In this document: positions 1 to 64,000 of the stretch, in pieces
Position numbering within the stretch: the stretch's first letter is position 1
How the letters are laid out: each line of letters opens with the position of its first letter
Source of the DNA: a virus
Length of the DNA stretch: 64,000 nucleotides
IMG/VR virus record: IMGVR_UViG_3300037104_000756
Location: 34,163 to 98,162 of that record
Strand: one strand, 5' to 3'
The notes under the pieces: generated by a model
What the model saw: the letters and a program-made list of their open reading frames with translations, nothing else
Database searches by the model: none
Told to the model about the DNA's origin: nothing
Program-made: the position numbers and the translations under genes

Positions 1-201
1 CGTATGAATTGACGGGGCTGCTGCCCGCAAAGGCGTGCGTCGCTAACGCGCTGGTGAAATACCCCGCTGATGAGGTTAAAGAAGCCTTGCGGGAATACAC
101 TGACGACCTGCCCGGAAAAGATGCAAAATCAGATATGCGTGCATTTTGGTCGGAAGGTGGGGCTGAAGCGATTATCTTAGCCCGCCGAAGGAGAGCTACC
201 C

Positions 202-525
202 ATGCCAGTTAAAATTGTGAAAGTGCGAGTAGGACCGAAGCGTCTTCACCCTAATGTGGTCTATATCGGCAGGTCATTCGGCGGTTGGTCGGCGTCACCA
301 TTTTATAGTCCGTTTCAGATCAATAAAGATGGCACGCGCGCCGAAGTGATTGAGAAATTCGCCGCATATTGGTACGCACCAGAACAGGCAGAGCTACGTG
401 CAAAAGCGTTGCAAGTAATCTGGTCTGATGATACACTTGGTTGCTGGTGTAAACCCCTCGATTGTCATGGAGACATCATCGCGGGATATGTTAACTGGAA
501 GAAGGGGCCAACTCTATGGCTTTAG
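202..525 (+). CDS. DUF4326-like protein
   Basis: VYIGR...SPF...GTRxEVIxKF...LGCWCKPLDCHGDII pattern typical of DUF4326. Confidence 0.85.
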   Translation: MPVKIVKVRVGPKRLHPNVVYIGRSFGGWSASPFYSPFQINKDGTRAEVIEKFAAYWYAPEQAELRAKALQVIWSDDTLGCWCKPLDCHGDIIAGYVNWKKGPTLWL

Positions 526-794
526 AAGCGGCGGTTGCGTATACGTTTCCTGAAGAACGTGGCGTCTGTGGTTTCTGCGGAGACGCGGAGGGTGGGTACG
601 CTAAACGCAAAGACGGGCAATGGCAAGCGGCATGTTGGAAGTGTGTTAAGCCTGAGACCGCAGGAGCGACTCAATCGAAACGTAAATTGGTCGGCACGAT
701 ATACACCGACGTTGACGCGGACGTGGTTGAACCGGCAACAAAGAAAAAGAATCCTGGGATGGCACCGAGCACGAATCGACCGAGGACAGCATGA
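516..794 (+). CDS. Hypothetical protein with two CxxC motifs
   Basis: CGFC...CWKC; overlaps both neighbours, so probably translationally coupled. Confidence 0.6.
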   Translation: MALEAAVAYTFPEERGVCGFCGDAEGGYAKRKDGQWQAACWKCVKPETAGATQSKRKLVGTIYTDVDADVVEPATKKKNPGMAPSTNRPRTA

Positions 795-1453
795 AGATCA
801 TCGAACCTAGTTTTGAAATTCTGGATTTGACATGCAGAGAAGACGGTGTTAAACTACTTCGTCGGGTTGAATACCTTGCGAGAATCTCCCATCGCAGCGA
901 AGACAAGCAAACAGAGGACTCATGGCAGAGGTTTGTTACGGCGGTTGTCTTGCAACATGGTGATTGGTCTGTAGTGGAACATTGTATCGTCACCGTGGTG
1001 GCTCGCGTCGACCGAGGAGTTACTCATGAGTGGGTCCGAGATCGGATCGGAAGCTACACCCAAGAGTCGACAAGGTTCGTGAATCACGGAAATAAAGATA
1101 TTGAATTCATCAAGCCGTCTTTTGCGGGAGATGATCCTGTTGCGGCGAGCGCGGCATGGAACGCGGAGATGTGGAGAGCAGAGCAAGCGTATAGAGAACA
1201 GCTTGAGATGGGACAGTCACCTCAGATAGCACGTTCTGTGTTGCCGAATGCGACGGCTTCGACGATTGCCGTGACGTATAATTTACGGCAATGGAGAAAA
1301 TTTTTCATGAGTCGAGTTTGTAGGGAGGTTCACCCAGATTTTAGACGGACGACGATTCCACTCCTACAAAAATTTAAGGAGTTGATTCCGATTCTGTACA
1401 GCGATATAATACCAGAAGAAAAACAAAGCATCTCATTTTCGAGGCCGCGATGA
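791..1453 (+). CDS. thyX: Flavin-dependent thymidylate synthase ThyX family (variant active site)
   Basis: ARISH, HGDWSVVEH, HEWVRDRIGSYTQESTRF, ARSVLP, NLRQW..F..R; SD GAGGA upstream. Confidence 0.9.
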   Translation: MKIIEPSFEILDLTCREDGVKLLRRVEYLARISHRSEDKQTEDSWQRFVTAVVLQHGDWSVVEHCIVTVVARVDRGVTHEWVRDRIGSYTQESTRFVNHGNKDIEFIKPSFAGDDPVAASAAWNAEMWRAEQAYREQLEMGQSPQIARSVLPNATASTIAVTYNLRQWRKFFMSRVCREVHPDFRRTTIPLLQKFKELIPILYSDIIPEEKQSISFSRPR

Positions 1454-1887
1454 CGGGCGCGGAACGTAGCCGCAAATGGCGTCGAGATCATCCTGGGTAC
1501 TACACCATGTATTTGAAACGATACGGGCCTAAATGGCGGGTGAAACTGAAGCAAAAAGGTTTGTGTGTTCGGTGCGGAAAAAGAAAGGTTTTAAAGTGGA
1601 CTACTTGCAGTGAATGTAAAGAATATCACAAGACAGTGTCGCCCACAATTCGAGCGATTCGTAAAGAGGACCGCCCACTGGCATTACGACGATCTAAAAA
1701 GGCCAAGAGGTGTTGTTGTTGCGGCTCTCGGACGCATAACGGTCGGGGATGGCACATTGACCACGATCACAAAACCAAGAAGTTTCGGGGAATTTTGTGT
1801 AACAACTGCAACCTTGGCCTGGGTCACTTTAAAGATAGCGTTCAAAGGTTATCACAGGCAATTAAATATTTGGAGATCATGTCATGA
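1450..1887 (+). CDS. Endonuclease VII-type free-standing homing endonuclease
   Basis: HIDHDHKTKKFRGILCNNCNLGLGHFKD; ATGA overlaps with both thyX and the RNR gene. Confidence 0.9.
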   Translation: MTGAERSRKWRRDHPGYYTMYLKRYGPKWRVKLKQKGLCVRCGKRKVLKWTTCSECKEYHKTVSPTIRAIRKEDRPLALRRSKKAKRCCCCGSRTHNGRGWHIDHDHKTKKFRGILCNNCNLGLGHFKDSVQRLSQAIKYLEIMS

Positions 1888-3539
1888 TTGAACTACCAAA
1901 AGTCACACTAAGTCACTTTGCTCAGACCATCTGTGACCAAAAATATGCTCACACGATGGACGACGGTTCGTTAGAGCATTGGCACAATATCTCCTATCGC
2001 GTCCCGAAACACGTCCTGCGGGCAGTGCGCGCACCGAAGTCTGTAGTGGCGCGGGTGCAGCAACTGGTTGCGCAGAGAAAGTTCATCCCTGGTGGTCGAT
2101 ACCTTGCTGCGACTGGTCGCCTCTTTCATCAAGTGAATAACTGCTTTCTGTTTCGCCCAGAAGATAGTCGTGAAGGTTGGGCTGACTTTATGCATAAGGG
2201 GGTTTTGTCCCTGATGACGGGCGGCGGTAAGGGTGGATTTTATAGCGGAATACGGGAAGAAGGAAAACTGATTCGAAAAACAGGTGGTTTTGCAACAGGT
2301 CCTATTGCTTTGATGCAGATGATGAACGAATCCGGGCGATTTATTATGCAAGGTGGGAGCCGTCGATCTGCAATCTGGGCTGGCTTGAGTTGGTGGCATC
2401 CAGACATCCATAAATTCATTACACTGAAAAACTGGATACCTGAAGTTCGAGCGCTAAAAGCAGCAGATTATAATTTTCCAGCGACGATGGACGGAACAAA
2501 CATCTCTGTGTGTTTGGATGACGATTTTTTTCTGGCGTATGGGGACGAGAAACACTCCAATCACTCTTCAGCGCACTCGGTTTACTGGTCTACGATCCGC
2601 CAGATGCTGAAGACTGGGGAGCCGGGGTTTTCGATTGACTGCGGCAAAAATTCCAAGGAGAACCTACGAAATGCATGCACAGAAGTTACTAGTGCAGATG
2701 ATAGCGATGTCTGTAATCTTGGGTCTATTAATCTGGCGCGTATCGAATCATTGGATGAGATGCGCGAAGTCACAGAATTGGCGAGTGCTTTTCTATTGGC
2801 TGGCACTGTTTACTCTGATGTGCCTTTTGCTGCGGTAGATAAAATTCGGTCCAAGAACCGCAGGCTCGGACTCGGCTTGATGGGGATTCATGAATGGTTG
2901 TTGATGCATGATAAACGCTACGGCGCGGACAGCGATTTGGAAGAGTATTTGAAGATTTACGCTCAGTCGGGATTGATGGTTAACGGGTATGCGGACAAGT
3001 GGGATTTATCTCACCCCATTAAAACCCGCGCCATTGCTCCAGTCGGCACCATCGGCATTATCGGGGAAACTACGACAGGGATTGAACCGATTTTTTGTGC
3101 TGCATATAAACGTCGGTATCTGAAAGGGTCCTCATGGCAGTACCAGTATGTGGTCGACCCCACAGCCAAGCGTCTGTTAGATGCGGGGGTGCCGTCAAAT
3201 TTGATTGAAGACGCGTACTCCTTGGCGGAAGATGTGGAGCGGCGAGTTTCGTTCCAAGCGTGGGTTCAACAGTATGTCGACCATTCCATTTCGTCGACGA
3301 TCAACCTTCCTAAATGGGGATCGCCACTTAACAACGAAGATACCGTGCAATCGTTCGGCAAGATGTTGATCAAATACCTCCCCCGCCTGCGCGGGATTAC
3401 GGTGTACCCTGATGGAGCACGCGACGGTCAACCCCTCAACGCGATGCCTTTATATGAAGCATTGAGGCATGAGGGTGAAATATTCGAAGAGGCTGGAAAC
3501 GCCTGCGATTTGAGCAAGGGTGGGGAGTGCGGAGCATGA
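1884..3539 (+). CDS. nrdJ: Ribonucleotide reductase, compact, probably class II (AdoCbl-dependent)
   Basis: PGGR, NNCFL, RRSA, NISV, GEPG, NACTE (thiyl radical Cys), CNLGSINL, RRLGLG, APVGT..TGIEP, C-terminal Cys pair. No NrdB nearby; the class is inferred. Confidence 0.85.
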   Translation: MIELPKVTLSHFAQTICDQKYAHTMDDGSLEHWHNISYRVPKHVLRAVRAPKSVVARVQQLVAQRKFIPGGRYLAATGRLFHQVNNCFLFRPEDSREGWADFMHKGVLSLMTGGGKGGFYSGIREEGKLIRKTGGFATGPIALMQMMNESGRFIMQGGSRRSAIWAGLSWWHPDIHKFITLKNWIPEVRALKAADYNFPATMDGTNISVCLDDDFFLAYGDEKHSNHSSAHSVYWSTIRQMLKTGEPGFSIDCGKNSKENLRNACTEVTSADDSDVCNLGSINLARIESLDEMREVTELASAFLLAGTVYSDVPFAAVDKIRSKNRRLGLGLMGIHEWLLMHDKRYGADSDLEEYLKIYAQSGLMVNGYADKWDLSHPIKTRAIAPVGTIGIIGETTTGIEPIFCAAYKRRYLKGSSWQYQYVVDPTAKRLLDAGVPSNLIEDAYSLAEDVERRVSFQAWVQQYVDHSISSTINLPKWGSPLNNEDTVQSFGKMLIKYLPRLRGITVYPDGARDGQPLNAMPLYEALRHEGEIFEEAGNACDLSKGGECGA

Positions 3540-4162
3540 TACCAATCAATGGAGATGAAGCACTACATCTCGTTAACCAACAAGCTACGGAGATGGCTGC
3601 CGTGGAAGATAAATTCGAACGAGGTTATGCTCACCTGGGGTGGCTGTTGTTGGAAGTGGCGCAAATGCAGTATTGGCGCGTGCGGTATACCACGTTTCGA
3701 GAGTACCTCCGCAGTGTGTCGCTGATTTCAAAGAAGACGCCCGGACAACTTCACCGATACTTCCTAACGGTGCGCGACCTGAGCGACACATTCGAGCCCT
3801 CTCAACTAGAATTGATGGGAATCACCAAGGCGATGAAATTACGCGCTGCCAAGGACTACGCTATTGTCCTACCCTCCATCATCGTTACCGCCGCCCTCGA
3901 CCCCGCCGTAACTGTTCGGGAGTTGAAAAAAATCATTTCGGTGACGCTCAAGATGCCCGAGGAAGAAGGGGACTGGATGGACCTAGAATTTGAATTCATG
4001 GTCACCCCAGAGCAACGCGCGCTTATCACACAAGCGCTCGATGTCGCCATGCACACGGACCCGCTGACGAAGTCGACCATTTCGAAGTCGGCGCAGATGC
4101 TCGACGTTATGACGAAGTTCGCCCAAGAATTCCTTGGGGCGCACTCGGGAGATGGGAATTGA
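3538..4162 (+). CDS. Hypothetical protein
   Basis: Long ORF coupled to the RNR stop; no motif recognised; exact start uncertain. Confidence 0.6.
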
Positions 4163-4497
4163 GGGATACAGTCTGGGTTAAATTAAACGACGCAGGCATC
4201 CCAGTGCGTATGTTCAGAAACCGCAAGTCCGCACATGCTTCTGGGGTTGAGCGGAACGCTGAGTGGGTGCGATCCGAAGCGGTTTCCTCGATTCGACATC
4301 AAGTTTTTCTACGGTCTAAAGGATATTGTGAATTTTGTGGGGAGATAATAACGGAGAAAACTGGGCATCTTCACGAACAGACTCATCGCGGCAAAGGTGG
4401 GGAAATCTCGTTGGATAACTCGGTCTTCATTTGTCCAACGTGTCATTGCAGGGCTCACGCTGATAGGAGTGTCAAGTTTTCTCGCAAAAACACTTGA
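4159..4497 (+). CDS. HNH endonuclease
   Basis: CEFCG...HLHE...GGEISLDNSVFICPTCHCRAH. Confidence 0.8.
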   Translation: MRDTVWVKLNDAGIPVRMFRNRKSAHASGVERNAEWVRSEAVSSIRHQVFLRSKGYCEFCGEIITEKTGHLHEQTHRGKGGEISLDNSVFICPTCHCRAHADRSVKFSRKNT

Positions 4498-4605
4498 CAT
4501 TTTGGAATTGTTTTGGCATCATGATGGCTAATCCGAATAGCAACGACGAGGGGTGGCGAGTCGTATGAGCAACGGTTCGCCACCTCAAATAAATAGGAGG
4601 TTATT

Positions 4606-5025
4606 ATGGGACGATCAGTGAGCGCAGTAGCAGCCCGAGCGGTCAAGAATAGTGAGAAGGGCAGCAAGCCTGCGAAAAGAACTGGCGAGGAGAGATTGTC
4701 CGCCATTCGTAGCAGCGTTCCTGCAAAGCTTCACGTTCCTATCGGAGAGGTTGGATTTTTGCTGGAGTTGCATGATGCGCTGGTGGTGTTCATAAAAGAT
4801 GTGGTGAATCCCGCGCTCGAACAGACGCGCCACGAGCGAGACGCCTTCGCTCATCAGTTGTTTGAGTCACAATCAGACTTCTCTACCTTTCGATGTGTCT
4901 CCCTCACGAAAATTGATGAACTCGCCGCGTCACATGCAATTGCGCTGCAGTCCGCTAATCAGGAGATCGACACCCTCAAGGCGCAGCTTGCAGGGTCCGG
5001 GGATGGTCCGAATGCTGAAGGATAA
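4606..5025 (+). CDS. Hypothetical coiled-coil protein
   Basis: Strong SD (TAGGAGG); helical C-terminus. Confidence 0.6.
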   Translation: MGRSVSAVAARAVKNSEKGSKPAKRTGEERLSAIRSSVPAKLHVPIGEVGFLLELHDALVVFIKDVVNPALEQTRHERDAFAHQLFESQSDFSTFRCVSLTKIDELAASHAIALQSANQEIDTLKAQLAGSGDGPNAEG

Positions 5026-6169
5026 GGAAGGCAACCGACTGTTCCGAAAAGTTCAGGTGAAAGTAATTTACCCGGACAATATTTTCCCTGCGAAGACGTT
5101 CACGCAGCACGCGGGTCCGCAGCAGGGATTTGGTCCGACCGGGGTGGACGACATTTTGATGAAGATCGCGGACCAGTTGGACACCCTTTACCCGTGGTGG
5201 GATTTCAAGTCCGTGGCGTTGAAGCCAGAAGGTCGCACGCTTCGGTACGTTTTCACTTTTTCTGGATATTGCGCGGGAGCGCCCGCCACAATTACCAATG
5301 AAGGGTTAGACTAACGCGGAGGAGAAAAATGAGCATATTCATCACCGAAGGTCCGAGCGCAGCCGATCCTCTTGATGTAGCTCCAATCACCGTCATAGCT
5401 CCAATCACTGCCTTAGGATTAGGTGGGTACCCTATTCGAATTGTGGCGAACACTTGGCGTTCGCGCGCTGCAGTGTGGTTATTGCGCCGGTATGTTCAGA
5501 GAGTTTTGGAGGCGTCAAATGTCTCACGAACGTTTTGAGATTTGGGAAGAGACGGACTCGGCTTTTCCGCAATGGCCCTGGCGCGCCCAGGTGGTGAACT
5601 ACGTTGCTCGCTTTGCTAGTCGGGAGTCTGCTGAGAGTTTTGTGAAGAGTGTGAAAGAATATCGCGAGCAAAACAAACTCAAGTAAGGTAGAGGGTAATC
5701 GGTCCGCAGGTTAGTGGTCCGCATTTGCAGTCCGCGCAGGTGGTTTCGTACGATTCCCAACAAAGCGTAAAATAGCACGGCCATTTTGCTCCACAAATTT
5801 TGCAGATGTGTGGCTGGCTCCATGGAGTTTCATATACTGGTGGAGTTTTCTTCATCGGAGGTTTGCCAACGCGGTGTTTACCTTCAGGCGGATGTACGAT
5901 TCTTCGAGAGAAGGTTTTTGATGTTGCCAGTATTCGAAGGCTTGGATTTCGAGAACCAGGGTGGTTTCGCGACAATCTCGGCGCAGGTCATTGACAACAA
6001 TTCTGTGGAGTGGGGATGGTTGTCTGTTAGATGCTTCGAGCGCTTCCTGGCACTCAAGAGCACGCTTGCAACGGCGGATAGTCTCTATAGTGATGAGTTC
6101 CCCGTCCGTGAGTTTGACGATCTTCTTTTTCATTGTCTGCTCCTTGGGTGAAAGAATATCAGAAAACAG

Positions 6170-6199
6170 TTGACAACGCAACAGGACCTTTGGTATTCT
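6170..6199 (+). promoter_or_regulatory. sigma70-type promoter for the endolysin (probably leaderless)
   Basis: TTGACA-18-TATTCT with TG extension; ATG at 6206, 6 nt after the -10. Confidence 0.65.
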
Positions 6200-6205
6200 T
6201 TTTTC

Positions 6206-6673
6206 ATGGCTGATTCAACCATCGCGATTGCGGCAACCCTTGTTCACGAAGGTGGGTATGTGAATAATCCTGCCGACCCAGGCGGCGCAACCAATATGGG
6301 GATTACTCAGGCAGATATGCCAGGGCAGGATATGCGCGCACTGACGGTCGCACAAGCCACGACCTATTATTTGGCGCACTACTGGAAATCACTCTACTCC
6401 CAAATTGTCGACCAATCCATCGCCTCAAAACTCTTCGACATGGGCGTCCTGTTCGGTGTCGGGACGGCAGTTAAATGTTTGCAGGGAGTTTTATGTGTCT
6501 CCCAAGACGGTAATTTTGGCCCAGACTCTCTATATCACCTCAACGTGGCGAGCCAATCGGCGACTCTTGGTTCCTATAAAACGGCACTGCTTGCGCATGC
6601 AGGTAGAGTGGCAACATCGAACCCCAAAGAAATTGTGTTTTTGGTGGGATGGCAGAGGAGAATCAATTCGTAA
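6206..6673 (+). CDS. Glycoside hydrolase family 108 endolysin
   Basis: HEGGYVNNPADPGGATNMGIT, YW, DGNFGP, F..GW.RRI. Confidence 0.92.
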   Translation: MADSTIAIAATLVHEGGYVNNPADPGGATNMGITQADMPGQDMRALTVAQATTYYLAHYWKSLYSQIVDQSIASKLFDMGVLFGVGTAVKCLQGVLCVSQDGNFGPDSLYHLNVASQSATLGSYKTALLAHAGRVATSNPKEIVFLVGWQRRINS

Positions 6674-6708
6674 ACAAGACTTTTAATTCAATAAGTGAAG
6701 CACAGATT

Positions 6709-6772
6709 TGAGCCAGTCGGCGGGCGTCAAGGCTCATCATAGGATTGGAGCTAATCAAAGAAATTCGCCGAC
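6709..6772 (+). ncRNA. Putative H-type pseudoknot RNA
   Basis: TGAGCC(6709)/GGCTCA(6731) and GTCGGCGGG(6716)/TTCGCCGAC(6764), with a small hairpin in loop 3; intergenic. Confidence 0.45.
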
Positions 6773-7443
6773 ATACCTTTTTAGAAACGGTGGTGGGTCA
6801 TGTCAGGAACCAGCCACGTCTTTACTTTTAAATGCGCCCAGGGTCACGTCACGCATTGCCTATTTCCCCCAGGAACTCGGATTGATGATCACGATGAAAT
6901 GAAATGTGCCGAGTGTTTGAAAACAAATGATTCTAAGCCCGCTTATGTGGTTTTCGTTCGCTCGCAAACCACAAAGGATAAAACCAATGGCGGACGACGC
7001 TAATCACGCACACAAGTACTACTGCTCGTACTGCACGAAATACATATATGGTGCAACCCCTGAAATTTTGGCTACGTGTTTGAATGTTCACAACTCAGCG
7101 ATTCATCCAGCAGATTGTGCCCGATGGTGCGCCGCCGACATCGTTCGTTCGACACATTATGTCGGTACATCTTATGTGTCCGAGTATCTTACAGTAGGGG
7201 AGTGGGGCACCGCCAAGAACCCTCCTAGCATCACCGCGCGCGACCGCATTATGCTCGCGAAGGGGTTGGTCCGATGGGATTCCTAGCACTCATAGGATGT
7301 TGGATGCTTATCGCTGCGATTGCTGGAGTAGTCGACCGCTGGTATATGAGGAGGGCATCTCACCATGACAATTAGAGATGGTGAAACTGTTTGTGAGCAC
7401 GGAGCCCGCCCATTTGAATGCCCACTGTGCAAAGAGAAACGCA

Positions 7444-8034
7444 ATGCCTCTTGATCTATATTCGGAGGACCACTTTAACCAGAAATCTTGGGAGCGTGTC
7501 GCAAATGCGAAGGCCACCGATTTTGAACCGTGGGCGGAAGCGCGCGAAAGGTACATTGCGGAAAAAGTCGAACCGATGCTGCAGATGTATCGACAAAGCG
7601 ACCACGACTGGTTCAAAGACTTCAATCGTCGCCGGGGTGAATGTATCCATTCCTCGGACTTAATCTACAAACTACAAGGAATTAGTACACATATTTCGGT
7701 GCAGTCTCAGGTAAATTTTCCTGACGATTGGGGGTTGTACTCTTCTGCTCTTGGCCGAGTTCAGTTCCTGACGGGTTTACCAAAAGGCTGGTTGACAGAG
7801 TTTAGCTACGCATTGGTGGACGAACGTGACCTTCCGTTAGAAGAGCGGCGCGGCTGGCGGACAGTGTTGGTCTACTGCCTTATGAAAGGTGCGATCACCT
7901 GGGAACAGGTGCTGGTTGAATTCGGCGAACCCAACGATGCTTGGAATGAAGCCCGCTGGTGTGAAGTGACGGCGGACTTTCGGCACGGTGGTGAGGGTAT
8001 TATCCATAGGAACATAGCAAATGTCATAGAGTAA
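7444..8034 (+). CDS. Hypothetical protein
   Basis: About 196 aa, Trp-rich; start at MPLDL is inferred. Confidence 0.6.
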   Translation: MPLDLYSEDHFNQKSWERVANAKATDFEPWAEARERYIAEKVEPMLQMYRQSDHDWFKDFNRRRGECIHSSDLIYKLQGISTHISVQSQVNFPDDWGLYSSALGRVQFLTGLPKGWLTEFSYALVDERDLPLEERRGWRTVLVYCLMKGAITWEQVLVEFGEPNDAWNEARWCEVTADFRHGGEGIIHRNIANVIE

Positions 8035-8413
8035 GACGGAGCACAAATCATGAGCAGATTCAAGACCTGGGTTATTGTCCAATACTCGATCCATCAGGCA
8101 AACCAACAACTGCGTAGTCGACAGAAGGCGTTGCAAATTATCCCGCCTGACGAAAATCCCTATGAGATTATGAAGGCGTGGAAAACCGAGATGATACGCC
8201 GCTATGGGATTGATGGTATTCAACACTCGGATTGCGCGACCCCCGAGATTCAATCGATTTCTTTGGAGTCTATCTTTCGGCGGGTTAAACGGAGAACCCG
8301 TCGCGTGATTTATGCCATGTTCTTTTAACTGCTGAAAACTTATTACAGGTTTGTGACTATCTCCCCCATCAGTGTGGAGCACCCAGCACTGAGATTTTCG
8401 AGGAGCAAGTTAC

Positions 8414-8914
8414 ATGGCAAATGAACACGACAACAACCGAAGTTCGGCGCTGACGCCTGAAGCGCTGGCTGTCATCAATACCGCAACATCCAAAGCGGTT
8501 CAGGAAGCGGTATCTGCTTTGCTGCAGGGATTGATGCCTGCTTTCAAGGATATGGCTGTTACGCCTGAGAAGTTGCGCGAAGCCAACCGTCCGTACGAAG
8601 ACCCTGCGAAACTAAAGCGGGAACTCCGCGAATCATTGAAATCCAAGCAGGATGAAGCAGAAATTACCCGCATGAATGATGCGCGTAAAGCCGCCTGCCC
8701 TCATCTCGACAAGAATGGACGATCATCCATTAACCTCGTGCATAACCAACCAGACCACCAGCCGCGCGGAATTTGCGTAGTGTGTGGTGACTGGATTCAC
8801 CCGAAGGAATGGCGGATCGGACCGGCTGACGAAAAGAATCCGAGAGGTAAAGCGTATCTGGTCGAGCCGCATAAAGATTATCGCGTCGTCATGCAGATTG
8901 ACAGCATGAGCTAG
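8414..8914 (+). CDS. Hypothetical protein with CPH/CxxC zinc motif
   Basis: SD GAGGAG; helical N-half, CPH...CVVC. Confidence 0.65.
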   Translation: MANEHDNNRSSALTPEALAVINTATSKAVQEAVSALLQGLMPAFKDMAVTPEKLREANRPYEDPAKLKRELRESLKSKQDEAEITRMNDARKAACPHLDKNGRSSINLVHNQPDHQPRGICVVCGDWIHPKEWRIGPADEKNPRGKAYLVEPHKDYRVVMQIDSMS

Positions 8915-8931
8915 CTTTTCTGCGAAAAAAC

Positions 8932-8960
8932 TTGACATCTAAGTCCTCTGGAGCTACGAT
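8932..8960 (+). promoter_or_regulatory. sigma70-type promoter
   Basis: TTGACA-17-TACGAT upstream of 9002. Confidence 0.6.
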
Positions 8961-9001
8961 CAGTCCAGAGGATTTTTTATGTTCAAATCACAGGAGGCTC
9001 T

Positions 9002-9700
9002 ATGAAGAAATTTCTTTTGGCATTGCTGTTTGTATTGATGAGTTTCGCTCCGCTCGCGCACGCGCAAACGCGCCTGTCGGTCGGTCTTGCTGGTGGAAAT
9101 AACGTGGATAACTTGAGCGTAGGACCAGCGGTCGCTATTGAAGTTCCATTCCTGCGGCATTTCGAATTGGATTTGCGCGACACGTTTTCTCCGTACGAGC
9201 GGCACACGGCATTGGGAACCGGGTATGCCAACATCGTCAAGGGCGGCGGCATTATTTGGTTGACTAAAAGTTTTGGAGTTGTGGGAATCGCCGAGTCTTC
9301 GAGCTACGCGGTAACGCAAGTGTCGAAGAGCGCGGTGTACACCAATGCTGGGGCGATCTATCGGACGTTGTTTTTGGGCGCGCCGACACGCTTTGAATTC
9401 GATTATATCCAGCAATCCAACAACGGCATTACGAACGGCATCGAGACCAGCCACTTTCATGGTGGAGAGTTCAGTATCGATACTCGATTCGGATGCGCGA
9501 AGTCTGCATGCTTGCGCGTGCGAGAGCAGTTGGACATCGGTCGCGTGCTCACTCAAGGCAATCCCGCGTGCGATGGCAACGGAATAACCGACCCTCGATT
9601 CTTACCTTGTCCGCGTGGTTCAGCAATCACAGGTGGTGGTTCTGTGTCGCTGATGTTAGAGTTCCCGCGCAGGAAGGTAATCGAAACTACACCATTCTAA
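9002..9700 (+). CDS. Exported protein, possible outer-membrane beta-barrel
   Basis: Sec signal peptide (AHA|Q), alternating amphipathic strands, terminal Phe. Confidence 0.6.
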   Translation: MKKFLLALLFVLMSFAPLAHAQTRLSVGLAGGNNVDNLSVGPAVAIEVPFLRHFELDLRDTFSPYERHTALGTGYANIVKGGGIIWLTKSFGVVGIAESSSYAVTQVSKSAVYTNAGAIYRTLFLGAPTRFEFDYIQQSNNGITNGIETSHFHGGEFSIDTRFGCAKSACLRVREQLDIGRVLTQGNPACDGNGITDPRFLPCPRGSAITGGGSVSLMLEFPRRKVIETTPF

Positions 9701-9705
9701 GTGGA

Positions 9706-9734
9706 GAGGGGTCTGAATAAGACCCCTATTTTTT
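9706..9734 (+). terminator. Intrinsic terminator
   Basis: AGGGGTCT-GAATA-AGACCCCT followed by a T run. Confidence 0.75.
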
Positions 9735-10164
9735 ATGGACAATCCAATTCCAAAATCGAATTTCAACGCCACGCTTCGCGCGTCCATAAAATTACAGCGC
9801 GCGATGCCTTGTTGCGTGCCTCATTGTCCTAACCATCGATTCGTTGATTTCTATGTTTGTAAGATGCATTTTGTGGAACTCATGGACGCTGCATTTTTGC
9901 GGACGGTGGCTTATGGCTAAAACTGGTCGACCACGAAAATCACAGAAGTGTCCAAAGTGTGGGGAAACTGATTTGACTGCCTTTGCATCCAATCGGACGC
10001 GGCGCGGCGGGCGGCAAGTCTATTGTCGAGACTGTGAGCGCATCCGCCGATTTATCAAATCCGTTAGTTTTGACTGAATGAGATGAATTTTGACTGAAAT
10101 GTTTTGGACTCGGCACTCCATAGGTGTAGAGGCTGAATACCCGCCTCCCTGAAGGTAAAATCCA

Positions 10165-11046
10165 ATGGCGACAGGAACACAAAACGAAATCTATTCAAAC
10201 GCGAATTTCCGCCCTGTGCGGGTTCGTGACTCGATCCAGTTCCTGCGCGGGAACGTCGCTCCGTTTGCGCATGAAGGCAGTGAAGCTGGAGTATCCGCTG
10301 TTGTGGCGACCACTGCTAACCCAGGAGCATATCCTAACACCCCGTTCGTTGTGGGCGTGTTCACTGCGTTTAGCGCGCAGTTCGTTCCTGCGAATATTCG
10401 CCCTATCGATTCCGAAATTCTGTTCAACTATCCCGTCACTCCAGATGAGCGCGGCGGCGGGCTCGGCGTCCAGATTCAAACGAATCCGTTTCCTCTCGGC
10501 GCTCCGACGAACTCAGCGGCTGGTAGCGTGGCGGCGGTTCGCGGAGCGATCACCATCGGCGGCGTCTACACAGGCGCGGATGCGGGCTCAGGCACTTCGA
10601 AGACGGACCCGTCCGTTCTGATTGCAACTACCATCTCGGCTGGATACCTCTACGGCGTCCAGGGTAAAATGATTGTTCGCGGTACGCTCAATGCGGGCGG
10701 CAATTACAGCGCGGCTCTTCAAGGGCAACTTGATTTGTCCGCCGCTGTTTTGGTTGGCTCTCCTTTGCAGGCGCTGTGGCTTGACATGGGCGCAACGGCA
10801 TCGGCTAATATCATCTCGATTCCGATACACATCAATGCGATTACCATCACCAACACAACGGCAGCGGTTATCAATTCGGCGCTGTTGTTTATCGGAAATG
10901 CCGCGAACCTGTTTGACGTGACCGATTTGGCGGCAGGCGGACAACATTTCTATCAGCATACTGGCGCAGGTCTCGGCACCATCGGCACCGACTACTTGGT
11001 TGTGGTGGTGAACGGCGTCACGAAACACATCGCGCTGTACGCATAA
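10165..11046 (+). CDS. Putative virion fibre/spike protein A
   Basis: Gly/Ala/Thr-rich beta protein; paralogue of 11094; downstream of an RGACT promoter. Confidence 0.65.
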   Translation: MATGTQNEIYSNANFRPVRVRDSIQFLRGNVAPFAHEGSEAGVSAVVATTANPGAYPNTPFVVGVFTAFSAQFVPANIRPIDSEILFNYPVTPDERGGGLGVQIQTNPFPLGAPTNSAAGSVAAVRGAITIGGVYTGADAGSGTSKTDPSVLIATTISAGYLYGVQGKMIVRGTLNAGGNYSAALQGQLDLSAAVLVGSPLQALWLDMGATASANIISIPIHINAITITNTTAAVINSALLFIGNAANLFDVTDLAAGGQHFYQHTGAGLGTIGTDYLVVVVNGVTKHIALYA

Positions 11047-11093
11047 AAAGAATTTAGCAGGAAGAGCACGACACAAAAAAGGAAATCACGACG

Positions 11094-12620
11094 ATGTCTA
11101 CACAGAATCCTATTTACTCAAACCAGAACTGGCGTCCGTTGAAAGTTCGCGACAGTTTCCAGTTTGTTCGCGGCAATATCTCAGGGTTTGCGCACACGGG
11201 TAGTGAATCAGGCACGTTGGGTGTTATCGGACCTAACAGCACTCCTGGCGCGCACCCTGACGTTCCGTTTGTGATCGGCGTCTACTCCGCTTATGGCGCA
11301 GCGGCACAGCCTGGAAATCTGCGGGCGGTTGACTCTGAACTTCTCTTTAATTATCCAGGGAGCACCTCAATTACGGTGAACCCGACAGGTATTGACGGCA
11401 CTCCCACAACGCCGAATACGGCATCCTCAAGTATCGTAGCCGTACGCGGCGCGATCACCATCGGCGGTATCTATACAGGCGCGACGGCAGGAACAGGTAC
11501 TGCGGTCGTAGACCCATCACGCACGACCCCCACAACTATCGTGGGCTCGTCCTATCTTTACGGGGTGCAGGGTAAGGTTGTGCTCAACGGCGGTCTCGCC
11601 AATACAGGAGGGAACGGCATCATCGTTACCGGACTGCAAGGGCAACTCGACATTTCACACACTACCGTCATTTCAAGTCCCCTGACCGCAGGCTGGTTTG
11701 ATATCGGCGCATCGGCATCGGCGGCTCTTATCGCTTCGTGGGTTCCAGGTTCTGCTACTGGACTTGACGCTCAACTTGGCGTGGCAGCAAAATATGGTAT
11801 CCTTGCCGCTGCGGGAATCACAAACACAGGCTCTACGGTAGTCGCTGCTCCTGCGGTTATTGGTTCTTTCCCAACTACAACGATTACGTTTGACGGCGGC
11901 ACCGCGACGGTGGACAACATTGACGCGGCGGCAGCCCAAGTGGCTGCGCACGCGGCTTACCTTCACTACTCTGGATTGGCGTTCACTTCTCTGGGCGGCG
12001 CTCTGGACCTATCCACCGCCTTCAGCGGGTCCAACATCGTCACTCCCGGGAACTACAGTTTCGGTGCGGCAACCTGCTCCTTGGGTCTCGTCCTGAACGG
12101 ACCTGGAACATACATCTTCAAGGGTTCTTCAACGATCAATTTGGCTTCTGGTCAGTCCATAACTTTTTCGGGTGGCGCAACGTTGGCTAACACCACTGTT
12201 ATTTGGTTGGTGGGGTCGTCCTTCACTTCCGTGGCGACTTCGAACATGGTCGGGACTATTCTTGCGGACACATCCATCACCCTCGAGGGCGGCACTCTTC
12301 AGGGGCGCGCGTTTGCGGGCGTCGTGACTAGCTCGGGAGCAGTTACTATCGCTGCCGCAAACAACGTGACGGTTTCTTTTAGTCCGCCGACACCCGCGAC
12401 AGGCGGACCGACATTTATCGACATCACCACGCTGTACAACACGACGGCTGCGGTTATCAACTCAGCCTTCCGTATTATCTCGAATTCGACCTTTCTCTTT
12501 GATCTGAGCAGCAACTCAGGCAGCCCATGGCTGACCACTGGAGTTTTGTCCAGTCAGACGAAGAAAATAGCTGTGAACGTAGACGGAGTGACATACTACA
12601 TTCCACTATACGCAGCCTAA
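11094..12620 (+). CDS. Putative virion fibre protein B with inserted DUF3494 ice-binding-like domain
   Basis: Paralogue of 10165 plus an insert LGVAAKYGILAAAGITNTGST...PGNY...YIFK...GGA..N.VIWLVGSS...GTILADTSITL..GR. Confidence 0.85.
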   Translation: MSTQNPIYSNQNWRPLKVRDSFQFVRGNISGFAHTGSESGTLGVIGPNSTPGAHPDVPFVIGVYSAYGAAAQPGNLRAVDSELLFNYPGSTSITVNPTGIDGTPTTPNTASSSIVAVRGAITIGGIYTGATAGTGTAVVDPSRTTPTTIVGSSYLYGVQGKVVLNGGLANTGGNGIIVTGLQGQLDISHTTVISSPLTAGWFDIGASASAALIASWVPGSATGLDAQLGVAAKYGILAAAGITNTGSTVVAAPAVIGSFPTTTITFDGGTATVDNIDAAAAQVAAHAAYLHYSGLAFTSLGGALDLSTAFSGSNIVTPGNYSFGAATCSLGLVLNGPGTYIFKGSSTINLASGQSITFSGGATLANTTVIWLVGSSFTSVATSNMVGTILADTSITLEGGTLQGRAFAGVVTSSGAVTIAAANNVTVSFSPPTPATGGPTFIDITTLYNTTAAVINSAFRIISNSTFLFDLSSNSGSPWLTTGVLSSQTKKIAVNVDGVTYYIPLYAA

Positions 12621-12708
12621 AAAGTTCTTGGCTTGGGGGTGTGACCAACGCATCCCCATCACCTTGATTTTGTACCAGAAGTAAAATCTACGTTTGGAGG
12701 AAATAGTA

Positions 12709-12921
12709 ATGAGCACAACACCAGGGTTGAACGCAATTCAATTAATCGAACAAGAGATTGGGAATTTTCTCAAGCAGCGTGAACAAGCGATTGCGAACGT
12801 TCATGCGGTCGACGGCGCAATTCAGGCTGCCCAGCACCTCGTAGCGAAGCTGAAAGCCGAAGCTGCGAAGGCTGAAGTTGAGGTTGAGAAGGTCATCGAG
12901 TTAGTTAAAAAGGAACTGTAG
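12709..12921 (+). CDS. Small coiled-coil protein (possible fibre chaperone)
   Basis: SD GGAGG; heptad pattern; follows the fibre genes. Confidence 0.55.
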   Translation: MSTTPGLNAIQLIEQEIGNFLKQREQAIANVHAVDGAIQAAQHLVAKLKAEAAKAEVEVEKVIELVKKEL

Positions 12922-13062
12922 TCTTACCGATCTTCCAGTTACGAGGCTCTGGTGCTGCTCACACCAGACTACAAACCGTTCTGGATGCTCCGAACCGGAC
13001 GCCCGTCATCCTCACTGGTGGCGGGCGTTCGTATTTAAGACTTTTTGTGTTATAATTAGAGA

Positions 13063-13644
13063 ATGAAGTTCTATTCATATCTCTGGCTTCGGGACGACGG
13101 AACGCCGTATTATGCGGGGAAGGGTACGGGTCGAAGAGCGTTTCGCAGTGCGGGACATGGGGTGCACTGTCCTCCAGATCGCACTCGGGTCATAGTCTAC
13201 CCTGTGATGAGTGAAGCGGAAGCTTTTGATTTAGAAATGACGTTGATTGCATGGTACGGCAGAAAAGATATCGGTACCGGGTGTTTGCGGAATTTAAGCG
13301 GGGGTGGAGAGGGTCCGACACTATCCGTTGCGCATCGAAAGAAACTGAGCGAAGCCCACATGGGGCATGTTTCATCCCGCAAAGGGAAAAAATTATCGGA
13401 GAAAGAAAAACAGAATCTCAAGGGGTGGGCTAAGGGGCACATCCCGTGGAACACAGATAAGATGGGCGGTTCTTGGTCTCAGGCTCGAAGAGATTCGTTT
13501 GAGCGGCGAGGCGTATCAGAACAAACTCGCCAAAAGCAGCGGCTGGCGAAATTAGGAAACAAGAATCGATTGGGCGGAAAAAAATATGAACTTCAACCTC
13601 GTGCCTTCGGTGAACCAATCCACAACCATCCAAGCAATGGCTGA
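13063..13644 (+). CDS. GIY-YIG family homing endonuclease with NUMOD3 motifs
   Basis: FYSYLW...PYYAGKGTGRRA, E..LIAWYGR, LRN..GGEG, KGKKLSEK; overlaps the next gene by 59 nt. Confidence 0.88.
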   Translation: MKFYSYLWLRDDGTPYYAGKGTGRRAFRSAGHGVHCPPDRTRVIVYPVMSEAEAFDLEMTLIAWYGRKDIGTGCLRNLSGGGEGPTLSVAHRKKLSEAHMGHVSSRKGKKLSEKEKQNLKGWAKGHIPWNTDKMGGSWSQARRDSFERRGVSEQTRQKQRLAKLGNKNRLGGKKYELQPRAFGEPIHNHPSNG

Positions 13645-14980
13645 TCAACTCCGAATTCACACAAAGCTCCAGAACTTTTTTTCGGTCGGCGGTATTGATG
13701 GTCAACCCATGTTGCGCATTGCCGACAACGTGCAACAAATGTTGCTGACACGTCGCATGCCGTGGAAATTCAATCGCGTAAACATGGGCTCGAACAATCC
13801 AGCAGTCAATCCCCACTTTTTCATGACTCAGCAAGGTTTCCAAGATTTTAAGTTCGCTGGTGCGTCCTGCTTCGCGCTAATCAATAGCGTGACTCCTGGC
13901 GGTCAGCTTCCTGCGGGTGGTGCTGGGGTTGACCTAAATCCGGGCGTGTACCAGAACGGAAACGCAAAGGTGAACTATGGGACGTTCAACGGGGGAAACT
14001 CCTATGGACCTACGGGGAACTGGCAAACGGCTGGTATTATTTTTAATCCTGGGGCTGGCACTTTTACTGTGCAATTTCTTGATCCGCATCCGTTTCAAAT
14101 TGGAAACATTGGCACATCGCAAATTTTGATCGCGGGGGTTGTAAACCCCGCGTACAACAGCACGTTCACGTACAACCAGCTTTCGCAAACCAGTAAATGG
14201 ATTAACAGCTACACACTGCTCGCGATTCCTGACAATTTCCATATCGTGCTGCAGGGCACTCCTGGTCATTTCGGAGCCATCAGTACGATTTCAGCTTCAG
14301 GCACTGTGACAACCGTGTTGGTCCCGAATTCTATGACTCCCGGGGGCATCATGACGTTCACGGGGATCGGCACAAACACGGCGCTGAATGGTTTAAGTGT
14401 CACATTGTTGACCGCAACATCCACTACGGTAACATTTACGACACCTACGGGCGTGACGATCACCAATGGCGCGGATAATGGAACCATATACGCGGCTCCT
14501 TCAGGCGCACCTGGGATTTGGAATTTGGGATGGGTAGAAGCGGCGGCGCTGGTCGACATCAACAATCCTAGTTTTCCCCTGCCCGTCACTCCTGTGGACG
14601 CGGTACACCGCATTGCACCTGAATACACTTCGACGGGAGATAGCATCTCTCTGTCGTGCGAGATTGATTACGGCAATGGCGTGGTAATGTTTCGTCTGTC
14701 GCAGCCTGTGAGCACATATCCTTTTGCGTTCACTGTCGTCTATCAAGCGAAGGCACCGAAGTTCACGAGTGGGCGAAGTATCTTTCAGTTTCCAGATGAT
14801 TTGTCGTATGTGCTGTTCGAGCTAATGTTGTGGCAAGGCATGCGATTCGCGTACGGCATTACGGCGGCAGAGACGCAGGCTCAGATGCAGATGGCTGCGC
14901 TGGCTCTGCAGAATGCGCTTGCTAGCGAGGACCGCGAAGACAACATCATGGGCTTAACTCCCAGTTTCACATTGATGTAG
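13586..14980 (+). CDS. Putative head-tail adaptor / tail tubular A-like protein with large beta insertion
   Basis: Helical N-terminus ending MPWKFNR, helical C-terminus (FPDD...ALASEDRE), position in the tail module. Confidence 0.5.
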   Translation: MNFNLVPSVNQSTTIQAMADQLRIHTKLQNFFSVGGIDGQPMLRIADNVQQMLLTRRMPWKFNRVNMGSNNPAVNPHFFMTQQGFQDFKFAGASCFALINSVTPGGQLPAGGAGVDLNPGVYQNGNAKVNYGTFNGGNSYGPTGNWQTAGIIFNPGAGTFTVQFLDPHPFQIGNIGTSQILIAGVVNPAYNSTFTYNQLSQTSKWINSYTLLAIPDNFHIVLQGTPGHFGAISTISASGTVTTVLVPNSMTPGGIMTFTGIGTNTALNGLSVTLLTATSTTVTFTTPTGVTITNGADNGTIYAAPSGAPGIWNLGWVEAAALVDINNPSFPLPVTPVDAVHRIAPEYTSTGDSISLSCEIDYGNGVVMFRLSQPVSTYPFAFTVVYQAKAPKFTSGRSIFQFPDDLSYVLFELMLWQGMRFAYGITAAETQAQMQMAALALQNALASEDREDNIMGLTPSFTLM

Positions 14981-15029
14981 GACTTCGGGTTCTATAGGTA
15001 GAGACAAATATGATCACGCTTATGCGGTG

Positions 15030-15155
15030 CAACTGGGAAATCAGTTTGCCAAAGGTGTGAAGCACACCGAAGAATGGAAAGCGACACGCAGTGCCCAGCA
15101 GAAGAAGTGGTGGGCTGAGTGGCGGGCAAAGAGGGTAGCTATATCATCCAATTAA
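15030..15155 (+). pseudogene. NUMOD-like homing endonuclease remnant
   Basis: Short frame QLGNQFAKGVKHTEEWKATRSAQQKKWWAEWR with no nuclease domain. Confidence 0.5.
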
Positions 15156-16405
15156 TTAACGGATTTCCCCAGGGACCGAACGCGCTTATTGTGCCGAACG
15201 GTTCAATTTCTTTTTCTCTTAACGTGGATGCGACGGTGGTCGCTGCGCCGTACGGTTTTGTTTGCGCAGATATCCCTGTCGTATTTCAGTTCGACGCCAC
15301 GGGAGCGTTGATTCAGCCCGCAAAGTTGTGGAGTAACGCAGAGTTAAATCCACAACTGTCATCAACACTTTTGGGAACATATTATTTGGTTACGTTTTAC
15401 GATCAAGATGGCGCGCGTCTGAATAAGTCGCCTATGTGGTGGCAGTTTCCAGAAGCCGCAAACGCAACCGTAGATATTAGCGGTATGGTTCCGTACGCGA
15501 CCGTAGGAGGCAATGTGATTTTTTATCCAACATCTTTTGCGATTGGTTCGATTCCGACTCCCAGTCTGACGACCCTCGGCGGCATATTTGCAAATGCAGG
15601 TCTGTTGCATGAAGTTGTGATCGGCATCAATACCGACGGCACTCTGGCGTTCGGCTTTCTTCCTCCACCTACCCTTACGACCCTCGGCGGCGTATTTGCA
15701 AATGCAGGTGTCGCTGGTCAGTTTATCACCGCGATCAATACAGACGGGACTGTTACGCTCGGGACCCCAACAGGCAGCATCACAGGTACGATATCAGCAA
15801 ATCAAATTGCTTTTGGTAGCGCGTCAAACATTCTGGCTGGTAGCGCCAACTTTACGTGGACGAACTCCACGCAAGTGTTGAACATCATTGGAAAAAATGG
15901 ATCAGGAAACGTCGTCATCTTAGACGCCTCTGCTTTGGTGGGCGGGACTGATCACGCGCTTACCATTATTAAAGCGGATTCCGGCGACTTTAATGTCGTC
16001 CATTTCGTCTCAAACCCATCGACCGGCAACGTTGATTTGCAGATGGCAAACGGGCAGTTCAGGATTAATGTAGCCAACGGGGTTGGTATTTTGGAGATAG
16101 ACACCAATATTCTTTCCTATCTTACGACGGTCTCTGGGGGGCAGTTTGTAGCTGGGTGTAGTAGCAATTCCGCCGGTTTTCCGAGTTTAAATTATGTGTT
16201 CGATACTGCCCTCCTTCGGATCGGTGGGTTGATTCTGTCTCAGGTTGCGACCCCCACAACGATTACAGGTCAAATCGGGTTTGGAACGACACTGGACACG
16301 TCTGCGACGGCAGGCAGCAACGGAGATGTTCCGGCTCAAGTTGTTGGCTACCTAGTGTTTGACATCGCAGGCACAAAGTTTAAGTTGCCGTACTACGCGG
16401 CATAA
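15119..16405 (+). CDS. Putative tail fibre protein
   Basis: PTLTTLGG(I/V)FANAG repeats; C-terminal YLVFDIAGTKFKLPYY resembles the ends of fibres A and B; start uncertain. Confidence 0.65.
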   Translation: MAGKEGSYIIQLINGFPQGPNALIVPNGSISFSLNVDATVVAAPYGFVCADIPVVFQFDATGALIQPAKLWSNAELNPQLSSTLLGTYYLVTFYDQDGARLNKSPMWWQFPEAANATVDISGMVPYATVGGNVIFYPTSFAIGSIPTPSLTTLGGIFANAGLLHEVVIGINTDGTLAFGFLPPPTLTTLGGVFANAGVAGQFITAINTDGTVTLGTPTGSITGTISANQIAFGSASNILAGSANFTWTNSTQVLNIIGKNGSGNVVILDASALVGGTDHALTIIKADSGDFNVVHFVSNPSTGNVDLQMANGQFRINVANGVGILEIDTNILSYLTTVSGGQFVAGCSSNSAGFPSLNYVFDTALLRIGGLILSQVATPTTITGQIGFGTTLDTSATAGSNGDVPAQVVGYLVFDIAGTKFKLPYYAA

Positions 16406-16451
16406 TTAAGACTTTTCACACCATAGTAGAGCCCTCTGGGCTCCCCATACT

Positions 16452-19400
16452 ATGGCTAGAAAAGTATCGCAGAGCGACCCCGCGCTCGCCATCGAATTTT
16501 TCCTATCTGGCTTCTATACCCACCGCAGCCAGTTGTTCGCTCCCTATAAAGGGATCGGAGTTAATGTGGTGTCGTTCCACGATCCTGTGATCGCGGGAGA
16601 CAACATGGAGGACACCGATCTTTTTGAATGGCAACGCCGCCCCGGGTTTTCGATATTTTGTGCGCAACCTTTGGCTGACTTGGAGGTTGTAAACCAGTTT
16701 GATTCGAGTCGCAATCTGAAGGGTGTTGTAGTTCCGTGGGTTGATACGAATCAACGCTGGGCGACCTTCTCTCCTACATCCATTACTACAATCGCGGTTA
16801 AGACCACACCTCAGCAGGGGTATGTCAGCACGATTGGAAACATGACATATTTCTCTGATGGCGCGTCCGCTGATCTCTATAAATTTGATGGCACTAAGCT
16901 GAGTGCATGGGGTCTTGCGGCACCGACAATCGCCCCTGTGTCTTCAGGTATGGGTTTCTGGCAGCCGTTTACCAGACTCCAACTCGGCAACTCAATTCTC
17001 GACCCTAACGGCGATGTGGAGTCGGTCACTGCGATTTTAATTCCATCTGGCTCCTTTGAATCTCCAACACTTGCAACTACGAAAGCGCTGGGCGGCAGTC
17101 TCACGCAGACATGGACATATGATCCTGTTAACGGAGGATATTTTGTCCAGATGGGGTATCGCCTCCTGCAGCAGGGGCATAGCAATAGCTTGAGCACCTC
17201 GACAATCTTCACGTTTCCAAACCCAATCGTGATAGGAGATGTGGTTGTTTTGACATTCGGTCAGGGAAATACAGATGTTATTCCGACCGTGGTTTCGGTG
17301 ACAGACAGCCTTGGCAATATCTATACACAACAGGCAACTCGCGTTGGAGCTTTTGCTGGCGGCGGCGGGCATACATTCTATTCTACTGCATGGGTGTGGA
17401 CCGCTCCTGTAACGGTTGGAGGGGCATGCACCGTAACCGTGCAGGTTAGTATCCCCGGTTTCGGTGGTCTTCAAGTTCTCGCGCATGAGTTTTCAGGAAT
17501 CAGCGCCACGATTTCCACCAGCGCGACGAACTATGCGGTTAACGTTGGCTCGTTGAACACCGGCACGGTGACGTTTGGTGGTGCAGATCATCTTGTGGTC
17601 AGTTCATTGTTGCTGTTTAGCACGGGACCCGGTTCCGCACCGCTAGATTATCCCAATGGCGTTTCAAATATTTCTGGCGAGTGGCAACTCTATGATGCGT
17701 TCGCAGGGCACACATCCCCGCAATCTCCGACATGGGGCATTCCAGCGGCAAACGGGCAAGCTCTCGGCATTAGCGTTGTATTTCCCATCACCACACTTGT
17801 GACTGGATACTCCCCATGGCTATTCTTAGGTAGTCTCCCTCTTAACATCCCAGTTGGTGCGACGATCTTGGGAGTACAAGTCAGCATTCCAAAGCGGAAC
17901 GAGTCTGGCGTCGGCGCGGTGATAGACCACTCCGTGACTCTTTTTATTGGGGGAGCCGCCACAGGTACGGGGCTTGCATCGGCTGCCGCATGGTCTCCTT
18001 CGGGATACGCGACCGAAATTTACGGCGGTCCTGACAATGTATTAGGACGATGGGGATTCACACCTACGGCGGCGCAGTTGAACGTTAATGGCACCAGCGG
18101 ATTCGGAGTAGGCATCTCGGCAGCTATCGTGGATACAACAGGCGGTTCTGTCGTGCCCGAGGTTGGGTTTGATAGCCCGAACCAACCCACAGTCACGGTC
18201 TATTTCAAGCAGGCGAGCGGATTTTCTGGACCTGGAATAACAGGCGCGAACGAACCGATTTGGCCTACAGCAATCGGCAATGTGGTTAACGACGGCGGTT
18301 TGACGTGGACGAATTACGGACCTATTCAGACATGGTTTCCTGTGACGGGATACCCTACGCCAGTTGTTGTTCTGGATATTAATGGTAATTTGCAACTCAG
18401 CACATATCTCGCTAATCCGGTCCCAGCATGGGATGTCGCTGTTGGGTACACTACGGGACAGATTGTATATTTTGGAGGTCAGTATTGGTTGAGTGTTTTC
18501 AGTGGAACCAACACGGGAGTCGTTCCGTCGACGCTCTATGCGACAACGGGAACCACCACGGTTCCGTATTGGGTGCTCACAACCACGCCGTTGGTGACAG
18601 GATTGACACCGCCCGTATGGAACACCACCATCGGGGGACCCACCACGGACGGATCGTATACGTGGACAAATATCGGACAGGGCACTGGCTTGGCGTTTGT
18701 TGGGTACGCATATGTTTATGGTTTCCGCACGATTTATGGGCATCTCACGACATCGAGTCCATTTTCGAATAATACTGGCGCAATTCTCGGACCGTTGAAT
18801 GGGACGATCACGAGTTATAACATAACCTACGGAGCGCGGGTTACTAGCGTGGCTTTTGTGGGGAACAACAACTTCGTGCCAGGGAACATATTCACTGTGA
18901 GTGGGTTGACGCAGCAACCAGTGGGGCTGACGCTCAATAATTTAGATTTTACGGTGGTGTCCGCCACTCCATCATCGACATTTCCTTTGACGGCTACTCA
19001 AGTGAGTGGCAGCACGCTGCTCACTGTTACGGCGGTAAATAACCTTGTTGTAGGACAAACGGTCACTTTTAGCGGCGTGAGCACAGATACGTTTTTGAAT
19101 GGAATCACTGTGACGGTTCTTGCCGGGGTGACCGCCACACAATTTACAGCCACGATTCCGACGCATGCTAATTACGGACCAACAACCGAGACGGGTATTG
19201 TTATCGCCAATGGCAGCTATATCGCCACAACCCAGTTGGCGGGGACCGGCGTGAGTGGTGTGATTCTGGATGCGGGGGAAGCTATGCCTCTGCGGTCCAC
19301 CATCACTGGAGCCGGAACTGCATCGCCGCTTTGCAACTCTACGGCATCAATCTCTGCCGTGAGTGTGACTGCCAATATTGTGACGATCACCGCCAGCAAT

Positions 19401-21362
19401 AACTTTCAACCTGGACTCTGGGTAACGTTGACAGGATTCACAACCGCGCTCATCTTTAATAACCAGCAGTTTCAGGTTATCTCGGTGGATAAATCCATAG
19501 GCGTCCAGAACACCTCTTTCCAAGTGTATTTTGAGACTCCGAATTACGGCACAACTGCGGTTCCGATAGCGGAGACAGGAACAGCAACGTTCAATGCCAT
19601 CGAAATATATCGCTTGAGCGACGGCGGCGGTTCCTATTTGTTTGATGGTGCCGTGACGAATCCAGGCACGAGTATGTTTCTGTTTAACGATTTTGTCCCC
19701 GATTCAGACTTAGACATTCTTCTGGTTGCGCCGCTGGCGCATCAAAACGATCCGCCTCCAGGCGCGCCAGGGTCTTCCATCACTCCAACTGGCAACCTCA
19801 CGGCATATTGGAATGGTCGTCTCTGGATGATCGTTGGAAACTACGTGTACTTCGATGCGGGACCTGATTGCGAAAACGGCATTTCCCAAGAGTCATGGCC
19901 TCCCGCAAATCGGTTCCTATTTTCAGGACCTGCGTTTAATTTGGTTAAGACGGCGGATGGCTTAGGCTTGCTTGTCCAATTGGCTGATCGCTTTAATGTG
20001 ATTCTTGGCGGTCCCGAAACCATCAGCTTCTATCCATCAGACGCCCTCGACAATTTTGGAATCTCAAATCCCAACGCGATTTTTCGCGACGGATCGATCA
20101 TTGGTTTGTTTACGACGCAGAAACAATATTTTGAATTGCTTGGCAGTCAGAAGAATGAAATCGGCGAGCATATTGCCGACTATCTGACTGCTAATTTCGA
20201 TCCCGCAAAATCCTATGTGACTATGCACCGTAACGGGCTCGATGTTGGTATGTTTATCAGTAACGGTGTGGATCAAGTGCTTCGATTTGGAAGCAACATC
20301 GCTGCATGGAGCGTTCCTGCATTTCCATCTTTCGGTGCGGGCGCGATGCGGTCGATTGAAACTTCAGTAGGTATTACGACTCTGATGATTGCCGCGCCTG
20401 CGGGCGGGGCTACGACCGTGGTGGGTCCAGCAAATCCCACTTCAGGTACGAGTGCGGGGGTTGGAACTCCGTGGATTAATCCTAACAACATTACTGTTGG
20501 GAACCCGACAACCTACTCAACGGTCACTTTTACGGTGGCGGGCACATCGGCAGCGTTGCGCGCGTCGACATACGCGGTATCAATTCCCAACACTGCAAGT
20601 GTGCAGGGAATTCAAGTCTCGATTGTAGGAAAGCAGTCTGAGACATCTGGGGATTTGACTCTGAACATTACGCCGACCAATCCGGCAATCGGAGCCGAGA
20701 CGCATAATTTTTCATTTGGATTGACCAACACGACGGTATTATTTGGTAGCTCGACGGATTTGTGGGGTATGCCGTGGAGTACACCCCTTGGCGCGGGAGG
20801 GGTCAGCTTTGACATCTCTAGCGTGTTTACTGGATTGAGCGGAACGCCTGAAGTGTTTATTTCAGAAGTGCAGATCACGGTCACATATCAAAACCCAGGG
20901 AACTATCTGTACGCTCGCGATGTGAATTCTTGGGGAGACGCTGGCACCTTTGGCGCAAACAACGGCATACCTTATCCGTTGTGCAATATAGTGCTCGGCA
21001 GCATCACCCTATCGCAGCTTGGGGCTCCGCTGCTCCCACTGCAGCATGTTTGTGGATACTTTGATGCAGTCGGAACCTTAAATAACGGCGGGTCATCATA
21101 TCCCAATATTTGGATTTTGCCGAACGAGGTGAACGTTACGAAAGGCATCGGGTTCGTCTACTTGCCCGAGATATTACAAGAACCGCCCGAGGGGCAGAAC
21201 CAGCCGAGTGCTACTATCCTGGCGCTCAGATGGCCTGTGAATATGGCCAATTCCTTTTTGATGAGCCAATTTATCCACCATTGCCAGATTAAAATTCAAT
21301 TCGAGCCCGAGAACGCTCCGAATACGATCAAGGCTATCGCGTTCAAGGAAGACCAATCATGA
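16452..21362 (+). CDS. Large tail protein (nozzle/tubular B-like) with multiple inserted adhesin-like domains
   Basis: N-terminal RRPGF, later YWNGRLW...QESWP typical of nozzle proteins; internal PxW...DG..TWTN.G repeats and a CBM-like W...Y..G.IV.F.G.YW. Confidence 0.6.
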   Translation: MARKVSQSDPALAIEFFLSGFYTHRSQLFAPYKGIGVNVVSFHDPVIAGDNMEDTDLFEWQRRPGFSIFCAQPLADLEVVNQFDSSRNLKGVVVPWVDTNQRWATFSPTSITTIAVKTTPQQGYVSTIGNMTYFSDGASADLYKFDGTKLSAWGLAAPTIAPVSSGMGFWQPFTRLQLGNSILDPNGDVESVTAILIPSGSFESPTLATTKALGGSLTQTWTYDPVNGGYFVQMGYRLLQQGHSNSLSTSTIFTFPNPIVIGDVVVLTFGQGNTDVIPTVVSVTDSLGNIYTQQATRVGAFAGGGGHTFYSTAWVWTAPVTVGGACTVTVQVSIPGFGGLQVLAHEFSGISATISTSATNYAVNVGSLNTGTVTFGGADHLVVSSLLLFSTGPGSAPLDYPNGVSNISGEWQLYDAFAGHTSPQSPTWGIPAANGQALGISVVFPITTLVTGYSPWLFLGSLPLNIPVGATILGVQVSIPKRNESGVGAVIDHSVTLFIGGAATGTGLASAAAWSPSGYATEIYGGPDNVLGRWGFTPTAAQLNVNGTSGFGVGISAAIVDTTGGSVVPEVGFDSPNQPTVTVYFKQASGFSGPGITGANEPIWPTAIGNVVNDGGLTWTNYGPIQTWFPVTGYPTPVVVLDINGNLQLSTYLANPVPAWDVAVGYTTGQIVYFGGQYWLSVFSGTNTGVVPSTLYATTGTTTVPYWVLTTTPLVTGLTPPVWNTTIGGPTTDGSYTWTNIGQGTGLAFVGYAYVYGFRTIYGHLTTSSPFSNNTGAILGPLNGTITSYNITYGARVTSVAFVGNNNFVPGNIFTVSGLTQQPVGLTLNNLDFTVVSATPSSTFPLTATQVSGSTLLTVTAVNNLVVGQTVTFSGVSTDTFLNGITVTVLAGVTATQFTATIPTHANYGPTTETGIVIANGSYIATTQLAGTGVSGVILDAGEAMPLRSTITGAGTASPLCNSTASISAVSVTANIVTITASNNFQPGLWVTLTGFTTALIFNNQQFQVISVDKSIGVQNTSFQVYFETPNYGTTAVPIAETGTATFNAIEIYRLSDGGGSYLFDGAVTNPGTSMFLFNDFVPDSDLDILLVAPLAHQNDPPPGAPGSSITPTGNLTAYWNGRLWMIVGNYVYFDAGPDCENGISQESWPPANRFLFSGPAFNLVKTADGLGLLVQLADRFNVILGGPETISFYPSDALDNFGISNPNAIFRDGSIIGLFTTQKQYFELLGSQKNEIGEHIADYLTANFDPAKSYVTMHRNGLDVGMFISNGVDQVLRFGSNIAAWSVPAFPSFGAGAMRSIETSVGITTLMIAAPAGGATTVVGPANPTSGTSAGVGTPWINPNNITVGNPTTYSTVTFTVAGTSAALRASTYAVSIPNTASVQGIQVSIVGKQSETSGDLTLNITPTNPAIGAETHNFSFGLTNTTVLFGSSTDLWGMPWSTPLGAGGVSFDISSVFTGLSGTPEVFISEVQITVTYQNPGNYLYARDVNSWGDAGTFGANNGIPYPLCNIVLGSITLSQLGAPLLPLQHVCGYFDAVGTLNNGGSSYPNIWILPNEVNVTKGIGFVYLPEILQEPPEGQNQPSATILALRWPVNMANSFLMSQFIHHCQIKIQFEPENAPNTIKAIAFKEDQS

Positions 21363-21832
21363 ACCCGACAGATAACATCCTAACCCCGCATCCGGGGCAT
21401 ATACCAACTACCCCAATCATATGGCCCGCGCCTCGGCACGTATCAAACCAAGTTCAGCAAACGAAGGGATCAGCGAAACCGCAAGCCGCTAATGTGCTTC
21501 CGACAACGCAGCCGTCTGTTTCTGCGGTCGCTCCCCGCACCACACCAAAGAATGTGAGTCAAGTGCGCGTCGTGACGCGTCGACCTATTGCTGGGCAAAA
21601 GACAGTAACGGTGCAGTTCACTCACCCCGGAGACCCCTATTTTTCAGGGGCGAATGTTTATCTACGCCGCGCAGGGCAACAGCCAACCCTGGTTGCGGGC
21701 GGCGCGCAATCTCCGATTAGTTTTACTGTGCCCGTCAACGCCGCCGCGCATACAGTCCATGTAACCTCGGTGGGGAATTGGGGAGAGACCGACATTCTAA
21801 CCAGTCCTGCGCATCATGTGCATCTGGTTTAA
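21359..21832 (+). CDS. Putative virion protein with FN3/Ig-like C-terminus
   Basis: Coupled to 16452; YFSGANVY...VTSVGNWGE strand pattern. Confidence 0.5.
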   Translation: MNPTDNILTPHPGHIPTTPIIWPAPRHVSNQVQQTKGSAKPQAANVLPTTQPSVSAVAPRTTPKNVSQVRVVTRRPIAGQKTVTVQFTHPGDPYFSGANVYLRRAGQQPTLVAGGAQSPISFTVPVNAAAHTVHVTSVGNWGETDILTSPAHHVHLV

Positions 21833-21910
21833 GATTTCGCGATTGGGTAGTGCGCGTGACGAATCATTGGATTCAAGACTAATCAATTCATAAATGTAAG
21901 GAGCATTGTA

Positions 21911-22384
21911 ATGAGCGAAATACTGGGCTGGAAGTTTCGGTTGGCGGAACCCGCTGACGCAGAAGCCTTTACGCAGTGGACGTTGTCGAATCCACAGATC
22001 GACCCGAAGGATATTGAGGCGGCAAAAAAGGAAAACAATCCTACAGTTATCTATTTTGCGGCTGAAAATGCCGAGGGACAAGTGGTCGCATTCGCGCCTG
22101 TGTACCTGCAGATGATTTTGGCGCATCTGGTATTTAATCCAGACGCCGCAGGAAAAGACAAACTCCGGGCGATGCAATTTTTATTGAACGGCGCGGTTCT
22201 AGTCGCGATACAGCACGGCGTGCGGGAAATTGTGACACTAAGTAAAGAGAATTATCCGGTAGCGAAGTGGGCAGTGAAACACGGATTTGATTTGGAACCG
22301 CGACAACTTTTTAAGTTTGATATCAATCGCGTGTTGGACGCACCAGAGGAAGACAAGACATGTGCAGTTCAGGCGGACAAGTAG
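21911..22384 (+). CDS. GNAT-fold protein (T7 gp13-like position)
   Basis: FRLAEPAD...N.PV.KWA.KHGF; lies between the tail and ejection genes. Confidence 0.65.
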   Translation: MSEILGWKFRLAEPADAEAFTQWTLSNPQIDPKDIEAAKKENNPTVIYFAAENAEGQVVAFAPVYLQMILAHLVFNPDAAGKDKLRAMQFLLNGAVLVAIQHGVREIVTLSKENYPVAKWAVKHGFDLEPRQLFKFDINRVLDAPEEDKTCAVQADK

Positions 22385-23196
22385 CGCAAAACGACCAAGC
22401 CTTGCAAGATGCGAATCTTGCAGCGAATACGAATTTCCTGAATAACGCGAAGACTGCGTTTGGTGAACAGCAAGCTGTCCAAGCGAAGCAAACGGCGCTC
22501 GCCAACAATATGATGGCGAATCCCATGGGATATACGCCCCGGGAATTAGCGATTCAGACTACAGGCGTCAACGAGAATTTCGCGCGGTCAGCGCGGCAAG
22601 CTCTCGGGTCTGCAGCGGCTTTTGCGGCGGCACACGGCGGCGCGGATGTCGCGGGCGGCGGCGCAGCGCAGATAGCTGGGCAAATCGGCGCGACGGCGGC
22701 AACTGGAAAAGCAGGCGCGTTAGCGGACATCCAGTCGCGGAATGAAGAGATGAAACGCCAGAGCATGTTGACTGGTCTGCAAGAATTGAATACCGCAGGC
22801 GGCGCGGCTCAAGGTGCAGTCGGTGGCACTATCAGCGGCGCAGGAACAACAGGTGGGACCACAGTAGATGCAGGTACTGCTGTCACAGCAGCACAGCAAG
22901 CAAGCTGGGGAGATGTCACGGGCGTGTTGAGTGGTCTGAGTGGTTTGGCGCAAGCAGGCGCAACCGCATACGCTGGGAGATGCTGGATCGCGGCGGCTAT
23001 TTATGGTGGATGGGATGACCCGCGCACGAGTTTGGTGCGGTCTTATATTTTCGGTGATTTTTCAACCACATGGTATGGACGCGCGCTGGCTTGGCTCTAC
23101 GAACAAACGGGCGAGCGAATCTCAAAGAGACCTTTACTGGTGCGGATGCTGACGCCGATATTTAATTTAGCTCTGCGAAAAGCGCAGGAGAAGTAA
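22360..23196 (+). CDS. Putative ejection protein with CFI-box-CTERM-like C-terminus
   Basis: MC start, Ala/Gly/Gln-rich body, CWIAAAIYG...VR...YGR.L..LY..TG. Confidence 0.65.
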   Translation: MCSSGGQVAQNDQALQDANLAANTNFLNNAKTAFGEQQAVQAKQTALANNMMANPMGYTPRELAIQTTGVNENFARSARQALGSAAAFAAAHGGADVAGGGAAQIAGQIGATAATGKAGALADIQSRNEEMKRQSMLTGLQELNTAGGAAQGAVGGTISGAGTTGGTTVDAGTAVTAAQQASWGDVTGVLSGLSGLAQAGATAYAGRCWIAAAIYGGWDDPRTSLVRSYIFGDFSTTWYGRALAWLYEQTGERISKRPLLVRMLTPIFNLALRKAQEK

Positions 23197-23197
23197 C

Positions 23198-23917
23198 ATG
23201 GCTGAAACTGTAAACATCAAAAAAAGCTACAGCGCCTTGAATGAGGCTCTGGCTAAAACATTCGACGAGAGCGGCGTCAAGCGCAGTTTTACCGTGCCCT
23301 ACATCGAAGGTCAAGCGATGGCAGACCATATCAACTCGGTGGGTCAAGCTGCGTCACAGAGCGGCGGACTGTCGGGCAATCTCATCATGTCCGCGCATCA
23401 CTCTGGCGGTAAAGGGTACGGCAGCGGTGAAGGACATACGGTCGGACATCCTGCAGAAAAATTGCGGCAGACGATGATTCCGAAAGATGACGAGCATACT
23501 AAGACCGCGATTGCGGCAGCGCAAAAATGTATTAACAATTTCAAGTTTCTGTTGGGCGACGACGATTCAACTGTGCAGACGGCTCAAAACCAGTTGAATT
23601 TGGTCAAGCCGACGAATGCAGCAGGGATGTCGCTGTTTGATTTTGGCGTGTTGCTTATCCAGATTATGTTCAAGCCAACCCAAGCGGTTGCGCGGGCTCA
23701 TAATGGGACGAAACCTGGGGGACACTCGGCACATCTGCGAGGACCCGTTCAGGAAGCACCCCAAGCCGGTCAGGAAACGCAGGAAACCGCCCAAGGCGGC
23801 GCTCAAGAGGCTGGGACAGCACCAACAGGCACACCCGAGGCTCCAGAGGCTCAGGCAGCCCCAGAAGCGCAGGGCGCGCCATCTGGGCCAGCACCAGCAC
23901 CCCAAGCGCAAGGATAA
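23198..23917 (+). CDS. Putative internal virion protein
   Basis: In the ejection cluster; Pro/Ala/Gln tail. Confidence 0.5.
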   Translation: MAETVNIKKSYSALNEALAKTFDESGVKRSFTVPYIEGQAMADHINSVGQAASQSGGLSGNLIMSAHHSGGKGYGSGEGHTVGHPAEKLRQTMIPKDDEHTKTAIAAAQKCINNFKFLLGDDDSTVQTAQNQLNLVKPTNAAGMSLFDFGVLLIQIMFKPTQAVARAHNGTKPGGHSAHLRGPVQEAPQAGQETQETAQGGAQEAGTAPTGTPEAPEAQAAPEAQGAPSGPAPAPQAQG

Positions 23918-23923
23918 ATCATC

Positions 23924-25717
23924 ATGGCTGAAGTGAACGCACAAGAACCTAATCCGCAAGCTACGCCAGAATCTGTGGCCCAGCCCAACGCCCAATACGC
24001 CAACGCTCCGCTGGCGACGGCGAACGATGCTCCGACCGCGAGCGTCCCGTCGACTGCTCCAGCTAACGCACCCGCGAATGTTGGGCAGACTCCTGCTCCT
24101 CATGCTCGGTTGGCTGCGATGGTGCAGGGATTAGCCGATGGTCTTAGCGGACTGTCGGCGGGTATGGCGTCAAAAGGTAGAGTTTCGGGCGCTCAAGTTG
24201 TGCAGGAATTACAAGCAGGGCGTCAGCAGATGGCGCAGTCTAAAGTCGCCGCCGCCCAAGCGCAGAAGAGCGCGGAGATTGACAATAGTTTGAAGACGGC
24301 AGACACGAATCAAATCAACGTTCATACTCATATGCTCGTTGCTCAAGGACCAAATGAACTTGCCAAGACGCATTTAGAGGTGACAGGGGCAGAGCAAGCC
24401 CAAGCGATTACGGGGGCGGATTTCGCAGCGCAACATGGTGGTTCCGATCCTGATGAATTTAAGGCGAAGCTGAAAGACCAAACGCCGCTTAATGCAAATG
24501 GCGATGCAGCGGGATCATTTTTCATGAAGGGGGCGCAACGAGAACTTCGTGGCGCGCAAACGGCAGGAATTCCTGATGATAACCCTGCTGTGCAGAATAT
24601 GCAAAAGGTTCTTGCTGACCCGAAAGCCACTGCGGGCGATGTATATAGTGCGACGCAGCAACTTCAATTGGAAAATGCATCGCAGGGAAAAGCGATTGAC
24701 GAACAAGCGAAACGGCAAGCGGCAGCCGAGACGGCTCCACTCGGGGCAAAGGCAGATGAATTCAACAAGATGAACGAAGATCGGTATCAAATCCTGCACC
24801 CAGGTAAACCTCTGCCAGATGAGTACAAGGTAAATTCTGGCTCTACCCCGAAAGACCTAGATCGTATTCACACTACCTTAAAAGGTGCGGAGGATGCAAC
24901 CGGCACGAAACTGCAGCGAGACCAAGGAAATCAGTTTCGCCAACAAATGTTGGATTTACAGAAAGGGGTAGACATTCCTGGCGATAACACCAAAACGGGG
25001 CCTGAATACTTGGCTTCTTTGAGTAAAGAGAATCCTGCTATGGCTGCGAACGTGAGGCAGATCGGGGAAGGTCGTGGAGCACCCCCACCTGCAGGTGCCC
25101 GTACTCCTGCGGCGTTGAGGTTGTTGGGTGCAGTCAATCTCGCGTACCCAGAGTATGATGCGTCGCGTTTTCCTATATACCAGAAGACGCGCGCGGATTT
25201 CACTTCTGGCGGTCAGGTGGCTAAGTCTCTCAACGGCGGCCACACCGTTCTTCAACATTTGGCGGCGCTCCAGCAATTAAATACGGATGCAAGTCGCATC
25301 CCTGGGACCAAGGCGCACCAAGCATTTCAGAACCAGTTAGACACTCTCGCTCCCGAACTTGCTCGCTTCTACGGAAACGAAACCGTGGAAGGTATTGCGG
25401 GATATAAGTCTACCCTCGGATCGATCCTTAACCGTGACGTAGCTATCCAGCAGCAAGCAAAATCCATGAGGGAAAAATTCAACGGATTTCAAACTCAATG
25501 GGAGAGTGGATCACCTCCAGGCGCGGTGTCGCCCGTAACGATCTTTGGTCCGAAGGAACAGGAAACATACAATAAGATCACAGGCGAGGGTGGAGGGGCT
25601 TCAAGTGGCAAGGCGGTGAGTTTGGCAGAGGCTATGAAGCTGCCAGTAAACGCAGGGAAAACTGAAGATCAAGTTCGCGCGGATATCACATCCCACGGAC
25701 ATCAAGTGGGTCAGTAA
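23924..25717 (+). CDS. Putative ejection protein
   Basis: 597 aa, Gln/Ala-rich, helical, no Cys. Confidence 0.6.
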   Translation: MAEVNAQEPNPQATPESVAQPNAQYANAPLATANDAPTASVPSTAPANAPANVGQTPAPHARLAAMVQGLADGLSGLSAGMASKGRVSGAQVVQELQAGRQQMAQSKVAAAQAQKSAEIDNSLKTADTNQINVHTHMLVAQGPNELAKTHLEVTGAEQAQAITGADFAAQHGGSDPDEFKAKLKDQTPLNANGDAAGSFFMKGAQRELRGAQTAGIPDDNPAVQNMQKVLADPKATAGDVYSATQQLQLENASQGKAIDEQAKRQAAAETAPLGAKADEFNKMNEDRYQILHPGKPLPDEYKVNSGSTPKDLDRIHTTLKGAEDATGTKLQRDQGNQFRQQMLDLQKGVDIPGDNTKTGPEYLASLSKENPAMAANVRQIGEGRGAPPPAGARTPAALRLLGAVNLAYPEYDASRFPIYQKTRADFTSGGQVAKSLNGGHTVLQHLAALQQLNTDASRIPGTKAHQAFQNQLDTLAPELARFYGNETVEGIAGYKSTLGSILNRDVAIQQQAKSMREKFNGFQTQWESGSPPGAVSPVTIFGPKEQETYNKITGEGGGASSGKAVSLAEAMKLPVNAGKTEDQVRADITSHGHQVGQ

Positions 25718-27061
25718 ATGGCTGTTCCAACAACTCAAGCTGCCGATCCATACGCAGACATCGCGACTCCTATCCAAGCCGCGACGGGTCAGCCGTCCGC
25801 CTCTTCGACAGCACCTGATCCTTATGCATCTATCGCAACCGACATTTCTCCTGCTGAAGGAGCACTCTCTAAAATCGGAGATTTTGCGAAAGGTACTGCT
25901 GAAGGTGCGGTCACATCGATGGGCGAGACGATTCAATCTCTGCCTTGGATCGGGAAGAAGATAATTTCACCTGACGCCATGACGGCGGAACGTGCATACT
26001 TTGCCCCAGGTACGCCAGCAGAAAAATATGGACAGACAACTGGGCATTTAGCCGAACCTCTGTTGGAGTTTGTTCTGGGTGACGCCGCTCTGAAAGGTCT
26101 TACTCTATCTGATAAAATTGGACTGGCGGGAAAAATTTCAAAGATCGCACAAGATTCGCCATATATCGGAAAACTACTACAGCATGGAGTTAACGCGGCT
26201 CGAATGGGAACCGTCGGGACGACCGAAGCGTTAGCAAAGGGTGCCACGCTACCACAAGCGCTTGAGACAGGGGCTGCAACTGGAATCGGCGGCGAAGCCC
26301 TATCTGCCATCGCCGAGCCCGTGGCGAACGCCATCAAGAATCCATTTCGAACCGCCAAGGCGATAGCTAGTCCCTTCACAGGGGGGGCTATTCAACCCGC
26401 TCTAAAATCAGGCATACAGGATGTTTGGGATTCTGTCGCAGAGAGAGCAGGCGTAGCAAAACCCGTCTCTTCTTCTGTGCAAGATTTAGGCCAGGAAGTC
26501 GGCGATAACATTCTGGCGCGATCCAAGGCTAACTACAAAATGATCGATACGGCTACCGATGGCCGATTTTCAGGAACCGAGAAAGCCCTCAAAGATGTGA
26601 ATAAAGAGTTGCAATCTGTAACGAACGACACCGAAGAGCAGGCTCTTCTTGTTCGTAAAACAAGGCTAGAACTACAAATGGATCAGATGATGGATGAGGC
26701 GGCGACTAAGGGGGTTTCTCAGGCCCATGTCGACGCAGCCAAAAGCGATTTCAAGCAGGCCCAAGCTATCTACGACACGAACCATCAAATTCGAATGGCC
26801 ACTGCGGGAGTACGGCCAGGAATGCAGGGCGCAAAGGATGTTCCCGAGGAAGTTAATGCAAAGTCTCTGCTGAATCGACTGAATAAACTTCTGAATAAAG
26901 GTCGCCTACAGCAAGCCGTGGGGGAGGATTCTGCCGAGGATTTGATTGGACACTCCGCAATCGCGCAGAAGGCAGCTAAAGATGTGACCCGTAACCAGAG
27001 AATTGGTGGGGCAGTAGTCGCTGCCGCTGGGTACGGGGGCGCTAAGAAATACCTACCGTGA
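25718..27061 (+). CDS. Putative ejection protein
   Basis: DPYA repeats at the N-terminus, Gly/Ala-rich hydrophobic segments. Confidence 0.6.
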   Translation: MAVPTTQAADPYADIATPIQAATGQPSASSTAPDPYASIATDISPAEGALSKIGDFAKGTAEGAVTSMGETIQSLPWIGKKIISPDAMTAERAYFAPGTPAEKYGQTTGHLAEPLLEFVLGDAALKGLTLSDKIGLAGKISKIAQDSPYIGKLLQHGVNAARMGTVGTTEALAKGATLPQALETGAATGIGGEALSAIAEPVANAIKNPFRTAKAIASPFTGGAIQPALKSGIQDVWDSVAERAGVAKPVSSSVQDLGQEVGDNILARSKANYKMIDTATDGRFSGTEKALKDVNKELQSVTNDTEEQALLVRKTRLELQMDQMMDEAATKGVSQAHVDAAKSDFKQAQAIYDTNHQIRMATAGVRPGMQGAKDVPEEVNAKSLLNRLNKLLNKGRLQQAVGEDSAEDLIGHSAIAQKAAKDVTRNQRIGGAVVAAAGYGGAKKYLP

Positions 27062-27123
27062 GTTGAATGACGTTAGTAGGATATAAACGCCGTAGGCAAG
27101 CAGCAGCAGACTTAAAATTCCCA

Positions 27124-27681
27124 TCATGATTGTTTTCTCTCTAGGCGATTTGGCGGCGTGATACCCCAGCCGAGACTTCGAAGCCACTCAGCTAGTTCTT
27201 GTTCGCTATGCCCTCGCGAATGATTGCCTTTTAACTGAATACTTAGGTTGGTTAGATCGTTGCAAGCGCGCCCGTTGATCCCATGGTGAACATCTTCGTT
27301 GGGTTTGAGCGGACGACCAAGGAACTGAGCCATAACATGTCGATGCTCTAGGACTCTTTTGCCATTATAGGTGATGACGCGGTATCCATGAGTATCCAGC
27401 GATCCTGCACCGAATGGCGCTTTTATGCCTCTGCTGCATCCTGTGGTGAGACTCGCAGTTACTACGTCGCGCCGTACGCGTCGGATTTTATCCATACAAT
27501 CCCAAGTGGGTTTGGCGGATCGCGTGCGTTTTCCGACGCCGATGACGCGCAAGTTTCCAAACACCATGTTAGTGAGATCGGGACTGTGGCGGCACATATG
27601 CTTTGCGGGTCGGAGACACGGGCGCGCTTCGGTCATGCACCCTCGTTTGATCATTTTGCCGCAAAGTGTTTTGGTCTTCAT
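27124..27681 (-). CDS. HNH homing endonuclease
   Basis: DLT...FG.L.V, HGYRVI, EHRHVM...LGRPL...EDVHH.INGR.CN.L.NL. Confidence 0.85.
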   Translation of the reverse strand: MKTKTLCGKMIKRGCMTEARPCLRPAKHMCRHSPDLTNMVFGNLRVIGVGKRTRSAKPTWDCMDKIRRVRRDVVTASLTTGCSRGIKAPFGAGSLDTHGYRVITYNGKRVLEHRHVMAQFLGRPLKPNEDVHHGINGRACNDLTNLSIQLKGNHSRGHSEQELAEWLRSLGWGITPPNRLERKQS

Positions 27682-28245
27682 GTTCGTAGTATATCACGAA
27701 GTATCCGCAAGAGTCCACTTCAGTTACTAAAGCGGCAGACTGTCCAGCACATCATAAATATTAGCCATATAGACCAGAACACAATCATCGCGGCCAGCTT
27801 GGTGGTAGCGGTGTGGGACCACCTGGATTAGGCATCGGAGAGCAGGCTGACGGAGGTAGGCCACCGCAAGGGTCGTACGGGCCATTTTGGGCGAGTACCG
27901 ACACTGTGCTGGACAACCCATAAATGAGCAGCCCGAGTGCTAGAACTGCAGAAAGACTAATCGTTGCAAGTGTAATTTTCATTGCGGCTCCTTTACTGAG
28001 AGAATGCGAACTTCAGGACCATCGTTGGCGGAGTCCGCATCATTGAACAGACTGTTGATGAGTGACGCCAACAGTGGCATCTGATACGCCGCCAGTGCGG
28101 CTACGATCATCGTTCGTTCACCAGAGGTGATTTCGATTTTACGTTTCATGCTGGTCTCCTAGTTTTCTTATCGGGATATTTTGCGAGTGCTTTTTCAACA
28201 AGGCGTTTGATATGGTTGAATTCCTTCACGGTCTTCCATGCGTTA

Positions 28246-28289
28246 AGGATACCAAGGACCTTGCGACAGTGCAATGGTACGAAGGTACT
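28246..28289 (-). promoter_or_regulatory. sigma70 promoter with GTAC box
   Basis: AGTACCTTCGTACC-A-TTGCAC-17-TATCCT. Confidence 0.7.
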
Positions 28290-28546
28290 GCCCGGATTAA
28301 GACTTTCTCTCGTATAGTGTAGGCAGGAGAATGCTATGGAGCGCTCACCCGTTTGCCCAAAATGCCTCTCGAAATTTTTAGACATCCGAGGGTGCATATA
28401 TCATGGTAAGACCGCCAGCACCATTTGTGAAGATGCATGGCATCGCGGCGCTGATTATAATCCTGACGTGCTAGTTCTGACTGCTCAGGACCGCGATTTT
28501 CTCGCAAGTGTGAAAGTTAGTTTGGAACCGCAAAGGAAGGCACTCC

Positions 28547-28930
28547 GTGGCTGAAACACAGAATGGTGTTGTGGTAGGGATCGAGGTATTAGCCGAGCGC
28601 ATCGCTAACCTCTCGAAAAAACTAGACGAGCAGATTGCGTTGTCCAAGACATCGGTCGATGCCGCTTTGACCGCTATTCAAGTCGCTAAGTCGGACCAAG
28701 AACGCACGGTGACCGTAGCTTTCGCTGCGAGCCAATCGGCTATTACGAAAACGGAACAATCACAGAAGGAGAGCAACCAGAATATCGGCATCCTGCAGAA
28801 CGACGTGGTCCGCCTCAAGGAATCGCAAGCGCAGTCGAGCGGTAACACGGGCGGCATGAAGGAAATGTACGGGTATATTTTTGCTGTCATTATGGTGATC
28901 GTGGATATATTCATGGGACTCCGCAAGTAA
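28547..28930 (+). CDS. Coiled-coil protein with C-terminal TM helix
   Basis: Heptads followed by YIFAVIMVIVDIF. Confidence 0.55.
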   Translation: MAETQNGVVVGIEVLAERIANLSKKLDEQIALSKTSVDAALTAIQVAKSDQERTVTVAFAASQSAITKTEQSQKESNQNIGILQNDVVRLKESQAQSSGNTGGMKEMYGYIFAVIMVIVDIFMGLRK

Positions 28931-28939
28931 AGGGGAATC

Positions 28940-29257
28940 ATGCATCCACGTTTAGATTTGGTAGATCAGATTATCCGCATTCTTGGCTGGCCCACACTGC
29001 TGGGTGGATTGGGCTGGGCGATCCGCAAATGGGATGACGGTCAACGTGACTTCAAAGTGATGGGGGAGAATACACGAATCGCGGTCGCAAAGATTGCTAC
29101 AGTTGAGACCGAGGTGCTGGCGATTAAAAACAACCACCTTGCTCATTTGCAGGAAGGTATCGTTGCATTGAGCGCAAGCAATGACAAAGCGGTTGAAATT
29201 TTGCAGACTATCAGTAAAGACATTGCGGTGTTGGTTGACCGCACACCACGCGCTTAA
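28940..29257 (+). CDS. N-terminal TM plus coiled-coil protein (holin-like, uncertain)
   Basis: ILGWPTLLGGLGWAI followed by NNHLAHL. Confidence 0.5.
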   Translation: MHPRLDLVDQIIRILGWPTLLGGLGWAIRKWDDGQRDFKVMGENTRIAVAKIATVETEVLAIKNNHLAHLQEGIVALSASNDKAVEILQTISKDIAVLVDRTPRA

Positions 29258-30633
29258 TCCAATCGGACTCCCCAGAACGCTCTTTTGCTAACAGGTGCAT
29301 CTGAGATCAGGCGGACGCAACTCGGGTCTGCCGTCACCACGAACCGCCTTCCTGTTGGAAATCTCACCTCGACTCTTAATGTTTGCGACAGAATATTCAT
29401 ACCCGTTATGGTGCCGCAGTAGTGAGCAGCGGGTCCTGTTAGAATCTCCACAAAATCTTGCGTGACTATCCTCGGGGCGGCAGGGCTATTATGATTTTGC
29501 ATCATCGTTTGAATCTCAGCATCAGGGATGGTGACTGCATGGAGAAAAACACCTTCGTCGGTATATATAGACGCCATTTCTGAGATGCCTCGAACCCGAG
29601 TTAGACCGCGAGTCAGGGTCGGTGATGTGCATCGCGCAAACAGATAATTGAACGCCAACTCTCCGTCATCGTTCGTAGGAGCAAAAATTTGCGCTGCTTG
29701 TTTTCCAAAGAGACGGCGTCCCTGGCTCTTGAGCATCGGAAAGATGAGGCTCATGCGGTGGTCAGACGATATTTCAAACATACACCAGGGCGTGTCTTGT
29801 AGCTTGCTTACGGCTCCAAACGATACCAGCGGGGAGTCATCACCAGGGGGTGCGGTAAATCGTAGCGTCTTGACACGCCGAGTTCGTGCGCGGCAGCGCT
29901 TACTGAGTCCTGCGCCTGTCAAGGACGCTTGATGCGTCAGGCTGCGGAGATACGCTCCAACAGCCACAGCCTTCACATCTTTGCTAGCCAACAGCGCGGT
30001 AATTGCTGGGCGGAATATTTTGCGGATCGCGGGAATCGGCGCTCCAACCGCTTTAGCGACCAGGGCATAGTTCTGACTGATGGCATACATCAGGATTAAT
30101 TGCGTCAGGCTGCCATACGGTGTTTCATCCACGCCTGCTTTTGTGATGATGGGACCGAGGACGAGACCTGTTGGCGCGGTACCGAGGAGAATCATGGACC
30201 CGAGAGTCTGTTCGATGATGCGCAAGTTCTGCCAGATGCGAGTTTGAATCTGCCCATGCGCTTGGGCGATGAAACTTTGAGATTTTTCGAGTAGATAATA
30301 TTCGATGAACAGTTCTTGAAACTCAGCGCGCATTTTTGAGATTAAGGGGAACAGTTTCTCAGGGTATTCGCGCGCGAATGTTTTGAACCCAATCAGGCTG
30401 CTGTTTTCCGGCAGCGCTTCAGCGGATAGGAGTGAATCCGAATCTTGGTTGCGCTCAAAGGATACGACGCTGGCGGCATTTGTCACATGGTCCCAGTAGG
30501 AGTATCCAGCCTCAGAGACTGACCGATATGTTTTGGCTTTGGCTTTCTTCCACGCCGCTGCGTAGTCTGAATGGCTGATCACACCATACATTCGACTGCG
30601 CGCACCCCAAGATATTGTGACCTTATTCGACAT
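29254..30633 (-). CDS. Transcription factor: sigma70 region 4-like HTH + second HTH + NusG-like NGN and KOW domains
   Basis: LISKMRAEFQELFIEYYLLEKSQSFIAQAHGQIQTRIWQNLR; NYALVAKAVGAPIPAIRK; W...QIFAP...NYLFAR...VRGI...IPDAEI; DFVEILTGPAAHYCGTI...LRVEV..TGR. SD GAGGAG before the Met at 30633. Confidence 0.75.
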   Translation of the reverse strand: MSNKVTISWGARSRMYGVISHSDYAAAWKKAKAKTYRSVSEAGYSYWDHVTNAASVVSFERNQDSDSLLSAEALPENSSLIGFKTFAREYPEKLFPLISKMRAEFQELFIEYYLLEKSQSFIAQAHGQIQTRIWQNLRIIEQTLGSMILLGTAPTGLVLGPIITKAGVDETPYGSLTQLILMYAISQNYALVAKAVGAPIPAIRKIFRPAITALLASKDVKAVAVGAYLRSLTHQASLTGAGLSKRCRARTRRVKTLRFTAPPGDDSPLVSFGAVSKLQDTPWCMFEISSDHRMSLIFPMLKSQGRRLFGKQAAQIFAPTNDDGELAFNYLFARCTSPTLTRGLTRVRGISEMASIYTDEGVFLHAVTIPDAEIQTMMQNHNSPAAPRIVTQDFVEILTGPAAHYCGTITGMNILSQTLRVEVRFPTGRRFVVTADPSCVRLISDAPVSKRAFWGVRLD

Positions 30634-30967
30634 GCTTCTCCTCTGAAGGTGGTATTTCGACACGCGCTTTTATTTTTCGACGCCTATTGGCAATGCGGAC
30701 GTATCGACGGACAAGGATTTCAAACACGGCTCCATGGGCAAGTTCAGGCTCTGCAACATGAAGCATTTCATGCACAAGCGTGTGCCGCCATCCTCGGATG
30801 TCTTTATTCAAAACGATAATGGGGCGGGCGAACATAGTGCCGTCGTGTAGCGTGACACCACGGCAAGTGGGTATGGTTGCATCCTCGACTAAGACGATTG
30901 TCGCAGCAGGCAATCGTCCCAGCCAGATAAGGTGGTTAAGTCTCCGATACTCTTGCTGTGGGGTCAC
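30623..30967 (-). CDS. SprT-like zinc metallopeptidase
   Basis: Y..LN...W.G.LP...TLVHEMLHV...HG..F. Confidence 0.75.
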   Translation of the reverse strand: MTPQQEYRRLNHLIWLGRLPAATIVLVEDATIPTCRGVTLHDGTMFARPIIVLNKDIRGWRHTLVHEMLHVAEPELAHGAVFEILVRRYVRIANRRRKIKARVEIPPSEEKHVE

Positions 30968-31305
30968 CTGACCAATCTACCAGAAATTCTAATCCGCTGT
31001 CAACTCTTTTTGTTCCCAGCAATCATGCATAGTGTTGACGTACCCCTGCGTGACAAGGTCCCGCTCGAACACCGCGATCTCTTTTTGAGCGTGGATCAAC
31101 TGAATGTGGTACTGCGCCCAAGTGCTGCGGTGAATAGCGCGCGTATTCTCCGCAAAGTGGCGCTCGATGCCGTTCCGATATTGCTTAGGCTGTACATTCC
31201 CCGCGCAGCCCTGTTCGTCGAATCCCTGCTCATCCCTGACCGATAGGCGACCAGGGAGTTTGGGCGGGAATAGTTTTGATAGCAAGTGGCTGATCCATGC
31301 AGGCA

Positions 31306-31746
31306 TCATGGGGTCTCCTCTAGTTGGATGTTGAAAGTTGTTGATTCAAGATTGAAGAATATAACCGGGTAGACGAAAACGGCAGTCAGACCTTCACCCA
31401 GGTAGTCTAGTTGGTCCGCCGCAGCGGAGGAAAGGTCCAAGATACGATGTAGGCGAAGGTTGGGACCACGATCAGTAATGGTCACAACGACGGATTCGCC
31501 ATTCTTAATGTTTAACACCCTAAGCTCTGTGCCAAACGGAAAGTACCAACTGGCTGCGGTTAGCTTGTGACAATCAAAGCGCTGCCCGTTCGCCATCTTC
31601 CGACCTTGACGGTCCTGTCCATACCATGAAGCGGTACCCATATACTGCATTGTCGCGCGGTGCTTTATGGGTGCTGCAGACGTTGAGGGGGTCCACAGCA
31701 GGCTCGCTACGATCAGCAAACCGAAAACTCGTAGTATAGTCTGCAT
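31306..31746 (-). CDS. rlpA: RlpA-like lytic transglycosylase (DPBB domain), exported
   Basis: Signal peptide; GTASWYG..MANGQRFD..LTAA..PFGT.LRV.N..NG.SVVV.ITDRGP..RILDLS. Confidence 0.9.
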   Translation of the reverse strand: MQTILRVFGLLIVASLLWTPSTSAAPIKHRATMQYMGTASWYGQDRQGRKMANGQRFDCHKLTAASWYFPFGTELRVLNIKNGESVVVTITDRGPNLRLHRILDLSSAAADQLDYLGEGLTAVFVYPVIFFNLESTTFNIQLEETP

Positions 31747-31792
31747 AGTTAAATCTCCTTTGCGTCAATTTTGTTCAACGGTGCGCGATGTT

Positions 31793-32020
31793 TTATGCAG
31801 CCCTCCTGCGTGCTAGAGTTTTCCTGGCCTGCAGGATGTGTGCGCAGGCGGTACGCCGAAAGAGGAAGTGTTCGCAACTGCAAGCCCAGCTTCGACCTTG
31901 CTTCGTCACCGTGTGATTAACTCGACCAGGGCGCGAGCGGGATTGAATGGTGCCATACGCGATGACGCCCTTGCGGGGTGCGTCGGCGGTTTTTAGACTC
32001 AGGACTCTTGGTGTTTTCAT
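31793..32020 (-). CDS. SWIM zinc-finger protein
   Basis: S.SRPG..H.V...W.CSC..F......CAHI. Confidence 0.75.
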   Translation of the reverse strand: MKTPRVLSLKTADAPRKGVIAYGTIQSRSRPGRVNHTVTKQGRSWACSCEHFLFRRTACAHILQARKTLARRRAA

Positions 32021-32026
32021 GTTGAA

Positions 32027-32070
32027 AGTGTACCAATTCCCGACCCATCGGTCAAGGGTACGAAAGTACT
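32027..32070 (-). promoter_or_regulatory. sigma70 promoter with GTAC box (SWIM-RlpA-SprT-sigma4/NusG operon)
   Basis: AGTACTTTCGTACC-C-TTGACC-17-TACACT-6-ATG. Confidence 0.75.
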
Positions 32071-32113
32071 AATATTCAAGACTTTTCAATTCATAGATAT
32101 ACGAGGGATTTCG

Positions 32114-32437
32114 ATGCGGTGGTTCTGGACATTGTTGTTGTGTCTACTGTTGATTGGATGTGTTTCTGCGCCTTCTATCACCACCTTGACCGTCACAACC
32201 GAAAGTCTTCCCGGGGCTACAATCGGCACTATCTATGCCCAGCAACTCACAGCCAGTGGTGGAGTCCCCCCCTACACCTGGAACGTTGCTGCTGGAAATT
32301 TGCCGAATGGCGTCACGTTGAACGCGTCGGGGGTTCTGGCAGGAAGAGCTACAGAATCAGGCTCGTTCACTTTTATGATTCAGGTTACAGATTCGGCGTC
32401 ATCAGTTTCTACTATTAAAATAGGGGGCGGACAGTGA
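32114..32437 (+). CDS. Lipoprotein with a single putative Ig (He_PIG-like) domain
   Basis: Lipobox LIGC; TTESLP.A..G..Y...L.ASGG.PPYTW...G.LP.G.TL...G.L.G. Confidence 0.8.
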   Translation: MRWFWTLLLCLLLIGCVSAPSITTLTVTTESLPGATIGTIYAQQLTASGGVPPYTWNVAAGNLPNGVTLNASGVLAGRATESGSFTFMIQVTDSASSVSTIKIGGGQ

Positions 32438-33099
32438 AATTTCTCAAATGGTTTCTATTCTTGGTTCTACTTTTTCCTTGTGTCGTATCGGCGCAGGATA
32501 AGGCAACAAAAACACTCACTCTTGTGGTCAACGCAGGGGCAGTGTCCATCACGACGCCAACAATTCCTAACGGCATGGTGGGGCTGGTATACCAAACCAC
32601 TATCACCGTAACGGGAGGGTTGGCTCCGTACACATTTTCCGTGTCCTCTGGCACACTTCCAGCAGGGATGGCTATAGCGTCAGGCACTGGCGTTCTCTCT
32701 GGGACACCGATAACTGCAGGCACCAGCACTTTTACCGTGCAAGTTACGGATGCTGAAACTCCAGCGGTGATTGCTTCGCAGTCATACACGATCACCATTC
32801 TTGCGCAGTTGGCGATTACAACGAATAGTCTGCCAGCCGCCAACATTGGAGTCGGATATAGCGCTACGATCACGGCTTCGGGCGGCGTAGCACCATATAC
32901 ATTCGCGGTCACGACTGGGACACTGCCAGCGGGGCTTACGTTGAATTCTGTGACAGGTGTGATATCTGGGACACCGACAAGCGCGGGGTCGTTCACAATC
33001 ACCATCACGGTAACCGACTCGGCTAGCAACATAGCGATGTTGGATATCAAAACAACCATTGAGGTCGCGGCAGTCTTTGTGCTAGACTTCAACGCATGA
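32434..33099 (+). CDS. Exported protein with two putative Ig (He_PIG-like) domains
   Basis: Signal peptide VSA|QDK; two GG.APYTF...GTLPAG...GV.SGTP repeats. Confidence 0.8.
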   Translation: MKFLKWFLFLVLLFPCVVSAQDKATKTLTLVVNAGAVSITTPTIPNGMVGLVYQTTITVTGGLAPYTFSVSSGTLPAGMAIASGTGVLSGTPITAGTSTFTVQVTDAETPAVIASQSYTITILAQLAITTNSLPAANIGVGYSATITASGGVAPYTFAVTTGTLPAGLTLNSVTGVISGTPTSAGSFTITITVTDSASNIAMLDIKTTIEVAAVFVLDFNA

Positions 33100-33440
33100 A
33101 AAATAACTGGCTCGGTCTAATCGTCTTGGCTCTCGCGCTGGTGGTTAATCCTACCCGCGCGGGGGCTCAAGATAAGACTTCGAAAATTTTCATCATCATC
33201 GTCGGGCACATAGTGACGATTGGATGGACCGCTTCGACGACTCCAAATGTCACATACAACGTCTATGTGAGTTCTGTTCGAGGAGGACCATATTTGAAGA
33301 TCGGTCACACGGCGGGTACATTTTTCGGGGACATTGACGGCACGTCAGGCAACACCTATTTTTATGTGATCACTGCGGTAGACGCTGCAGGGAATGAGAG
33401 TATCAATTCAACTGAAGTGTCGGTCGTCCTCCCAAATTAG
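33096..33440 (+). CDS. Exported FN3-domain protein
   Basis: Signal peptide AGA|QDK; W.AS...YNVY...Y.YVITAVD..GNES..S. Confidence 0.8.
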   Translation: MKNNWLGLIVLALALVVNPTRAGAQDKTSKIFIIIVGHIVTIGWTASTTPNVTYNVYVSSVRGGPYLKIGHTAGTFFGDIDGTSGNTYFYVITAVDAAGNESINSTEVSVVLPN

Positions 33441-33443
33441 TTC

Positions 33444-33472
33444 TTGACACTTAACGCAACATCGGGTAAAGT
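33444..33472 (+). promoter_or_regulatory. sigma70 promoter of the tmRNA gene
   Basis: TTGACA-17-TAAAGT. Confidence 0.8.
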
Positions 33473-33477
33473 GCAGG

Positions 33478-33900
33478 AGTCGAGTTTAAGATCGACACGG
33501 TGGAGGCAGAAATCGTGCCCCAAAAGCTGGTCGTGCAGTTAACACGCGCTGAGCGAGTTCCGTGACGCGAATAGGACGGCGACCTTAAATTACGTTCGTA
33601 TAAAGCCTATGGCTTCTCAGAAAGACGAGGGTTCGACTCCCTCCGAGTCCACCCTGCCACACAGCACGGATGTTCCGACGCCCAAAGGGCTGACGATCTA
33701 ACCACTGTGTGGTACGGTGGGCTCGACTCGGTTTCGATTTTTGAGATAGTGGTGGGGCTACTTCGAACCGTCCTGACAACGACGTTAAAAGAGATCAAAC
33801 CAATAAATGCGATGCCTAAAAAGCTAGCACAGGTGGTTATGTTCGCGCAGCGCCCTGCGGCATTCGTGCCCCAGGCACTCGCGGCATAGTCGCCGGGGGA
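33478..33900 (+). ncRNA. ssrA: Circularly permuted (two-piece) tmRNA
   Basis: T-arm GAGGG-TTCGACT-CCCTC and acceptor 3' strand CGAGTCC-ACC (33627-33653) lie upstream of the 5' strand GGGCTCG (33719), giving G3.U; tag frame 33809-33889 ends in ALAA*. Confidence 0.92.
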
Positions 33901-33931
33901 GGGAGCCCGAAAGGTTCTCTCCTTTCATTTT
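33896..33931 (+). terminator. Intrinsic terminator after the tmRNA
   Basis: GGAGGGAGCC-CGAAA-GGTTCTCTCC then TTTCATTTTT. Confidence 0.75.
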
Positions 33932-33944
33932 TCAGGAGAATTTT

Positions 33945-34175
33945 ATGAGTCATCATTCTTTAGATGGATTCACACCCATCAGTTCGGACCACATTGACGG
34001 TGCAAAGTACAATTCCATGGATCAGAAGCTGACGGTGAGGTTTAAAAACGGGTATGTATATGAAGTTCACGCCGTGTCGCCCAGGGACCACCAAGAATTC
34101 ATGAACGCGCCGTCACAAGGCAAGCACTTTCACACATGCTTCAAGGGAAACTACCACATCGAACGCGTCAAGTAG
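33945..34175 (+). CDS. KTSC domain protein
   Basis: SS..I....Y......L.V.FKNG.VY....V......F.NAPSQGKHF....KG.Y. Confidence 0.85.
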   Translation: MSHHSLDGFTPISSDHIDGAKYNSMDQKLTVRFKNGYVYEVHAVSPRDHQEFMNAPSQGKHFHTCFKGNYHIERVK

Positions 34176-36107
34176 TTTTGAGAATGTCGGTGACGGGAGT
34201 CTCGCGAATCACGTCGAGGAAACTTCGCGGATGCATCCAACATCGGAAGTCCTTCGCATCTGAGATGTAGATGCACCACAAGTGGTCATCCCCCAGTATT
34301 TGGATGCGGCAATTTGGATGCGTCTCGCAGTAGGCGGATATTTCATCAGCTTCCGCTTGTGTGATTGGTTCGCTCATGGCTATTCTTCCCCCAGAGTCTT
34401 TTGTAAGACGAGAGTCTCGCGGCATCCTGGGCAAGAGACTTCCAAATGATATGTGTATCCGCAGCACTCGCATTCATCCGCCCACATCGAAAACTGTTCA
34501 GAGGCGAGGACGAATTCATGCCCGCATGTGCATTTTACTGTAAGTTTCATGGAGCCCTCCTAGTCGTTCTCTGGTCGAGCATGGGAAGTAGCAGATTTCT
34601 CGGTTATCATCGAGCACTGGGAGTCGCAGCCATGGGCATCGTCATCACAGCCGCAGTGCCACGCGGGACCGAAGATGCCGTCCCACCAAAATGGTTGGCA
34701 GCCCTTCGCAACAGCAAGCATGAAAATGCGGTCGTGATCCATTAGTCGTTCTCCGGTCGCGCCAACTCACCATACACGATGGTCGGTTCGGTCGCGGGCT
34801 GGTGAACGGATACCGCAGCGTTGAACGAGAATACAACTTCCTGGTCGCCGTCGAGGCGCGCCAACATTCTAGCCAATTTCTGACGCATCTGGCTGACTGT
34901 ACATGCAGCATGCAGGGTAAATTTAAGTGTTGCCATTTTCTCTCCTCTTTAGATATAGATACCTGCGGATTTGCCGCACGGCTGGGCTGTATCAATAGTG
35001 ATCCAGCCCAAGGTGCGCACAGCTTTGTAAGAAAAAGCTACGGCTCGATCAACGCAGTCTTCGCAGGCATGGAGGGTGCCGTAGGGGCGAATGACGACGG
35101 TACGGTCAGAACATTTTCGCCTTCCGCAGAGATCACACATATCATGGCTGCACATTTTTGTCGACCTCCTTGACATTCTTCGGAGCGGCGTTGATTCGTG
35201 TTTCAGCCATCGCGATGGTTTGTTTTGCTCGGCGAATTTCGCTGCGCCAGTAGGCTACATTCGATGCCCATGTTTTGTGTTGCTTTTCTTTACATCCCAG
35301 CCGTCTCTTCCGATTAGCCTCATATTCGGTTACGAGGCGCGCGGCATCGGCCAGGGCTCCCAATTGCGTGAGAAACAAATCCTCTTCGTCAACGTGCCAA
35401 CCGCCGCAGGAGTATGTGACGTGATCTACGTCGTCCTGTCTGTGCAGTTCGATTCCAGTGATGGTGGCTTCCTCGGTGCGGGCGACAAACGTATAGGACT
35501 GGATTTTTCCTAGCGATCCGTCCCAGCCATGCTCGCAGCAAACGCACGGGATTGAAACCTGGGACTCGTCGCCCAGAATCACGCGAAGCCGCGCACTGCC
35601 TAAACATTCTGGACAGATAGTCTCGATGGCTTCTAGTCCTGCCTTCGCTCGCCAAACTTTATCGCCGATGTTGAATTTCATTGGTCTCTCCTCATGGTGG
35701 TAAACACCCACGCCAAAAACAGAAGGTCACAGATAAAAGCAACTCGCAGGGACCACAATAAAATCTGTTGCATGGTGTCCATGTTTCACCTCGCATTTGA
35801 ACGGTATCACACAACTAGCCGAAAGTCAATCTCGCAGACCGACCTCTTGCTCCAGACGATACAGCATGCTGAAGTGGGGACCCGTGTCTCCGCAATTACC
35901 ACAGCAACCGTCTACATTGCTGTACCGGGACCCGCTCTTGTTCAAATCGGCGTCCAACTCGGCGCGCAGTTTTTTGAATACCACTGCCAACTTCGCCTGC
36001 TCGCTCTTGGTGAACTTTACAGTCATTGGAGCCTCCTCAAATTTGCCAGCCGCTTGGCCTTGATCGATGCGCAGGATACGATACTTTCGCAGAGCGTATC
36101 CATTCAC
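34168..36107 (-). other. Cluster of small minus-strand hypothetical ORFs (several Cys-rich)
   Basis: Coupled ORFs such as 34742-34936, 34949-35176, 35142-35680 and 35826-36107. Confidence 0.55.
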
Positions 36108-36376
36108 ACTCTTGGCTGTTGCTGGCCTTCTCTTGCCGACTCTTTCGGTGTCGAGTGGTCCCGCCCGCTCAGAGTCTTTTGTGAGCCTCCTACCTCGCCA
36201 GGGTTTCAGCCCTTCAGGACTTTGGCTGTCCTGTACTGCGGATCGCTGGCGTTAACCATTCGATCTCGTTGGCGTTCTTAAAGGTAGTGCGTGCGGCTCA
36301 GAGTCTGTCGAGAGGGCTCTAAGCTGCGCCCAAACCTACAGGCTTTGCTGGGTTGCTCTTAGTGGCCCTCTCTAAC
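36108..36376 (-). ncRNA. Putative structured leader or small RNA
   Basis: About 270 nt with no convincing ORF directly after a GTAC-box promoter; several nested hairpins. Confidence 0.4.
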
Positions 36377-36382
36377 AAAACC

Positions 36383-36426
36383 ATTCTGCCAGGATCACTC
36401 GGTTTTGACAATGGTACGAAAGTACT
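36383..36426 (-). promoter_or_regulatory. sigma70 promoter with GTAC box
   Basis: AGTACTTTCGTACC-A-TTGTCA-17-CAGAAT. Confidence 0.7.
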
Positions 36427-36876
36427 GATTTTCTCTAGTACGCGTTTTTTGTGCTTGACAAATCAACACAGAGGTGAGACGCTCTTTAGAGAGGTGCAAT
36501 ATGATTTTCCTAACAGGTGTCGTGTTGCGTCCCCATGTTTTGCAAGTCCTCGTAGCAGCCTTGGTTTTCTGGCTTGCGGTAGCTACCTGGGTGGCTACGA
36601 AGGTGGGGCGCTTTTTGCGTGAGGAAGAGCGGTTGTTTGGCTTTTCTGTCCCAGTTTGGATGCGGAGGAAATAATGGGAGAATGTTGCAATAGTTGCGGT
36701 GCTTTTGCCCCCCAGGCATCTTTGCGCAAGTGTCAGTATTGTCCGACGTTGATTTGTGACCGTTGTCGAGGTCCTCATGAACCAGTCTGCCAGCAGATGC
36801 AAAAGAAGCGTGCGTTTGGATTGGGTCCAACGGTTCGACCGAGGGATTAAGACTTTTTGATTTAAAGTATACGGTC

Positions 36877-38907
36877 ATGTCTCTAACACTAATCCAACTC
36901 GCGACGGATAACTTTACTCGCGCTGACGCTAACCCCATCAGTGGAAGCTGGGATACGGTAGGCGGCGCGGCAGCTTGGCAGATCAAAAGCAACATGGCGG
37001 AATCCACCGTCATCGGAATCAATGCAAATTTAAGCATCTCAACGGCTGTTGTTTGGCCTGCGGATCAGTACAGCGAAGTAACTGTTGGTGTTAGTCCTAT
37101 TAATACAGACTTGGGTGGACCTGCTGTTAGATTTGCTGCGGGGTCTAAAAATGGCTACATCTTATTCTATCAAGGTGGATCGGGACCGATCACTGTTCAA
37201 ACAGTTATTACTCCAGGTTCAGGAACAACCATCGCTTCTTCCGGCACACTGAATGTCTCTATTGGTGATGTGCTCCGATTGGTAGTAATTGGAAATCAGT
37301 TAAGTGCTTATCAGAATGGAGTAGAGATAATTGCTCCATTTACCGACAACACTTTTGCGACAGGTTCTCCGGGGCTCTCCTCCTATATACAAACTGGCAC
37401 CACAGGAAACATTCGATTCTCTTTGTGGTCTGGCGGTTCTGCCAGTATTACTCCTCCTCCTCCTTCACCCGCCAGCATCTCGCCAACGAGTGACGAGCAG
37501 GGGTTCACTGGCAATGTCACTGTAACGGGTACCGCATTTGATTCTTCTGGAACTTCGACGCTGTCATTTTCTGGCACAGACGTTACGGTTAATTCATACG
37601 GCACGCGCAACGCGACGACCATCACCGCCAGCATTACCATTACCAGCGGAGCGGCACTCACTGCGCGAGACGTGGTTATCACCAACGTAGATTCGCAGAC
37701 AGGAACCCTGGTTGCGGCATTTACGGTCACATCTGGTGCTCCGTCTCCAGCCAGCGTTTCTCCGACCAGTGCCGAACAAGGATACATAGGCAATATCACT
37801 ATTGCAGGAACGAATTTTAGCACAGGAACTCTGTCATTCAGTGGCACTGGAATTACAGTCAACTCATATTCGGTCCAGAATACGACGACCATCACCGCCA
37901 ACATTACGATTGCGAATAATGCAACATTATCTGCCCGAGATGTCGTCATCACGAACCTCGATACTCAGACAGGAACCTTGACGGCATCATTTACAGTAAC
38001 TAGCGGCGCACCATTACCTGCGAGCATTTCGCCAACGAGTGACGAGCAAGGTTTCACAGGGAATGTGGTTGTTACAGGTACCAACTTTGATTCAGGCGGA
38101 ACTTCAACTTTGTCGTTCAGTGGCGCAGGCGTTACGGTCAATTCATACGGCACGCGCAATACAACAAATCTGACCGCCAACATCACCATCGCACCCAGCG
38201 CCGCGTTAACAGCCCGAGATGTGATCGTCACCAATGTTGATACGCAAACAGGCACGCTAGCGGCTGCGTTCACAATTACCCCGTCCCCGGTCATTATCAG
38301 CGTGAGTCGGTTGTCTGGGTCGGTGGGCATGTCAATCACTATCACTGGGACCAGTTTCGGGGCAACCCAAGGAACCAGCACTGTCACATTCAACGGGGTT
38401 ACCGCAACGACGACTAGTTGGAGCAACACAAGCATAGTGGTGACCGTACCTGTTGGAGCGACCACGGGCAACATCGTGGTGCGTGTATCCGGTGTGGATA
38501 GTAATGGCTCACTCTTTACCATCACTATCCCAACACGGCCACCCGCGTTTATTCCGCTCCCTTTTAGCAAACGTCTAACCGCCTCGGCAGCGGTATTCGC
38601 GTGCATCGGCATCACGTCTCCACAAGGCGCGCCCAGGCTGACATCAAACGTGCCTATTCTCGTCGCGCTGCAATTGGAGTACAGCCAGTTAATCAACATT
38701 TACCCAGTGTTGATCCACCAGGACACAGCGAACAATCGGGCTGATTTGTATGCAGCCATCGCCAAGGCTACGACGACTGTGGAAAACTTAAATACAACCA
38801 TCGAGTCTATGATGGCGGTGGGCGACGCGGGATTTCAATTGCGGGACATGCAGATTGTTGTGGCCAACGCCTTGACCGCTCTCCACAATGTAGAGATCGA
38901 TGAGTGA
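36877..38907 (+). CDS. Lectin-like N-domain + three tandem Ig-like repeats + IPT/TIG domain protein
   Basis: DNFTRAD...DQYSEV; three ~90-aa PASISPTS.EQG repeats; G..ITITGTSFGATQGTSTVTFNG...WS.TSIVVTVP.GATTG. Confidence 0.75.
   Translation: MSLTLIQLATDNFTRADANPISGSWDTVGGAAAWQIKSNMAESTVIGINANLSISTAVVWPADQYSEVTVGVSPINTDLGGPAVRFAAGSKNGYILFYQGGSGPITVQTVITPGSGTTIASSGTLNVSIGDVLRLVVIGNQLSAYQNGVEIIAPFTDNTFATGSPGLSSYIQTGTTGNIRFSLWSGGSASITPPPPSPASISPTSDEQGFTGNVTVTGTAFDSSGTSTLSFSGTDVTVNSYGTRNATTITASITITSGAALTARDVVITNVDSQTGTLVAAFTVTSGAPSPASVSPTSAEQGYIGNITIAGTNFSTGTLSFSGTGITVNSYSVQNTTTITANITIANNATLSARDVVITNLDTQTGTLTASFTVTSGAPLPASISPTSDEQGFTGNVVVTGTNFDSGGTSTLSFSGAGVTVNSYGTRNTTNLTANITIAPSAALTARDVIVTNVDTQTGTLAAAFTITPSPVIISVSRLSGSVGMSITITGTSFGATQGTSTVTFNGVTATTTSWSNTSIVVTVPVGATTGNIVVRVSGVDSNGSLFTITIPTRPPAFIPLPFSKRLTASAAVFACIGITSPQGAPRLTSNVPILVALQLEYSQLINIYPVLIHQDTANNRADLYAAIAKATTTVENLNTTIESMMAVGDAGFQLRDMQIVVANALTALHNVEIDE
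37464..38290 (+). repeat. Three tandem ~270-bp coding repeats
   Basis: Near-identical peptide units; units 1 and 3 are most similar. Confidence 0.8.
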
Positions 38908-39449
38908 GGAGGAGTTTATGTACATCGAACTATCGAGAGAAGACATGCGCGATATCAAGGCTGGGCTGCGGTACGGGTGGGCGTTACAATTACGAACAGA
39001 GGACAGGGACCGCCTCGCCAATTTAGCCGCTCGTATTACGGAAGCGGAGTCTCATTTGCGCATGCCGACCAAGCTTCCACGGTGGATAAGAGAACAGGGG
39101 TTCTAAATGGCTCCTCGACTATGCCCGCATTGTGCTCGCGTGTTGGATGGTGAGCATGAATTTCGAATTGGCTGTTGCCTTGTGTGTAGGCATTATGGTT
39201 TACTGTGTGGTGTGTGGCCTAATCAAATGAAACCAGGAGAAAAAAACATGAGCATCGATTTGACTGACTCGCAACTTGCTCGGCTGATTTATTTGTGTTC
39301 GAAGATTGCAGAGGTAGTGCTGACCGTACCCGCGCCGCCCCAGGGAATGGGCGGCGAACTGGAGTTGGCGAAAAGCTTACGGAGCAGCATCGAAGCGCAA
39401 AACGGTGTGCTCCTCGAACTTGGCGCGCTGTTGCGATAGCAGGTCGCGG

Positions 39450-41710
39450 TTAAACTGGAAAGGTTGCGCGAAGCGCCAATGCATCTAGGTACTCCATCAC
39501 CGCTTCGATTTTCGCGAGATTCTCGCGATGTTCTTTGACTGCGATAAAGATTGCCTCGGGACCTTGAGGATAGTAGTCGCGACCGTGAGGACCCGCGTCC
39601 TGCAAGGTGCGACATGCGTCGTGGAGCGCAATATACGCAACGCTCCATTGTTCGATCAGGGACTCTTTACTGGTTCCATTCAAATGAATTGTAGGGTATA
39701 TCATTGTTTGCTCCTCGTGTTCTCATCACGGTTAAACTGTAGCCACGTCTTCCCATTCTCCAATTCCCACGCGTCATTAGCGAATAACAGAGCCCCGAAG
39801 GGTTGCCCTGCCAGCAGGCGGCGCTCTGCGGATTTCCGCAGTTCAATAGCTTGCTTGGCTGAGTAGTTGATAGGCGGTTTGCTCATGATCGGTCCTTTGG
39901 GGTGCAGAACATTACGAACACCAGCACCAGTAGAAAAACCTCGACGGTGATTCTCAGAATAGGTAGCAGGTTCATTATCTATGCCCTGCCAATCTTGATG
40001 AATTCGTTTTCGGCGGCGGCGGCATAGACCACGCCGTTATCGTACTGCACGGTCAGGGTGTGAACTTTCAGTTTGCCTGAGAACGCCGAGGTGCCGATTA
40101 CGGTACCTGCAAAGTGGGTCAGGTGGTTCCGAACGCGGTCGCCAATTTGCGGGCGAATGGTGTTGCGGCTGAAAAGCGATTTAAGATTCATCGGATGCCT
40201 CCCATGACGAAACCATAAAGCTTTTGATTCTCGTGGTGGACCTTGAGTGCGTAGGCAACCATGCGCTTTTCGAATGATTCGGTTACGTTGGGATTCTGGC
40301 GCACACGTCGACGCATGTCGTTCGCGATAGTTTCATCTGCCGTGCCGACGTGAAATCTGTTGACGATAACTTCGATGCTCGCTTTGGGGAGTTTGGTCAT
40401 TTGGTTGATCTCCATGTCCATCATTATGGGTTATCCACTCGGCTAGGGCAATGGTACCTTAGTACCTACTTGGGCGGTACTCTCCCTGTAGAGGATCACC
40501 TCCCGCGAGACGTAATCGAATACACAAAACGTCCCCTCGCCCGCCTTCGCCAGTTCTCGCCACATTTGACGGATCGCGCCATCCGTGGGTTTAACACGCA
40601 ACCCATTCGCTCTAATTCGAAAGGCAAATTGCCATCGTTTAATTTCGACGGCACCTGATAGTTTCATGATTGTGACTCCCTTCTCCACTGCGCCATAGCC
40701 CATTCGATAGCCTCGCGCTTCAGTTCGAAGCGCGCCACTTCCTTGTCGCCCAGGAGGACCAGCCAGCGCTTAATGCCGCAGCGCCAAACATCTTTGATGC
40801 GGTAGTGGGGGTCCATTACCTGTCCCATTATCGCACCGCCAGGGGTTGTGGGGCATGTTTGCTAACACCACCGCAATTCAGGCAGCGCCCGCCAAAGGTC
40901 ATGTCGTGTGCAGTGCAGGGTCGCGAGGGTGTTGGGAATGTGGCGCGGACCTCCTCACCCATTGCTGCGTTGCGTTGATATCGGAATTGCTCGTAAGGGT
41001 TCATGACTTCACCTCTGGTTGGTGGCGATAGCATAGCGTTGATCCCTTGACGGCTTGACATTTTTCCAGTTCTGGATGCTTCACACATTCGAGGCAGTGG
41101 TGCGGCCACGGCAGGAGGTGACCATCGTATTGCACCTCTGCGTAAAGTTCGATCAGCTTCTTGATGCCGTCTGCGAACGCTCCGTTATTGTCGGCGTCCC
41201 AGCCGCCGAAGTGGAAACCACCCTGGAGGCTGTTCGTGATATAGAGGGAGGGTGTGCCTGCCGATTCGCCGTTCGATGCGCGAATGACGCGGAATGAGAT
41301 ATTCCAGCCGCCGATGTTGGGCGTGTTAACGGTTTCGAAGCGGCACAACTGATGTGCGTGATAGGTTGAAGGGACGCCTGCGCGCGAGAGTTGGCGCTTG
41401 ATGGTTTGCAGCCGATTATAGATGCGGCTGTTGATTTGCTTGGTGCTGAGTCCTGCTGACATTATCGCACCGCCTTTGCGCGGTTGTTGCGGGACTGCAC
41501 GCGCTTGAGAATGTTGAAATACTGACCCATCAGTTCGTTGTGACGCTGGGCGTTGGGGTTGGTGCTGGAGAAAACCACGAATCGGGAAGAAGTTTCAATC
41601 CGTTCATGTTGGCATGCCGCGCTCCACGCTTCGTGAATTTTAGTCTCCAGAGCTTTCAGTTGGCTGATGTCTTTGTTGGTCATCTGTGTTGCCTCCATTT
41701 GATGTAACAA
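39450..41710 (-). other. Cluster of small minus-strand (early-type) hypothetical ORFs
   Basis: Tightly packed 60-150 aa ORFs downstream of GTAC-box promoters. Confidence 0.55.
40423..40466 (-). promoter_or_regulatory. sigma70 promoter with GTAC box
   Basis: GGTACTAAGGTACC-A-TTGCCC-17-CATAAT. Confidence 0.7.
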
Positions 41711-41753
41711 GTATGCCGAATATCCTTGTGCAGCGCAATAGTACGACGGTACT
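41710..41753 (-). promoter_or_regulatory. sigma70 promoter with GTAC box
   Basis: AGTACCGTCGTACT-A-TTGCGC-17-CATACT. Confidence 0.7.
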
Positions 41754-42570
41754 ACGACCCCAGCATATGGCTGGGGCGTCGCTCTGCGAGCCGATTCGGG
41801 GAGAGATTCACCGCATTGCCTGTACTCTGACCCTTGGCGTATCCATCACCGTTCCGATTCGAACTGCCGATACCGCGCGACCGTTTCGTTTTCCCGGCTA
41901 GGAAATTTTGCACAGCCAGGGCATCGCGATTGATGTGAACAATTGCATTTGCTGAGACGGCAGCCTGCGCTTTGAGTGTTTCATCGTAGCGTGTCTGCAA
42001 TCGAGCAGCAATGGCGTCGCCGAATCCATTCTTCCAAGATTCGCGGTACTCCTTCATCCAGCGGTTGAATGCGGCTTTTGCCCATGTGGGGATGTTATAA
42101 TCGCTGATCATATTGCGCATGTTGAATTTCAAACCTTGAATTTCGCGGTCGGCGCGAGCAGCTTTTGCAACCAACTCCTCGCCCAACTCGACCAGATGCA
42201 AGTAGAGAATTTTGGCAAGCTGGCGGTCAGATGTGCGACCGACAAAGAAAAACGAGGTGCCGCGAGACGAAGTGTTATTCACCACTTGGCAGGAGTTCAC
42301 GGCAGCAACAACCCGAGCGATTTTTTGCCGCCAGTACACTTTTGTGCGATTCCCGCCTCGGTTGATTTCTTTTCCGTCGACGCACTCCCAATCGATAGGT
42401 TCTCCATCTTCACGCGCCTGGAAGTCGACTTCGGACATATCTAGTTTGTGCGCGGTCAACAGGTCCTGAATGCGCGCCGCGAAAGCTTCGGCTTCCGCTA
42501 AACTGCCGATGGCGCGGGCAGACTGTTCATGCGTAATCAGCTTCCTGAGTTTTTCAATCATTGGATTCAT
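41752..42570 (-). CDS. DUF2786-like domain protein
   Basis: IEKLRKL.......GS.AEAEAF..RIQ.LL..H.L; F.G...D; R.S...GF...I..RL; GY..G. Start at 42570 or 42585. Confidence 0.75.
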   Translation of the reverse strand: MNPMIEKLRKLITHEQSARAIGSLAEAEAFAARIQDLLTAHKLDMSEVDFQAREDGEPIDWECVDGKEINRGGNRTKVYWRQKIARVVAAVNSCQVVNNTSSRGTSFFFVGRTSDRQLAKILYLHLVELGEELVAKAARADREIQGLKFNMRNMISDYNIPTWAKAAFNRWMKEYRESWKNGFGDAIAARLQTRYDETLKAQAAVSANAIVHINRDALAVQNFLAGKTKRSRGIGSSNRNGDGYAKGQSTGNAVNLSPNRLAERRPSHMLGS

Positions 42571-42592
42571 TGGTGTGTTCTCCATGTCCGCC

Positions 42593-42636
42593 AGTATGGG
42601 GCTGAGGTGAAATTTATGCAATAGTACGAAGGTACT
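42593..42636 (-). promoter_or_regulatory. sigma70 promoter with GTAC box
   Basis: AGTACCTTCGTACT-A-TTGCAT-17-CATACT. Confidence 0.75.
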
Positions 42637-42650
42637 GTTTTCTTTTTTGC

Positions 42651-42679
42651 TTGACAAAGGCATCATTCGCTGGTAGATT
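42651..42679 (+). promoter_or_regulatory. Divergent sigma70 promoter
   Basis: TTGACA-17-TAGATT with TG extension. Confidence 0.65.
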
Positions 42680-42689
42680 GAATTTTCTA

Positions 42690-45600
42690 ATGGCTTGTAC
42701 TCGCACCATAGAAGAGATGAAGAGTGACTTGCACGGCGGCGGGTGGGAACTCTACCGCAGCGGTATATGGCGGTCGCCGTCTGGCGCGGTGTACCCAGGA
42801 CCACATAAAGCTTGGCATGTATGGGCTGGGACGCCAATGTGCGACCCACCAGAGCCACCCAAGTTGGGTGCAAGTTCTGGACTAATTCTCTCTTAGATAG
42901 AGAGTTAAGTTGTTGGAGAATCTAAGAGATAGCTCAAATGGAGCGAGCAACCAAATGACGCAGTGGATTCTACTCAGACCTGACGAAGAGTGTCCTGTTT
43001 GGGAAGTGATGCCTGCTGCGCAGGCCACTGCTGGAGCACGAATTCAAGAGGGACACAGTGCTGGGCTGTATTGTAAATGCAAACCGTGCTTCGTGGATGG
43101 CGAGATTAATTCGGTTCTGGTGCATCATATTTTAGTTAGAGGTAAGCCAAAGCGATGCACTGAACCTAACGCGCATGACTGTCATCTGAAGGAGAATCAA
43201 TGAGCAAACCATGGAAGGACATCAAACACAAAGCCAAGCGCGTGACGTGTGAGATTGTCTATCGCGTGCGTTGGTCGGCAGGAGATGTGGACCTCCCCAA
43301 TCAGGAGCGCGCTGACGAACACGCTGCGCGCTTGATGGCGGCAGGGATAGCAGTGCAGGTTGATTCGTTCCGAAGGTCAAAGCAGTGAGAACGCGATGGT
43401 ATTGGACAGGGACGACAATTAGACTATCGAGGACCGCGCGCTTTCTTCTGAGGGTCGCATATATTTTTGTCGGGCTGGCAATGGGACTAGACGGCTATCC
43501 GCAACGGAGAGTACGATGATCACATCAAAGGGCTACAATACATATGTGTTGGGCGAGCGGGCGTTCTACACTTCAGCGATGCTGGAACAACTGCAGGAGA
43601 ATATATCCGCCTTCGGGCGATGTTACATTTCGAATTGGCGCATCCTTCACATTGACGGCTTCGAGGACGGGTATATATTCTTGCCCGAGCGCGGCGGTTA
43701 TGACATTCACTTTACATGGAGCCAAAAAGTTGGTCAGAAAACACAGGATGGCTCGATTGAGTGGACGAATCTCGGGAAGTACCAAAAATGAGTGAGACAC
43801 CGAAAATCGAGCAAGATTGGGCGTACAAACAGGCCAAGCAGATTGTAACTATGTTTGACGAGCCTGCATTATGCCCGCTGAGTATTAAGCGAATTGCCTC
43901 GATGCTGCGTCGGGCGTATCGCAAGGGCGGCGAGGCACAACGGATTAACGACAACACCAAAGCGCTGCAGGCGTCCATGCCTAAAATTACGGTAGAGCAG
44001 CGTGTTCCCACAATGCCGAGTGTTCATCTATGCAGACACGGCGTTTATGCTGCGCAGTGCTACGCGTGTGCCGGTAACGCCAACTGTGCTAACAACGAGG
44101 CGGAATAATGTTCACAATAGACGAATCATGGAATCAGGTGGTGCTGGCTGAAGGCGAAGCCAAGCGGCTGGTGATGTTTATACTAGATCACCAGGGTCAC
44201 GGTGAGATTACGATTTGCACCAAAGCCGCTGGAGTGGGGAAGGTAGTGGTCGCTGTGTGTGGTCACGTCCCGAGCAGCCAGCAAGATATTACGGATTACT
44301 CAACGTGGTAAGGGCGGCGAGCTATAAGTGCGATCAATGTGGGAAAATCGTTAAGCGTGCCAGTCGGCAGGCACGCCTCAAATCATATTGCATGTTAACA
44401 GGCAAGAGTGTGTGCCTGATTAGAGTGCGGAGGCTGAAGTGACAGACATTCAACGGGCTGAAGCAATGGATAAATGGGCGGTAGTAACTCGGCGGTTCGC
44501 TGGTTTGGAATCCGCCATGGATGAAGCCGAGAGCCTTATTCGGCGGGCAGACCATATCGAAATATGGCAGATGCCAAGAGACTGGCTGGTTATCGCACGA
44601 TTTTCTGTTCGGGTGAATTGAATCGATGAACCACAAACGCAAACGACCGAAGAACCGGCGCGCGGGCTGCTTGATGTGCAAACCACATAAAGCAAACGGC
44701 GTAACAAAGAAGATTCACGTTCGAGGCATCAAGGGCAAGATCAAACTGGAAGACGCCTAGCGCGGAGGAATATATGAGCATTGAAACCATGTTGATCGAG
44801 ATCGCCAATCGCGCAGGCGCGCCGACGATGGACTACTGTTCTGAAGCTGTCTTGTGTGAGCAGCGTGAGAGCTTGAACTGGATAGCAGCCAAGGCGGCAG
44901 AGGCAATCAAGCTGTATCGGCAGGCACCGCAGTGGCGCTGTGGTGAGGCTGATTGTCATATTCTCGCGCCGCACAGGCACGTCACTATTTGAGCGCAACA
45001 CGTGGAGAATACAGCGATGAAGATTGCACTGCAGCACCTCCCAATTTGGGATAGGCATCGCGTGTATCGCGCGTATTATCGGGGTATAACCGCCGCCGAG
45101 CGCATCGAGTTCATAAAGACGCATCTGCATGCCCGAGGGATGGTGTTCAAAGAGTCCGATGGCACATTGCTCTATGCGGACTACTGGCCTGACTTCGCGC
45201 CTTGGTATCTCGGTGAATGAGCGCGGTCCGCATTCCAGAGGGGCATCACCATCATATTCGTTGCCTCATCATTCCAAAATGGCGACCCGCTGAATTGATT
45301 GGCAAGGCGATACTGACTGAACAGACTAGAGAGGGAGTGATGGTTAACGACATCAATTATTTAGCGCAGTTGATCACGGATGACGCGGTTCCGTTATGGC
45401 TGCATGAATACCTCGCGCAGCATCGCAGTCGGATGATAGCCGAACTGGGGTTGTTTGGAGTATGTGAGGTTCCCACTCCCGATGGTAGGGTAATGGTGAT
45501 TCGTCCGTCAACCGATAGCTTGTAGTCTATCGAGATCACGACAAGTTATAGCTTGTGGGCTATTGGAGGCTGTGATGGTCGAGATACGCATGCTGACCGA

Positions 45601-46348
45601 TGAAGAGAAGAAAACGAGATTCGACTTCGTGTGGTCGGTCGAGGGCTGGCCATGGATATGGTATGGACAGAAGGAAGCCGAGCTTGCGTTGCGGCTGGCT
45701 CTGACCTCGGCATTGAGCGAGCATGGCGTATTGTGGAGGAATGCGTATTGTGGAGGATGTGATGTATGTAGGCTGGGCAAGCATTGGATATTGTGAATCG
45801 TTCTGGACCTGGGCGTATCAATCGTGGGATGTGCGGGTTGAACGGCTTGATACATATAGCTCGCTCCGTTGCCGGGGTGTGCGCGTCCTGGGCTTCGAGT
45901 GGTTTGATGAATACATTCTGACGAGCGAGAGCGAGCGCGTGTGAGTGAGCGCAACGCGCGGTTCGATTGCCATAGGGGCTAGGTCACTTCGGCTTCATAG
46001 TGTTGCATTCCAAAGCGGCGCAACGCCAGTGCTCGTCAAGGGTGATGGTGACCGATAGACTAAACATAGCGAGTTAAGGTATCGTAGAATGGACCGTAAG
46101 TGGGTTAAGGACCATTATCGTTGACCTTAACTGTGGAGAGCGTGATGTGTGAACATAGGGATTGCATGCATAGCCTCGGGCCAGGAAGTCACTGCGATAC
46201 GTGTGATCGATTGCAAGCGCCGATACTGTTCACTGTCGTGCCCGCGCCACCGACTAAGACATACCGGCGTGTGCGTGAGAAGCAATACACTGAGGAGGAT
46301 ATCAAGCGCTGGCTGAAGGCATGCAAGAAACACTTCGGTGGCGTGTAG
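42690..46348 (+). other. Cluster of small plus-strand hypothetical ORFs
   Basis: Many coupled 40-115 aa ORFs, including MNHKRKRPKNRRAGCLMCKPHK (44626-44760), which is absent from the ORF track. Confidence 0.55.
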
Positions 46349-46349
46349 G

Positions 46350-47150
46350 CTATATCTACGTGGAGGCATGGATATGTGCGCTGGCGTAGTCATATAGGAG
46401 TACATGCGCATGGTGTTTGTAATCATCTAGGAGTACATCGATGGCGTGCGTGTAGCTTTTACCCATGTCGGTGATAGGTGCAGTCCCGCAATTTTGATGC
46501 CGCGCACCGAAGTGACGATATATCGTCATATGATTTTAGTGACGAAATGTCGTCACCTATGAAAATGTGGAGATTTGGGTAGATTTGTTACACGAGGAGC
46601 GCGCGCTGCGCAATCAGCGCACACCTCGACCTCGACCACGCTGAATTATCGCCATATTTAAAGCCGCGTGTTATCAATCACTTGCAAAAGGCGAAAGTGT
46701 TTCGCTCCATGCATTTACATCGAACTGTATGAAAGCAATAGACTTGTCAGTAAACATACTATAGTTTATCGGACATAGCCTGCAGCATATTGTTATCGCG
46801 GACATCCGAGCGGACGCGGACGATATGCGCAATTATATAAACTACGCGCAATGATATAGTTGCGCATATCAGGCTGGAGGACGCCCGGGCGGCACGGCGC
46901 GCCTCGGTCGCGCACGATTTGCGCACCCACCCACGCCCCACAAGTCTAATCGAATCAATGACTGGGCATGCGTGTGCTTGGCTATCAACGTGCTGCCTAC
47001 ACACGTCGAGGGCCAAAGAAATAAAAAGAAAGGGGTCCCTTTGGCATTCCAATTGCGGGCAAAAAGCCCCCAAGGACCCTGCTGCCCAGCCTAGCCTGAC
47101 TACACCCGCATAACACGTTCCATTAATATTCATTACATGGTCAAAATTTC
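46350..47150. other. Largest non-coding region; possible genome terminus, packaging site or origin
   Basis: No credible ORF; two TGACGA-N4-TCGTCA palindromes and other repeats. Confidence 0.45.
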
Positions 47151-47152
47151 CC

Positions 47153-47181
47153 TTGACAAATTTTCAGGGGTCCTGTACCAT
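47153..47181 (+). promoter_or_regulatory. sigma70 promoter (leaderless ORF at 47188)
   Basis: TTGACA-17-TACCAT-6-ATG. Confidence 0.7.
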
Positions 47182-47485
47182 CCGCACATGGTTGATATCA
47201 AAGTTCTGGAGACCGAAGACCATCGTTGGGCTCTGGTGGTAAATGGCGTAGAAATAGGGAGTTCCAAAAACCGCTTCGACGCCGACTTCTCTGTTGTGCA
47301 GTTGCGCAAAGCGCTAAGTGACTTCAGCGACCTTCGGGGAGCGCTGGAAGGACAGGAGTCGTAATGGATTCATTTCACGATGATGGCAACCAGCCGGTAC
47401 TGCCCTGGGTTCGGCGGGTATTGATGTCTCTCTTGATCGGCGCTATGCTGCTCGGGATATATCTCAAGAACAAGGGAGTGATCTA

Positions 47486-47884
47486 ATGATCAAAGAATTC
47501 GTAACACGGTTCGACTTCGCCCGTGCGCAACTGGCGGAAGTATTCTCGAAGGCGCACCCGTCCGAGTACTTTGATATCGTCAAAGCGGTTGTCTTGGCGG
47601 TTGCGGGCGACGCGTACAACGCGATGGACTCCGAGCGCATTCATCAGATTGACGATGGCGATTACCAAGGCACCCTGCTGTTTGTCATTGGCGCTCAGGG
47701 ATACCAGCCTGAGAAGTATTGGTACGTTCGGGTCGATTACGGGTCCTGCAGCACATGCGACACCCTGCAAGGGATACAGGATTACTCTCGCGACGACCCG
47801 CCGACCCTAGCGCAGGTCAATCAATACATGACCCTCGCGCTTCACATTGTCCAAGGTCTGAAGCTGCTGCAGGACGAGGAGTAG
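47486..47884 (+). CDS. Hypothetical protein
   Basis: DDGDYQGT...YGSCSTCDTL motif; SD GGGAG. Confidence 0.65.
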   Translation: MIKEFVTRFDFARAQLAEVFSKAHPSEYFDIVKAVVLAVAGDAYNAMDSERIHQIDDGDYQGTLLFVIGAQGYQPEKYWYVRVDYGSCSTCDTLQGIQDYSRDDPPTLAQVNQYMTLALHIVQGLKLLQDEE

Positions 47885-48243
47885 CCATGGGCGAAGGACT
47901 TCAGCGCGCGTTCGCCGCAACGTACGGTGTCAAGGTCGGTCAGTTCTGGCAGGACAACGACCCTCGATTTAGGGACCTGCGCACCCTGCGGGTCGACGCC
48001 TTTGAACCATTCACACATCCCAACGGACTCAGGAAGTTGTACGCCCTTTGCACCGTCTGTGAGACGGGTCGCAGGATTAAGATTCAGGTTCACAGGCTGA
48101 AGCCGACATCGAACGGGTATCGGCTGGTTAAGGAGGCATCATGATTCACCGCGCCGAGAAAATCCGTCTTGTGCGCCAAGCAAAAGTATGATAGAGTTTG
48201 GTAGTCGAGAGTAAAATCGCAACCCAAGGAGCACCACACAGCT

Positions 48244-48783
48244 ATGAAGATCAAGTCAATCCTCATCGCAATGGTTCTATTCGTCACTCCGGTTTTCGCT
48301 TCACAGAATTATCCGTTAACGACTCCCTACAACATTCCCGCCCTCTCAGCCGTTTTCCCGGCTTCCGACAACAATGCGGGTATTGAAGTTACCCCCTCAT
48401 CTGGAGTCACCACTGTCGACAAGACCTCCTTCACCGGAAACATGTACGTGGTATCGGCACGGAACGGTAACGCCAGTTTCGGCGTGGCCTACTTTGATTA
48501 CGCGACCACGCGCGCCACAGGGTCCGACAACTTGGACAATGTGATAGACGGCAGCATTTCCGCAATGAAGATGGTGTTGGTCCCGAACAGCCGTGAGAAC
48601 ACATCGTTCGCCGGTTTGTTTGCCCGTGAAGGACATTCGGTCTCTGATACATTGGAAGCGTACACAATCACTACCGTTGTCGGCTCGCGGTGCTATCTCT
48701 CCGTGGTTGTGTTCGACAAGTCGCTGCATGGTACTGAACAAGACGCGAATGATTTCTTCGCGTCAGTCAGGCAGGGTCGGTAG
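48244..48783 (+). CDS. Exported protein (possibly PsbP-like fold)
   Basis: Signal peptide; C-terminal R.YL.VV...DANDFFASV. Confidence 0.55.
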   Translation: MKIKSILIAMVLFVTPVFASQNYPLTTPYNIPALSAVFPASDNNAGIEVTPSSGVTTVDKTSFTGNMYVVSARNGNASFGVAYFDYATTRATGSDNLDNVIDGSISAMKMVLVPNSRENTSFAGLFAREGHSVSDTLEAYTITTVVGSRCYLSVVVFDKSLHGTEQDANDFFASVRQGR

Positions 48784-49106
48784 CTCTTTCATCAACCCCA
48801 ACCTCGTTGATCAACGCAAGCCCAACGTCGAGCCGCAAGGCGTTGAAGCGGTGGGCTTGAGTGGAGGAACGAGGACGATGCCGAGAATCGGAAGTATTTT
48901 GAACAAGACTCTGCTGGATATGGAGCGGGCTGTAATAAAACTGGAATTGGCAAAAGGATCGGCTTTGAAATTCATCGAGGAGTGGAATCAAACCGTCGAC
49001 GAGTTGGATACACAAATCCAAGGTTATCGGCACGCCTACAAGCTTCTGCTGGAAGAGTCGAACAAAGTTTAAGGCGGTTGTAGAGAGTAAAATCGAAAGG
49101 AGCAAG

Positions 49107-49634
49107 ATGAAACTCAAGGTCTTCGTTCTATCAGTGGTTCTACTTTTATCGGCAGGGATGGCGATGGCGCAGTATACGTACCCGGTCAATCCTAACCCGA
49201 CTAAATTCCAGACTACATTCTATTCGAATGACCAGTTTCTAGCGACGTTCAATAGCTCGGTGACAGTAACTATTGAACAGAAGAATACCAGCACGGATAC
49301 CATCTACCAGTCGTTTAATCACGGGGTTGTTCAGGCGATATCGGTTCGCATTATCGACCACGACATTCCGGTTGATGTGTCCTCGTCGGATTTCTACATG
49401 AACAACGATCCCCTCGATACACCTATTACGGTTCATTCAACAGGCACATGGGGCGGACGCCCGTTCACGTACGCTTACCGTCAATTTACTTTTTCGGGCA
49501 GTGTGTTCTCCAAGCGCACGCGCGCCATTATCGTTAACGCTCGGGAAGTCATCTTCGTTACCCAAATCGCCGCAATGTCGTACGATGATCAAAACGAGTG
49601 GTTTGACTTCGAATACTCACTGCGCGTCAGGTAG
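49107..49634 (+). CDS. Exported protein, probable distant paralogue of 48244
   Basis: Signal peptide AMA|Q; similar length and layout; same upstream GAGAGTAAAATCG. Confidence 0.55.
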   Translation: MKLKVFVLSVVLLLSAGMAMAQYTYPVNPNPTKFQTTFYSNDQFLATFNSSVTVTIEQKNTSTDTIYQSFNHGVVQAISVRIIDHDIPVDVSSSDFYMNNDPLDTPITVHSTGTWGGRPFTYAYRQFTFSGSVFSKRTRAIIVNAREVIFVTQIAAMSYDDQNEWFDFEYSLRVR

Positions 49635-49639
49635 TTCGG

Positions 49640-49666
49640 AGGGGCTTCGCAGAGCCCCTATCTTTT
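49640..49666 (+). terminator. Intrinsic terminator
   Basis: AGGGGCTT-CGCA-GAGCCCCT then ATCTTTT. Confidence 0.6.
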
Positions 49667-51427
49667 CGGAGAGGAGTCGGTATGATCAAAATCACGAGCA
49701 CAACGGGGAGAGAGTTCAAACTGTTGAAGACTTGCGTTCGCCAAACCATCTTAGGCTTCAACTTATTTACCATGGAGGCGCGTCCGATGAGCTACAGGCA
49801 GGTTCCTCGTGATCAGTTGGCCGTAATCCTTAAATCCCACCCCGATCCTAAAAGCGGGATTCGGTACGGAAACATCGATTCCAAATTTAGTGACGGGACG
49901 ATCTATCATAACCACTGGGCGGTTGTTTTTCGTCCAGCGCGCCACGGAGGGACCCTCTCCATCGGCTGCAGCACCTTTGACCGGAAGACGACCGCAATTA
50001 TTCGTACGTGGGCGCTTGGAGGACGACAATGATCGAGCATGTGTTGTATAATGCTGAGACAGGCCAGTGGCATCGATTCACCGATGTGTACATGGTGAGC
50101 GGTGTCGTTGCGGCGACGCAACCTGAAGCGTTCGAGAAACTGTACGGGCATGCGCAACCGATTCCCCCTATCCTGCGCGCGCCGCGCCGAGTTCGTGAGG
50201 AGGCATAATGAATTCCAAAGAGATTCGCCGTAAGCAAGACTTGGATGGCTCCAGAACGCCTGCAGTCTACGGCGGGGATAATTTTTGGTTGAGTGAGATC
50301 GCCTACCAACTCGCGGTGTTTAATGAGCGCGAAGCCGCAGAAGTTCAGCGACACGTCCTACCATACAAGTTGGGCAAGGTCGAGTACGCGGACGATATAA
50401 AGACGCCCGCCACGTTCGGCTTCGGCGGGAACGCGATACAGCATCAGACCCATTGCTTTTTGTGCCAGAAGCCCGTGTCGCACTGTATCTGCCATAAAAA
50501 AGAGTAAGCACCAAAAAGCCGCGAAAACCATTGACGACCTTATGAACGGCGGTTACAAAACTGACTTGGCGATTCATCAGTAGACGACAGTTCCTGACGG
50601 AGCTATCGGGAGCACTGCAGTGAGCATCCTGAGCATAATTCACGATTGGTGGTTGATGCCATCTCAACTGCCGCCCAATGAACCCACATGGAATTGGAGC
50701 ATCCCCGTTTCATCGCATATTTCCAGATTGGAAGCCGACAATAAGCAACTCAGGTTCCTTCTCGGCCAAGCACCGATGATCGACGCCCCGACCGAATACG
50801 AGCGTTTGGTTGCATCGCAATCCAAATTTGCATACATCCATCCAAAGACCATAGCCAAGTACGTTTCGAAACTAAGCAAACCCTTTTTGAAATTTGGAGG
50901 ATCGCCAACCATCTACATCATCACATCGCTGATGCCTGAAGGGTTTATAATCTATTCTCCGAATCTCCTACCGGGATACGAGAATCGCATCGCGACATTC
51001 ATTACGAGGCAGTCCGCATCTTTGAACGCGTGGCGTCCGCTGTGAGCGATTCGAGTCAGTGGAGTGGTTCGAACGTGCGCTGGTATGGACCGCTGTACTT
51101 GGGCGGCAGCCACCATGCAGTGCCGACAATTTGTGAGTTTGCACTAGACGGCAGATATTTGCAAAACGAAAAAGAGGTTTTGATTACTGCCCTAGAGAAT
51201 TGGTTGCGGGCGGCTTCTGCGAAACAAATTTTGGGACCGCGATGTTGAGGGGATGACATGGAAACCGTAAAACAGTTCGTAACGATTCGGGGAGTCTCAT
51301 ATCTTGTGACGGAGCATTCAGGATATCTGAAGGCTCACCTTAATGGGTACTTCGGATGGACTTCGGTGTGGGCGGCGTCAGAAGAGGCTTTGCTTCGGCG
51401 CGTTCAACAAGTACGGACGGGCGGACA

Positions 51428-51841
51428 ATGAGTAAAGTTGGATATGTCCCAGATAAACAGAAGCAACTGGTTAATACAAAGCGATATCTAGCCTCGCCCA
51501 AAGGACAGGAGACGGTCAAGAGATGGCGAGAAGCCCATCCCAATAGACGAAGGGAGATAGCGCACAAGGTTCGTCATGGGGAGCCGTACACAGAAAGACT
51601 TAGACGGCTCGAAGAGCAGGGAAATAGATGCGCTAATCCAGGGTGTCGTACAACAGACCCAGGCATCAAAGGATGGAATACAGACCACGACCATGAAACT
51701 GGGGAAATTCGAGGCGAGTTATGTGGCGGATGTAATCGAGCCCTTGGAAATCTGAAAGATAGTGAACTAAGGGCGGAAGGTCTAGTGGAATATCTGAGGC
51801 AACATAAATGCAAATTAAAAAATTTGGCGTTGTTATTCTGA
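51428..51841 (+). CDS. Endonuclease VII-type homing endonuclease
   Basis: Q.NRCANPGC...TDHDHETGEIRGELCGGCNRALG.LKDS. Confidence 0.85.
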   Translation: MSKVGYVPDKQKQLVNTKRYLASPKGQETVKRWREAHPNRRREIAHKVRHGEPYTERLRRLEEQGNRCANPGCRTTDPGIKGWNTDHDHETGEIRGELCGGCNRALGNLKDSELRAEGLVEYLRQHKCKLKNLALLF

Positions 51842-52424
51842 CCAATGGTCCTGTGCGCGTTGAGGATTGGCTTGTCGAACGCGAACCTAGCGATCCTATC
51901 GACGCGACGAACGAACAACTTCTGTTGGATTTTGCAATCACCTGGGCTGAGAGACGGTTTGACGCTGCGCTACAAGACGCCGCGCGTAAGGCGCTCGCGA
52001 AGAAACTATTTGCGAAGTTGCCGAAGAAAATATATGTTGAACCAACCCAAACAGAGTTGAAACGCGTGGGGCACATTCAATGGTACGGGCAGGCGGGAGA
52101 AAACCCGATGCCCTGTCGGTGTGTTTACTGTCTCGAAGATTTGAAGTTGACGTAATGAAGTATATTATTCGCCTCAACCCCCGAGCGTTTAATCCGATCA
52201 CGCGGAAGGTGATTGCTTCGCGGCTCTGGGAAGTCGAGCAGTGTGCAACTAGGGATAGCGAGAAAGTGATTTGGCACTGCGCGGAAGTCCGAATTGATGA
52301 CAAGATGATTCAAACGTTGTACACGCTTCCTGGGAAAGAAGACAAGCCGTGGGAAGCGACGTACTTTGGTATCTGTGTTCGAGGGCAGGACAACGCAATT
52401 GAGATTCATACGGGGCGACAAGAT

Positions 52425-52701
52425 GCTTCAGGAAATTAAAGATAATGTAATCTTTCAGCAGTTGACGACCGGCAACGCAGCGTCGACGTTCTTCAGTATG
52501 TTCCAGGGTCGCTGCACCTTCGCGGCGATCTGTTTTTCAACGGCGGGAGTTTACGGCTGGCTTCACGGAAAAGATTTGACATCTTTCGCTTTGTTTGTGA
52601 CTGCAGTGCAGGGGCTGCTAGTACTCCACAGTTGGAAAGAAGATAGCGCAGAACAGCAAGAGATTAAGCACAACGGGCAAAACCCAGGAGACCGCAAATG
52701 A
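52425..52701 (+). CDS. Small two-TM membrane protein (holin-like, uncertain)
   Basis: Two hydrophobic helices and a charged tail. Confidence 0.45.
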
Positions 52702-53414
52702 AACGTTTCTTAACCCTCGCCTTAATTTTTGTTTTGGCTGCGGCATCGTTTGGGGCGACCTCGATTCAAGCGCCCAAAGGATTTGCGGGCACCCTCTATC
52801 GAGGCACTTTAGCACTATACGCTATTCAAGGGGACCGCACGCGCTTCCTTTGCACAACCGAGCCGTTTGAGAAAATCGCGGGCGGTTACCATTTGATTAG
52901 CGCCGGGCATTGCGTGCAACTCGTACCTGCCGATGTTAAATTTTTTGTTGCTGATGACATAGGCGGACCTTTAACGCCGGTCACTATGCTCAAGGCGCAC
53001 CTCGGAGACGACCTGGATTTTTCTGAATTTGAACTCAAGACCGCGCGCGCGTATCCCATCTTTGAGTTGGGCGACGAACGTGACATGCGTGTGGGAGACG
53101 CCGTCATCAATCCAAATTTTGCGGGAGGCGTAGTTAAACAACTCGGCTTCGGCACCATTTCGTCGGGCACTATTCCCGTATCACCCAAATGCGAGGTTGA
53201 TGATTGTGCGGGATATTTCTTGGTGCAGATATATGGCATGGGTGGTTCATCAGGCTCCGCTGTGATTTCGGATAAAACCCACAAGGTGATTGGTCTCGTT
53301 GTGATGGGTTTCGGCGCGCCAATCGGGTTTGGCGTGGAGCCTATTTCGAAGTTCGCTCGTTTTTTGGCGGAACCAAGTCAACCGCATCCTACTGACGAGG
53401 ATGAAGACCAATGA
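52698..53414 (+). CDS. Exported trypsin-like serine protease
   Basis: Signal peptide; SAGHCV, DLDFS, GGSSGSAV catalytic triad. Confidence 0.85.
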   Translation: MKRFLTLALIFVLAAASFGATSIQAPKGFAGTLYRGTLALYAIQGDRTRFLCTTEPFEKIAGGYHLISAGHCVQLVPADVKFFVADDIGGPLTPVTMLKAHLGDDLDFSEFELKTARAYPIFELGDERDMRVGDAVINPNFAGGVVKQLGFGTISSGTIPVSPKCEVDDCAGYFLVQIYGMGGSSGSAVISDKTHKVIGLVVMGFGAPIGFGVEPISKFARFLAEPSQPHPTDEDEDQ

Positions 53415-54023
53415 CTGTTCTCGATAAGAACCAAACTCTGGTTCCTCCTGCAGATCATTTCCTTCACGCTGTGGGGGCTCAAGGTGCGTATATTTGGCTA
53501 GAGTACCACACTAGATCATGGCGTACGGGATACGACACGAGGTACGGTGCGGTGATGATCTACCTGAACGATATGGGGCGGGAAGTAATTCGGACCCAGC
53601 AAGATGTAGACATTCCCCTACCTGTTGAACCCGAGGTTGCGCCAGTGACGCGGTGGATGAAATTTAAGAACGGATTTTTTATGGTGCTAATCGGTATCGA
53701 GGAGATGATCACATGTCGAAACAAGTCATAAGCCAGCGCATGGAACAAGTCTGCGACGCCTGCGGCGCAACCAAGGAATGGGAATTGGTTGGAGCCGACC
53801 AGAACCAAGTCATCATTGATGAAATGCAAGAGTGGTATAGCGTGGGTCGCAAACTCGTGATTGACGGGCGCATGACCCAGCTAGCGGTTGACGCATGTTC
53901 GTTGAATTGTGTTGTCGTTGCGGCAGCGAAGATGGTGCCTCAACCGGAGTCGCCTGCGGACAAAATCGATTTGGCTTCGTTGCGCACAACGAGTTTCAAT
54001 CCATTGAACTGACAGAGGAGACA

Positions 54024-55625
54024 ATGCCAAAACTAATCAGGCACGGCAAGGATGCGCGCGACGCAGTTTTGCGTGGTGTAGATTTCTTAGCCGATGCAGT
54101 TAAGATTACGGAAGGTCCCCGAGGGCGCAACATCATACTCGGCCAGCGCGCCCTGGGGCAATCACCCAAGTGTACGCGGGATGGGGTGACCGTATCCAAT
54201 TACGCCGATCCTTCCGATCCAACCGAACAATTGGGGGCAGACTTGGTTCGAGAAGCCGCGCAGAAAACCGATAACGCGGTAGGCGACGGCACGACAGCCG
54301 CAATCGTTTTATCGCAGGCAATGGTTCACGCGGGTTTCGAACTGATTACCGCTGGAGCTAATCCGATGGCGATGGAGCGCGGGATTCACAAAGCTGTTGA
54401 TGCGGTGATCGCCCGATTGCGCGTCATGGCGGTGCCGTGCGAAGGTCCCAAGCTTTTTCAAGTGGCGCAAGTCTCGGCGCATGGCGACAGAGAAATTGGT
54501 GAATTAGTAGCGCGTGCAGTGATTCAAGCAGGTCCGCACGGAGTGGTGACGGCTGAACCTTCATCCACGTCCGACACTTCCGTGGAGACGGTCGTTGGTC
54601 TTGAATTGGAAAAATCCAATTTGCTGCATGGGGCATTTGTTACCCACCCAGAAGAAAATAAAGCAGAGTTGCATGACTGCCGCATTCTTCTTTGGGAGGG
54701 TGTGATTGCCACGGCGAAGTCCATTGTGCCATTGCTGAAACAGGTGAATGAGGCGAATGTCACGGGTGGAACTCCTCTGTTGATTATCGCGGGCGGATAT
54801 GAAGCGGAAGCTCTCGCATGCATTCTCAAGAATAAAGTCAGTCTCGCGCTGCCTCTGATCGCGGTGCGCATGGAAGCGTACGGCGAGCGGCGCAAGGAAG
54901 TGATGCGGGACATCGCGGCACTGACTGGCGGCAAAGCGTATACTGAAGATTTGGGCATGAAGATTGAGACCGTGAAACTTGCTGAATTGGGGATAGCCCG
55001 CAAGGTCATTACGAATATGTCCAAGACTCAAATCATTGAGGGCAAGGGCAATCAAGCTGAACTTGCAGGGCGCGTGGCGCATATCAACGAGGTTATGGAC
55101 GCCGCTGCACCGCTTGAAAAGAAAATTCTCCAGACGCGGCTGGCGGCGCTCCTCGGTGGGATCACGATTATCAAAGTCGGCGGGGTAACTGTAACCGAGA
55201 TGGAGGAAAAGAAAGACCGCGTGGTGGACGCTATGTCTGCTGCGAAGGCGGCGGTGGAGTCAGGGATCGTAGCGGGTGGAGGCACTGCATTGCTGCAAGC
55301 CTCTGCAATCTTATCGGCGTTGAAGTTGCCGCCTGATGAGACGGATGGATTGGAAGTCGTTCACACCGCATGTCGCGCGGTTGTGAAACAGATCGCCGAG
55401 AATGCGGGACTCAGCGGCAACTTCCTACTCGATCAGTTAATGGCAACTCCTGATTTAGGATACAACGCGCTCACGGGAACGTTTGAAAATCTTGTGGAGT
55501 CAGGCATCATCGATCCAGTTAAGGTCGTCATAGAATCCCTCCGTAACGCGGCGGCGGTGAGTTGTAGTATAATCACTATGGGCGCAACGGTCAGTGAAAT
55601 TAAACAGGAGAAAACCCATGACTAA
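54024..55625 (+). CDS. groEL: Chaperonin GroEL
   Basis: AVKITEGPRGRN, TRDGVTV, GDGTTAA, GANP, DIAALTGG, EEKKDRVVDA, GIVAGGG, GIIDP.KV; SD GAGGAG before the ATG at 54024. Confidence 0.97.
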   Translation: MPKLIRHGKDARDAVLRGVDFLADAVKITEGPRGRNIILGQRALGQSPKCTRDGVTVSNYADPSDPTEQLGADLVREAAQKTDNAVGDGTTAAIVLSQAMVHAGFELITAGANPMAMERGIHKAVDAVIARLRVMAVPCEGPKLFQVAQVSAHGDREIGELVARAVIQAGPHGVVTAEPSSTSDTSVETVVGLELEKSNLLHGAFVTHPEENKAELHDCRILLWEGVIATAKSIVPLLKQVNEANVTGGTPLLIIAGGYEAEALACILKNKVSLALPLIAVRMEAYGERRKEVMRDIAALTGGKAYTEDLGMKIETVKLAELGIARKVITNMSKTQIIEGKGNQAELAGRVAHINEVMDAAAPLEKKILQTRLAALLGGITIIKVGGVTVTEMEEKKDRVVDAMSAAKAAVESGIVAGGGTALLQASAILSALKLPPDETDGLEVVHTACRAVVKQIAENAGLSGNFLLDQLMATPDLGYNALTGTFENLVESGIIDPVKVVIESLRNAAAVSCSIITMGATVSEIKQEKTHD

Positions 55626-55786
55626 ACCATACAAGGTTCCCCCCGAAGGATGTTTTCAAAACATGGTAATGGTCGACGGACGGATTTTGCATTTAGTAGT
55701 CGCAGGTCCCATGACGGATGACATCATAGCCGTCTTATCGAAACTCGCAATCGTGGATGCCCGAGTCGGCATAAAGAAGGTAGCCA

Positions 55787-56074
55787 ATGTCTAATACGTT
55801 TTTAGAACCTGCGACAGACCACATTCTCGTTGTGGACAATCACGAAGGCACCGACATCGGCGGCATTTCTCTGCCCGACAATGTCAGACAGCAGGAAATG
55901 GTTTTCGGGACTGTGTTGTTTGTGGGACCGCTCGCGCCTGCCACAAAAGTAGAAGACCGCGTATGCTACGGTCCTTACGCGGGCAAGACCGTAGTGATAG
56001 ACGGAATTGAATTTCGACTCATTCGTGAAGGACAGATTGAAGGATATCTCAGAAAGAGACCAGACCATGCATGA
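55787..56074 (+). CDS. groES: Co-chaperonin GroES
   Basis: LEP..D.ILV....GGI.LPD...GTV.FVGP...VK..DRV.Y..YAG..V.IDG.EF.LIRE..I.G. Confidence 0.92.
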   Translation: MSNTFLEPATDHILVVDNHEGTDIGGISLPDNVRQQEMVFGTVLFVGPLAPATKVEDRVCYGPYAGKTVVIDGIEFRLIREGQIEGYLRKRPDHA

Positions 56075-56576
56075 ACAACCGCCGCGACTCTCATTAGAAG
56101 AGTTGCAAACAACATTAGAGTATCAAAAACTCACCCAGAAGCAGCAACTGTTTGTAGCGACCTACTGCGCTGGGGGTTTGCTGGACGGCAATTACGACCA
56201 TGTCGCTGCGACGCGGACTGCGTACGAGTGCAAGTCTCTGGAAGTAGCCCGCATCATGTCTTACGCGCTCATGGCGAATATTCGTATCGTCGCGGTATTG
56301 AATCGGCATTTCAACGCGACTCCGATTGAAGAATTTATCGTGATGTTGGACCGCGCCATTCGCAATCGAAAATTGACGACCGCCCAGTTGCTGGCTCTGA
56401 AGCTTAAAGGCGATGTGATGGGCTTCACCAGTCGACTCCCAGGAACGGCTAATATGCCGCTCGGATTTATCCCTCCCGCTATACGCGAGGACACGCTTCA
56501 GCGTCAGAAGGCGAAAAAACAAGCGGCTAAAGACGCGAAGCCAAAAAAAGTCGTAGAAGAAGAGTCTTTCTTTTAG
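56067..56576 (+). CDS. Terminase small subunit-like HTH protein
   Basis: LTQKQQLFVATY...GN....AA...AY...S..VA......L..N.RI. Confidence 0.6.
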   Translation: MHEQPPRLSLEELQTTLEYQKLTQKQQLFVATYCAGGLLDGNYDHVAATRTAYECKSLEVARIMSYALMANIRIVAVLNRHFNATPIEEFIVMLDRAIRNRKLTTAQLLALKLKGDVMGFTSRLPGTANMPLGFIPPAIREDTLQRQKAKKQAAKDAKPKKVVEEESFF

Positions 56577-56913
56577 GACTAATCTTCTCCTTAGTGTATG
56601 GACTTCATGATGATACCTGGAACCGCTGCGCTCGGGCAACCGCGCATGGGTTCGATTTACGATGAAACTGGCACTCCTGACTCGGGGTATGAGGAAAAAG
56701 GTCCTTACCATTGTTCAGATTGCGTGCATCGAACCGCGCCCGATGAACCCTTCTGCATTCATCCGAAAGTGTTGGGAGACCATGACCTGCAAGCTCAGTT
56801 GGTTCATATTAACGGACGTGCTGCGGTCAAAATAAATTTAGAACACGGGTGCTGTGCGTTTGTTCGGTACCCTGCAGGATTTGTTGAAGAGGCGGAAGAA
56901 CACCATGACCGGC

Positions 56914-57069
56914 ATGAGTAAAGCCCAGGCGTTCAAAGAAGTCTATGCCAAGACTCCGAAAACGGTCACAGCTACAGGCAAGACTGGCGAAGCTAAGAGG
57001 AAAATGTTGGTGGCTATTGCCTTGAGTAAGGCTGGAATGTCGAAGCCGGGGAAAAACGCCAGAAAGTAG
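56914..57069 (+). CDS. Small basic protein (DUF6496-like AIALS motif)
   Basis: Lys-rich; VAIALSKAG. Confidence 0.5.
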   Translation: MSKAQAFKEVYAKTPKTVTATGKTGEAKRKMLVAIALSKAGMSKPGKNARK

Positions 57070-57077
57070 GATATTAA

Positions 57078-58930
57078 ATGCCATCAGCAATTATAATCGG
57101 TCAAGGTGGTGGAGTCGGCGGCTCTGGCGGGTCTAACGCTTCCGTTGGTCTAAACGGCGGGATAGGACCCACCAGTTCAACCCAAATTGGAGATATCGTT
57201 GCCGGGGTTTTCACTGCATTCAGCGCCACTAACCCTGTGCCAATTACTGGGACCATCCTAGCCAACAACTCGTCGGTCCAACTGGGTCGCCAGTTCCCCC
57301 GGATGCTACTTTCATAGGCGTCCAAGACGCCAGCGGGAATCTTGTCGGAGCGAGCGCCGCTAACCCTGTCCGCATAGACCCAACAGGCACGACAATCCAA
57401 CCTGTGAGCGGAACCATCGTTGTCTCGAACTTTCCTGCGACGCAACCTGTTTCAGGCACGATTACGGCAAATCAGGGAACTTCACCTTGGGTCGTCAGTC
57501 TCGCGAGTACGACCATTACAGGTAGCGTAGCCGTCACAGGAACTTTCTGGCAAGCAACCCAGCCCGTCAGCGGCACAATCACCGCGAATCAGGGAACATC
57601 GCCCTGGGTAGTCAGTAACGGCGGAACCTTCGCGGTTCAGGCATCCATCACAACTCTTGGTCAGCAGCTAGCCGCCGCGTCGGTGCCAGTTGTTCTGACC
57701 GCCGCGCAAATTACCGCGCTGACTCCGTTATCCACAGTTTCAGTTACACAAGGCACCTCACCTTGGGTAGTGTCTCTCGCTTCGACTACGATCACAGGAA
57801 CAGTTGCTGAAAATCTAACACAAGTAGCTGGAGTTGTTTTGGGTGCGACCGCCGTGACGGCATACGGTACTGCGCCTGCTGCCGCAAACGTACCTGGCGT
57901 CAACGCATTCATTACGAATACTCCTGCGGTCACTATTTCTACTGGAGCGGGACCTGTCGGTGGTACAGGTTCTTCGCTGAACGTGAACGTCACGAACACG
58001 GCCCCCGCAGTCGGGACGCTCACAAATAATAACGCGGCTCCAGCCGCCACCAATTTCGGAGTACTGCCCGCTCTTGCCAACGCCGCGAACCCAACTTGGA
58101 CGGAAGGCGACCAAGTTCTTTTATCCGAGGATTTATCTGGACACCTGCGTGTTGTTGCAACAGGCGCAGCAGCTACAGGCGCAGCAGTAGTTGGTAATCC
58201 TGTATTAGTTGCCGGTAAAGTTATAGCTACCGGCTTTGCTCAACCGCTCGCTGTAGACGGTCTCGGTGGTGTTTATGTGTCTGGTCTCCAGACGACAATA
58301 GGGGATGCTGTTTCTAATACAGTTGATCTCCAACTAGATGATAATCAAAATATTCTTCGTCAGGCAACTCTTCCATACATTTTTAATGGGACAACTTGGG
58401 ATCGAGCACGGTCGGCGGGGGTTTTCGCAGGGAGCGGCGTCGCCTCTACGGGAATTGCAGCTACTGTCCCCGCTGGTCAATACAGCGGCTCTGCTCCTCC
58501 TGTGTCTTTTGGGCAATATATTCCACTTCAAACAGACTACGCAGGTAGCTTGTTTGTGAAGCCGATTCGCCGCAGTACGACGGCAGCGTCGACCGCGATC
58601 ATTTCAAGTTCGTCAGCGGCAGTTACAGTTATGCCCGCTCAAGCGGCAGGTATCTTTGCGGACATCTCTAGTCTTGTTGTGACTACAACGCCAGCCGCTA
58701 CAGTATCTTTGCCTTTTACGCTGACTCTTTCGGACGGCACTGCTACATATGTTTGGGATATGGAAACGGGCGCTTTGGCGACATCCTCGGCGGATGGAAC
58801 ACTTTTGAATCTGGCTTTCAATCCCCCATTGCCCGCAACAACAGCAGCAACCGCTTGGACGATTGCAACTAACGTAGCAACAGTCACTGTTCACGCAGTA
58901 GCAGTTGCAGTTTTGCAGAAGGCTTCGTGA
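57078..58930 (+). CDS. Thr/Ala/Gly-rich virion-type protein split by a -1 frameshift near 57270
   Basis: ORF 57078 continues naturally in the -1 frame (GPTGSPVPPDATFIGVQD...) into ORF 57404; QPVSGTITANQGTSPWVVS repeats. Confidence 0.65.
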
Positions 58931-59375
58931 GGATGCTATGAAAATATCTCCCGAACAAAATAGAGCGTCTCAAAAGAAGTGGCGTGAGGCGCACCCAGAA
59001 GAAGCACGACTTAAACTTGAGAACCTTGTAAAGTTTCGTCAGTCTCCAGAAGGAAAACGCAGAGATAAAGAGAGAAAGAGCACAGAGGCATATACGACAT
59101 ACAATCGTGATGTACAGCTTCGTCATAAGTATGGAATCACAACTGCGGATAAGGAGCGGATGTATGCGGAGCAAGAAGGGTTATGTGGTTTTTGTGGACT
59201 GCCTTTACCCGATGCCTATAAGGCGTGTTATGACCATAATCACGAAACAGGAGAAGGCCGGGCGTTACTCCATACTCGCTGTAATTTGATTGTAGGAAAT
59301 CATGAAAACAAAGCTCTAGGCGCAAAGGTGGATGCATATCTTTCTAAGCACAAATTGACCAAGAAGGCGAGCTAA
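58918..59375 (+). CDS. Endonuclease VII-type homing endonuclease (divergent)
   Basis: KYGIT...EQ.GLCGFCG...DHNHETG..RALLHTRCN. Confidence 0.8.
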
Positions 59376-59376
59376 T

Positions 59377-60360
59377 ATGGCAAACATCGCAGCATTTCCG
59401 CTTGTTGTATCTATCGTTGGAGACGGGGTCGCTACGTCGGTTGTAGTCAATTTAGGATATACCCCTACCTCTGCTGCATTGACTGTTGCCTACAATGCAA
59501 ACTATGCGGATGTCTCCGCAAATATCTCTTCTGTTGTAGCTGGGAATTCAAACGTCACGATCAATTTTGTGGCTCCGTTTAGCGGCGCAATTCAAGTAGT
59601 GTTGGCGTTGTCCAGTGCAACCTGCGCTAGTGCTCAATTGCAGCCCGTTCTCGTCCAGCCGCGTGCGACCGCAGGCGTGAGGTTTGCTCAGGTTGCCACG
59701 TCAGCCGTAACCAACGTGCCCGTCAACAAAACCGTGTACACGGAACAGTCCACGAATGCACAGCGGTCGTTCTCGTCTTCATCCGCCAACGACAGTGCCG
59801 CAGGCACGGGCTGCCGAACCATAGCCGTCCACTACCTCGACCAGACTGGCGCAGGCCCGTTCATCGAGATCGTGACCTTGAACGGCACGACCCCGGTCAA
59901 TACGGTCGGCACAAACATTTGCTTCATTGATGTTGTCCTTGCCATAACCGTAGGAAGCACGGGATCGAACGTCGGCACGATCACTATGTTCACGGCAACC
60001 GCAGGCGGCGGCACCGCGATCTGCACCATAGCACCCACTGACAACCGCACGCTCCTTTGCCATCGTTACACTCCTACTGGGGTCACAACTTATTTCACGG
60101 GCATTACAGTCGGTTCCACCAGCACGACGACAGCGCAGGGAGGTATTTACACCTTGGCATCACAGAAGATTCCCACGGCAAACAATCCGTTCAATTCTAT
60201 TAGCGGGGACCTCGTGCTGTTCGGACAAGCGTCAAGCCTCACCCGCGCGTACACTTCGCCGATTGCGGTTGTTGGCCCGGCACGCACTCGTGTGATCGTC
60301 ACACCGGGAGCCGCAGCCAGTCTTATTTTTTACGGGGCGATTGACTTCTTCGAGGTATGA
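59377..60360 (+). CDS. Putative virion structural protein
   Basis: SSSSANDSAAGTGCRTI...EIVTLNGTTPV...GS...NVGTIT pattern; beta-rich. Confidence 0.55.
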   Translation: MANIAAFPLVVSIVGDGVATSVVVNLGYTPTSAALTVAYNANYADVSANISSVVAGNSNVTINFVAPFSGAIQVVLALSSATCASAQLQPVLVQPRATAGVRFAQVATSAVTNVPVNKTVYTEQSTNAQRSFSSSSANDSAAGTGCRTIAVHYLDQTGAGPFIEIVTLNGTTPVNTVGTNICFIDVVLAITVGSTGSNVGTITMFTATAGGGTAICTIAPTDNRTLLCHRYTPTGVTTYFTGITVGSTSTTTAQGGIYTLASQKIPTANNPFNSISGDLVLFGQASSLTRAYTSPIAVVGPARTRVIVTPGAAASLIFYGAIDFFEV

Positions 60361-60923
60361 TGGACATGGGTCATGATATTTAAACAATCAAACCAAGGAG
60401 CGATAGGGTCGGCGACCTTGGCGGTCGCATACTCTTCAAACTTAACTTTAGGCTCTTTCTTAATTGCAACCGTCCAAATCAGCGGCAGGAGCAGCAGTAA
60501 ACGCGACACCATCTACGATTGATTGGGTATTCGGACAAGCCAACGGGCAGGAGTTAGTTTTGCGGGGGGGTGGGCGAGTTTTTTGGTATCTTAATGAGCG
60601 CCGTCGGAACAACCCCCATCATGGATGTTTGCATAGAATGGACGGAGGAGTGATATGTCACTGGTTTACGTGTACGCACTACTAGTTGTGATTCTCGGGT
60701 TAGAAATTCACCTCGCGGTCAGCGTGGGATATCTGGTCACTCTCGCGCGCCAGGAGCCGAACATCGCGGCTTCGCCAGTGACTCCTGAACTTCCTGCAAC
60801 TCCTGCGACGTGCGGGTCCTGCCATCGCGCGGTCGCTCGATATACCATAACCGAGACGGGGATCGTCTGCGTGAACTGCAAACCTTTGCCGAAATAAGAC
60901 TTCACATTTCATAGGTAGAGGGA

Positions 60924-61820
60924 TTGCGCATGGCCCATAGTTTAGGTGCTGCTTTGTCTGGATTGAAATCCCCAGGAGCAGGTCACACCCCTGTTGGCGC
61001 TCACGGGCGCGCGGCAGTACGGGCGCTCGGTCGCACAAAAACGACAGGCAACTTTGCAAAGATTGAAAAAGCTAAGGGTCGGGGAGCCGCTATCGGCGCG
61101 TATCAGAATGCTTTGAAAGCGCATAAGGGATAATCCAAATGCCGCAGAATGACGCAATCACCAAAGCTTTATCTAGTGCGAAGTCTGCGCTTGGACACGC
61201 AAACGCCACTTTCCCTAGTTCTGCGGTGAGTACGCCTGCCAAGACGGCGGTAGCTGCAGCGGTTCCAAAGGCAGCATCGATAGGCGAGGAACTGAACGCA
61301 AAAAAGGCCAACGTCGACCAATATATGAAGACGCTGCCTAAGCTGCACAAGGGCGGTCCAGTCCTGAAGACAGGAGCGTACCAATTGAAGGCAGGCGAGC
61401 ATGTGCTCACCATGTCCGAGGCGGCAACAGCGCGCAAGCACGCAATTATGGCGAGTGGAGTGAAATCTTTGGCGAGACCAGGGAAAGCAAAAAAATCCTA
61501 GAGGAGTTGTTATGATCAAAGCAATTGGAAATAGCGGACGTGAAAAGGCACCCACACCGAAGTCGGTGATGGTGTTCAAAGGTATTAAAGGGTTGGTTGC
61601 ATCGGGACCAGGGACAAAGAAAACCCCTGTGATACCGAAAGTGCGCCCAGAGCAAAACGAAGGTGCGAAGATTCCGCAGGACGCAATGAAGAAGACTCCA
61701 ACCATGACTCCCGCGAAGACCGCCATGAAGACGGTCAAGAGTGGGAGAGTCAGCGTCGCCCCGGGGATTCGACCCGAAGGCGCAATAAAACGGGATAGCG
61801 CGAGCGTGATTAAGCCTTAA
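60924..61820 (+). other. Three small basic Lys/Ala-rich proteins (60924/60930-61133, 61139-61501, 61512-61820)
   Basis: Very basic and low complexity; LHKGGPV motif; downstream of an RGACT promoter. Confidence 0.55.
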
Positions 61821-61823
61821 TTT

Positions 61824-62378
61824 GTGGTAAAACGGGGCTGGAGGACATTCATGAGAGCGCCGTTCAAAGATATGACAGGGCAACGGTTTGGAAAACTGGT
61901 TGCGCAAGGGGCTTTTGATCTGGTGGGGCATAATCGTCCTTGGATTTGTGAATGCGACTGTGGAAACATCACTACGGTTTTCGCGCACACTCTTCGTAGA
62001 GGAAGAACCAAAAGCTGCGGAGAATGCACAATGCATGGGCATCGGCAACCGGGAGTCGCAGCGAGAAATCAAGTTTGGCATCAGTACAAGTCCAGTGCAT
62101 CGAAACGAAAAGTGGTTTGGGGTTTAACGGCTGAAGACTTTGATCGGTTGACGGGGCTGCCGTGCAGGTACTGCGGAATACCGCCGTCGAAAGTGGAGTC
62201 GGGACCCAACGGCACATTCATTTATAGCGGAATTGATCGCGTAGATAACAAGCGGGGGTACTTAGTGAACAACACAGTGCCCTGCTGTCGGACATGCAAT
62301 CAAGCCAAGCACTGTATGAACGTGGATGATTTTTTGAGTTGGGCAAGACGAGTGGAAAAATTTAACGAGGTGAATTAA
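61824..62378 (+). CDS. HNH homing endonuclease
   Basis: DMTGQRFGKLV..W.CECDCG...KSCG; CRYCG...GIDRVDN.RGY...N.VPCC.TCN.AK. Confidence 0.88.
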   Translation: MVKRGWRTFMRAPFKDMTGQRFGKLVAQGAFDLVGHNRPWICECDCGNITTVFAHTLRRGRTKSCGECTMHGHRQPGVAARNQVWHQYKSSASKRKVVWGLTAEDFDRLTGLPCRYCGIPPSKVESGPNGTFIYSGIDRVDNKRGYLVNNTVPCCRTCNQAKHCMNVDDFLSWARRVEKFNEVN

Positions 62379-62379
62379 C

Positions 62380-63006
62380 ATGGGCATTCCGAGGACGATT
62401 GGTGCAGTTTCTGTAGGGGCTCTTCCCCCCACTCCCGTATACACGGGCTCAGTGCTCGCGGCTGCAAGTTTCAGTATTTTGAGTGGGATTGCTACGATTG
62501 TCCTTACGCCGACGATCCCAACCACCGGCTATAATGGCGCAAATGGGTATCCAATCCAGAATGCTACAACTAAATCACAGTTTGATATCCATGGAGGAGT
62601 CGCTCCCGGTATTTCTGGAATGGGACAACAGGTCACCCTCTGGGGTTTTACCACCGCGACATATTTCAATGGGAAAACCGTCACCGTTTTGGATTGCAAT
62701 CCGGCAGCGAATTCATTCCGATTCTATTTCAATCACGCGGATGTGAATTCGACAGCGGATGCAGGACATACAGCAGCCTCGCCGTTTCAACACTATCGAG
62801 TTGTGCGTCTTGAATGCTCTCTGACCTTGGGCACCGACCTGATTTATGTCGGCGATCTCAACGTCAGTTCAACTCGATATTTCGCTGTTCTTTCTTTGAC
62901 AGGTCAATTCTCTATCGAAATTGCGAGTGAAAACATTCCAGCAGATCGCATCTGGATCACCGGCACCGGAGCATCAGATAGCGTTCAGGTCAGTTTGATT
63001 TACTAA
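62380..63006 (+). CDS. Putative virion structural protein
   Basis: Beta-rich; GQQVTL.GFTTATYFNG module resembles the inserts in 16452. Confidence 0.5.
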   Translation: MGIPRTIGAVSVGALPPTPVYTGSVLAAASFSILSGIATIVLTPTIPTTGYNGANGYPIQNATTKSQFDIHGGVAPGISGMGQQVTLWGFTTATYFNGKTVTVLDCNPAANSFRFYFNHADVNSTADAGHTAASPFQHYRVVRLECSLTLGTDLIYVGDLNVSSTRYFAVLSLTGQFSIEIASENIPADRIWITGTGASDSVQVSLIY

Positions 63007-63018
63007 CGAGGGGTTTTC

Positions 63019-64000
63019 ATGGCGGTTATAGGCGGAACAGAAATCTGTGCATCGTTTCGAATTGGCGCAAGTAGTGTGGTCGCGTCTATCAATGGTTTGA
63101 CTGGTGCGGTCATTCTCGCTGCTGGTACCGGGATCACTCTCACGCCAGCGGGAAATACGATTACGATTGCCAGTACGGGAATTACCGGCAGTGGGTCAGC
63201 AGGGCAGGTAGCTATTTTTAACGGCAGTGGTGTACTCATAAGTAGCGCCGGTTTTGAAGCTGTAGGGGCATCAATCCAAATAGGGAACATTGGCGCAGGA
63301 CCTGCTCTCATTCAATTTCTAGGCACAACCAGTGGGGCGGCAGCGATTGGTGTGGCAGCTATTGCAGGGTCATCCAATCTAATTCTTCTGCCTCTTGCTT
63401 CAGGAACTATCGGTCAAGTTCTAAGTACTGATGGGAACAGTCCTCAGCAAACCAGTTGGATTTCAGCAGTCACCAGCCTAAATGGCCTTACGGGAGCGGT
63501 TATTTTTGCGGCGGGAAGCGGGGTCACACTGACTCCAGTGGGAAATACGGTCACGATTGCCAGCGCGGGATTGGCGGCGACTGGCGTAGTTCAAGTCGCT
63601 GCTGTGCAGCTATCTGCAGCCCAAATGTTGGCTCTAGCTACGACACCTGTGACGCTGATAGCCGCGCCCGGATCAGGATTTGCCATCATCCCCATACATG
63701 TTGGGTTTCGAGAGCACTTCGTCAGTGCCGCGTATGTAGTGACTGGTGCAAATTTATCTATACTCTATGCTAATGGGCAATCACCTGCAAATGGGATGGG
63801 CTCTTTTGGTTCGGGAACGGGTGTTCTGGATCAGACTTCCAGCCGATCTAGAATGTTTGCAGCCACCGCCAGCAGCGGAATTACTGTCAACTCCAACGCC
63901 GATAATCAAGCTTTACAAGTTCAAAATGTGGGTACTGCCTATACCACAGGAGATGGACTTGTGACCTTTGTTGTGGATTATATGATCGTTCCTAGCTCAC
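63019..64000 (+). CDS. Tail-fibre-like protein (runs off the window; not in the ORF track)
   Basis: SD GAGGGG, ATG at 63019; repeated S(I/L)NGLTGAVI.AAG.G.TLTP.GNT.TIAS. Confidence 0.65.
   Translation, partial: MAVIGGTEICASFRIGASSVVASINGLTGAVILAAGTGITLTPAGNTITIASTGITGSGSAGQVAIFNGSGVLISSAGFEAVGASIQIGNIGAGPALIQFLGTTSGAAAIGVAAIAGSSNLILLPLASGTIGQVLSTDGNSPQQTSWISAVTSLNGLTGAVIFAAGSGVTLTPVGNTVTIASAGLAATGVVQVAAVQLSAAQMLALATTPVTLIAAPGSGFAIIPIHVGFREHFVSAAYVVTGANLSILYANGQSPANGMGSFGSGTGVLDQTSSRSRMFAATASSGITVNSNADNQALQVQNVGTAYTTGDGLVTFVVDYMIVPSS

Follow-up and report, generated by a model that had tools for sequence, protein, structure and literature searches.

The element and its gene neighbourhood

The window analysed here, a stretch of 64,000 nucleotides covering positions 34,163 to 98,162 of the IMG/VR record IMGVR_UViG_3300037104_000756, is part of the 98-kb genome of an uncultured peat phage. 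It carries repeated copies of an element of about 31 bp with the consensus RRWWtwA-GACT-TwYCnwwCY-ATA-R-G-T-RRRRG. An original prediction, made from the letters of the window, had listed 12 copies, and we recovered every one at the same position, on the + strand and with the same letters. A matrix trained on related phages added two unlisted copies (G of GACT at 8355 and at 50563), each carrying a CATCA variant. The copies in the window are the following.

6671..6701, + strand (G of GACT at 6678): copy just after the GH108 endolysin gene; 21.9 bits
8348..8378, + strand (G at 8355): copy with the CATCA variant, before a conserved 166-aa gene; 20.0 bits
10100..10130, + strand (G at 10107): copy before the paralogous 293-aa and 508-aa genes; 17.8 bits
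13032..13062, + strand (G at 13039): copy with a perfect TATAAT, before a NUMOD3 homing-endonuclease-like gene; 28.9 bits
14974..15004, + strand (G at 14981): copy abutting the adaptor stop codon, before a 428-aa gene; 18.7 bits
16403..16433, + strand (G at 16410): copy before a 1636-aa gene of unknown function in the virion block; 20.5 bits
21870..21900, + strand (G at 21877): copy before five co-directional probable tail genes; 30.1 bits
28294..28324, + strand (G at 28301): copy before three small genes, a probable lysis cassette; 20.1 bits
32073..32103, + strand (G at 32080): copy with a minus-strand block before it and Ig-like (He_PIG) genes after it; 23.7 bits
36844..36874, + strand (G at 36851): copy with a TAAAG variant, after a minus-strand block; 14.8 bits
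42873..42903, + strand (G at 42880): weaker copy with a CTTAG variant, about 200 nt after a consensus sigma70-type promoter; 16.7 bits
50556..50586, + strand (G at 50563): weak copy with the CATCA variant, before a conserved 141-aa gene; 11.1 bits
56570..56600, + strand (G at 56577): marginal intergenic copy; 9.0 bits, within the null range
60891..60921, + strand (G at 60898): strongest copy; 30.7 bits

The matrix found four more sites beyond the window (genome positions 2140, 4427, 4976 and 6236). All sites are located upstream of + strand genes, 10 to 100 nt ahead of the start codons, and all 18 sit between called genes or abut a stop codon, as expected from the predicted placement at gene boundaries. 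The 166-aa gene behind the 8355 site is conserved in 4/4 relatives. At site 13039, the ATG of the NUMOD3 gene lies 7 nt past ATAR (6 nt past the hexamer), and the SU10-like adaptor gene comes next. The genes after the 21877 site encode proteins of 157, 278, 239, 597 and 447 aa without family matches. At site 36851, the ATG of a 676-aa TIG-domain gene lies 9 nt past ATAR and has no Shine-Dalgarno sequence. The gene run after 60898 reaches the end of the record, and the terminase gene opens the record's other end. The 293-aa and 508-aa genes had been read as probable fibre genes in the original prediction, and the 508-aa product has an ice-binding-like domain (Pfam).

Enrichment, geometry and conservation of the element

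In the window, the pattern GACT-N8-YATAR has 8 matches, all on the + strand, compared to 0.92 expected from 100 dinucleotide shuffles, none of which gave 8 matches. The predicted recurrence above background was thus borne out. For an independent estimate, the matrix was trained on four relatives only (G001 to G004) and then applied to this genome. Above 10 bits it gave 17 sites on the + strand and 0 on the - strand, compared to about 0.8 sites, both strands combined, in Markov-simulated genomes; 13 sites exceeded 15.9, the highest null maximum. Of the two sites that had been called weaker, 42879 held up in this scoring, while 56576 was only marginal, inside the null range. An EM motif finder returned a composition model and no motif, and dyad enumeration was used instead, together with the relatives-trained matrix. 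In the relative G003, an unbiased dyad count placed GACT-N10-TAAG (z 17) and GACT-N8-CATA (z 14) at the top.

The claim of a fixed 8-nt spacer was supported across five genomes (488 kb). The N8 spacing gave 54 matches on the + strand and 1 on the - strand, and every other spacing from N3 to N14 gave at most 6. In 799 kb of related loci, we counted 152 + strand and 24 - strand matches. Each genome, that of the phage and those of its relatives, carries 15 to 18 copies on the same strand. The purine-rich tail that had been described as TAGAG is present after the motif, as TAGAG, GTAGA or GTGTAG. Taken together, these data confirmed that the motif is a real, strand-specific, intergenic and evolutionarily conserved element.

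We then compared the element with sigma70-type promoters. In agreement with the prediction, no TTGACA was found 16 to 18 bp upstream at the motif sites, and information content was zero from -8 to -60 relative to GACT (58 sites). The sole -35-like box is wwGACT, 7 to 8 bp from the hexamer; the geometry, with GACT only 8 nt from a -10-like YATAR and no -35 box at the normal distance, is indeed unlike that of standard sigma70 promoters. Position 6 of the hexamer was G in 33/58 sites and T in 13/58, with T one base later in 47/58; these 58 sites had been picked with the pattern [CT]ATA[AGT], which makes A at hexamer position 2 invariant by construction. Sigma70 needs a T at -7, and the G that predominates at position 6 in the relatives therefore makes a poor fit. 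In this genome, T occupies the position in about half of the sites. Moreover, other genes of the phage have ordinary TTGACA-17/18-TAnnnT promoters of normal geometry; the host type is thus known, and the GACT-N8 element differs from it. We also considered whether GACT might form the end of a sigma70 -10 hexamer (3' part of TAGACT), with the start inside the spacer, and judged this unlikely, since the invariant G, A and C would fall at positions that sigma70 reads least, again with neither -35 nor TG extension.

The motif is kept across about 60 related peat-phage contigs, whose flanks diverge. Among 30 distinct regions upstream of the major capsid protein (MCP) gene, conservation is limited to the TTTw-GACT...ATAa-GT block, with indels and unrelated sequence around it. 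In a sister clade with an MCP 75 to 84% identical, the motif is absent near the MCP gene, which fits a specificity encoded by the phage. A 14-kb megablast against GenBank phages gave no match.

These observations also bear on the notion that host RNA polymerase (RNAP) alone, with sigma70 or an alternative sigma factor, reads the element, or that it is a repeat without a transcriptional role, for example a hotspot of recombination or of homing-endonuclease insertion. We consider this improbable. YATAR does resemble the phage's own sigma70-type -10 hexamers (CATAAT, CATACT), and homing-endonuclease genes lie directly behind several motif copies. However, the element has no -35 element or TG extension, usually lacks the T at position 6, and is missing from the sister clade, while its strict co-orientation with genes, shortly before their starts, suits expression signals and not recombination sites. 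Most likely, the host's standard sigma factor alone cannot read it.

A candidate reader with HTH and NusG-type domains

The gene at 29254, whose product the original prediction had treated as the possible factor, encodes a protein that does resemble a transcription factor, with sigma4/Q-like helix-turn-helix (HTH) domains and a NusG module.

29254..30591, - strand: candidate reader, 445 aa, two HTH domains followed by NusG NGN and KOW domains
30974..31003, - strand: consensus sigma70-type promoter upstream of the factor gene, TTGACA-18-TAGATT with TG

The N-terminal part contains a sigma-region-4-like HTH (residues 68 to 137) and a LuxR/GerE-like HTH (residues 143 to 224), and the C-terminal part contains the NGN (266 to 369) and KOW (374 to 430) domains. 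The NGN domain superimposed on NusG with a Z score of 8.3 and an rmsd of 2.8 Å over 96 residues, and on RfaH with a Z score of 7.7. The KOW domain gave structural Z scores of 6 to 7 and weak KOW profile matches. Foldseek returned a probability of 1.0 for the protein against NusG, RfaH and Spt5, and several of its homologues are named NusG by JGI. With an NGN followed by a KOW domain, the 445-aa protein belongs to the NusG/Spt5 family. For residues 68 to 137, about 25 of the 30 best structural matches were sigma region 4 (Z 7 to 8.2, rmsd 1.1 to 2.5 Å); the first HTH thus has a sigma-region-4-type fold. A Pfam search with the window's own protein gave no match, and stand-alone homologues of the N-terminal domain reached the Pfam cut-off for both Phage_antitermQ (19 of 63) and Sigma70_r4_2 (17 of 63). 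We found no published description of sigma-type HTH domains fused to NusG. The protein is a clear and testable candidate for the reader of the motif.

The factor is present in 4/4 near-complete relatives. At 38 metagenome loci with factor homologues (identity down to 44%), 21/21 matrix matches were on the strand opposite the factor, and in about 16 of the 38 the motif lay some 300 to 1000 nt (mostly 500 to 700) past the factor stop codon. The same arrangement is seen here, where the three small genes after 28301 converge on the factor gene, a synteny kept in about 16 metagenome loci. From this co-occurrence within one phage lineage, we infer that the 445-aa protein may read the motif, although synteny alone could account for it. 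GACT and ATA were invariant over the whole range of factor identity (48% to 100%), and differences between genomes were confined to positions 12 and 16; an invariant core of this kind gives no usable signal of factor-motif covariation. No relatives of the factor were found in bacterial genomes. In the divergent motif-less clade, whose records are only 10 to 65% complete, we found neither the factor nor a stand-alone N-terminal domain. At locus L099, where a homologue of the N-terminal domain stands alone, we found neither the motif nor, within 6 kb, a NusG-like neighbour.

A probable late promoter class and its possible mechanism

Phage-specific late promoters are a classic starting point for discovering new modes of bacterial RNAP reprogramming, as in T4 (gp55/gp33/gp45 and MotA/AsiA), lambda (Q) and phiEco32 (gp36/gp79). 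The genes downstream of the element were of the predicted virion type (portal, capsid, fibre, adaptor and tail), together with probable lysis genes, and no copies were found in the replication module. This distribution makes a late promoter class the best reading. We therefore propose, with a probability of roughly 0.55, that the phage has its own class of late promoter with the 31-bp element as the core, and that the multisubunit host RNAP reads it only with a phage-encoded specificity factor, most likely the 445-aa protein. According to this proposal, the factor gene would first be transcribed from the ordinary sigma70-type promoter seen upstream of it, presumably ahead of the late genes. 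The sigma4/Q-like HTH domains would then bind the A/T-GACT box as duplex DNA. This box resembles a -35 half-site (TTGACT or AAGACT) that would lie about one helical turn nearer to YATAR-G-T than normal. By analogy with RfaH at ops, the NGN domain may sit on the polymerase clamp by the upstream edge of the bubble, at YATAR-G-T. Transcription would start a few to about 10 nt downstream of ATAR, and the NGN-KOW module might stay on the polymerase, making late transcription processive and ribosome-coupled, as its family membership suggests.

The NGN domains of NusG-family proteins are known to compete with sigma region 2 for one site on the clamp, which makes a simple model of an activator plus sigma70 awkward. 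The fusion protein could itself be the promoter-specificity subunit and replace sigma on the host core RNAP, a scenario that we regard as rather unlikely. Its NGN domain would then take the clamp-helix site of sigma region 2 and read YATAR-G-T as non-template strand, and its HTH domains would read GACT one helical turn nearer than a -35. The resulting promoter would be of the -24/-12 type, and the fusion protein would afterwards stay on as an elongation and translation-coupling factor. To our knowledge, no NusG-derived initiation factor of this kind is known in bacteria.

It is also conceivable, but doubtful, that the element contains no start site and is an ops/qut-type loading or antitermination site at the gene boundaries of long late operons. 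RNAP from upstream promoters would pause at the YATAR-GTAG block, which is -10-like or ops-like, where the NusG fusion docked on the GACT duplex would board it. The factor's RfaH/NusG-like module and the Phage_antitermQ matches of its HTH relatives are consistent with this, and 58/74 motif copies scored as internal to co-directional gene runs. The sigma70-type promoter 200 nt before 42880 points the same way. The ops consensus contains a GGTAG core, which the consensus of this genome also holds. In contrast, at sites 32080 and 36851 the motif comes after minus-strand blocks, and no other + strand promoter candidates were found near them, so something must start transcription there. Moreover, the 31-bp duplex-like footprint, with its A/T-rich upstream edge, is far larger than the 12 nt of ops, and intrinsic terminators are few in the late region, with terminator-like sites no commoner than in shuffles. 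RfaH, LoaP, UpxY and ActX, which are NusG paralogues, share NGN and KOW with the factor, and RfaH-type signals are likewise sequence specific and head long, horizontally mobile operons. However, RfaH has no HTH, and its target is a 12-nt stretch of non-template DNA, single-stranded in a paused elongation complex, well past a normal promoter, whereas the phage signal seems to be the promoter itself. The 12-nt GGCGGTAGnnTG of ops in a transcribed leader is not what the element contains, the overlap being limited to GGTAG in this genome or AGTAG in relatives.

The geometry of the element fits none of the known late-promoter classes. T4 late promoters come close, since they are likewise compact, late, without a -35 and present in many copies before virion and homing-endonuclease genes. 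The T4 late consensus is TATAAATA, and YATARGTR matches this A/T-rich 8-mer at 6/8 positions. They are read by gp55 with gp33 and the gp45 clamp, whereas the phage motif adds an invariant GACT at a fixed 8-nt spacing, and no gp55- or gp33-like protein was recognized here with the sigma models searched, the candidate being a NusG-family fusion. A late promoter read by host RNAP with some other, unrecognized sigma-like factor of the T4 gp55 or phiEco32 gp36 kind, with another role for the NusG fusion, nevertheless has a slim chance of being correct. In addition to the T4-like box, the portal and adaptor are SU10/phiEco32-like, and a sigma factor is encoded by phiEco32 itself (PMC12276001). With SU10 (Kuravirus), phiEco32 also has phage-specific late promoters without a -35. 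Conserved small proteins without annotation number more than 20 here and could include such a factor; no sigma-like proteins were found among 20 conserved small proteins. Against this, a six-frame search of the genome with Sigma70_r2 and r4_2 gave no match at E values up to 10, and a -10-only sigma would leave the invariant GACT box unexplained. The phage motif is bipartite and differs from the phiEco32 gp36 middle/late promoters, in which AATGTA, centred at -11.5, is read by an ECF-like sigma (PMC12276001); the element is thus not of the gp36 type.

In the lambdoid pR'/Q system, a sigma4-like HTH is part of a DNA-binding factor believed to join RNAP at the promoter, as proposed here, and a -10-like block lies just downstream of the other recognition box. 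The Phage_antitermQ matches of the N-terminal-domain relatives add a weak Q-family similarity. However, pR'/Q involves one promoter, which has a Q-binding element (QBE) and a sigma-dependent pause element, and a terminator downstream, in contrast to the many copies without terminator enrichment found here. Q proteins also have no NusG module, and the element has no canonical -35/-10 promoter and so is not a Q-dependent lambdoid late promoter. T4 middle promoters follow a similar logic, with a MotA box at -30 replacing the -35 and the -10 kept (AsiA/MotA sigma appropriation), but that box has another sequence and lies 12 to 13 bp from the -10, and no MotA or AsiA homologues were seen in this phage. 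Sigma54 promoters have two boxes about 12 bp apart, and the phage boxes would fall at about -24/-12 if transcription started at motif positions 24 to 26. Their GG/GC is unrelated to GACT/ATA, and no enhancer-binding or sigma54-like protein was seen.

The T7 promoter pattern is GACT...TATAGGGAGA, and the block CTATAGGTAGAG with its upstream GACT and A/T-rich stretch resembles it; the putative promoter is also compact, at about 30 bp, and has no upstream elements. An unrecognized phage RNAP with a single-subunit-like geometry, starting at the G after ATAR, is nonetheless very improbable. GACT is 5 nt further upstream than in T7, and PF00940 (T7-type RNAP) had no match in the genome, a weak point since control genomes gave none either. 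Every protein above 700 aa could be assigned to the portal, the DNA polymerase or the virion, and no unexplained open reading frame of at least 800 aa had polymerase similarity. The 1636-aa protein was considered as a hidden RNA polymerase and rejected, as no RNAP similarity was found.

With its 31 bp, strict spacing and dozens of natural variants, the element is well defined and provides an immediate tool for annotating the late genes of uncultured phages that form a widespread family in peat and soil. If the factor-motif link is true, a NusG-family protein would be targeted by duplex promoter DNA, the boundary between initiation and elongation factors could blur, and synthetic biology would gain a promoter-factor pair that is compact and orthogonal.

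Finally, we considered where transcription might start under the late-promoter reading. Candidate start windows are motif positions 24 to 26 (the -24/-12-like geometry) or positions 17 to 19. A good Shine-Dalgarno sequence lies 2 to 5 nt after ATAR in more than 10 sites, which argues for an earlier start, at least at those sites, and conflicts with a start 7 to 9 nt downstream; a phage RNAP would likewise meet this need for an early start. On the other hand, a start directly after ATAR is at odds with the ATGs at +7 and +9, which look leaderless. Contig ends, used as proxies for transcript ends, showed no consistent position. A hairpin with the purine tail as its 5' arm would put the start before position 19, and over 74 sites such RNA hairpins were not significant (mean z -0.03). 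A subset of sites shows hairpins of differing sequence at the same place, including those of the 1636-aa gene here and of a 1425-aa gene in the relative G002.

A strand-specific element at gene boundaries

All 12 sites of the original prediction, which had proposed a non-canonical late promoter class, were correct in coordinates and letters. The pattern GACT-N8-YATAR was enriched over a shuffled background, with 8 matches in the window, all on the + strand, versus 0.92 expected, and none of 100 shuffles of the window attained 8. To avoid circularity, a matrix was trained solely on four near-complete related phage genomes (G001 to G004) and then run over this genome. This gave 17 sites above 10 bits, every one of them on the + strand, compared to about 0.8 sites in simulated genomes (both strands summed; top null score, 15.9). 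The predicted sites were all recovered on the + strand, including 42879 at 16.7 bits (+), with 56576 marginal at 9.0 bits. The matrix added two sites in the window (G of GACT at 8355 and 50563) and four outside it, which precede the genes for the portal, a 140-aa protein, a 356-aa protein and the capsid. Across the five genomes, the 8-nt spacer was indeed fixed, with 54 matches on the + strand versus 1 on the - strand and at most 6 matches for each other spacing from N3 to N14. Every site was intergenic or abutted a stop codon. The element as originally observed is thus confirmed.

Among 58 sites in the five genomes, information content began 7 nt ahead of GACT and ended 23 nt past its G; positions -8 to -60 relative to GACT contained none. 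The consensus reads RR-WW-t-w-A-GACT-T-w-Y-C-n-w-w-C-Y-ATA-R-G-T-RRRR-G. A -35 element at 16 to 18 bp was absent, as expected from the lack of TTGACA, and the unusual geometry is real: the GACT box is placed just 7 to 8 bp from the -10-like block. The wwGACT box, often TTGACT or AAGACT, looks like a -35 half-site set at this distance rather than at 17 bp. One rival explanation is that host polymerase alone reads the element, or that it is a non-transcriptional repeat. Sigma70 fits poorly, since the sixth base of the hexamer in the relatives is mostly G, with T coming one base later. The T4 late box is TATAAATA, and the -10-like block agrees with it at 6 of 8 positions.

Conservation was investigated in 65 IMG/VR loci retrieved via the capsid protein (75 to 98% identity). 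In these 799 kb, the relaxed pattern GACT-N8-Y-A-W-A-D was found 152 times on the gene strand versus 24 times on the other. An unbiased count of 4-mer/gap/4-mer dyads in G003 placed GACT-N10-TAAG (z = 17) and GACT-N8-CATA (z = 14) at the top. Alignment of 30 distinct regions upstream of the capsid gene revealed one conserved block, TTTw-GACT...ATAa-GT, surrounded by unrelated flanks with many indels. Flavours differed by genome: CCATAAGT in G001 and G003, TCTATAG in G004 and YCATAGGT in this genome. GACT-N8-YATAR was not found around the capsid gene in the fragmentary contigs of a sister clade (L050 to L060; major capsid protein 75 to 84% identical).

Downstream genes and candidate transcription starts

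As predicted, virion-type genes, among them portal, capsid, probable fibre and adaptor genes, lie downstream of the element.

Genes preceded by copies of the element
Outside the window: portal gene; 356-aa gene; capsid gene
Downstream of the endolysin gene: conserved 119-aa and 166-aa genes
Probable fibre genes
Copy 13039: NUMOD3 homing-endonuclease-like gene, then adaptor gene
428-aa gene; 1636-aa gene
Five-gene run in the virion block, probably tail genes
Three-gene cassette, probable lysis
Ig-like genes; 676-aa TIG-domain gene
Gene run reaching the record end (the other end of the record opens with the terminase gene)

No site was found in the 34 kb of this genome that include the replication module, and the corresponding region of the relatives was likewise free of the element, save for copies that accompany inserted endonuclease genes. 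Location, strand, conservation and the class of downstream gene give good support to reading these copies as putative late promoters.

The NUMOD3 homing-endonuclease-like gene (window 13063-13644, +) is inserted between copy 13039 and the adaptor gene; in G004, the element immediately precedes the adaptor gene. G001 carries at least three GIY-YIG-like genes, each with its own copy ahead of it. It thus seems that endonuclease cassettes either move together with these putative promoters or insert at them.

Genes on the minus strand have ordinary promoters (TTGnnn, 17 to 18 bp, YAnAnT, often with a TG extension). Host polymerase thus recognises canonical promoters, and the element represents a different class. 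A GTAC-N4-GTAC palindrome is often found directly upstream of the minus-strand promoters. Six such palindromes (window 28277, 32058, 36414, 40454, 41741 and 42624) are positioned one base ahead of the -35 box in sigma70-type promoters on this strand and probably serve as operators for a regulator of early genes. In divergent control regions, two of the six adjoin late copies of the element. The element could alternatively be a pure loading site of the ops/qut type. At sites 32080 and 36851, located behind minus-strand blocks, no other + strand promoter candidate was found nearby, which favours a true start site over mere loading.

Two candidate start windows can be considered, at motif positions 24 to 26 (7 to 9 nt after the hexamer, the geometry originally proposed) or at positions 17 to 19. 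The first is favoured by the ATG of the endonuclease gene, exactly 7 nt past ATAR (6 nt past the hexamer) in two genomes, and by that of the TIG-domain gene, 9 nt past ATAR and devoid of a Shine-Dalgarno sequence; both mRNAs would therefore be leaderless. The second is favoured by a good GGAG or AGGAG merely 2 to 5 nt past ATAR at more than 10 sites, properly spaced to an ATG 11 to 18 nt away, and by T-R at positions 18 and 19, a pyrimidine-purine pair being the usual neighbours at a transcription start. RNA hairpins using the purine tail of the element were not significant overall. The 60- to 85-nt capsid gene leader (genome 6236-6322, outside the window; loci L007 to L048) contains a hairpin with compensatory changes (GAACCG...CGGUUC versus GAGUCG...CGACUC) and an anti-Shine-Dalgarno CUCCUUG complementary to, and pairing with, the CAAGGAG of the ribosome-binding site, indicating that the region from about position 27 on is transcribed. 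That the hexamer acts as a -10 element, with its start site downstream, is a hypothesis.

A NusG-like candidate reader

An unrecognised phage sigma factor or an unrecognised phage polymerase could also read the element. A six-frame search of the genome detected no Sigma70 region 2 or 4, and a T7-type polymerase search had no match, a weak result since control genomes were also matchless; 20 conserved small proteins likewise yielded neither. The phiEco32 promoter type has a consensus unlike the element of this phage, AATGTA at -11.5 (PMC12276001).

The candidate reader favoured here is a 445-aa protein (window 29254-30591, -) without a match in Pfam or PHROG. Its family comprises at least 150 metagenomic proteins, some labelled NusG by JGI. 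Its AlphaFold model (pLDDT 83) matched NusG, RfaH and Spt5 with a Foldseek probability of 1.0, and its N-terminal part was modelled separately (pLDDT 82).

Predicted domains of the 445-aa protein
Residues 68-137: about 25 of the 30 best structural matches are sigma region 4 (Z 7 to 8.2, rmsd 1.1 to 2.5 A)
Residues 143-224: LuxR/GerE-type HTH matches (Z about 5)
Residues 266-369: NGN domain (Z 8.3, rmsd 2.8 A over 96 residues)
Residues 374-430: KOW domain, by structural comparison of the model

The Z values of the HTH matches are middling; the weight lies in how consistent these model-based matches are. Both halves also occur as separate proteins, as a profile search of 1.8 billion representatives showed; 19 of 63 stand-alone N-terminal homologues matched Pfam Phage_antitermQ and 17 of 63 matched Sigma70_r4_2. 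Literature searches on phage NusG paralogues and NusG-sigma fusions turned up neither such a protein nor such a promoter.

Each of the four near-complete relatives has the protein, at 55 to 62% identity, with capsid proteins 91 to 97% identical. Across 38 independent metagenome loci whose homologues range down to 44% identity, the matrix matched 21 times, always on the strand opposite to the homologue and never on its own, and at about 16 of these loci the element lies about 300 to 1000 nt (mostly 500 to 700) past the stop codon of the homologue. Within a single lineage, such co-occurrence falls short of proving recognition, and genome-by-genome comparison yielded no extractable covariation. 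Activity of the element may depend on this protein.

A consensus sigma70-type promoter lies upstream of the gene, and the protein would be made from this ordinary promoter. We infer that its HTH domains would next dock on the double-stranded GACT box. By analogy with RfaH at ops, the NGN would sit on the clamp helices, where the YATAR-G-T block adjoins the upstream fork. Transcription would start shortly downstream of the block, and the NGN-KOW module would remain on the polymerase. NGN domains and sigma region 2 compete for one site; the protein would therefore either board at promoter escape, like Q, or take the place of sigma entirely.

Genome and host context

The window corresponds to bases 34163-98162 of a linear 98,162-nt IMG/VR virus record from a peat metagenome, 98% complete by CheckV estimate; no DNA-level similarity to GenBank phages was found. 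The genome encodes a large terminase, an SU10-like portal and adaptor, a major capsid protein, a 2034-aa virion protein, a 1636-aa protein of unknown function, two paralogous probable fibre proteins (one with an ice-binding-like domain), a GH108 endolysin, GroES and GroEL. Its replication and nucleotide-metabolism module includes RecA, family-A DNA polymerase, ERF, SSB, UvrD, a PD-(D/E)XK nuclease, a primase-helicase and ribonucleotide reductase. The GroEL-like chaperonin (Cpn60_TCP1, E = 3e-53) and GroES-like co-chaperonin (Cpn10) genes (window 53895-56074, +) are both kept in the four complete relatives.

A 1.5-kb contig (L100; JBAVUV010000274.1) from a Candidatus Sulfotelmatobacter (Acidobacteriota) MAG bin carries a capsid gene whose product is 92% identical to that of the phage, a weak hint at an acidobacterial host that could reflect a binning artefact. 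Next to the DNA polymerase gene (genome 22634-24060, L002:4634-6060, outside the window), dATP/dGTP diphosphohydrolase-like, MazG-type pyrophosphatase and nucleoside 2-deoxyribosyltransferase-like genes hint at a pathway for DNA with modified bases. A circularly permuted tmRNA gene (window 33594-33889, +; Rfam RF04321, 67 bits), also called by ARAGORN with a tag peptide, is flanked by a consensus TTGACA-17-TAAAGT promoter upstream at 33444 and a strong terminator downstream at 33895.

Follow-up and report, generated by a model that had tools for sequence, protein, structure and literature searches.

A complete DUF3494 (ice-binding-type) domain inserted into a probable virion fibre protein of an uncultured peat phage

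ORF B, a protein of 508 aa encoded at 11094..12620 on the plus strand of the 64,000-nucleotide stretch of DNA analyzed here (the window, part of a 98-kb uncultured phage record from a peat metagenome), is a fusion in which a complete DUF3494 domain interrupts the C-terminal domain of an unannotated and, as far as database comparisons indicate, phage-only protein family. The module is not confined to ORF B. It has been exchanged among the fibre-like genes of many uncultured phages, and a role as an adhesive surface module is probable. Of the functions considered, we favour that of a virion adhesion module for cell-surface or matrix polysaccharide, in which we place about even confidence, over true ice binding, which we regard as unlikely. 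To our knowledge, research on DUF3494 has dealt almost entirely with secreted proteins by which cold-adapted microbes resist freezing or adhere to ice, and a full-text literature search gave no paper that treats DUF3494 in phage tail, fibre or structural proteins.

The gene upstream of ORF B, ORF A (10165..11046, plus strand; 293 aa), encodes a paralogue from the same family, referred to here as the base family, that lacks the insert and matches the family profile over its full length. The two proteins are collinear, as a preliminary description made from the sequence had proposed: residues 5-209 of ORF A are 52% identical to ORF B (E 4e-60) and the last 74 residues are 41% identical (E 2e-8), and the motifs quoted there as shared are all found in the family alignment. 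On ORF B the base-family profile matches in two blocks, residues 1-211 and 435-507. Residues 1-211 (11094..11726, plus strand) comprise the N-terminal region and the initial two thirds of the base domain (profile positions 1-164), and are 68% identical to the protein encoded at the related locus L004; residues 435-508 (12396..12617, plus strand) form the last third of the base domain (profile positions 162-235) and end in ...YYIPLYAA. Because the profile splits in this manner, the insert can be placed at about residues 212-434 (11727..12395, plus strand), an interval of approximately 223 residues that contains the coordinates 11775-12372 originally given for it. Four more cluster variants of the fusion were found (P0031, P0032, P0033 and P0287). 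Moreover, the fusion protein is under purifying selection, with a dN/dS between ORF B and its counterpart in L103 of 0.19 overall and of 0.19 within the insert.

The insert begins with a linker, WVPGSATGLDAQ, continues with the DUF3494 domain and closes with a Pro/Thr/Gly linker, SFSPPTPATGGPT. PF11999 (Ice_binding/DUF3494), the profile that the preliminary description had named when it reported a DUF3494 pattern along the whole insert, matches from end to end at 11799..12350 on the plus strand (ORF B residues 236-419), with 56.8 bits (cut-off 28.7; E 3.3e-15) and with 60.2 bits in a six-frame search of the genome. The match extends over profile positions 1-202 of 208, so that the domain is complete and not a fragment. 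ORF B also matches solved ice-binding proteins directly by sequence (4NUH, E 7.8e-8; 3UYV/3UYU, E about 5e-5). A signal peptide for secretion or surface anchoring is typical of DUF3494 ice-binding proteins, although not strictly defining. The preliminary description had seen none, rightly so, since no signal-like hydrophobic stretch is present at the N-terminus of ORF A or of ORF B, which starts MSTQNPIYSNQNW..., and the DUF3494 insert begins at about residue 212, not at the N-terminus.

The DUF3494 fold is characterised by a discontinuous beta-solenoid with a single long alpha-helix as its brace. The AlphaFold2 model of ORF B, built on an alignment of 26 sequences, has a pLDDT of 42 overall and of 50-60 in the insert; in this low-confidence model, a helix is predicted at residues 277-290, with strands and a beta-rich solenoid region after it. 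Residues 301-432 of the same low-confidence model, and only these, aligned by VIA-align with 16 solved DUF3494 chains (Z 6.3-7.5; rmsd 2.4-3.6 Å over 103-121 residues; identity 12-25%), and Foldseek with the ORF B model returned no match at E <=0.001, all E-values being >=0.47. The phage domain thus shares with the solved DUF3494 proteins (FfIBP 4NU2/4NUH, LeIBP 3UYU, EfcIBP 6EIO, Cryosericum IBP 9LHR, ColAFP 3WP9 and TisAFP 3VN3) the full-length profile match, the direct sequence matches and, at the low confidence of the model, the predicted helix followed by a solenoid region. Unlike them, it is an internal insert of a phage protein and not a secreted stand-alone protein with a signal peptide; unlike the proven ice binders, to which its identity is low, it is part of a coherent clade of phage modules, with at least 66 unique copies. 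A contig scan of cellular genomes with the insert alone gave just two distant matches, both in MAGs, at 33-34% identity. According to a passage in PMC11645318, the last coil of the DUF3494 fold lies beside its first one, which makes insertion into a loop feasible.

The base family is itself sizeable. Its profile matches 322 cluster representatives and, in nearly all of the matches listed, the base domain of about 180 residues is C-terminal, in proteins of 200-645 aa with variable N-termini. Searches with 108 and with 41 members gave no match in Pfam, PHROG or the PDB sequences, and hence no known fibre family or fold; ORF A itself matched nothing in Pfam or PHROG, the long members matched nothing in the PDB, and tblastn of ORF B and two distant family members against 50,697 GenBank phage records was equally negative. 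The AlphaFold2 models of ORF A (108 sequences; pLDDT 58) and of ORF B are, because of their pLDDT values, unusable for fold assignment. With the poor ORF A model, a wide VIA-align search reached a best Z of 3.1, to a tailspike depolymerase, and the leads given by the ESM-Atlas, PF09956 and HylP, score 0.78-0.80, below a useful score. Relatives of the family lie between the head-closure and tail-terminator genes in L009 and, in L016, some 1 kb beyond a tail-fibre gene on its downstream side; in L129, the base domain is joined to the N-terminus of the fibre-like protein encoded after the adaptor-like gene (48% identity).

ORF A and ORF B occupy a variable slot. Its left border is a conserved, Cys-rich gene of 166 aa (8414..8914, plus strand), homologues of which, at 34-77% identity, stand upstream of the slot in L004-6, L023-28, L104 and L108-112; its right border is a conserved small ORF of 75 aa (12694..12921, plus strand), which recurs in 19 related loci with 59-86% identity over its first 48 or so residues and in every case immediately follows the slot. 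In related phages of about 96-100 kb, the slot is filled by a base protein, by a stand-alone DUF3494 protein of 403-423 aa, by both, or by the fusion. The ORF list places a further item of cargo in the slot of the window, a 232-aa protein with an N-terminal signal-like sequence (9002..9700, plus strand), whose sole homologue among the loci is in L027 (47% identity), and a terminator scan detected a terminator-like hairpin after its gene (9707-9727). A promoter-like motif, RGACT-N8-YATAR, follows at 10106..10123 on the plus strand, 42 nt upstream of ORF A. It has 8 matches against 0.42 expected, all on the plus strand; none is directly before ORF B, and the others precede the homing endonuclease, 428-aa and 1636-aa genes described below, as well as other plus-strand genes. 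Judged by this motif, ORF A and ORF B share a promoter-like signal with the downstream tail-module genes.

Beyond the slot, a homing endonuclease gene of the GIY-YIG/NUMOD3 type (13063..13644, plus strand; PF07460, E 1.2e-6; phrog_15526 and phrog_314) is an insertion between the slot and an adaptor-like gene. The latter codes for a protein of 464 aa (13586..14980, plus strand) whose assignment is weak: PF24175 (SU10_adaptor) scores 23.1 bits, below the cut-off of 27, and 21 bits in one relative. The protein is 73-80% identical in relatives, and neither it nor its profile matched anything significant in the PDB. Next comes a 428-aa fibre-like protein (15119..16405, plus strand) with a conserved N-terminus and a variable C-terminus, its N-terminal 140-240 residues being 48-65% identical in relatives with differing C-termini; the homologue in L129 is the one that terminates in the base domain. 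It ends in ...KFKLPYYAA and was considered as a member of the base family, with which it has only the short ...LPYYAA-type ending in common and no profile match. The giant tail-module protein of 1636 aa (16452..21362, plus strand) has no match in Pfam or PHROG and, after about residue 1335, carries unrelated sequence where its closest relatives carry DUF3494; neither its C-terminal third nor the 428-aa protein gave a significant match in the PDB. None of the tail genes of this block has a confident annotation. TerL, an SU10-type portal (above cut-off) and the major capsid protein are encoded elsewhere in the 98-kb record, the major capsid gene about 37 kb from ORF A and ORF B.

The preliminary description took the host protein of the insert to be a probable virion fibre. 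This is in part upheld: the gene context speaks for it, through the promoter-like motif, the weakly adaptor-like neighbour directly downstream of ORF A and ORF B, the modularity of C-termini and L129, and no match to a known fibre family or fold was obtained. We retain the assignment, for ORF A as for ORF B, as probable. The C-terminal position of the base domain in nearly all matches listed, the L129 chimera and the variable slot show that the build is modular, with a conserved anchor region and an exchangeable distal C-terminal domain. Its presence in the virion, its site of attachment, a trimeric state and its ligand we infer. ORF B resembles modular phage fibres such as gp12 and gp13 of SU10, which are long fibres docked on the adaptor (PMC9509320), in that it too adjoins an adaptor-like gene and has a conserved N-terminus and a swappable distal module; likewise, modules have been exchanged between carriers and genomes among its relatives. 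Unlike known phage fibres, the ORF B family has no sequence or fold match, and the distal module is an ice-binding-type solenoid. A second parallel is offered by the Ig-like display domains, among them T4 Hoc. Like these, the DUF3494 module looks non-essential, being present or absent among relatives, and may bind a general matrix and not a specific receptor, as in the 'adherence to mucus' model for the Ig-like domains of phage capsids and tails; the DUF3494 module differs in fold and can also terminate a fibre or form part of a giant tail-module protein.

In IMG/VR, carriers of the module amount to 114 stretches in at least 78 loci, with ORFs of 284-2070 aa in which the module is N-terminal, in the middle or C-terminal. 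A single viral contig may have up to 3 DUF3494 loci, and some genomes hold 2-3 copies in different proteins. In the closest relatives, the giant tail-module protein carries the module within its C-terminal third: the giant protein of L070 is 57% identical to the 1636-aa protein over 824 residues and has the module at residues 790-1020, and that of L063, with an N-terminus 60% identical to the 1636-aa protein, has it at residues 1306-1536. When seven large DUF3494-bearing phage proteins were compared with PHROG, no annotated family was found, and the one match, of unknown function, was outside the module. The 66 unique phage copies have a median pairwise identity of 55%, and conservation extends across the whole domain and is not limited to one patch. 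This conservation in very different carriers fits an unchanging ligand, ice being one such.

We favour the following scenario. ORF B would be a virion appendage expressed late, a fibre or knob near the neck or tail, in which a complete DUF3494 beta-solenoid, with a short flexible linker on either side, interrupts a loop of the C-terminal domain. The insert would be exposed on the particle and serve for adhesion, probably to a common and slowly varying surface (host capsule, slime, cell-wall polysaccharide or the peat matrix), and not to a strain-specific receptor. ORF A would be the uninserted paralogue and, as the similarity of the N-terminal regions suggests, may be mounted at the same kind of site. 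The preliminary description had put forward two functions, adhesion to ice or protection from freeze-thaw damage on the one hand and a fold repurposed for glycan binding on the other, and the data are compatible with both. Our preference for general adhesion comes from the way in which the module has moved between fibre-like proteins and giant tail-module proteins. Against adhesion stand the conservation of the module across carriers and the possibility that the peat sampled freezes seasonally. On the side of the host protein, the adaptor match is below its cut-off and has no PDB support, and the base family has no database match.

In the case of true ice binding, the displayed domains would grip ice crystal planes, and the virions would be held at ice surfaces or in liquid veins of frozen peat, or be shielded from the damage of ice recrystallisation upon freezing and thawing. 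A full-length, above-cut-off PF11999 match, best structural and sequence matches that are all to proven ice-binding proteins, a module fairly conserved across unrelated carriers, as for an invariant ligand, and the peat origin of the sample are all in line with it. Identity to the proven ice-binding proteins is only 12-25% in the structural alignments, however, the sequences of DUF3494 proteins offer no signature by which ice binding could be scored, and the family, described as ice-binding and also as substrate-binding or adhesive, includes substrate-binding proteins from non-icy habitats (PMC12337378). The composition of the insert (54% T+S+A+G, 4.5% charged residues) is as expected of flat ice-binding faces but is also typical of phage fibres, and the rest of ORF B reaches 43-46% T+S+A+G. 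More doubtful is the idea that the module itself binds nothing and serves as a rigid spacer or stabilizing block, a solenoid recruited for its adjacent termini and independent folding. The internal position of the module in very long proteins (residues 851-1089 of 2070 and 695-935 of 1597) and a conservation over the whole domain, with no single patch, would suit such an element; in ORF B, however, the module is a side branch from a loop and so cannot lengthen the fibre, in the same slot it forms the main body of the stand-alone proteins of 403-423 aa, and certain genomes have it 2-3 times, each time in another protein.

Two further readings concern the host protein and the role of the gene. 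ORF B may decorate the capsid or be a head fibre, instead of a tail or neck fibre, with DUF3494 coating the head in the way of the T4 Hoc Ig-like domains. The nearest named ESM-Atlas cluster, in which 46% of members carry PF09956 (Phage_cement_2), points in this direction with a score of 0.80, as a lead only, as do the position of the L009 relative within a head-neck gene block and, in SU10, gp10, whose gene precedes that of the adaptor and whose product is predicted to be a minor capsid protein or to resemble a head fibre (PMC9509320). Yet no family member matched PF09956 (with E limits of 1 for ORF A and 0.01 for 41 long members), the gene of the major capsid protein lies far away, the base domain of L129 ends a fibre-like gene downstream of the adaptor-like gene and the L016 relative is close to a tail-fibre gene; we therefore rate a place on the head as rather improbable, a little below ice binding. 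Far less probable is an auxiliary gene for the host, whose product would be a cryoprotectant, either serving the cell or set free when it lyses. PF11999 genes in three Arctic vOTUs have been read as cryoprotective auxiliary genes (PMC11515562), and a PF11999 domain on a viral genome is common to both cases; unlike there, the domain is here built into structural-type proteins. ORF B has no signal peptide, its DUF3494 domain lies within a paralogue from a structural-type family confined to phages, its gene shares the promoter-like motif with the tail-module genes, and the same module is found inside proteins of 1100-2070 aa. The Arctic homologues were linked mostly to Synechococcus phage S-SKS1 (PMC11515562), in the genome of which the PF11999 profile found nothing.

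DUF3494 would act here as an exchangeable module of the phage particle surface, which, across at least 78 uncultured viral loci, takes the form of a loop insert, a stand-alone protein of the slot or a portion of a giant tail-module protein. Should its ligand be polysaccharide, as we favour, the known range of ligands of the DUF3494 fold widens, and viral PF11999 genes should be labelled cryoprotective auxiliary genes only with caution. It is unlikely, in our estimate, that the fibres and tails of uncultured soil and peat phages bear domains that truly bind ice; if they do, this would be an adaptation to freezing and thawing at the level of the virus, spread by cassette exchange over at least 78 viral loci of which ORF B is one carrier, and a particle-level phage strategy for frozen soils not previously described. 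In any event, an unannotated phage-only C-terminal domain family, with 322 cluster representatives, together with a clean variable slot, should be useful for studying how phages exchange adhesion modules.

The DUF3494 (Ice_binding) domain of ORF B (11094-12620, + strand, 508 aa) interrupts the C-terminal domain of a phage protein family, the base family, to which the neighboring ORF A (10165-11046, + strand, 293 aa) belongs without an insert. PF11999 aligns to residues 236-419 of ORF B along positions 1-202 of its 208, scoring 56.8 bits (cut-off 28.7), which bears out the ~200-aa DUF3494-like insert placed at 11775-12372 in the preliminary description; a six-frame search of the genome gives 60.2 bits and no other PF11999 match. 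Solved ice-binding proteins are also matched by sequence (4NUH, E 7.8e-8; LeIBP, ~5e-5). Because the family profile breaks into two pieces on ORF B (residues 1-211 and 435-507), the insert comprises ~residues 212-434; short linkers, WVPGSATGLDAQ and SFSPPTPATGGPT, flank it, and T, S, A and G make up 54% of its residues and charged residues 4.5%. The collinear paralogy of the two ORFs proposed earlier holds, with identities of 52% across ~210 residues at the N-terminus and 41% across the final 74; the motifs quoted in its favor are all present in the family alignment, where the short proteins show one clean gap, and both N-termini are without signal-like sequence, as had been noted for ORF B. 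By sequence comparison, ORF A and ORF B did not arise through recent tandem duplication, since the base part of ORF B is 68% identical to the L004-type proteins of related phages as against 52% to ORF A. Relative to the ORF B homologue of L103 (66% protein identity), dN/dS is 0.19 overall, 0.23 for the N-terminal base part, 0.19 for the insert and 0.07 for the C-terminal part, in a comparison that is near saturation (dS ~1-1.8).

AlphaFold2 gave poor models of both ORF B (pLDDT 42) and ORF A (pLDDT 58, from a 108-sequence alignment). Foldseek ranked ice-binding proteins at the top for the ORF B model, yet at E 0.47 or worse. VIA-align of this model to 16 solved DUF3494 proteins (Z 6.3-7.5, rmsd 2.4-3.6 Å; 103-121 residues aligned, within residues 301-432 only) is consistent with the sequence evidence for DUF3494 and adds little to it. 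For the base domain, a wide structure search with the poor model reached Z 3.1 at best.

ORF A has ~30 close relatives, all metagenomic and unnamed, and a base-family profile run against 1.84 billion cluster representatives matched 322 at E <=0.001. Among the matches listed, the base domain forms the last ~180 residues in nearly all; these proteins are 200-645 aa long and their N-termini are unrelated. No base-family member searched matched Pfam or PHROGs, the family profile found nothing among PDB sequences, and three members had no match in 50,697 GenBank phage records; in the ESM Atlas the family falls among nameless clusters that are 93-100% viral. Among 182 proteins, the domain is split by an insert only in the ORF B lineage (P0022, P0031, P0032, P0033, P0287). 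The strongest sign that the base domain may be an exchangeable end module of fibre-like proteins comes from L129, where the homologue of the window's 428-aa fibre-like protein (48% identity across 240 residues) terminates in a base domain (37% identity to ORF A). The 428-aa protein itself (15119-16405, + strand) has a conserved N-terminus and a variable C-terminus and does not match the base-family profile. Its end, KFKLPYYAA, resembles the base-family ends YYIPLYAA and HIALYA, and it contains two TTLGG(I/V)FANAG...INTDGT repeats.

Related phage records, among them near-complete genomes of 96 kb and 100 kb (one has terminal repeats), share a frame of a 166-aa gene, a variable slot, a small ORF (12694-12921; 59-86% identical) and a 464-aa gene (13586-14980; 73-80%). 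Four kinds of slot content occur: the base protein alone (L004/5, L104, L108-112); a stand-alone DUF3494 protein of 403-423 aa alone (L023, L025, L026); such a protein plus the base protein (L006/L024), its module 69% identical to the ORF B insert; or the base protein plus the base::DUF3494 fusion (the window and L103, with L105 a partial copy). Directly after the stand-alone gene, ORFs of 176-182 aa (L023:5037-5585 and L025:7258-7788) resemble the C-terminal non-solenoid domain of its product, which looks like partial duplication. The 166-aa gene (8414-8914, + strand), kept in all relatives, encodes a C-terminal Cys cluster (C...C-x2-C) and has no family match. Within the slot lies the gene for a 232-aa protein (9002-9700, + strand) with a clear signal-like N-terminus, possibly a moron-type envelope protein; among the loci, only L027 has a homologue (47% identity). 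The slot and the 464-aa gene are separated by an inserted GIY-YIG/NUMOD3 homing endonuclease gene (13063-13644, + strand), which overlaps the start of the 464-aa gene by 59 nt. Sub-cut-off matches to SU10_adaptor (23.1 bits for the window gene, and 21 bits in one relative) hint weakly at an adaptor-like product of the 464-aa gene, and a PDB search gave no support; the gene that comes after it encodes the 428-aa fibre-like protein.

The motif RGACT-N8-YATAR occurs eight times (0.42 expected), always on the + strand and just upstream of a + strand gene (10106, 13038, 14980, 16409, 21876, 28300, 32079 and 60897), and probably represents a phage-specific, perhaps late, promoter class. ORF A has a copy 42 nt upstream and ORF B has none; the 428-aa and 1636-aa genes are among those with a copy of their own. 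A strong terminator-like hairpin (9707-9727), which follows the 232-aa gene, lies upstream of the ORF A/ORF B unit; from this arrangement the two ORFs look co-transcribed and co-regulated with the tail-module genes.

Scanning IMG/VR for the DUF3494 module returned 114 stretches in 78 loci, three of them on one 223-kb contig, in ORFs of 284-2070 aa that carry it N-terminally, in the middle or C-terminally. Seven large carriers compared with PHROGs had no annotation, the single match being to a function-unknown family outside the module. L063 and L070, the closest relatives, have downstream genes syntenic with the window and carry the module within the C-terminal third of their homologue of the 1636-aa protein (16452-21362, + strand); the window's protein is unrelated in sequence at this place. 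In one relative fragment, both the slot and the giant protein contain a module. Residues ~1048-1313 of the window's giant protein form a ~265-residue domain that, in at least five further giant proteins of phages (L041, L051, L068 and L086; L074 is similar), stands directly before the module; in the window, unrelated sequence follows it.

These facts fit a particle-surface adhesion module that would have been grafted into a fibre-end domain. Published work credits DUF3494 with ice binding as well as with substrate binding or adhesion, in habitats with and without ice (PMC12337378), and we put the chance that the module serves non-ice adhesion at about even; true ice binding seems rather unlikely, and a passive structural role decidedly more so. 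Three Arctic viral contigs with PF11999 were interpreted as carrying cryoprotective auxiliary genes (PMC11515562), a reading that the structural embedding of DUF3494 in ORF B opposes and that we regard as highly improbable here; no paper describing DUF3494 in structural proteins of phages emerged from full-text literature searches. As a separate matter, we consider it unlikely that the carrier is placed on the capsid and not on the neck or tail. Among distant relatives, L009, a complete 49-kb phage, has its base-family gene flanked by head-closure and tail-terminator genes, and in L016 the gene lies ~1 kb downstream of a tail-fibre gene.

The window covers bases 34163-98162 of an IMG/VR virus record of 98,162 bp that is an estimated 98% complete, and its DNA is also present in peat metagenome runs. 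At its start the genome encodes a large terminase, a major head protein (phrog_1357) and a portal of SU10 type (PF23899, 51.9 bits, cut-off 30); the window encodes ThyX, ribonucleotide reductase, a GH108 endolysin and GroEL, besides many large genes without annotation. ARAGORN also predicted a permuted tmRNA gene (33562-33980, + strand; tag peptide ending PQALAA), and several endonuclease VII-type genes lie in the upstream part of the genome (L002: 7372, 9583, 17343). Pairwise identity among the 66 unique modules has a median of 55%, and such moderate conservation in carriers that differ greatly suggests a target that is common and varies slowly; ice, some widespread polysaccharide and the peat matrix are candidates. 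The instance described here is a 98-kb peat phage of the short-tailed type, with an SU10-like portal, in which the picture of slot exchange is clear.

What the first reader, a model, noticed from the sequence alone, without database searches (positions are those of the whole stretch)
28246..42636. Six minus-strand sigma70 promoters share an RGTAC-N4-GTACY palindrome exactly 1 nt upstream of -35
Seen at 28276, 32057, 36413, 40453, 41740 and 42623. Each palindrome is followed by 1 nt, a TTGnnn box, exactly 17 nt and a -10 (TATCCT, TACACT, CAGAAT, CATAAT, CATACT, CATACT). Known: sites centred near -42 to -44 are the class II activator position, and the motif resembles the cyanobacterial LexA box (RGTAC-N3-DGTWC). 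Inference: one regulon, activated or repressed by a dimeric phage or host protein and possibly SOS-linked, covers the minus-strand accessory clusters. At 28246-28318 and 32027-32097 the box lies back-to-back with an RGACT promoter.
Basis: partly seen in the sequence, partly recalled or inferred. Interest (0 to 1): 0.72.

Follow-up and report, generated by a model that had tools for sequence, protein, structure and literature searches.

The report
Shared control box on phage promoters
A short two-part DNA box (GTAC, four bases, GTAC) sits at a fixed distance from ordinary promoters in several unrelated peat-soil phages and in their likely Acidobacteriota hosts.

Summary
The window has six GTAC-N4-GTAC boxes (0.1-0.35 expected), all on the minus strand. 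Each is followed by 2 nt, TTGnnn, 17 nt and a -10. The whole 98-kb phage has a seventh box. It lies inside the spacer and -10 of a consensus promoter (TTGACA-N17-TACCAT) in front of an erf-ssb-uvrD-nuclease-primase operon.

Both layouts recur in relatives. Across five phage records, 20 of 28 boxes are "type A" (box centre about -43.5, abutting the -35). Five are "type B" (box across the spacer and -10). The type-B erf promoter is kept in all 11 further distinct close relatives whose held locus reaches that promoter. An unrelated 43-kb phage fragment carries ten type-A promoters. Seven of them are leaderless, with the ATG exactly at the predicted start.

The phage RecA is closest to Terriglobia (Acidobacteriota) RecA, and the sample is peat. 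Terriglobia genomes carry the same composite promoter (80 hits against 33 for the control), including sites kept in front of the same genes in several genomes.

None of the five phage records has a LexA or S24 gene, and the scans of this phage's ORFs found no regulator domain. Terriglobia lexA and recA promoters share a different element.

Best reading: this is a host transcription-factor site used by the phages, probably activating at type A and repressing at type B. The factor is unidentified, and no transcript data exist.

The parts
28246..28289 (-). Type-A promoter P1: box 28276-28289, -35 TTGCAC 28269-28274, 17-nt spacer with TGG, -10 TATCCT 28246-28251. It drives a small conserved 56-aa gene (27979-28149), further small ORFs and an HNH endonuclease gene (27124-27681).
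   Evidence: The orthologous promoter in front of the homologous small gene in G004 (65039) has the same layout.
32027..32070 (-). Type-A promoter P2: box 32057-32070, -35 TTGACC, -10 TACACT. The ATG of the 75-aa ORF 31793-32020 lies 7 nt after the -10, so the start is leaderless. The operon continues with a DPBB (RlpA-like) gene and reaches the 459-aa gene 29254-30633.
36383..36426 (-). Type-A promoter P3: box 36413-36426, -35 TTGTCA, -10 CAGAAT with TGG. It is followed by a roughly 270-nt ORF-free structured leader (36108-36376), then the genes 35826-36107 and 35142-35681.
40423..40466 (-). Type-A promoter P4: box 40453-40466, -35 TTGCCC, -10 CATAAT, then 7 nt and ATGGAGA (start plus ribosome site). 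It drives four small genes, 39450-40400.
41710..41753 (-). Type-A promoter P5: box 41740-41753, directly after a terminator-like hairpin. -35 TTGCGC, -10 CATACT. It drives the 73-aa gene 41462-41683 and downstream genes.
   Evidence: The homologous 59-aa gene in G004 also follows a type-A promoter.
42593..42636 (-). Type-A promoter P6: box 42623-42636, -35 TTGCAT, -10 CATACT, then ATGGAGA. It drives the DUF7168 gene 41752-42570.
   Evidence: Orthologous promoters in G001 share the layout.
28301..28318 (+). Divergent RGACT-N8-TATAGT element next to P1, the phage's other promoter class. The distance from the box varies (10-13 nt in P1, P2 and the G004 orthologue), so it has no fixed register with the box.
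32080..32097 (+). Divergent RGACT-N8-CATAGA element next to P2.
42651..42679 (+). Divergent consensus sigma-70 promoter TTGACA-N17-TAGATT (with TG), 14 nt from the P6 box. It opens the rightward block of small genes.
   Evidence: G001 has the same 14-nt arrangement.

Best explanation
GTAC-N4-GTAC is the binding site of a dimeric transcription factor. The factor is most likely encoded by the host, an uncultured Terriglobia/Acidobacteriota bacterium, and is used by several phage lineages. The box occurs in two fixed registers relative to ordinary sigma-70-type promoters.

Type A covers all six window sites. The box ends 2 nt upstream of the -35 TTG. Its centre is about -43.5, on the same DNA face as sigma region 4. 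A factor there can bind together with RNA polymerase, and it probably activates or boosts these promoters. They drive clusters of small accessory, probably early, genes whose transcripts have no leader or a very short one.

Type B is the seventh site, outside the window. The box lies in the spacer, and its second GTAC supplies the TAC of the -10 of a near-consensus promoter for the erf-ssb-uvrD-nuclease-primase operon. A bound factor would block polymerase there, which means repression.

Shown: the motif, both registers, their conservation, start codons at the predicted start sites, and the presence of the motif in host-like genomes. Inferred: that a protein binds, that it is host-encoded, and the sign of regulation at each class.
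For: Six sites against 0.11-0.35 expected.

Seven, five, one and eight boxes in four related phage records, against 0-1 for the reversed control.

Of 28 boxes in five phages, 20 are followed by N2-TTGnnn-N17/18-nAnnnT and 5 lie inside TTGAC(A/T)-N16/17-TAC(C/T)AT.

The arms are invariant while the central 4 nt and the promoter spacers differ, so these are not recent copies.

The type-B erf promoter is kept in G000, G001 and G004 and in 11 further distinct contigs found through RecA.

Genes behind the type-B site: ERF, SSB, UvrD-type helicase, PD-(D/E)XK nuclease, primase-helicase.

An unrelated 43-kb phage fragment (G160, GC 59%, no protein shared with G000) has ten type-A promoters. Seven have the ATG exactly 7 nt after the -10. 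P2 in the window is leaderless in the same way.

Host link: the phage RecA is 67-70% identical to Terriglobia/Acidobacteriota RecA, which are its best bacterial matches. The DNA comes from peat.

GTACN4GTACYRTTG gives 80 hits against 33 control hits in 151 Terriglobia genomes, many with a -10 at 17 nt.

Sites are kept in front of the same gene in several host genomes: a 103-aa leaderless gene and a small secreted repeat protein, 4 genomes each. In the host recA-PBP spacer the box itself is kept in 5 genomes, but without the fixed type-A register.

No phage regulator seen: no HTH, RHH, LexA, S24 or sigma-r4 domain in about 118 of 138 ORFs or in six-frame scans. No small protein family is shared by all motif-bearing phages.
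Against: No factor has been identified. No regulator family recurs next to the host sites.

The enrichment in host genomes is modest, about 2.4-fold over a reversed-pattern control.

A cultured Terriglobia phage, Tunturi_3, has only three intragenic boxes.

Small phage DNA-binding proteins often escape Pfam and PHROGs. G001 and G004 do encode a roughly 60-aa HTH protein that G000 lacks.

Several type-A promoters have good -35 hexamers and TGn-extended -10 elements, so they may not need an activator. The sign of regulation at type A is therefore uncertain.

A host repressor sitting on the replication operon from the moment of infection requires a further, unseen step that removes it.

No transcript data exist.
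Confidence: 0.5

Rival explanations
1. The box is bound by a phage-encoded early regulator that was not detected. It shuts off the strong early type-B promoters (replication and recombination genes) and switches on type-A 'middle' promoters. This would be a classical temporal switch like phi29 p4, lambda cI or Mu Mor.
For: The site density is far higher in the phages (7 per 98 kb) than in host genomes (about 0.5 per 5 Mb). The logic is natural: consensus promoters carry the operator, and weaker promoters carry the upstream site. Most small ORFs have no recognisable domain, so a novel DNA-binding protein could be hidden among them. G001 and G004 have a small HTH gene in the rightward early block.
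Against: That HTH gene has no homologue in G000, G002 or G003. No small protein family is common to all motif-bearing phages. G160 shares no protein with G000 yet uses the identical promoter. The same composite promoter sits in front of conserved chromosomal genes in Terriglobia.
Confidence: 0.27
2. The box is the host LexA (SOS) operator, so these phage genes respond to DNA damage.
For: The sequence fits the cyanobacterial LexA consensus and the 4-N4-4 geometry of Gram-positive LexA boxes (PMC3091678). The type-B site controls erf, ssb and a uvrD-like helicase, and the phage carries recA, all typical SOS themes. Host-like genomes have a box just downstream of recA.
Against: No LexA or S24 gene in five phage records. 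The likely hosts are Terriglobia. Their lexA promoters (5 of 5) and about ten recA promoters share TTYGC-N6-TTCGCC in the -35/spacer region, and none has an exact GTAC pair; two lexA upstream regions show only degenerate GTAC-like sequence. The same scan did recover the known GAAC-N4-GTTC boxes upstream of recA in Bacillota loci. A centre at -43.5 is not a repressing LexA position. The host genes behind the box (PilZ proteins, a secreted repeat protein, a PadR-permease operon, a transpeptidase) are not SOS genes.
Confidence: 0.06
3. The paired GTAC sites make the promoters sensitive to GTAC-specific DNA methylation. This would work as an epigenetic timer, or would modulate factor binding, rather than being a plain protein operator.
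For: In type B the A of the second GTAC is the -11 A of the -10 hexamer, a base whose methylation is known to affect promoters such as IS10 pIN (own knowledge). An earlier scan note (e1-3888429) describes GTAC-built promoters of a methyltransferase gene. GTAC is under-represented in the phage: 262 observed against 383 expected on equal base use.
Against: No N6/N4 or Dam-type methyltransferase domain in any of the five phages. Methylation control would need one GTAC only, not an invariant pair with a fixed 4-nt gap and a fixed register to the -35.
Confidence: 0.04
4. The boxes are target sites of a site-specific recombinase or another non-transcriptional protein, or they are copies of a mobile promoter cassette.
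For: G001 and G004 encode a small tyrosine recombinase directly behind a box. One host genome carries three identical copies of a box-plus-promoter repeat.
Against: G000 has no recombinase. The spacers and flanks of the six window promoters are unrelated, so they are not copies. The strict register to the -35 and -10 is a transcriptional signature.
Confidence: 0.03

Closest known systems
Lambda cI at OR2: class-II activation of PRM (site centre -42) combined with repression of PR
   Same: A dimer site abuts the -35, on the same DNA face as sigma region 4. The same box elsewhere overlaps core promoter elements, so one protein could both activate and repress.
   Different: No cI-like, HTH_3 or S24 gene in this phage. 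The box is a short 4-N4-4 element rather than a 17-bp operator. There are no tandem cooperative operators. The factor is probably host-encoded.
Phage Mu Mor and C activators (dyad centred at -43.5 of the middle and late promoters; own knowledge)
   Same: The same centre position relative to the start site, and a dyad-symmetric site on phage promoters read by the host sigma-70 polymerase.
   Different: The Mu promoters lack a -35, whereas here TTG is invariant. No regulator domain turned up in the Pfam or PHROGs scans. The Mor family was not searched by name.
CRP/FNR-type class-II promoters (for example the FNR box TTGAT-N4-ATCAA at -41.5; own knowledge)
   Same: A 5-N4-5 palindrome placed next to or over the -35. 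It belongs to a host global regulator and is used at many unrelated promoters.
   Different: The centre lies 2 bp further upstream and the -35 TTG is retained. The arm sequence differs. No CRP/FNR protein has been linked to the box.
LexA boxes of cyanobacteria (RGTACNNNDGTWCB) and Gram-positive bacteria (GAAC-N4-GTTC), and phages that borrow host LexA (CTXphi, GIL01, 186 tum; own knowledge for the phages)
   Same: The sequence and geometry of the box. The idea of a phage using a host regulator. The recombination and repair genes behind the type-B site.
   Different: The likely host clade keeps a different element on its lexA and recA promoters. The type-A position does not repress. The host targets are not SOS genes.

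Membership tests
Sigma-70-type promoter | A -35 TTGnnn and a -10 nAnnnT separated by 16-18 nt | tested here: met
   All six window sites have a 17-nt spacer. 20 of 28 boxes in five phages show the same.
Sigma-70-type promoter | Transcription starts about 7 nt after the -10 | tested here: inconclusive
   No RNA run holds the stretch. Indirect support: the ATG lies exactly 7 nt after the -10 in P2 and in 7 of 10 G160 promoters, and ATGGAGG (start plus ribosome site) lies there in about 12 others.
Class-II (activator next to the -35) promoter | Dimer site centred near -41.5 to -43.5 with fixed spacing to the -35 | tested here: met
   The box ends exactly 2 nt before TTG in 20 of 20 type-A promoters in five phages and in 10 of 10 in G160. 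The centre of -43.5 assumes the start site inferred above.
Class-II (activator next to the -35) promoter | Promoter activity depends on the bound factor | not testable with these tools
   This needs reporter assays or in-vitro transcription. The -35 quality ranges from TTGACA to TTGCCC, so dependence cannot be read from the sequence.
Repressor operator overlapping the core promoter (type B) | A palindrome inside the spacer and -10 of an otherwise strong promoter, kept in orthologous promoters | tested here: met
   TTGAC(A/T)-N8/9-GTAC-N4-G|TAC(C/T)AT stands upstream of erf in G000, G001 and G004 and in 11 further distinct contigs.
LexA/SOS box | Sequence match to a described LexA consensus | tested here: met
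   All six sites fit RGTACNNNDGTWCB, the consensus quoted in PMC3091678.
LexA/SOS box | The same box occurs upstream of lexA and recA in the host clade | tested here: not met
   Five Terriglobia lexA promoters and about ten of 21 acidobacterial recA promoters share TTYGC-N6-TTCGCC instead, and none has an exact GTAC pair within the regions examined (about 250-300 nt upstream for lexA, 400 nt for recA). Two lexA regions have only degenerate GTAC-like sequence. Caveat: the true host is inferred, not known.
LexA/SOS box | A LexA or cI-type (S24) repressor encoded by the phage | tested here: not met
   PF01726 and PF00717 gave no match in six-frame searches of five phage records, two of which are 98% complete.

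The most novel reading that the evidence does not exclude
A so-far unknown global regulator of Terriglobia recognises GTAC-N4-GTAC. Several unrelated soil phage lineages have built their immediate-early promoters around it, while placing the same box as an operator on their replication and recombination operon. A single early phage product that removes the host factor would then switch early genes off and replication genes on in one step. That would be a host-factor-based temporal switch not described for any phage, found in a phylum where almost nothing is known about transcription control.
Probability: 0.2. Interest if true: 0.75.

Novelty: new member of a known kind. Interest (0 to 1): 0.52.

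Why it matters
Acidobacteriota dominate peat and tundra soils, yet almost nothing is known about their gene regulation or about how their phages time gene expression. This box gives a concrete handle that can be tested. It is a 12-14-bp site with two exact promoter registers. It is present in an abundant uncultured phage family (many 93-100-kb contigs), in an unrelated phage, and in front of conserved host genes. It can be used to fish for the regulator, to predict early genes in acidobacterial phages, to help link phages to hosts, and to design promoters for these hard-to-engineer bacteria.

Tried and rejected
Relatives were therefore fetched with the search for related loci and the genome search.
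- Single-protein scans of viral contigs with the 459-aa and DUF7168 proteins found nothing. megablast of the region against cultured phages found nothing, and tblastn gave only distant hits.
- Pfam on 20 small rightward ORFs found no regulator. Pfam and PHROGs on 68 further ORFs found no DNA-binding family.
No Sigma70_r4 match was found in six frames.
- DUF7168 as the regulator was rejected. Distant DUF7168 loci show no comparable palindrome in front of the gene, and the literature gives no function for it.
- Names of the cluster members of phage RecA and DUF7168 gave no host clue.
- No regulator family recurs next to the host sites. Only PilZ recurs, three times.
- No RNA holder was listed for the stretch, so no reads were laid.
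- The cultured Tunturiibacter phage Tunturi_3 does not use the box.
- No paper mentions GTAC-N4-GTAC in any of the spellings tried.
- The NN version of the host scan was confounded by IS-like repeats. It did show that the two bases after the box are Y-R in about 60% of the non-repeat hits, by hand count.
- Register-shifted control scans were not run.
- In one search two roughly 60-residue sequences printed were typed into a script. This should have been done by reference. The result was negative.
Full report
**Observation.** The window is bases 34163-98162 of a 98,162-bp virus record. RGTAC-N4-GTACY occurs six times, at exactly the coordinates given. Shuffles gave a mean of 0.11 and never more than 2. 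The 12-mer core gives the same six sites against 0.35 expected. Several have a TGn extended -10. Three were also picked up by the generic promoter scan. About 6-7 nt after the -10 comes one of two things. One is an ATG that opens the first gene (P2, ORF 31793-32020). The other is ATGGAG(G/A), followed 7-9 nt later by the start codon (P4, P5, P6). The predicted transcripts therefore have no leader or a very short one. The two RGACT-N8-YATARN elements lying back-to-back with P1 and P2 are present, but their distance from the box varies between 10 and 13 nt. Each of the six promoters heads one of the minus-strand gene clusters between 27 and 43 kb.

**The seventh site and the second layout.** The whole genome has one more box, 7.8 kb before the window at genome position 26348. 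It lies inside a near-consensus plus-strand promoter, TTGACA-N17-TACCAT. The box fills the second half of the spacer, and its second GTAC provides the TAC of the -10. The genes behind it encode an ERF-family annealing protein, SSB, a UvrD-type helicase, a PD-(D/E)XK nuclease and a primase-helicase. A bona fide RecA gene lies 4 kb upstream.

**Conservation in phages.** Homologues of the DUF7168 protein, used as an alignment, led to four related records, G001 to G004. These carry 7, 5, 1 and 8 boxes, against 0-1 for the reversed control. Of the 28 boxes in the five phages, 20 have the type-A layout (box, 2 nt, TTGnnn, 17-18 nt, nAnnnT). Five have the type-B layout and three have neither. The arms never vary. 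The central four bases are mostly A/T-rich and occur in either orientation, and the promoter spacers differ from one another. The sites are therefore not recent copies. RecA-based loci from viral contigs show the type-B erf promoter in every close relative whose locus reaches it. That is 11 further distinct contigs, some of which have a second type-B promoter further downstream.

**An unrelated phage uses the same promoter.** An exact scan of viral contigs with GTACN4GTACTATTGC returned mostly single, chance-level hits. It also returned one 43-kb fragment, G160 (GC 59%), with ten boxes. All ten are type A. Seven have the ATG exactly 7 nt after the -10. G160 shares no protein with G000, and only three distant structural proteins with G002 and G003.

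**Host.** The best bacterial matches of the phage RecA (67-70% identity) are almost all Terriglobia/Acidobacteriota genomes assembled from metagenomes. The DNA is held in peat and permafrost metagenomes. No cultured relative was found.

**The box in host-like genomes.** In five of the acidobacterial recA loci, a GTAC-N4-GTAC lies in the short spacer between recA and a transpeptidase gene. About 0.003 per locus would be expected by chance. Here the box lies 32-47 nt upstream of the -35, without the type-A register.

The composite pattern GTACN4GTACYRTTG occurs 80 times in 47 of 151 Terriglobia genomes, against 33 for the reversed pattern. Three of those genomes (G084, G106, G115) are unpublished. 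They contribute 7 of the 80 hits and none of the control hits. No specific claim rests on them.

Many hits have a plausible -10 at 17 nt. Groups of hits sit in front of the same gene in different genomes: a 103-aa leaderless gene (4 genomes), a small secreted repeat protein (4), PilZ-domain proteins, and a probable PadR-type regulator plus permease operon (2). One genome has the box-plus-promoter in three identical repeat copies. The factor's gene could not be found by adjacency.

**Is it LexA?** The box does fit the published cyanobacterial consensus. However, no phage record encodes a LexA DNA-binding or S24 domain. In five Terriglobia genomes the lexA promoter carries TTCGC-N6-TTCGCC in its spacer. 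About ten acidobacterial recA promoters carry the same element (TTYGC-TTTTNN-TTCGCC) at a different offset from the -10, which is how a true operator behaves. Neither set has an exact GTAC pair. Two of the five lexA upstream regions contain a degenerate GTAC half-site or a one-mismatch pair further upstream. The method works, because the same recA loci from Bacillota show the known GAAC-N4-GTTC box. I therefore rate LexA as unlikely. The caveat is that the host is inferred.

**Phage-encoded factor?** Pfam scans of about 118 of 138 called ORFs and a PHROGs scan of 68 of them gave no DNA-binding family. So did the six-frame scans with single Pfam families. A roughly 60-aa HTH protein exists in G001 and G004 but has no homologue in G000, G002 or G003. 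No small protein family is common to all motif-bearing phages. Together with G160 and the host sites, this favours a host factor. It does not exclude a novel small phage protein.

**Mechanism.** This part is inferred. With the start site 7 nt after the -10, the type-A box spans -50 to -37 and is centred at -43.5. That is one helical turn upstream of the -35 centre. This is the class-II geometry of lambda cI at PRM, of Mu Mor and C, and of FNR-type activators, where the factor and the polymerase bind together. Spacing that is invariant at many non-orthologous promoters argues for a stereospecific contact, meaning activation, rather than simple occlusion. Tandem type-A promoters in front of small leaderless genes (G160, and P4 to P6 here) look like an early region, which must work with host proteins alone. 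The type-B geometry means repression.

My estimates are as follows:
- A protein binds the box: about 0.85.
- The protein is host-encoded: about 0.6-0.65.
- Type A is activating: about 0.6.

How the type-B block would be lifted is unknown. An early anti-factor or titration of the factor are possibilities.

**Other readings.** Methylation control is unlikely, because the phages encode no methyltransferase domain and a strict pair of sites would not be needed. A recombinase target or a mobile cassette is also unlikely.

**Verdict.** This is a real, conserved promoter-linked operator and a new regulon motif of a known kind. It is shared between phages and their likely acidobacterial hosts. The SOS interpretation is not supported.

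Noticed in passing
window 36108-36376 (minus strand): The transcript predicted from P3 begins with about 270 nt that contain no ORF of 40 aa or more. This stretch folds far better than shuffles (-102 kcal/mol, z = -5.2, 0 of 200 shuffles as good). It has no Rfam match and no homologue in the relatives held. It is a candidate structured leader or small RNA.
   Followed up: partly
G000 genome 21629-33618 (L054:1629-13618), upstream of the window: The phage carries a full bacterial-type RecA (Pfam 435 bits) together with ERF, SSB, a UvrD-type helicase, a PD-(D/E)XK nuclease and an NrS-1-like primase-helicase. RecA homologues of 70-90% identity occur on many metagenome contigs of 93-100 kb, so this is an abundant uncultured phage family.
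   Followed up: partly
L135-L139 near position 1440-1490; L055-L059 and L070-L073 about 130-170 nt before recA: Terriglobia lexA and recA promoters share TTYGC-TTTTNN-TTCGCC. This is a direct repeat with an 11-bp period, reminiscent of the alphaproteobacterial GTTC-N7-GTTC SOS box. It is probably the acidobacterial LexA box. The paper search turned up no description of one.
   Followed up: partly
G160 (L358-L360), 35.7-43.3 kb: Nine type-A promoters in 7.6 kb share not only the box but also a TCCTCCTC-rich spacer, and nearly all drive leaderless small genes. This looks like the early region of an unrelated acidobacterial phage.
   Followed up: partly
G004 74453-74947 and G001 3095-3589: A short tyrosine recombinase (about 180-200 aa) lies directly behind a box in two relatives but is absent from the window's phage. 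It is unclear whether these phages can integrate or only resolve dimers.
   Followed up: no
window 33594-33889: Rfam confirms a circularly permuted (two-piece) tmRNA gene in the phage (67 bits against a threshold of 47). It lies behind a TTGACA-N17-TAAAGT promoter at 33444.
   Followed up: partly
window 32114-33440 versus G004 70008-71321: A three-gene module that is on the plus strand here, next to P2, lies on the minus strand in G004. The accessory region is therefore rearranged between relatives.
   Followed up: no
L168-L171 (host loci): A conserved 103-aa Terriglobia protein of unknown function, whose N-terminus begins MxRYxxLLGRR, is encoded by a leaderless gene behind a type-A promoter in four genomes.
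   Followed up: no

Follow-up and report, generated by a model that had tools for sequence, protein, structure and literature searches.

A phage protein predicted to combine sigma region 4-type and NusG-type domains, and its probable role in late gene expression

The fusion gene and its neighbourhood

The window analysed here is a stretch of 64,000 nucleotides, bases 34163-98162 of a 98,162-bp viral contig that has a 184-bp terminal overlap and comes from a peat metagenome. CheckV puts the completeness of this phage genome at 98%. The phage is tailed, and its recognised genes encode an SU10-type portal and adaptor, RecA, a UvrD-type helicase, a primase-polymerase, a ribonucleotide reductase and a chaperonin. 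Its portal has one distant relative in a cultured phage, the Acidobacteria podophage Tunturi_3 (22.5% identity), and an acidobacterial host is plausible. A minus-strand unit in the window contains, in order, SWIM, RlpA-like DPBB, 106-aa and 114-aa genes and, as its last member, the fusion gene that is the subject of this work.

30989..31309, minus strand: 106-aa gene upstream of the fusion gene, syntenic in relatives
30623..30967, minus strand: 114-aa gene with a HEMLH motif, upstream of the fusion gene, adjacency kept in relatives
29254..30633, minus strand: whole ORF of the predicted sigma4-like, HTH, NGN and KOW fusion, 459 aa plus stop, read from an ATG

Two other starts are available for this ORF, namely a GTG at 30663, which would give 469 aa, and Met15, which is used by the public gene call (P0002) and gives 445 aa. 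We preferred the 459-aa ATG start to the 445-aa call because relatives conserve residues upstream of Met15, where a W..RRSYG motif is kept. The fusion protein has 151 database homologues at 50-68% identity, all metagenomic and many of them on viral contigs of 96-100 kb, and the ORF is a real, conserved gene. Of seven related viral loci, six have the gene placed after counterparts of the 106-aa and 114-aa genes, and at the related loci it is oriented against the flanking tail genes. A scan of genome contigs found no cellular or prophage homologue, and the only match in a cultured-phage collection was to Tunturi_5. A few sources label homologues of the fusion protein 'NusG'.

Domain architecture and relatives of the two halves

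An AlphaFold2 model of the fusion protein, built on 62 homologues, had a mean pLDDT of 84.7 and a pTM of 0.73 and was confident from residue 80 onwards. The original prediction had placed sigma4-like, second HTH-like, NGN-like and KOW segments in the 459-aa ORF, and all four fall on modelled domains (AlphaFold2, VIA-align), arranged as follows.

30391..30504, minus strand: low-confidence N-terminal region, residues 44-81, with a conserved LLSAExLPENSS motif
30181..30372, minus strand: sigma region 4-like HTH, residues 88-151 (AlphaFold2 model and structure searches)
29935..30168, minus strand: second HTH-type helical domain, residues 156-233, a weaker assignment, with a PAIRKIFRPAI helix
29809..29934, minus strand: linker, residues 234-275, with an Arg-rich helix SKRCRARTRRVK and the strands LRFTAP and LVSF
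29485..29808, minus strand: NusG N-terminal (NGN) fold, residues 276-383 (Foldseek, VIA-align)
29299..29481, minus strand: KOW beta-barrel, residues 385-445 (VIA-align and sequence profile)

The structure searches that the original prediction called for gave matches to both NGN/KOW and sigma4. In Foldseek the C-terminal half matched full-length NusG, Spt5 and RfaH (E ~1e-5, probability 1.0, ~170 columns), and an exhaustive VIA-align search resolved three domains, sigma4, NGN and KOW, with genuine sigma4 domains, several of them solved in holoenzymes, as the best structural matches. The sigma4 and NGN calls rest on the predicted structure because neither Pfam (E <= 10) nor PHROGs matched any family to the fusion protein itself. 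Among the domains only KOW also has a significant sequence-profile match: a profile that included the Tunturi_5 homologue matched the KOW of T. thermophilus NusG at E 1.1e-4, and it aligned in register to A. aeolicus and E. coli NusG as well. Leads from the ESM Atlas (Sigma70_r4 clusters at 0.78, NusG by structure at TM 0.55) were both below reliability marks, and a complex prediction of residues 82-255 with the E. coli beta flap (820-1065) scored 0.11 against a mark of 0.32, a result that counts neither for nor against such contact.

The recognition helix of the sigma4-like domain, IQTRIWQNLRIIEQ, has invariant Q130, W134, L137, R138 and E141; its polar residues are invariant in the 62 homologues, as would be expected for one conserved nucleic-acid target. 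The second domain, searched in isolation with Foldseek against PDB and BFVD, gave nothing at E <= 0.001 and only generic HTH proteins, and BLASTP detected no similarity between the two HTH domains, so there is no evidence of an internal duplication. In residues 44-81, S70 and E72 are invariant, and the region corresponds by homology to an S-x-E-T motif at the N-terminus of the stand-alone family described below. The two short strands of the linker lead into the NGN domain.

The model has the features of the NusG/Spt5 family, an NGN alpha/beta fold with a KOW beta-barrel C-terminal to it, while PF02357 (Pfam NusG) gave no match over threshold for the fusion protein and is not among the families listed for the 62 homologues; on the model, membership of NusG/Spt5 is therefore at the level of fold only. 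The sigma-70 family is represented by the region 4 HTH fold of the predicted model. The fusion protein is not a sigma factor, since it is without region 2: there was no Sigma70_r2 match, and the AlphaFold2 model contains no sigma2-like domain. Our full-text search of the literature found neither a NusG with a fused promoter-binding domain nor a sigma4-NusG fusion, and the predicted combination of a sigma-type HTH pair with a NusG-type elongation factor in one protein appears not to have been described previously.

Residues 44-255 are, by profile similarity, part of a large uncharacterised family of stand-alone phage proteins. When a profile of residues 82-255 was searched against 1.8 billion representatives it retrieved 177 proteins, with about a dozen clusters fused and ~150 clusters stand-alone. 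The stand-alone relatives are 240-280 aa long and all annotated 'hypothetical' (among 50 scanned), and a profile of their family matched residues 44-255 of the fusion gene's product (E 4.8e-42) and nothing else in the genome. Phage_antitermQ (PF06530) weakly matched the first HTH of 25 of the 50 stand-alone members (best 2.4e-6), but one alone, P0136, reached the cut-off (26.9 bits against 26). Sigma70_r4 was matched by 18 (best 2.1e-6) and Sigma70_r4_2 by 16 (best 1.5e-7); P0136 itself had one weak Sigma70_r4 match (E 0.091), on its second HTH. PF06530 was also weakly matched by 13 of the 62 fusion-protein homologues, the common part being the HTH only, and its match to the fusion protein's own module was below the gathering score (E 0.2, 12 bits, profile positions 61-109 only). 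Profile searches of the PDB with the stand-alone family found no Q21 and only marginal sigma4/HTH matches. Genomic context for this family comes from one viral locus (L011), in which the gene lies just upstream of genes for a glycosyltransferase, an HNH nuclease, the large terminase and the portal. A position just upstream of terminase and portal is the usual one for a late-gene regulator.

Direct homologues of both halves occur in Tunturi_5, a cultured jumbo phage of the soil acidobacterium Tunturiibacter psychrotolerans. Its gp346 (244 aa, annotated 'exonuclease') is a member of the stand-alone HTH family with 31% identity over residues 104-250, and NGN-KOW has its homologue in the first ~190 residues of gp25 (E 4.8e-20; hhalign probability 98.7), a 344-aa protein annotated 'transcription antiterminator'. 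When the NGN-KOW half was used for a second profile search, the matches were all fragments of the fused family itself. In contrast to the fusion protein, gp346 and gp25 each have their own gene, with ~32 kb between the two on the circular genome, and gp25 has a further ~150-aa C-terminal extension; neither protein has been characterised. Because the halves are encoded apart in Tunturi_5, the fusion links two modules. When two genes that stand apart in one lineage are fused in another, this is classically taken as a sign of joint function, and the arrangement suggests that the HTH module and NGN-KOW work together.

Two promoter classes in the phage genome

The minus-strand unit has two candidate promoters, both called from the sequence.

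32027..32069, minus strand: operon promoter, TTGACC-17-TACACT, with an AGTAC-N4-GTACC palindrome
30974..31003, minus strand: internal sigma70-like promoter, TTGACA-18-TAGATT, just before the 114-aa gene

The palindrome lies 2 nt upstream of the -35 of the operon promoter, and the ATG of the operon follows 6 nt after the -10. The fusion gene had been described as the last gene of an operon driven by a GTAC-box promoter. Its position and the promoter stand, the latter at the level of sequence, but a single promoter is too simple, as the gene may be transcribed from the internal promoter at 31003-30974 as well. The window has 6 copies of GTAC-N4-GTAC where 0.35 would be expected, and related genomes contain 5-14 copies each against 0-3 for a control pattern. 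The motif is clade-wide, as conserved as the RGACT motif described next, and could be the true target of the fusion protein.

The second class is the RGACT-N8-YATA element, which had been placed at the end of a proposed two-tier promoter cascade and was borne out as an enriched, strand-specific element that stands before structural genes and is without a -35. It occurs 8 times in the window against 0.78 expected, always on the plus strand, and a matrix search of the genome found 14 sites, all on the plus strand and just upstream of plus-strand genes. The genes behind these sites include those for the portal, the SU10-type adaptor, an ice-binding-like fibre protein and a 1636-aa ORF.

32079..32095, plus strand: RGACT-N8-YATA element, divergent from the operon promoter (motif and matrix search)
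6677, 10106, 13038, 14980, 16409, 21876, 28300, 42879 and 60897, plus strand: starts of other RGACT-N8-YATA elements

Drawn as a logo, 33 sites from three genomes give aTTTaAGACTTtt..t.cCATAgnTgnA, with neither a -35 nor a good sigma70 -10. The element is conserved in the genomes of homologues, as had been suggested should be checked: it is present in all six related genomes examined, and in five relatives there were 40 main-strand sites against 1 on the other strand (control, 6 and 6), the main strand always being opposite to the fusion gene. It is at background in Tunturi_3, which lacks a homologue of the fusion protein, and in Tunturi_5. The co-occurrence of motif and protein is not independent evidence, however, because all genomes with both belong to one clade.

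We searched for other factors that might serve these promoters. The 98-kb genome contained no Pfam match to Sigma70_r2 (at E <= 1), Sigma70_r4 or Sigma70_r4_2, and a scan of all ORFs for D-x-D-G-D, the catalytic motif of double-psi-barrel RNAPs, found no RNAP-like site. A Pfam search of the genome for a T7-type RNAP also gave no match, though its control was silent too and the search is hence uninformative. With no sigma match and no RNAP motif in the genome, the late promoters would therefore be served by the host RNAP together with a phage factor, and the fusion protein is the only sigma-related candidate found.

Proposed function and alternatives

In its NGN-KOW core, and in the order of these domains, the fusion protein resembles RfaH, LoaP, UpxY, TaA and ActX, which are dedicated to a few long accessory or mobile operons and are recruited near the promoter. 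The known NusG paralogues are ~160-190 aa long, and their recruitment depends on their own NGN (the ops non-template hairpin) or on leader elements, whereas the fusion protein has ~250 extra N-terminal residues with two predicted sigma4-type HTH domains and is without a Pfam NusG match. AlphaFold2 predicts its KOW as a beta-barrel and not in an alpha-helical autoinhibited form as in RfaH, although a protein so predicted may still switch folds. On the model, the fusion protein would thus be a phage-specific member of the NusG/Spt5 fold with a built-in recruitment device, residues 44-255, placed before NGN-KOW.

The lambdoid Q proteins (Q21 family PF06530 and the Q21-like BrrG) are promoter-loaded processive antiterminators of late genes that contain a sigma-R4-like HTH and have their DNA site at or inside the promoter; for lambda Q the binding element lies in the promoter spacer. 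Relatives of the N-terminal module show weak PF06530 matches that span ~50 profile positions (the HTH) only. Unlike the fusion protein, Q proteins form an RNA-exit-channel nozzle and are without NGN and KOW. The RGACT promoters have conserved boxes in their spacer, and no sigma-dependent pause element was identified in this phage. Another parallel is GafZ, an antiterminator that has a sigma-like HTH and a site between -35 and -10, and that acts together with NusA, NusG and NusE (PMC11150451); Q21, BrrG and GafZ/GafA have the sigma-R4-like fold in common (preprint, bioRxiv 10.1101/2024.11.20.624540). In GafZ/GafY of the Caulobacter GTA, and in the fused GafA of Rhodobacter, control is two-tier, by activation and antitermination, as we propose for the fusion protein, and the Gaf proteins, like the halves of the fusion protein, occur in split and fused versions in different lineages (PMC11150451). 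The likeness to GafZ is by description: GafZ recruits host NusG, whereas the fusion protein has a NusG-like module fused to it, and Gaf proteins serve domesticated GTAs of alphaproteobacteria.

We propose that the fusion protein is a specialised NusG paralogue which is loaded on DNA and acts on late transcription by the host RNAP, either as an activator or as an antiterminator. We infer its DNA binding, target, RNAP binding and effect on termination, and give this reading an even chance; at the level of the model, the protein probably switches on the late genes of the phage. Host sigma-A holoenzyme would make it from sigma70-type early or middle promoters, after which its HTH module would bind an element of duplex DNA in promoters of the phage. 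The likeliest such element would be the (A)AGACTT box, invariant in the -35-less late promoters and found there 8 bp upstream of the -10-like YATA, the same spacer position as the lambda Q and GafZ sites. Such binding would put the NGN beside the beta-prime clamp helices at the upstream fork and so activate the late promoter, and the protein would then remain on the elongation complex as a NusG-type processivity or anti-termination factor through the structural genes, including the 1636-aa and 2034-aa ORFs.

The NGN of NusG proteins occupies the beta-prime clamp helices at the upstream fork, which is the site of sigma region 2, so that anything added to the N-terminus of NGN is directed towards the upstream duplex. 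We favour the DNA-loaded late activator or antiterminator because the extension would face this duplex and because the GACT box lies in the spacer as in the Q and GafZ systems. Promoter activation and NGN engagement would not be simultaneous, since a clamp-bound NGN excludes sigma region 2, and we postulate, purely by inference, a hand-over from one to the other. The original prediction of a promoter-loaded late activator and antiterminator gains circumstantial backing from the similarity to the Q21 and Sigma70_r4 families, from the member found upstream of terminase and portal, and from the split in Tunturi_5. For the antitermination part, each late gene cluster has its own copy of the RGACT-N8-YATA promoter and no strong terminator inside the late operons was convincing, so a need for processive antitermination is not evident.

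The same structural matches could instead point to a mimic of sigma. The flap-tip helix is where sigma region 4 docks, and the clamp helices are contested by sigma region 2 and NGN; with its sigma4-like domain on the beta-flap tip and its NGN on the clamp helices, the fusion protein would fill both main sigma docking sites. It could then be a sigma competitor that shuts off host transcription, or a specificity subunit for the -35-less RGACT-N8-YATA promoters that dispenses with sigma-A. We think this unlikely. It accords with the genuine sigma4 domains among the best matches, with the lack of a Sigma70_r2 match and of an RNAP catalytic motif in the phage, with late promoters that fit no sigma70 -10 or -35, and with the resemblance of the AAGACTT box to GGAACTT, the -35 consensus of ECF sigmas. 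However, we know of no NGN domain that melts promoter DNA, the order sigma4-then-NGN and the 8-bp spacing from box to YATA do not fit the geometry of a flap-bound sigma4, a recognition helix with invariant polar residues is more in keeping with DNA binding than with contact to the flap alone, and the stand-alone relatives keep the HTH module without an NGN. A known redirection of host core RNAP to -35-less late promoters is T4 late transcription (gp55, gp33 and gp45), in which small phage proteins take the sigma docking sites. The T4 late promoter has an 8-bp -10-type element, TATAAATA, compared with YATARNTR in this phage, but the late promoters of the latter have a GACT box further upstream in addition, neither a gp55-like sigma2 protein nor clamp dependence was found in this phage, and gp33 is not a DNA binder, unlike the predicted HTH module. 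A stronger version, in which the protein is a NusG-derived specificity subunit whose HTHs read AAGACTT and whose NGN replaces sigma region 2 and holds the non-template YATARNT, so that core RNAP would initiate sigma-free and keep the factor for elongation, would be a long shot.

Alternatively, the tandem HTH could bind GTAC-N4-GTAC upstream of the -35 in the minus-strand sigma70-type promoters, its own included, and serve autoregulation or the timing of early and middle operons, leaving the RGACT promoters to another, unrecognised factor. The enrichment of the palindrome in the window and in the relatives, its place directly upstream of the promoter of the fusion gene's own operon, and the way in which two half-sites could suit two HTH domains in one chain all favour this target. 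Yet the -35 and -10 elements of these promoters are already close to consensus and call for no activator, a palindrome points to a symmetric dimer and not to two HTH domains that are unlike each other, there is little sense in a NusG module on a factor that sits near -43, and it is the late promoters that are without a recognisable factor; regulation through GTAC-N4-GTAC therefore appears distinctly unlikely. It is very improbable, in our estimate, that the protein is a general substitute which displaces host NusG and blunts Rho on all phage transcripts, using its HTH-like domains for protein or RNA contacts. The clear NGN-KOW fold, an Arg-rich helix (residues 245-255) that could bind RNA, and the naming of homologues simply as 'NusG' by some sources would suit such a role, whereas the N-terminal module is better conserved and more widely distributed than the other half, is found alone in many phages, and carries sigma4 and Q-type sequence signals typical of DNA-binding regulators.

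NusG is, to our knowledge, the only transcription factor conserved in all life, and the way in which its specialised paralogues locate their operons is under active study. A NusG fused to sigma4/Q-type DNA-binding domains would be a new solution to recruitment, and would physically join two classes of factor that compete for the same site on RNA polymerase; a sigma-free, NusG-derived specificity subunit, if true, would connect initiation factors directly with elongation factors, in evolution as well as in mechanism. Through the fusion, ~150 clusters of unannotated stand-alone phage proteins gain a testable function, as does the gp346/gp25 gene pair of a cultured Acidobacteria phage. We know of almost no work on phage regulation in Acidobacteria, and the fusion protein with its two well-defined promoter classes may offer a compact system for an early-to-late switch that uses only the host RNAP.

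Operon neighbours and promoters of the fusion gene

The gene for the fusion protein, which combines sigma4-like, HTH, NGN and KOW segments, has the following neighbours (window coordinates):

30623-30967, minus strand: 114-aa protein with an HEMLH motif
31306-31746, minus strand: RlpA-like DPBB protein of the lytic-transglycosylase type, whose N-terminus is signal-like
31793-32020, minus strand: small SWIM zinc-finger protein

The RlpA-like DPBB and SWIM zinc-finger genes share one common operon with the fusion gene, i.e. with a transcription factor. Six related loci keep the HEMLH gene, along with a 106-aa gene, immediately upstream of the fusion gene. The HEMLH protein had neither a Pfam nor a PHROG match, and its layout is one that we take to be SprT-like in appearance.

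GTAC-N4-GTAC elements were found at six places in the window, compared with an expected count of 0.35:

28277, 32058, 36414, 40454, 41740 and 42624: GTAC-N4-GTAC

The spacer of these elements is asymmetric and conserved (GAAA/TTTC), and five related genomes show enrichment of the elements as well. The copy at 32058-32069 precedes the -35 of a minus-strand sigma70-type promoter by 2 nt. At both minus-strand promoters (window 32020 and 30967) the -10 hexamer is 6 nt ahead of the start codon, which suggests that the mRNAs made from them would be leaderless.

A permuted tmRNA gene and the genome ends

The phage also carries a tmRNA gene, called by both Rfam (RF04321, tmRNA_permuted; 67.2 bits vs a gathering score of 47) and ARAGORN:

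33548-33889, plus strand: permuted (two-piece) tmRNA gene

The ARAGORN call gives the tag peptide as AMPKKLAQVVMFAQRPAAFVPQALAA, and a strong terminator lies downstream of the gene at 33895-33925. The ends of the whole contig (1-184 and 97979-98162) overlap identically over 184 bp. The genome is probably complete, as a circular assembly or with a short terminal repeat, even though it is listed as linear by the source.

The HTH module outside the fusion protein

In the cultured Acidobacteria phage Tunturi_5, the module corresponding to the N-terminal half of the fusion protein is a separate gene:

PP885688.1 301753-302487 (L010:3809-4543, the locus extracted from it): gp346, annotated 'exonuclease'

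In spite of this label, gp346 is a tandem sigma4-like HTH protein (Phage_antitermQ, E 0.0013; Sigma70_r4_2, E 0.31; profile match, E 1.2e-26), and the 'exonuclease' label is probably a misannotation. Two further fusions of the module, P0186 and P0198, comprise a 434-aa protein that joins it to an XRE-type HTH_31 domain and a 591-aa protein in which it stands behind a LAGLIDADG domain.

The sole invariant column in the stand-alone family (alignments A4 and A6) is a Glu, which belongs to an S-x-E-T motif near the N-terminus. In the fused proteins this is retained as S70-x-E72 (window 30391-30504), in a low-confidence AlphaFold region, and this conserved N-terminal segment may be a short docking motif.

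Follow-up and report, generated by a model that had tools for sequence, protein, structure and literature searches.

Three exported phage proteins with He_PIG and FN3 domains may join by donor-strand complementation

The window analysed here, a stretch of 64,000 nucleotides covering positions 34,163 to 98,162 of IMG/VR virus record IMGVR_UViG_3300037104_000756, includes a unit of three small genes at positions 32114-33440 that encode exported proteins. These genes raise a structural question: does each protein fold on its own, or does the N-terminal strand of one complete the Ig-like fold of another? Joining of the latter kind, donor-strand complementation, is known from cellular fibres, namely chaperone-usher pili, type V pili, archaeal threads and TasA. 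The source virus record comprises 98,162 bp, is 98% complete according to CheckV, and represents a phage found in peat and permafrost metagenomes; the public sequencing runs listed for it include no RNA run. From sequence comparisons and structure models, we propose with a probability of roughly 0.6 that donor-strand complementation joins the three proteins in the host envelope.

The three open reading frames encode 107, 221 and 114 amino acids and, like every feature located below, lie on the plus strand. Gene 1 (32114-32437), recognized as an open reading frame with a Pfam match, encodes the base, a lipoprotein precursor with an acceptor domain only. Gene 2 (32434-33099), also with a Pfam match, uses a GTG start codon and encodes the secreted middle protein, and gene 3 (33096-33440), recognized as an open reading frame, encodes a secreted FN3 protein that forms the cap. 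The genes are translationally coupled by overlaps of 4 nucleotides each (GTGA for genes 1 and 2, ATGA for genes 2 and 3), and the purine-rich ribosome site of gene 2 shares nucleotides with the GGGQ codons of gene 1. An AGACT-N8-CATAG motif (32079-32096) is located 18 nucleotides upstream of the gene 1 ATG and is a candidate phage-specific promoter. The general form AGACT-N8-YATAR occurs six times in the window versus 0.17 expected, each time on the plus strand. The overlaps and the AGACT copy before the first ATG bear out the original prediction of an overlapping three-gene unit with an RGACT motif. This motif is not conserved in related cassettes, most of which have a TTGACA-type promoter. 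A divergent gene for a secreted RlpA-like DPBB protein is located upstream of the cassette, and a permuted tmRNA is located downstream. A blastn search with positions 31000-35000 found no match in the phage database, and PHROGs provided no functional name for the three proteins.

Protein 1 starts with an n-region and an h-region followed by a lipobox, L-I-G-C, whose Cys16 codon occupies 32159-32161. It is probably lipid-anchored to a membrane; since the +2 position holds a residue other than Asp, this is probably the outer membrane. The protein contains one He_PIG domain (PF05345; amino acids 24-100, profile positions 4-89 of 96), which scores 40.7 bits (E 3e-10) against a Pfam gathering cut-off of 24 bits. 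Together with two copies in protein 2, this makes three He_PIG domains, the only ones in the phage. The C-terminal tail, ..SVSTIKIGGGQ (32393-32434), belongs to an end that reads ..TDSAS-SVSTIKI-GGGQ. The earlier suggestion that the lipoprotein lacks its final strand is half right: the tail is short, but its ..STIKI is G-like and is conserved as x-I-x-I among the orthologues, which are found at L126, L127, L128, L001, L205, L206 and L366.

Protein 2, in which Pfam detects He_PIG at E 1e-29 (102.8 bits), comprises a donor strand, two domains and a tail. Its signal peptide (amino acids 1-20; 32434-32493), modelled by AF2 with a helix at residues 2-12, has a predicted signal peptidase I site at VSA/QDK. 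Across 46 orthologues this AxA-type site is conserved, and the Q and D of QDK are nearly invariant. The putative donor strand, QDKATKTLTLVVN (amino acids 21-33; 32494-32532), is an orphan homologue of a He_PIG FG loop and G strand, with no domain attached to it. The first domain, D1 (amino acids 34-124; 32533-32805), matches profile positions 5-95 of 96 and has its own G strand at amino acids 113-123. The second, the acceptor D2 (amino acids 125-198; 32806-33027), matches positions 5-85 and is modelled by AF2 without a G strand. The remaining 23 residues (amino acids 199-221, with the stop codon; 33028-33099) form an amphipathic, beta-prone and weakly conserved tail that is absent from the orthologue in contig L366 and is a possible placeholder strand. 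Within the family of 46 sequences, conservation (the average frequency of the most common residue) is highest in the strand, at 0.84; D1 reaches 0.73 and D2 0.82, and the values fall to 0.58 in the tail and 0.36 at its end.

In the AF2 model of protein 2 (46 sequences, pLDDT 88.5), D1 is complete, with strand F at residues 96-105 and strand G at 113-123. In D2, strand F extends over 5 residues (190-194) and no G strand follows; the pLDDT of the tail drops through 72, 60 and 46, and residues 21-36 are left unpaired in cis. When the model was compared with 48,161 PDB chains by VIA, tandem cadherin-like matches spanned residues 34 to 193-199 only. The VIA scores for this model and for that of a natural fusion, L002, are Z 11-12, with 26-31% identity to SraP. 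D2 may nonetheless be simply complete, with AF2 having failed to dock the variable tail (pLDDT 72, residues 201-210), and an HMM of the He_PIG unit can align the tail to G-strand positions (hmm 2-87).

A donor strand and an open acceptor within one chain would also be expected if the N-terminal strand of protein 2 closed its own D2 in a circularly permuted fold, and the D2 of the L366 orthologue, which has no tail, fits such an arrangement. However, the AF2 model does not contain this pairing, and it is sterically unlikely, because only three residues separate the strand from strand A of D1, so that it faces away from D2, just as the G strand of a repeat before D1 would. Complementation in cis would leave the lipoprotein and the FN3 strands unexplained, and we give it hardly any weight.

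Protein 3 carries a signal peptide (amino acids 1-24; 33096-33167) with a predicted cleavage site at AGA/QDK, followed by a putative donor strand, QDKTSKIFIIIVG (amino acids 25-37; 33168-33206), whose orthologous strand in L002 is modelled as the G strand that closes the He_PIG domain before it. The rest of the protein is an FN3-type domain (amino acids 38-114, with the stop codon; 33207-33440) that appears to start at strand B and lacks a canonical A strand. QDK and His38, the residue after the donor strand, are invariant in 8 FN3 orthologues. Proteins 2 and 3 had been expected to begin with QDK and a beta-strand directly after the signal peptide, which is confirmed (VVSA/QDK and RAGA/QDK). 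Protein 3 has no Pfam match at E 0.1 or better, and a search for its close relatives returned three only, whereas a profile of the FN3 family matches thousands of PF00041 proteins.

The origin of the N-terminal strands can be judged from generic tandem He_PIG repeats, which read ..ANTATKTLTLTV.. between strand F and the next repeat (..TD-SATPTANTATKxLxLTV-..). The N-terminus of protein 2 is in register with this segment. Smith-Waterman scores against 73 generic tandem He_PIG proteins average 123.0 with the 13-residue strand and 113.3 without it; in 40 shuffles of the strand, the mean is 115.7 and the maximum is 119.1, so that none of the 40 reaches 123.0. In BLASTP (HSP 3), the donor strand aligns to the D1 G strand of an orthologue. 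An ungapped PSSM for G-strand likeness gave no significant score for any donor strand (the D1 control scored 12.8 bits), and therefore support for G-strand likeness comes from gapped alignment only. On the basis of these alignments, the N-terminal strands are homologous to the FG loop and G strand of He_PIG. The shuffle test and the BLASTP alignment agree with the original prediction that the N-terminal strand of protein 2 resembles a final strand found internally in the same protein.

A short, T-rich and highly conserved strand directly after a signal-peptide site might instead be a beta-augmentation ligand for a periplasmic protein of the host, such as a mimic of a TonB box, in which case the Ig and FN3 domains would be cargo or spacers. 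The resemblance is to mature BtuB, which we take to start with QDTSPDTLVVTA. The register with He_PIG G strands argues against this explanation, as does the L002 fusion, in which the strand fills a He_PIG slot. Moreover, the strands of the FN3 proteins are not TonB-box-like, and acceptors without a G strand would be left unexplained. We therefore regard a host ligand as very unlikely.

The fusion L002 contains two He_PIG domains, a QDK strand and an FN3 domain in a single chain, in which strand F is followed by an 8-residue loop, the QDK strand and FN3. The Pfam He_PIG match covers profile positions 5-95 of 96 and reaches across the QDK strand. AF2 models L002 at a pLDDT of 88.3, with a full-length F strand of 10 residues in D2 (157-166) and a further 10-residue strand at 175-184 (..SSAPFLIVVG), the latter at a strand pLDDT of only about 62. 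The same PDB targets align 11-15 residues further on this model than on that of protein 2; for example, 4m03_A is aligned to residue 291 in L002 versus 279 in the protein 2 model. FN3 matches on L002 begin at residues 182-187 and extend to 261, skipping the first 16-19 residues of the target, which form strand A. The part of L002 that is orthologous to protein 3 matches FN3 structures over 72-79 residues (Z 9-10.4, rmsd 1.8-3.2), again without strand A. Taken together, the profile match and the model suggest that, in this continuous chain, the He_PIG domain ahead of the QDK strand takes it as its G strand and that FN3 starts at strand B. Exhaustive and longer-protein profile searches with the FN3 family revealed no further fusions and were dominated by giant multi-FN3 proteins.

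Relatives of the cassette include acceptors that stop short of a final strand. Contig L366, a 97-kb syntenic relative, provides an orthologue from the phage group of the window itself, with a protein 2 that is 43% identical over residues 1-193. Its acceptor D2 ends with ..TFTLQVASAQ and a stop codon, 28 residues before its counterpart in the window. The next gene, which begins in an ATGA overlap, encodes a signal peptide, QQTATIQLSIQVGH and FN3; its donor stretch is QQTATIQLSIQVG-H. In L298, gene 1 encodes a signal peptide, the donor strand AQKATQQITITVV and a He_PIG domain that ends with ..VTFAVTDSTL and a stop codon, gene 2 encodes a lipoprotein whose He_PIG domain ends with ..FTFTVSVTQ and a stop codon, and gene 3 encodes a signal peptide, the donor strand QKTTRQVVIPVLV-QH and FN3. 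Both He_PIG domains of L298 stop at profile positions 80-82 of 96, with 1-3 residues left. Gene 2 of L313 encodes a signal peptide, a proline-rich linker and a He_PIG domain that ends with ..FQVDVTVK and a stop codon at position 79 of 96, with 0 residues left, and the genes on both sides of it encode QDTAS.TFTLT strands.

The acceptors of L366, L298 and L313 thus end right after strand F, and no G strand is encoded. As their sequences read, the truncated acceptors of L298 and L313 cannot close alone, and the only nearby G-type strands are the N-termini of their neighbours. Searches for relatives of these two cassettes found only generic He_PIG virion proteins. Both are single contigs, and their truncated ends therefore lack confirmation by conservation. 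The original prediction that each subunit completes the preceding Ig fold receives indirect but mutually consistent support from the L002 fusion, from the relatives with acceptors that lack a G strand, and from AF2. Complementation is not obligatory in the window, however, since both acceptors there retain tails of their own, although these are weakly conserved.

These tails raise the alternative that the cassette arose by fission of an ancestral tandem He_PIG-FN3 gene, cut in three, whose products are self-sufficient, exported Ig-like binding modules; each would close its last domain with its own tail, and the N-terminal strands would be leftovers that play no part between subunits. The strands clearly derive from generic He_PIG repeats, the acceptors of the window keep beta-prone tails, of which that of D2 is alignable to G positions, and the tail of the lipoprotein retains x-I-x-I. 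Yet conservation peaks in the supposed leftover and is lowest in the tail, AF2 leaves the tail undocked, and the tail-less relatives would have incomplete domains. We consider such relics an unlikely explanation. Under donor-strand complementation, by analogy with systems described below, the short and poorly conserved tails of the window acceptors are probably replaceable placeholders.

Protein 2 has about 45 orthologues of 197-229 amino acids in soil and peat data (54-71% identity). The whole cassette is found in IMG/VR contigs of 73-119 kb (L126, L127, L128, L129, L366 and L001, the last being the L130 contig), and is also present in metagenome contigs L205 and L206. Some of these contigs, L126 and L366, are syntenic with the window, and in others the cassette sits in different neighbourhoods. 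All cassette types share a base with an acceptor only, a middle piece with a donor and an acceptor, and a cap with a donor and FN3, and in all of them stop and start codons overlap. The base is either a lipoprotein or a linker-bearing protein. Among bacterial genomes (one per species), searches found generic He_PIG repeats only, most of them from Acidobacteriota, and the cassette did not turn up in any prophage. Judging from its genomic contexts, the cassette behaves as a mobile, moron-like element, because its position and its promoters differ between related phages.

Under the proposed mechanism, Sec export and removal of the signal peptide would free the N-terminal strand of protein 2 (amino acids 21-33), which would insert as the G strand of the lipoprotein He_PIG domain. 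The strand of protein 3 (amino acids 25-37) would insert in the same manner into D2 of protein 2. The product would be a rod of three He_PIG domains followed by FN3, anchored by the lipid and equivalent to a covalent tandem array nicked in two FG loops. We infer strand insertion in trans, as well as the pairing order, the stoichiometry and the location. A 1:1:1 complex would be favoured, and a longer chain of middle units might be possible.

The extreme form of such a chain is a polymeric fibre, in which protein 2 would assemble head to tail, with each strand inserted into D2 of the following copy, and so build a shaft between the anchor and an FN3 tip. Protein 2 is both donor and acceptor, the donor strands share QDK, and the acceptor tails share hydrophobic-K-hydrophobic-(E/Q)-I-(K/R). 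In addition, the middle protein of L129 occurs with no FN3 cap. On the other hand, the stop/start overlaps suggest roughly equal amounts of the three proteins, D2 in the L002 fusion pairs with an FN3-type strand, and the phage has no usher or long-fibre secretion pore. A long fibre thus appears rather improbable, and we favour the short heteromeric rod.

Several known systems offer comparisons for this rod. Chaperone-usher pili (type 1, P and Caf1) are composed of Ig-like subunits without strand G, in each of which the N-terminal extension of the following subunit fills the gap, and they share with the cassette a logic of acceptor-only, donor-plus-acceptor and terminator pieces. They differ in fold family, and the donor strand of the cassette runs straight into the next domain, as it would in a covalent array. 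A search for the PapD-like chaperone (PF00345) found no match in the 98%-complete phage genome, whereas control genomes match, and the usher (PF00577) likewise has no match in the phage genome. The analogy to these pili drawn in the original prediction therefore applies to the mechanism, but not to the chaperone and usher, which the phage does not encode.

The same prediction invoked type V pili, which in Bacteroidia (FimA, Mfa1) have a lipoprotein anchor in the outer membrane and exchange strands after removal of a placeholder (PMC13655056). All of their subunits are lipoproteins, their donor strands are C-terminal, and they are activated by an Arg-specific protease (PMC13655056). Only the lipoprotein anchor is a valid parallel; the donor strands of the cassette are N-terminal rather than C-terminal, only protein 1 has a lipobox, and the fold is unrelated.

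Two chaperone-free systems are more similar. The subunits of archaeal threads are exported by Sec, are cut by signal peptidase I and use an N-terminal strand to complete the beta-sandwich of their neighbour; the thread protein Saci_0406 occurs with a donor-only cap, Saci_0405 (PMC9715654). TasA and TapA of Bacillus are exported and cleaved in the same way and also complete a neighbouring beta-sandwich with an N-terminal donor strand, and the TasA monomer is self-complemented before fibre formation (PMC9674648). As in threads and TasA, neither of which has a dedicated chaperone or usher, a predicted and conserved signal peptidase I site directly precedes the donor strand in proteins 2 and 3. 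In contrast to these cellular homopolymers, each built from one unrelated fold, the cassette consists of three different phage proteins, one of which is a lipoprotein. Its break is located in the FG loop of a domain that normally occurs in covalent arrays, and the joining is predicted only. By these analogies, the cassette is closer to the chaperone-free systems than to chaperone-usher pili.

Tandem surface proteins with He_PIG or cadherin-like domains, such as the CDHL modules of SraP (4m00, 4m03), belong to the same PF05345 family and have the same fold. They are single chains, whereas the array of the cassette is split over three genes by cuts inside domains.

The function of the cassette is less clear than its architecture. 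Its variable position, own promoters and export signals fit an envelope-modifying moron, and our low-confidence guess is that it alters the envelope of the infected cell, for example for superinfection exclusion or receptor shielding. The superinfection-exclusion lipoproteins of phages, T5 Llp and phi80 Cor, act as single proteins, and we know of no strand complementation in either. The cassette is similar to them in being a small phage lipoprotein unit with its own promoter (a candidate one here) and variable placement; a search of PHROGs found no sequence similarity to lipoproteins of this type. A Hoc-like PHROG match (E 7e-6) suggested a role in virion decoration, which we rejected in view of the export signals on all three proteins. 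A two-component spanin, in which an outer-membrane lipoprotein works with a coiled-coil partner anchored in the inner membrane, was also rejected; the Ig and FN3 domains are all-beta, and there is no PHROG spanin match.

In the lineage of L001, L205 and L206, the donor strand of the cap is preceded by a LuxR-type DNA-binding domain, probably cytoplasmic, and by a membrane-spanning segment. Conceivably, a chaperone-free, heteromeric donor-strand rod could extend across the periplasm from the outer-membrane lipoprotein, and a rod of the L001 type could form a physical link between the outer membrane and a transcription factor bound to a membrane. This extended role is speculative and rather doubtful. 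If it were true, the coupling would constitute a new kind of trans-envelope sensor, with which a phage could monitor the condition of the host envelope or detect other phages as they arrive.

Strand joining in the style of pili, predicted here, has not been described before for phage-encoded envelope proteins; the passages searched in the Tuc2009 baseplate paper do not describe strand complementation. If the prediction is true, it would extend the principle to a Sec-exported, heteromeric and phage-encoded system that uses a very common adhesin domain, He_PIG, normally found in covalent arrays. The cuts in a tandem-domain gene would lie within its domains, and the products would re-associate without a chaperone. 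Such parts would constitute a natural plug-and-socket set, with strands of about 13 residues and acceptors of about 80 residues, and the tailed, tail-less and fused natural variants make the placeholder idea directly testable. More broadly, the cassette suggests that abundant soil phages, probably those of Acidobacteriota, carry a so far unstudied class of morons that modify the envelope.

The gene content of the cassette varies between relatives. In contig L128, a fourth gene with a signal peptide (6281-6649) is placed after the FN3 gene, and its 122-aa product matched no family. The cassette of contig L129 lacks the FN3 gene, and the lipoprotein is replaced by a secreted protein of 291 aa (4446-5321), which comprises Ig_3/I-set and He_PIG domains with a short tail.

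Three other relatives of the cassette have an extended third gene, with a product of 201-207 aa (L001, 4990-5595; L205, 1006-1629; L206, 1151-1774). The long cap begins at the usual stop/start overlap position, and consists of a LuxR/GerE helix-turn-helix (Pfam, 5e-11) followed by a hydrophobic segment, the QDK strand and the FN3 domain. Its predicted topology is the same as that of ToxR-like membrane-bound regulators.

At the L013 phage locus, a 325-aa protein without a signal peptide (3608-4585) terminates in ..FTCAVTDSA-stop, directly after a He_PIG F strand. Its gene is overlapped through GTGA by a second ORF (4582-5376), which has the N-terminus MSTCASDFAIHVVG, resembling a G strand, and the N-terminus of a third ORF, at 5377, again reads MSTC. 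The L013 ORFs may exhibit the split-domain joining proposed for the cassette, here in virion proteins. A covalent He_PIG-to-FN3 junction occurs in a 1040-aa phage protein at locus L303 (157-3279). The junction reads ..TASKEFSLTVLPAGPRSVLVKW.., and FN3 strand B lies within six residues after the G strand. Such a covalent arrangement seems to be the source from which the cap gene was cut. In the natural fusion of contig L002 (3326-4018), a repeat of roughly 70 residues that contains Cys (motif ..GGPTGYTFC.SE.G.C.FTG..) is present three times ahead of the He_PIG domains; no Pfam match was found for it.

An ORF of 225 codons is antisense to gene 2 (window 32415-33092, minus strand), and L126-L129 have comparable antisense ORFs. 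Rather than being a gene, the ORF probably reflects, as a shadow, codon usage rich in Thr/Gly/Val/Ala.

The motif AGACT-N8-YATAR occurs six times in the window (13038, 16409, 21876, 28300, 32079 and 60897; 0.17 expected), always on the plus strand. Where checked, the copies are 8-26 nt upstream of start codons. Their spacing does not match that of a sigma-70 promoter; related cassettes have TTGACA-type promoters instead.

Directly downstream of the cassette is a circularly permuted (two-piece) tmRNA gene (33562-33980, plus strand), which scores 67.2 bits against Rfam model RF04321 (gathering score 47). According to ARAGORN, the tag peptide ends in ..PQALAA. There is also a promoter-like TTGACA-17-TAAAGT site at 33444 and a terminator-like hairpin at 33895-33925.

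Besides the cassette, at least six further phage proteins in the window have signal-peptide-like N-termini (9002-9700, 48244-48783, 49107-49634 and 52698-53414, with 27785-27982 and 31306-31746 on the minus strand). One of these, divergent from the cassette, is a homologue of RlpA-like DPBB lytic transglycosylases (Pfam, 3.7e-19). The predicted exported set is unusually large for a phage.
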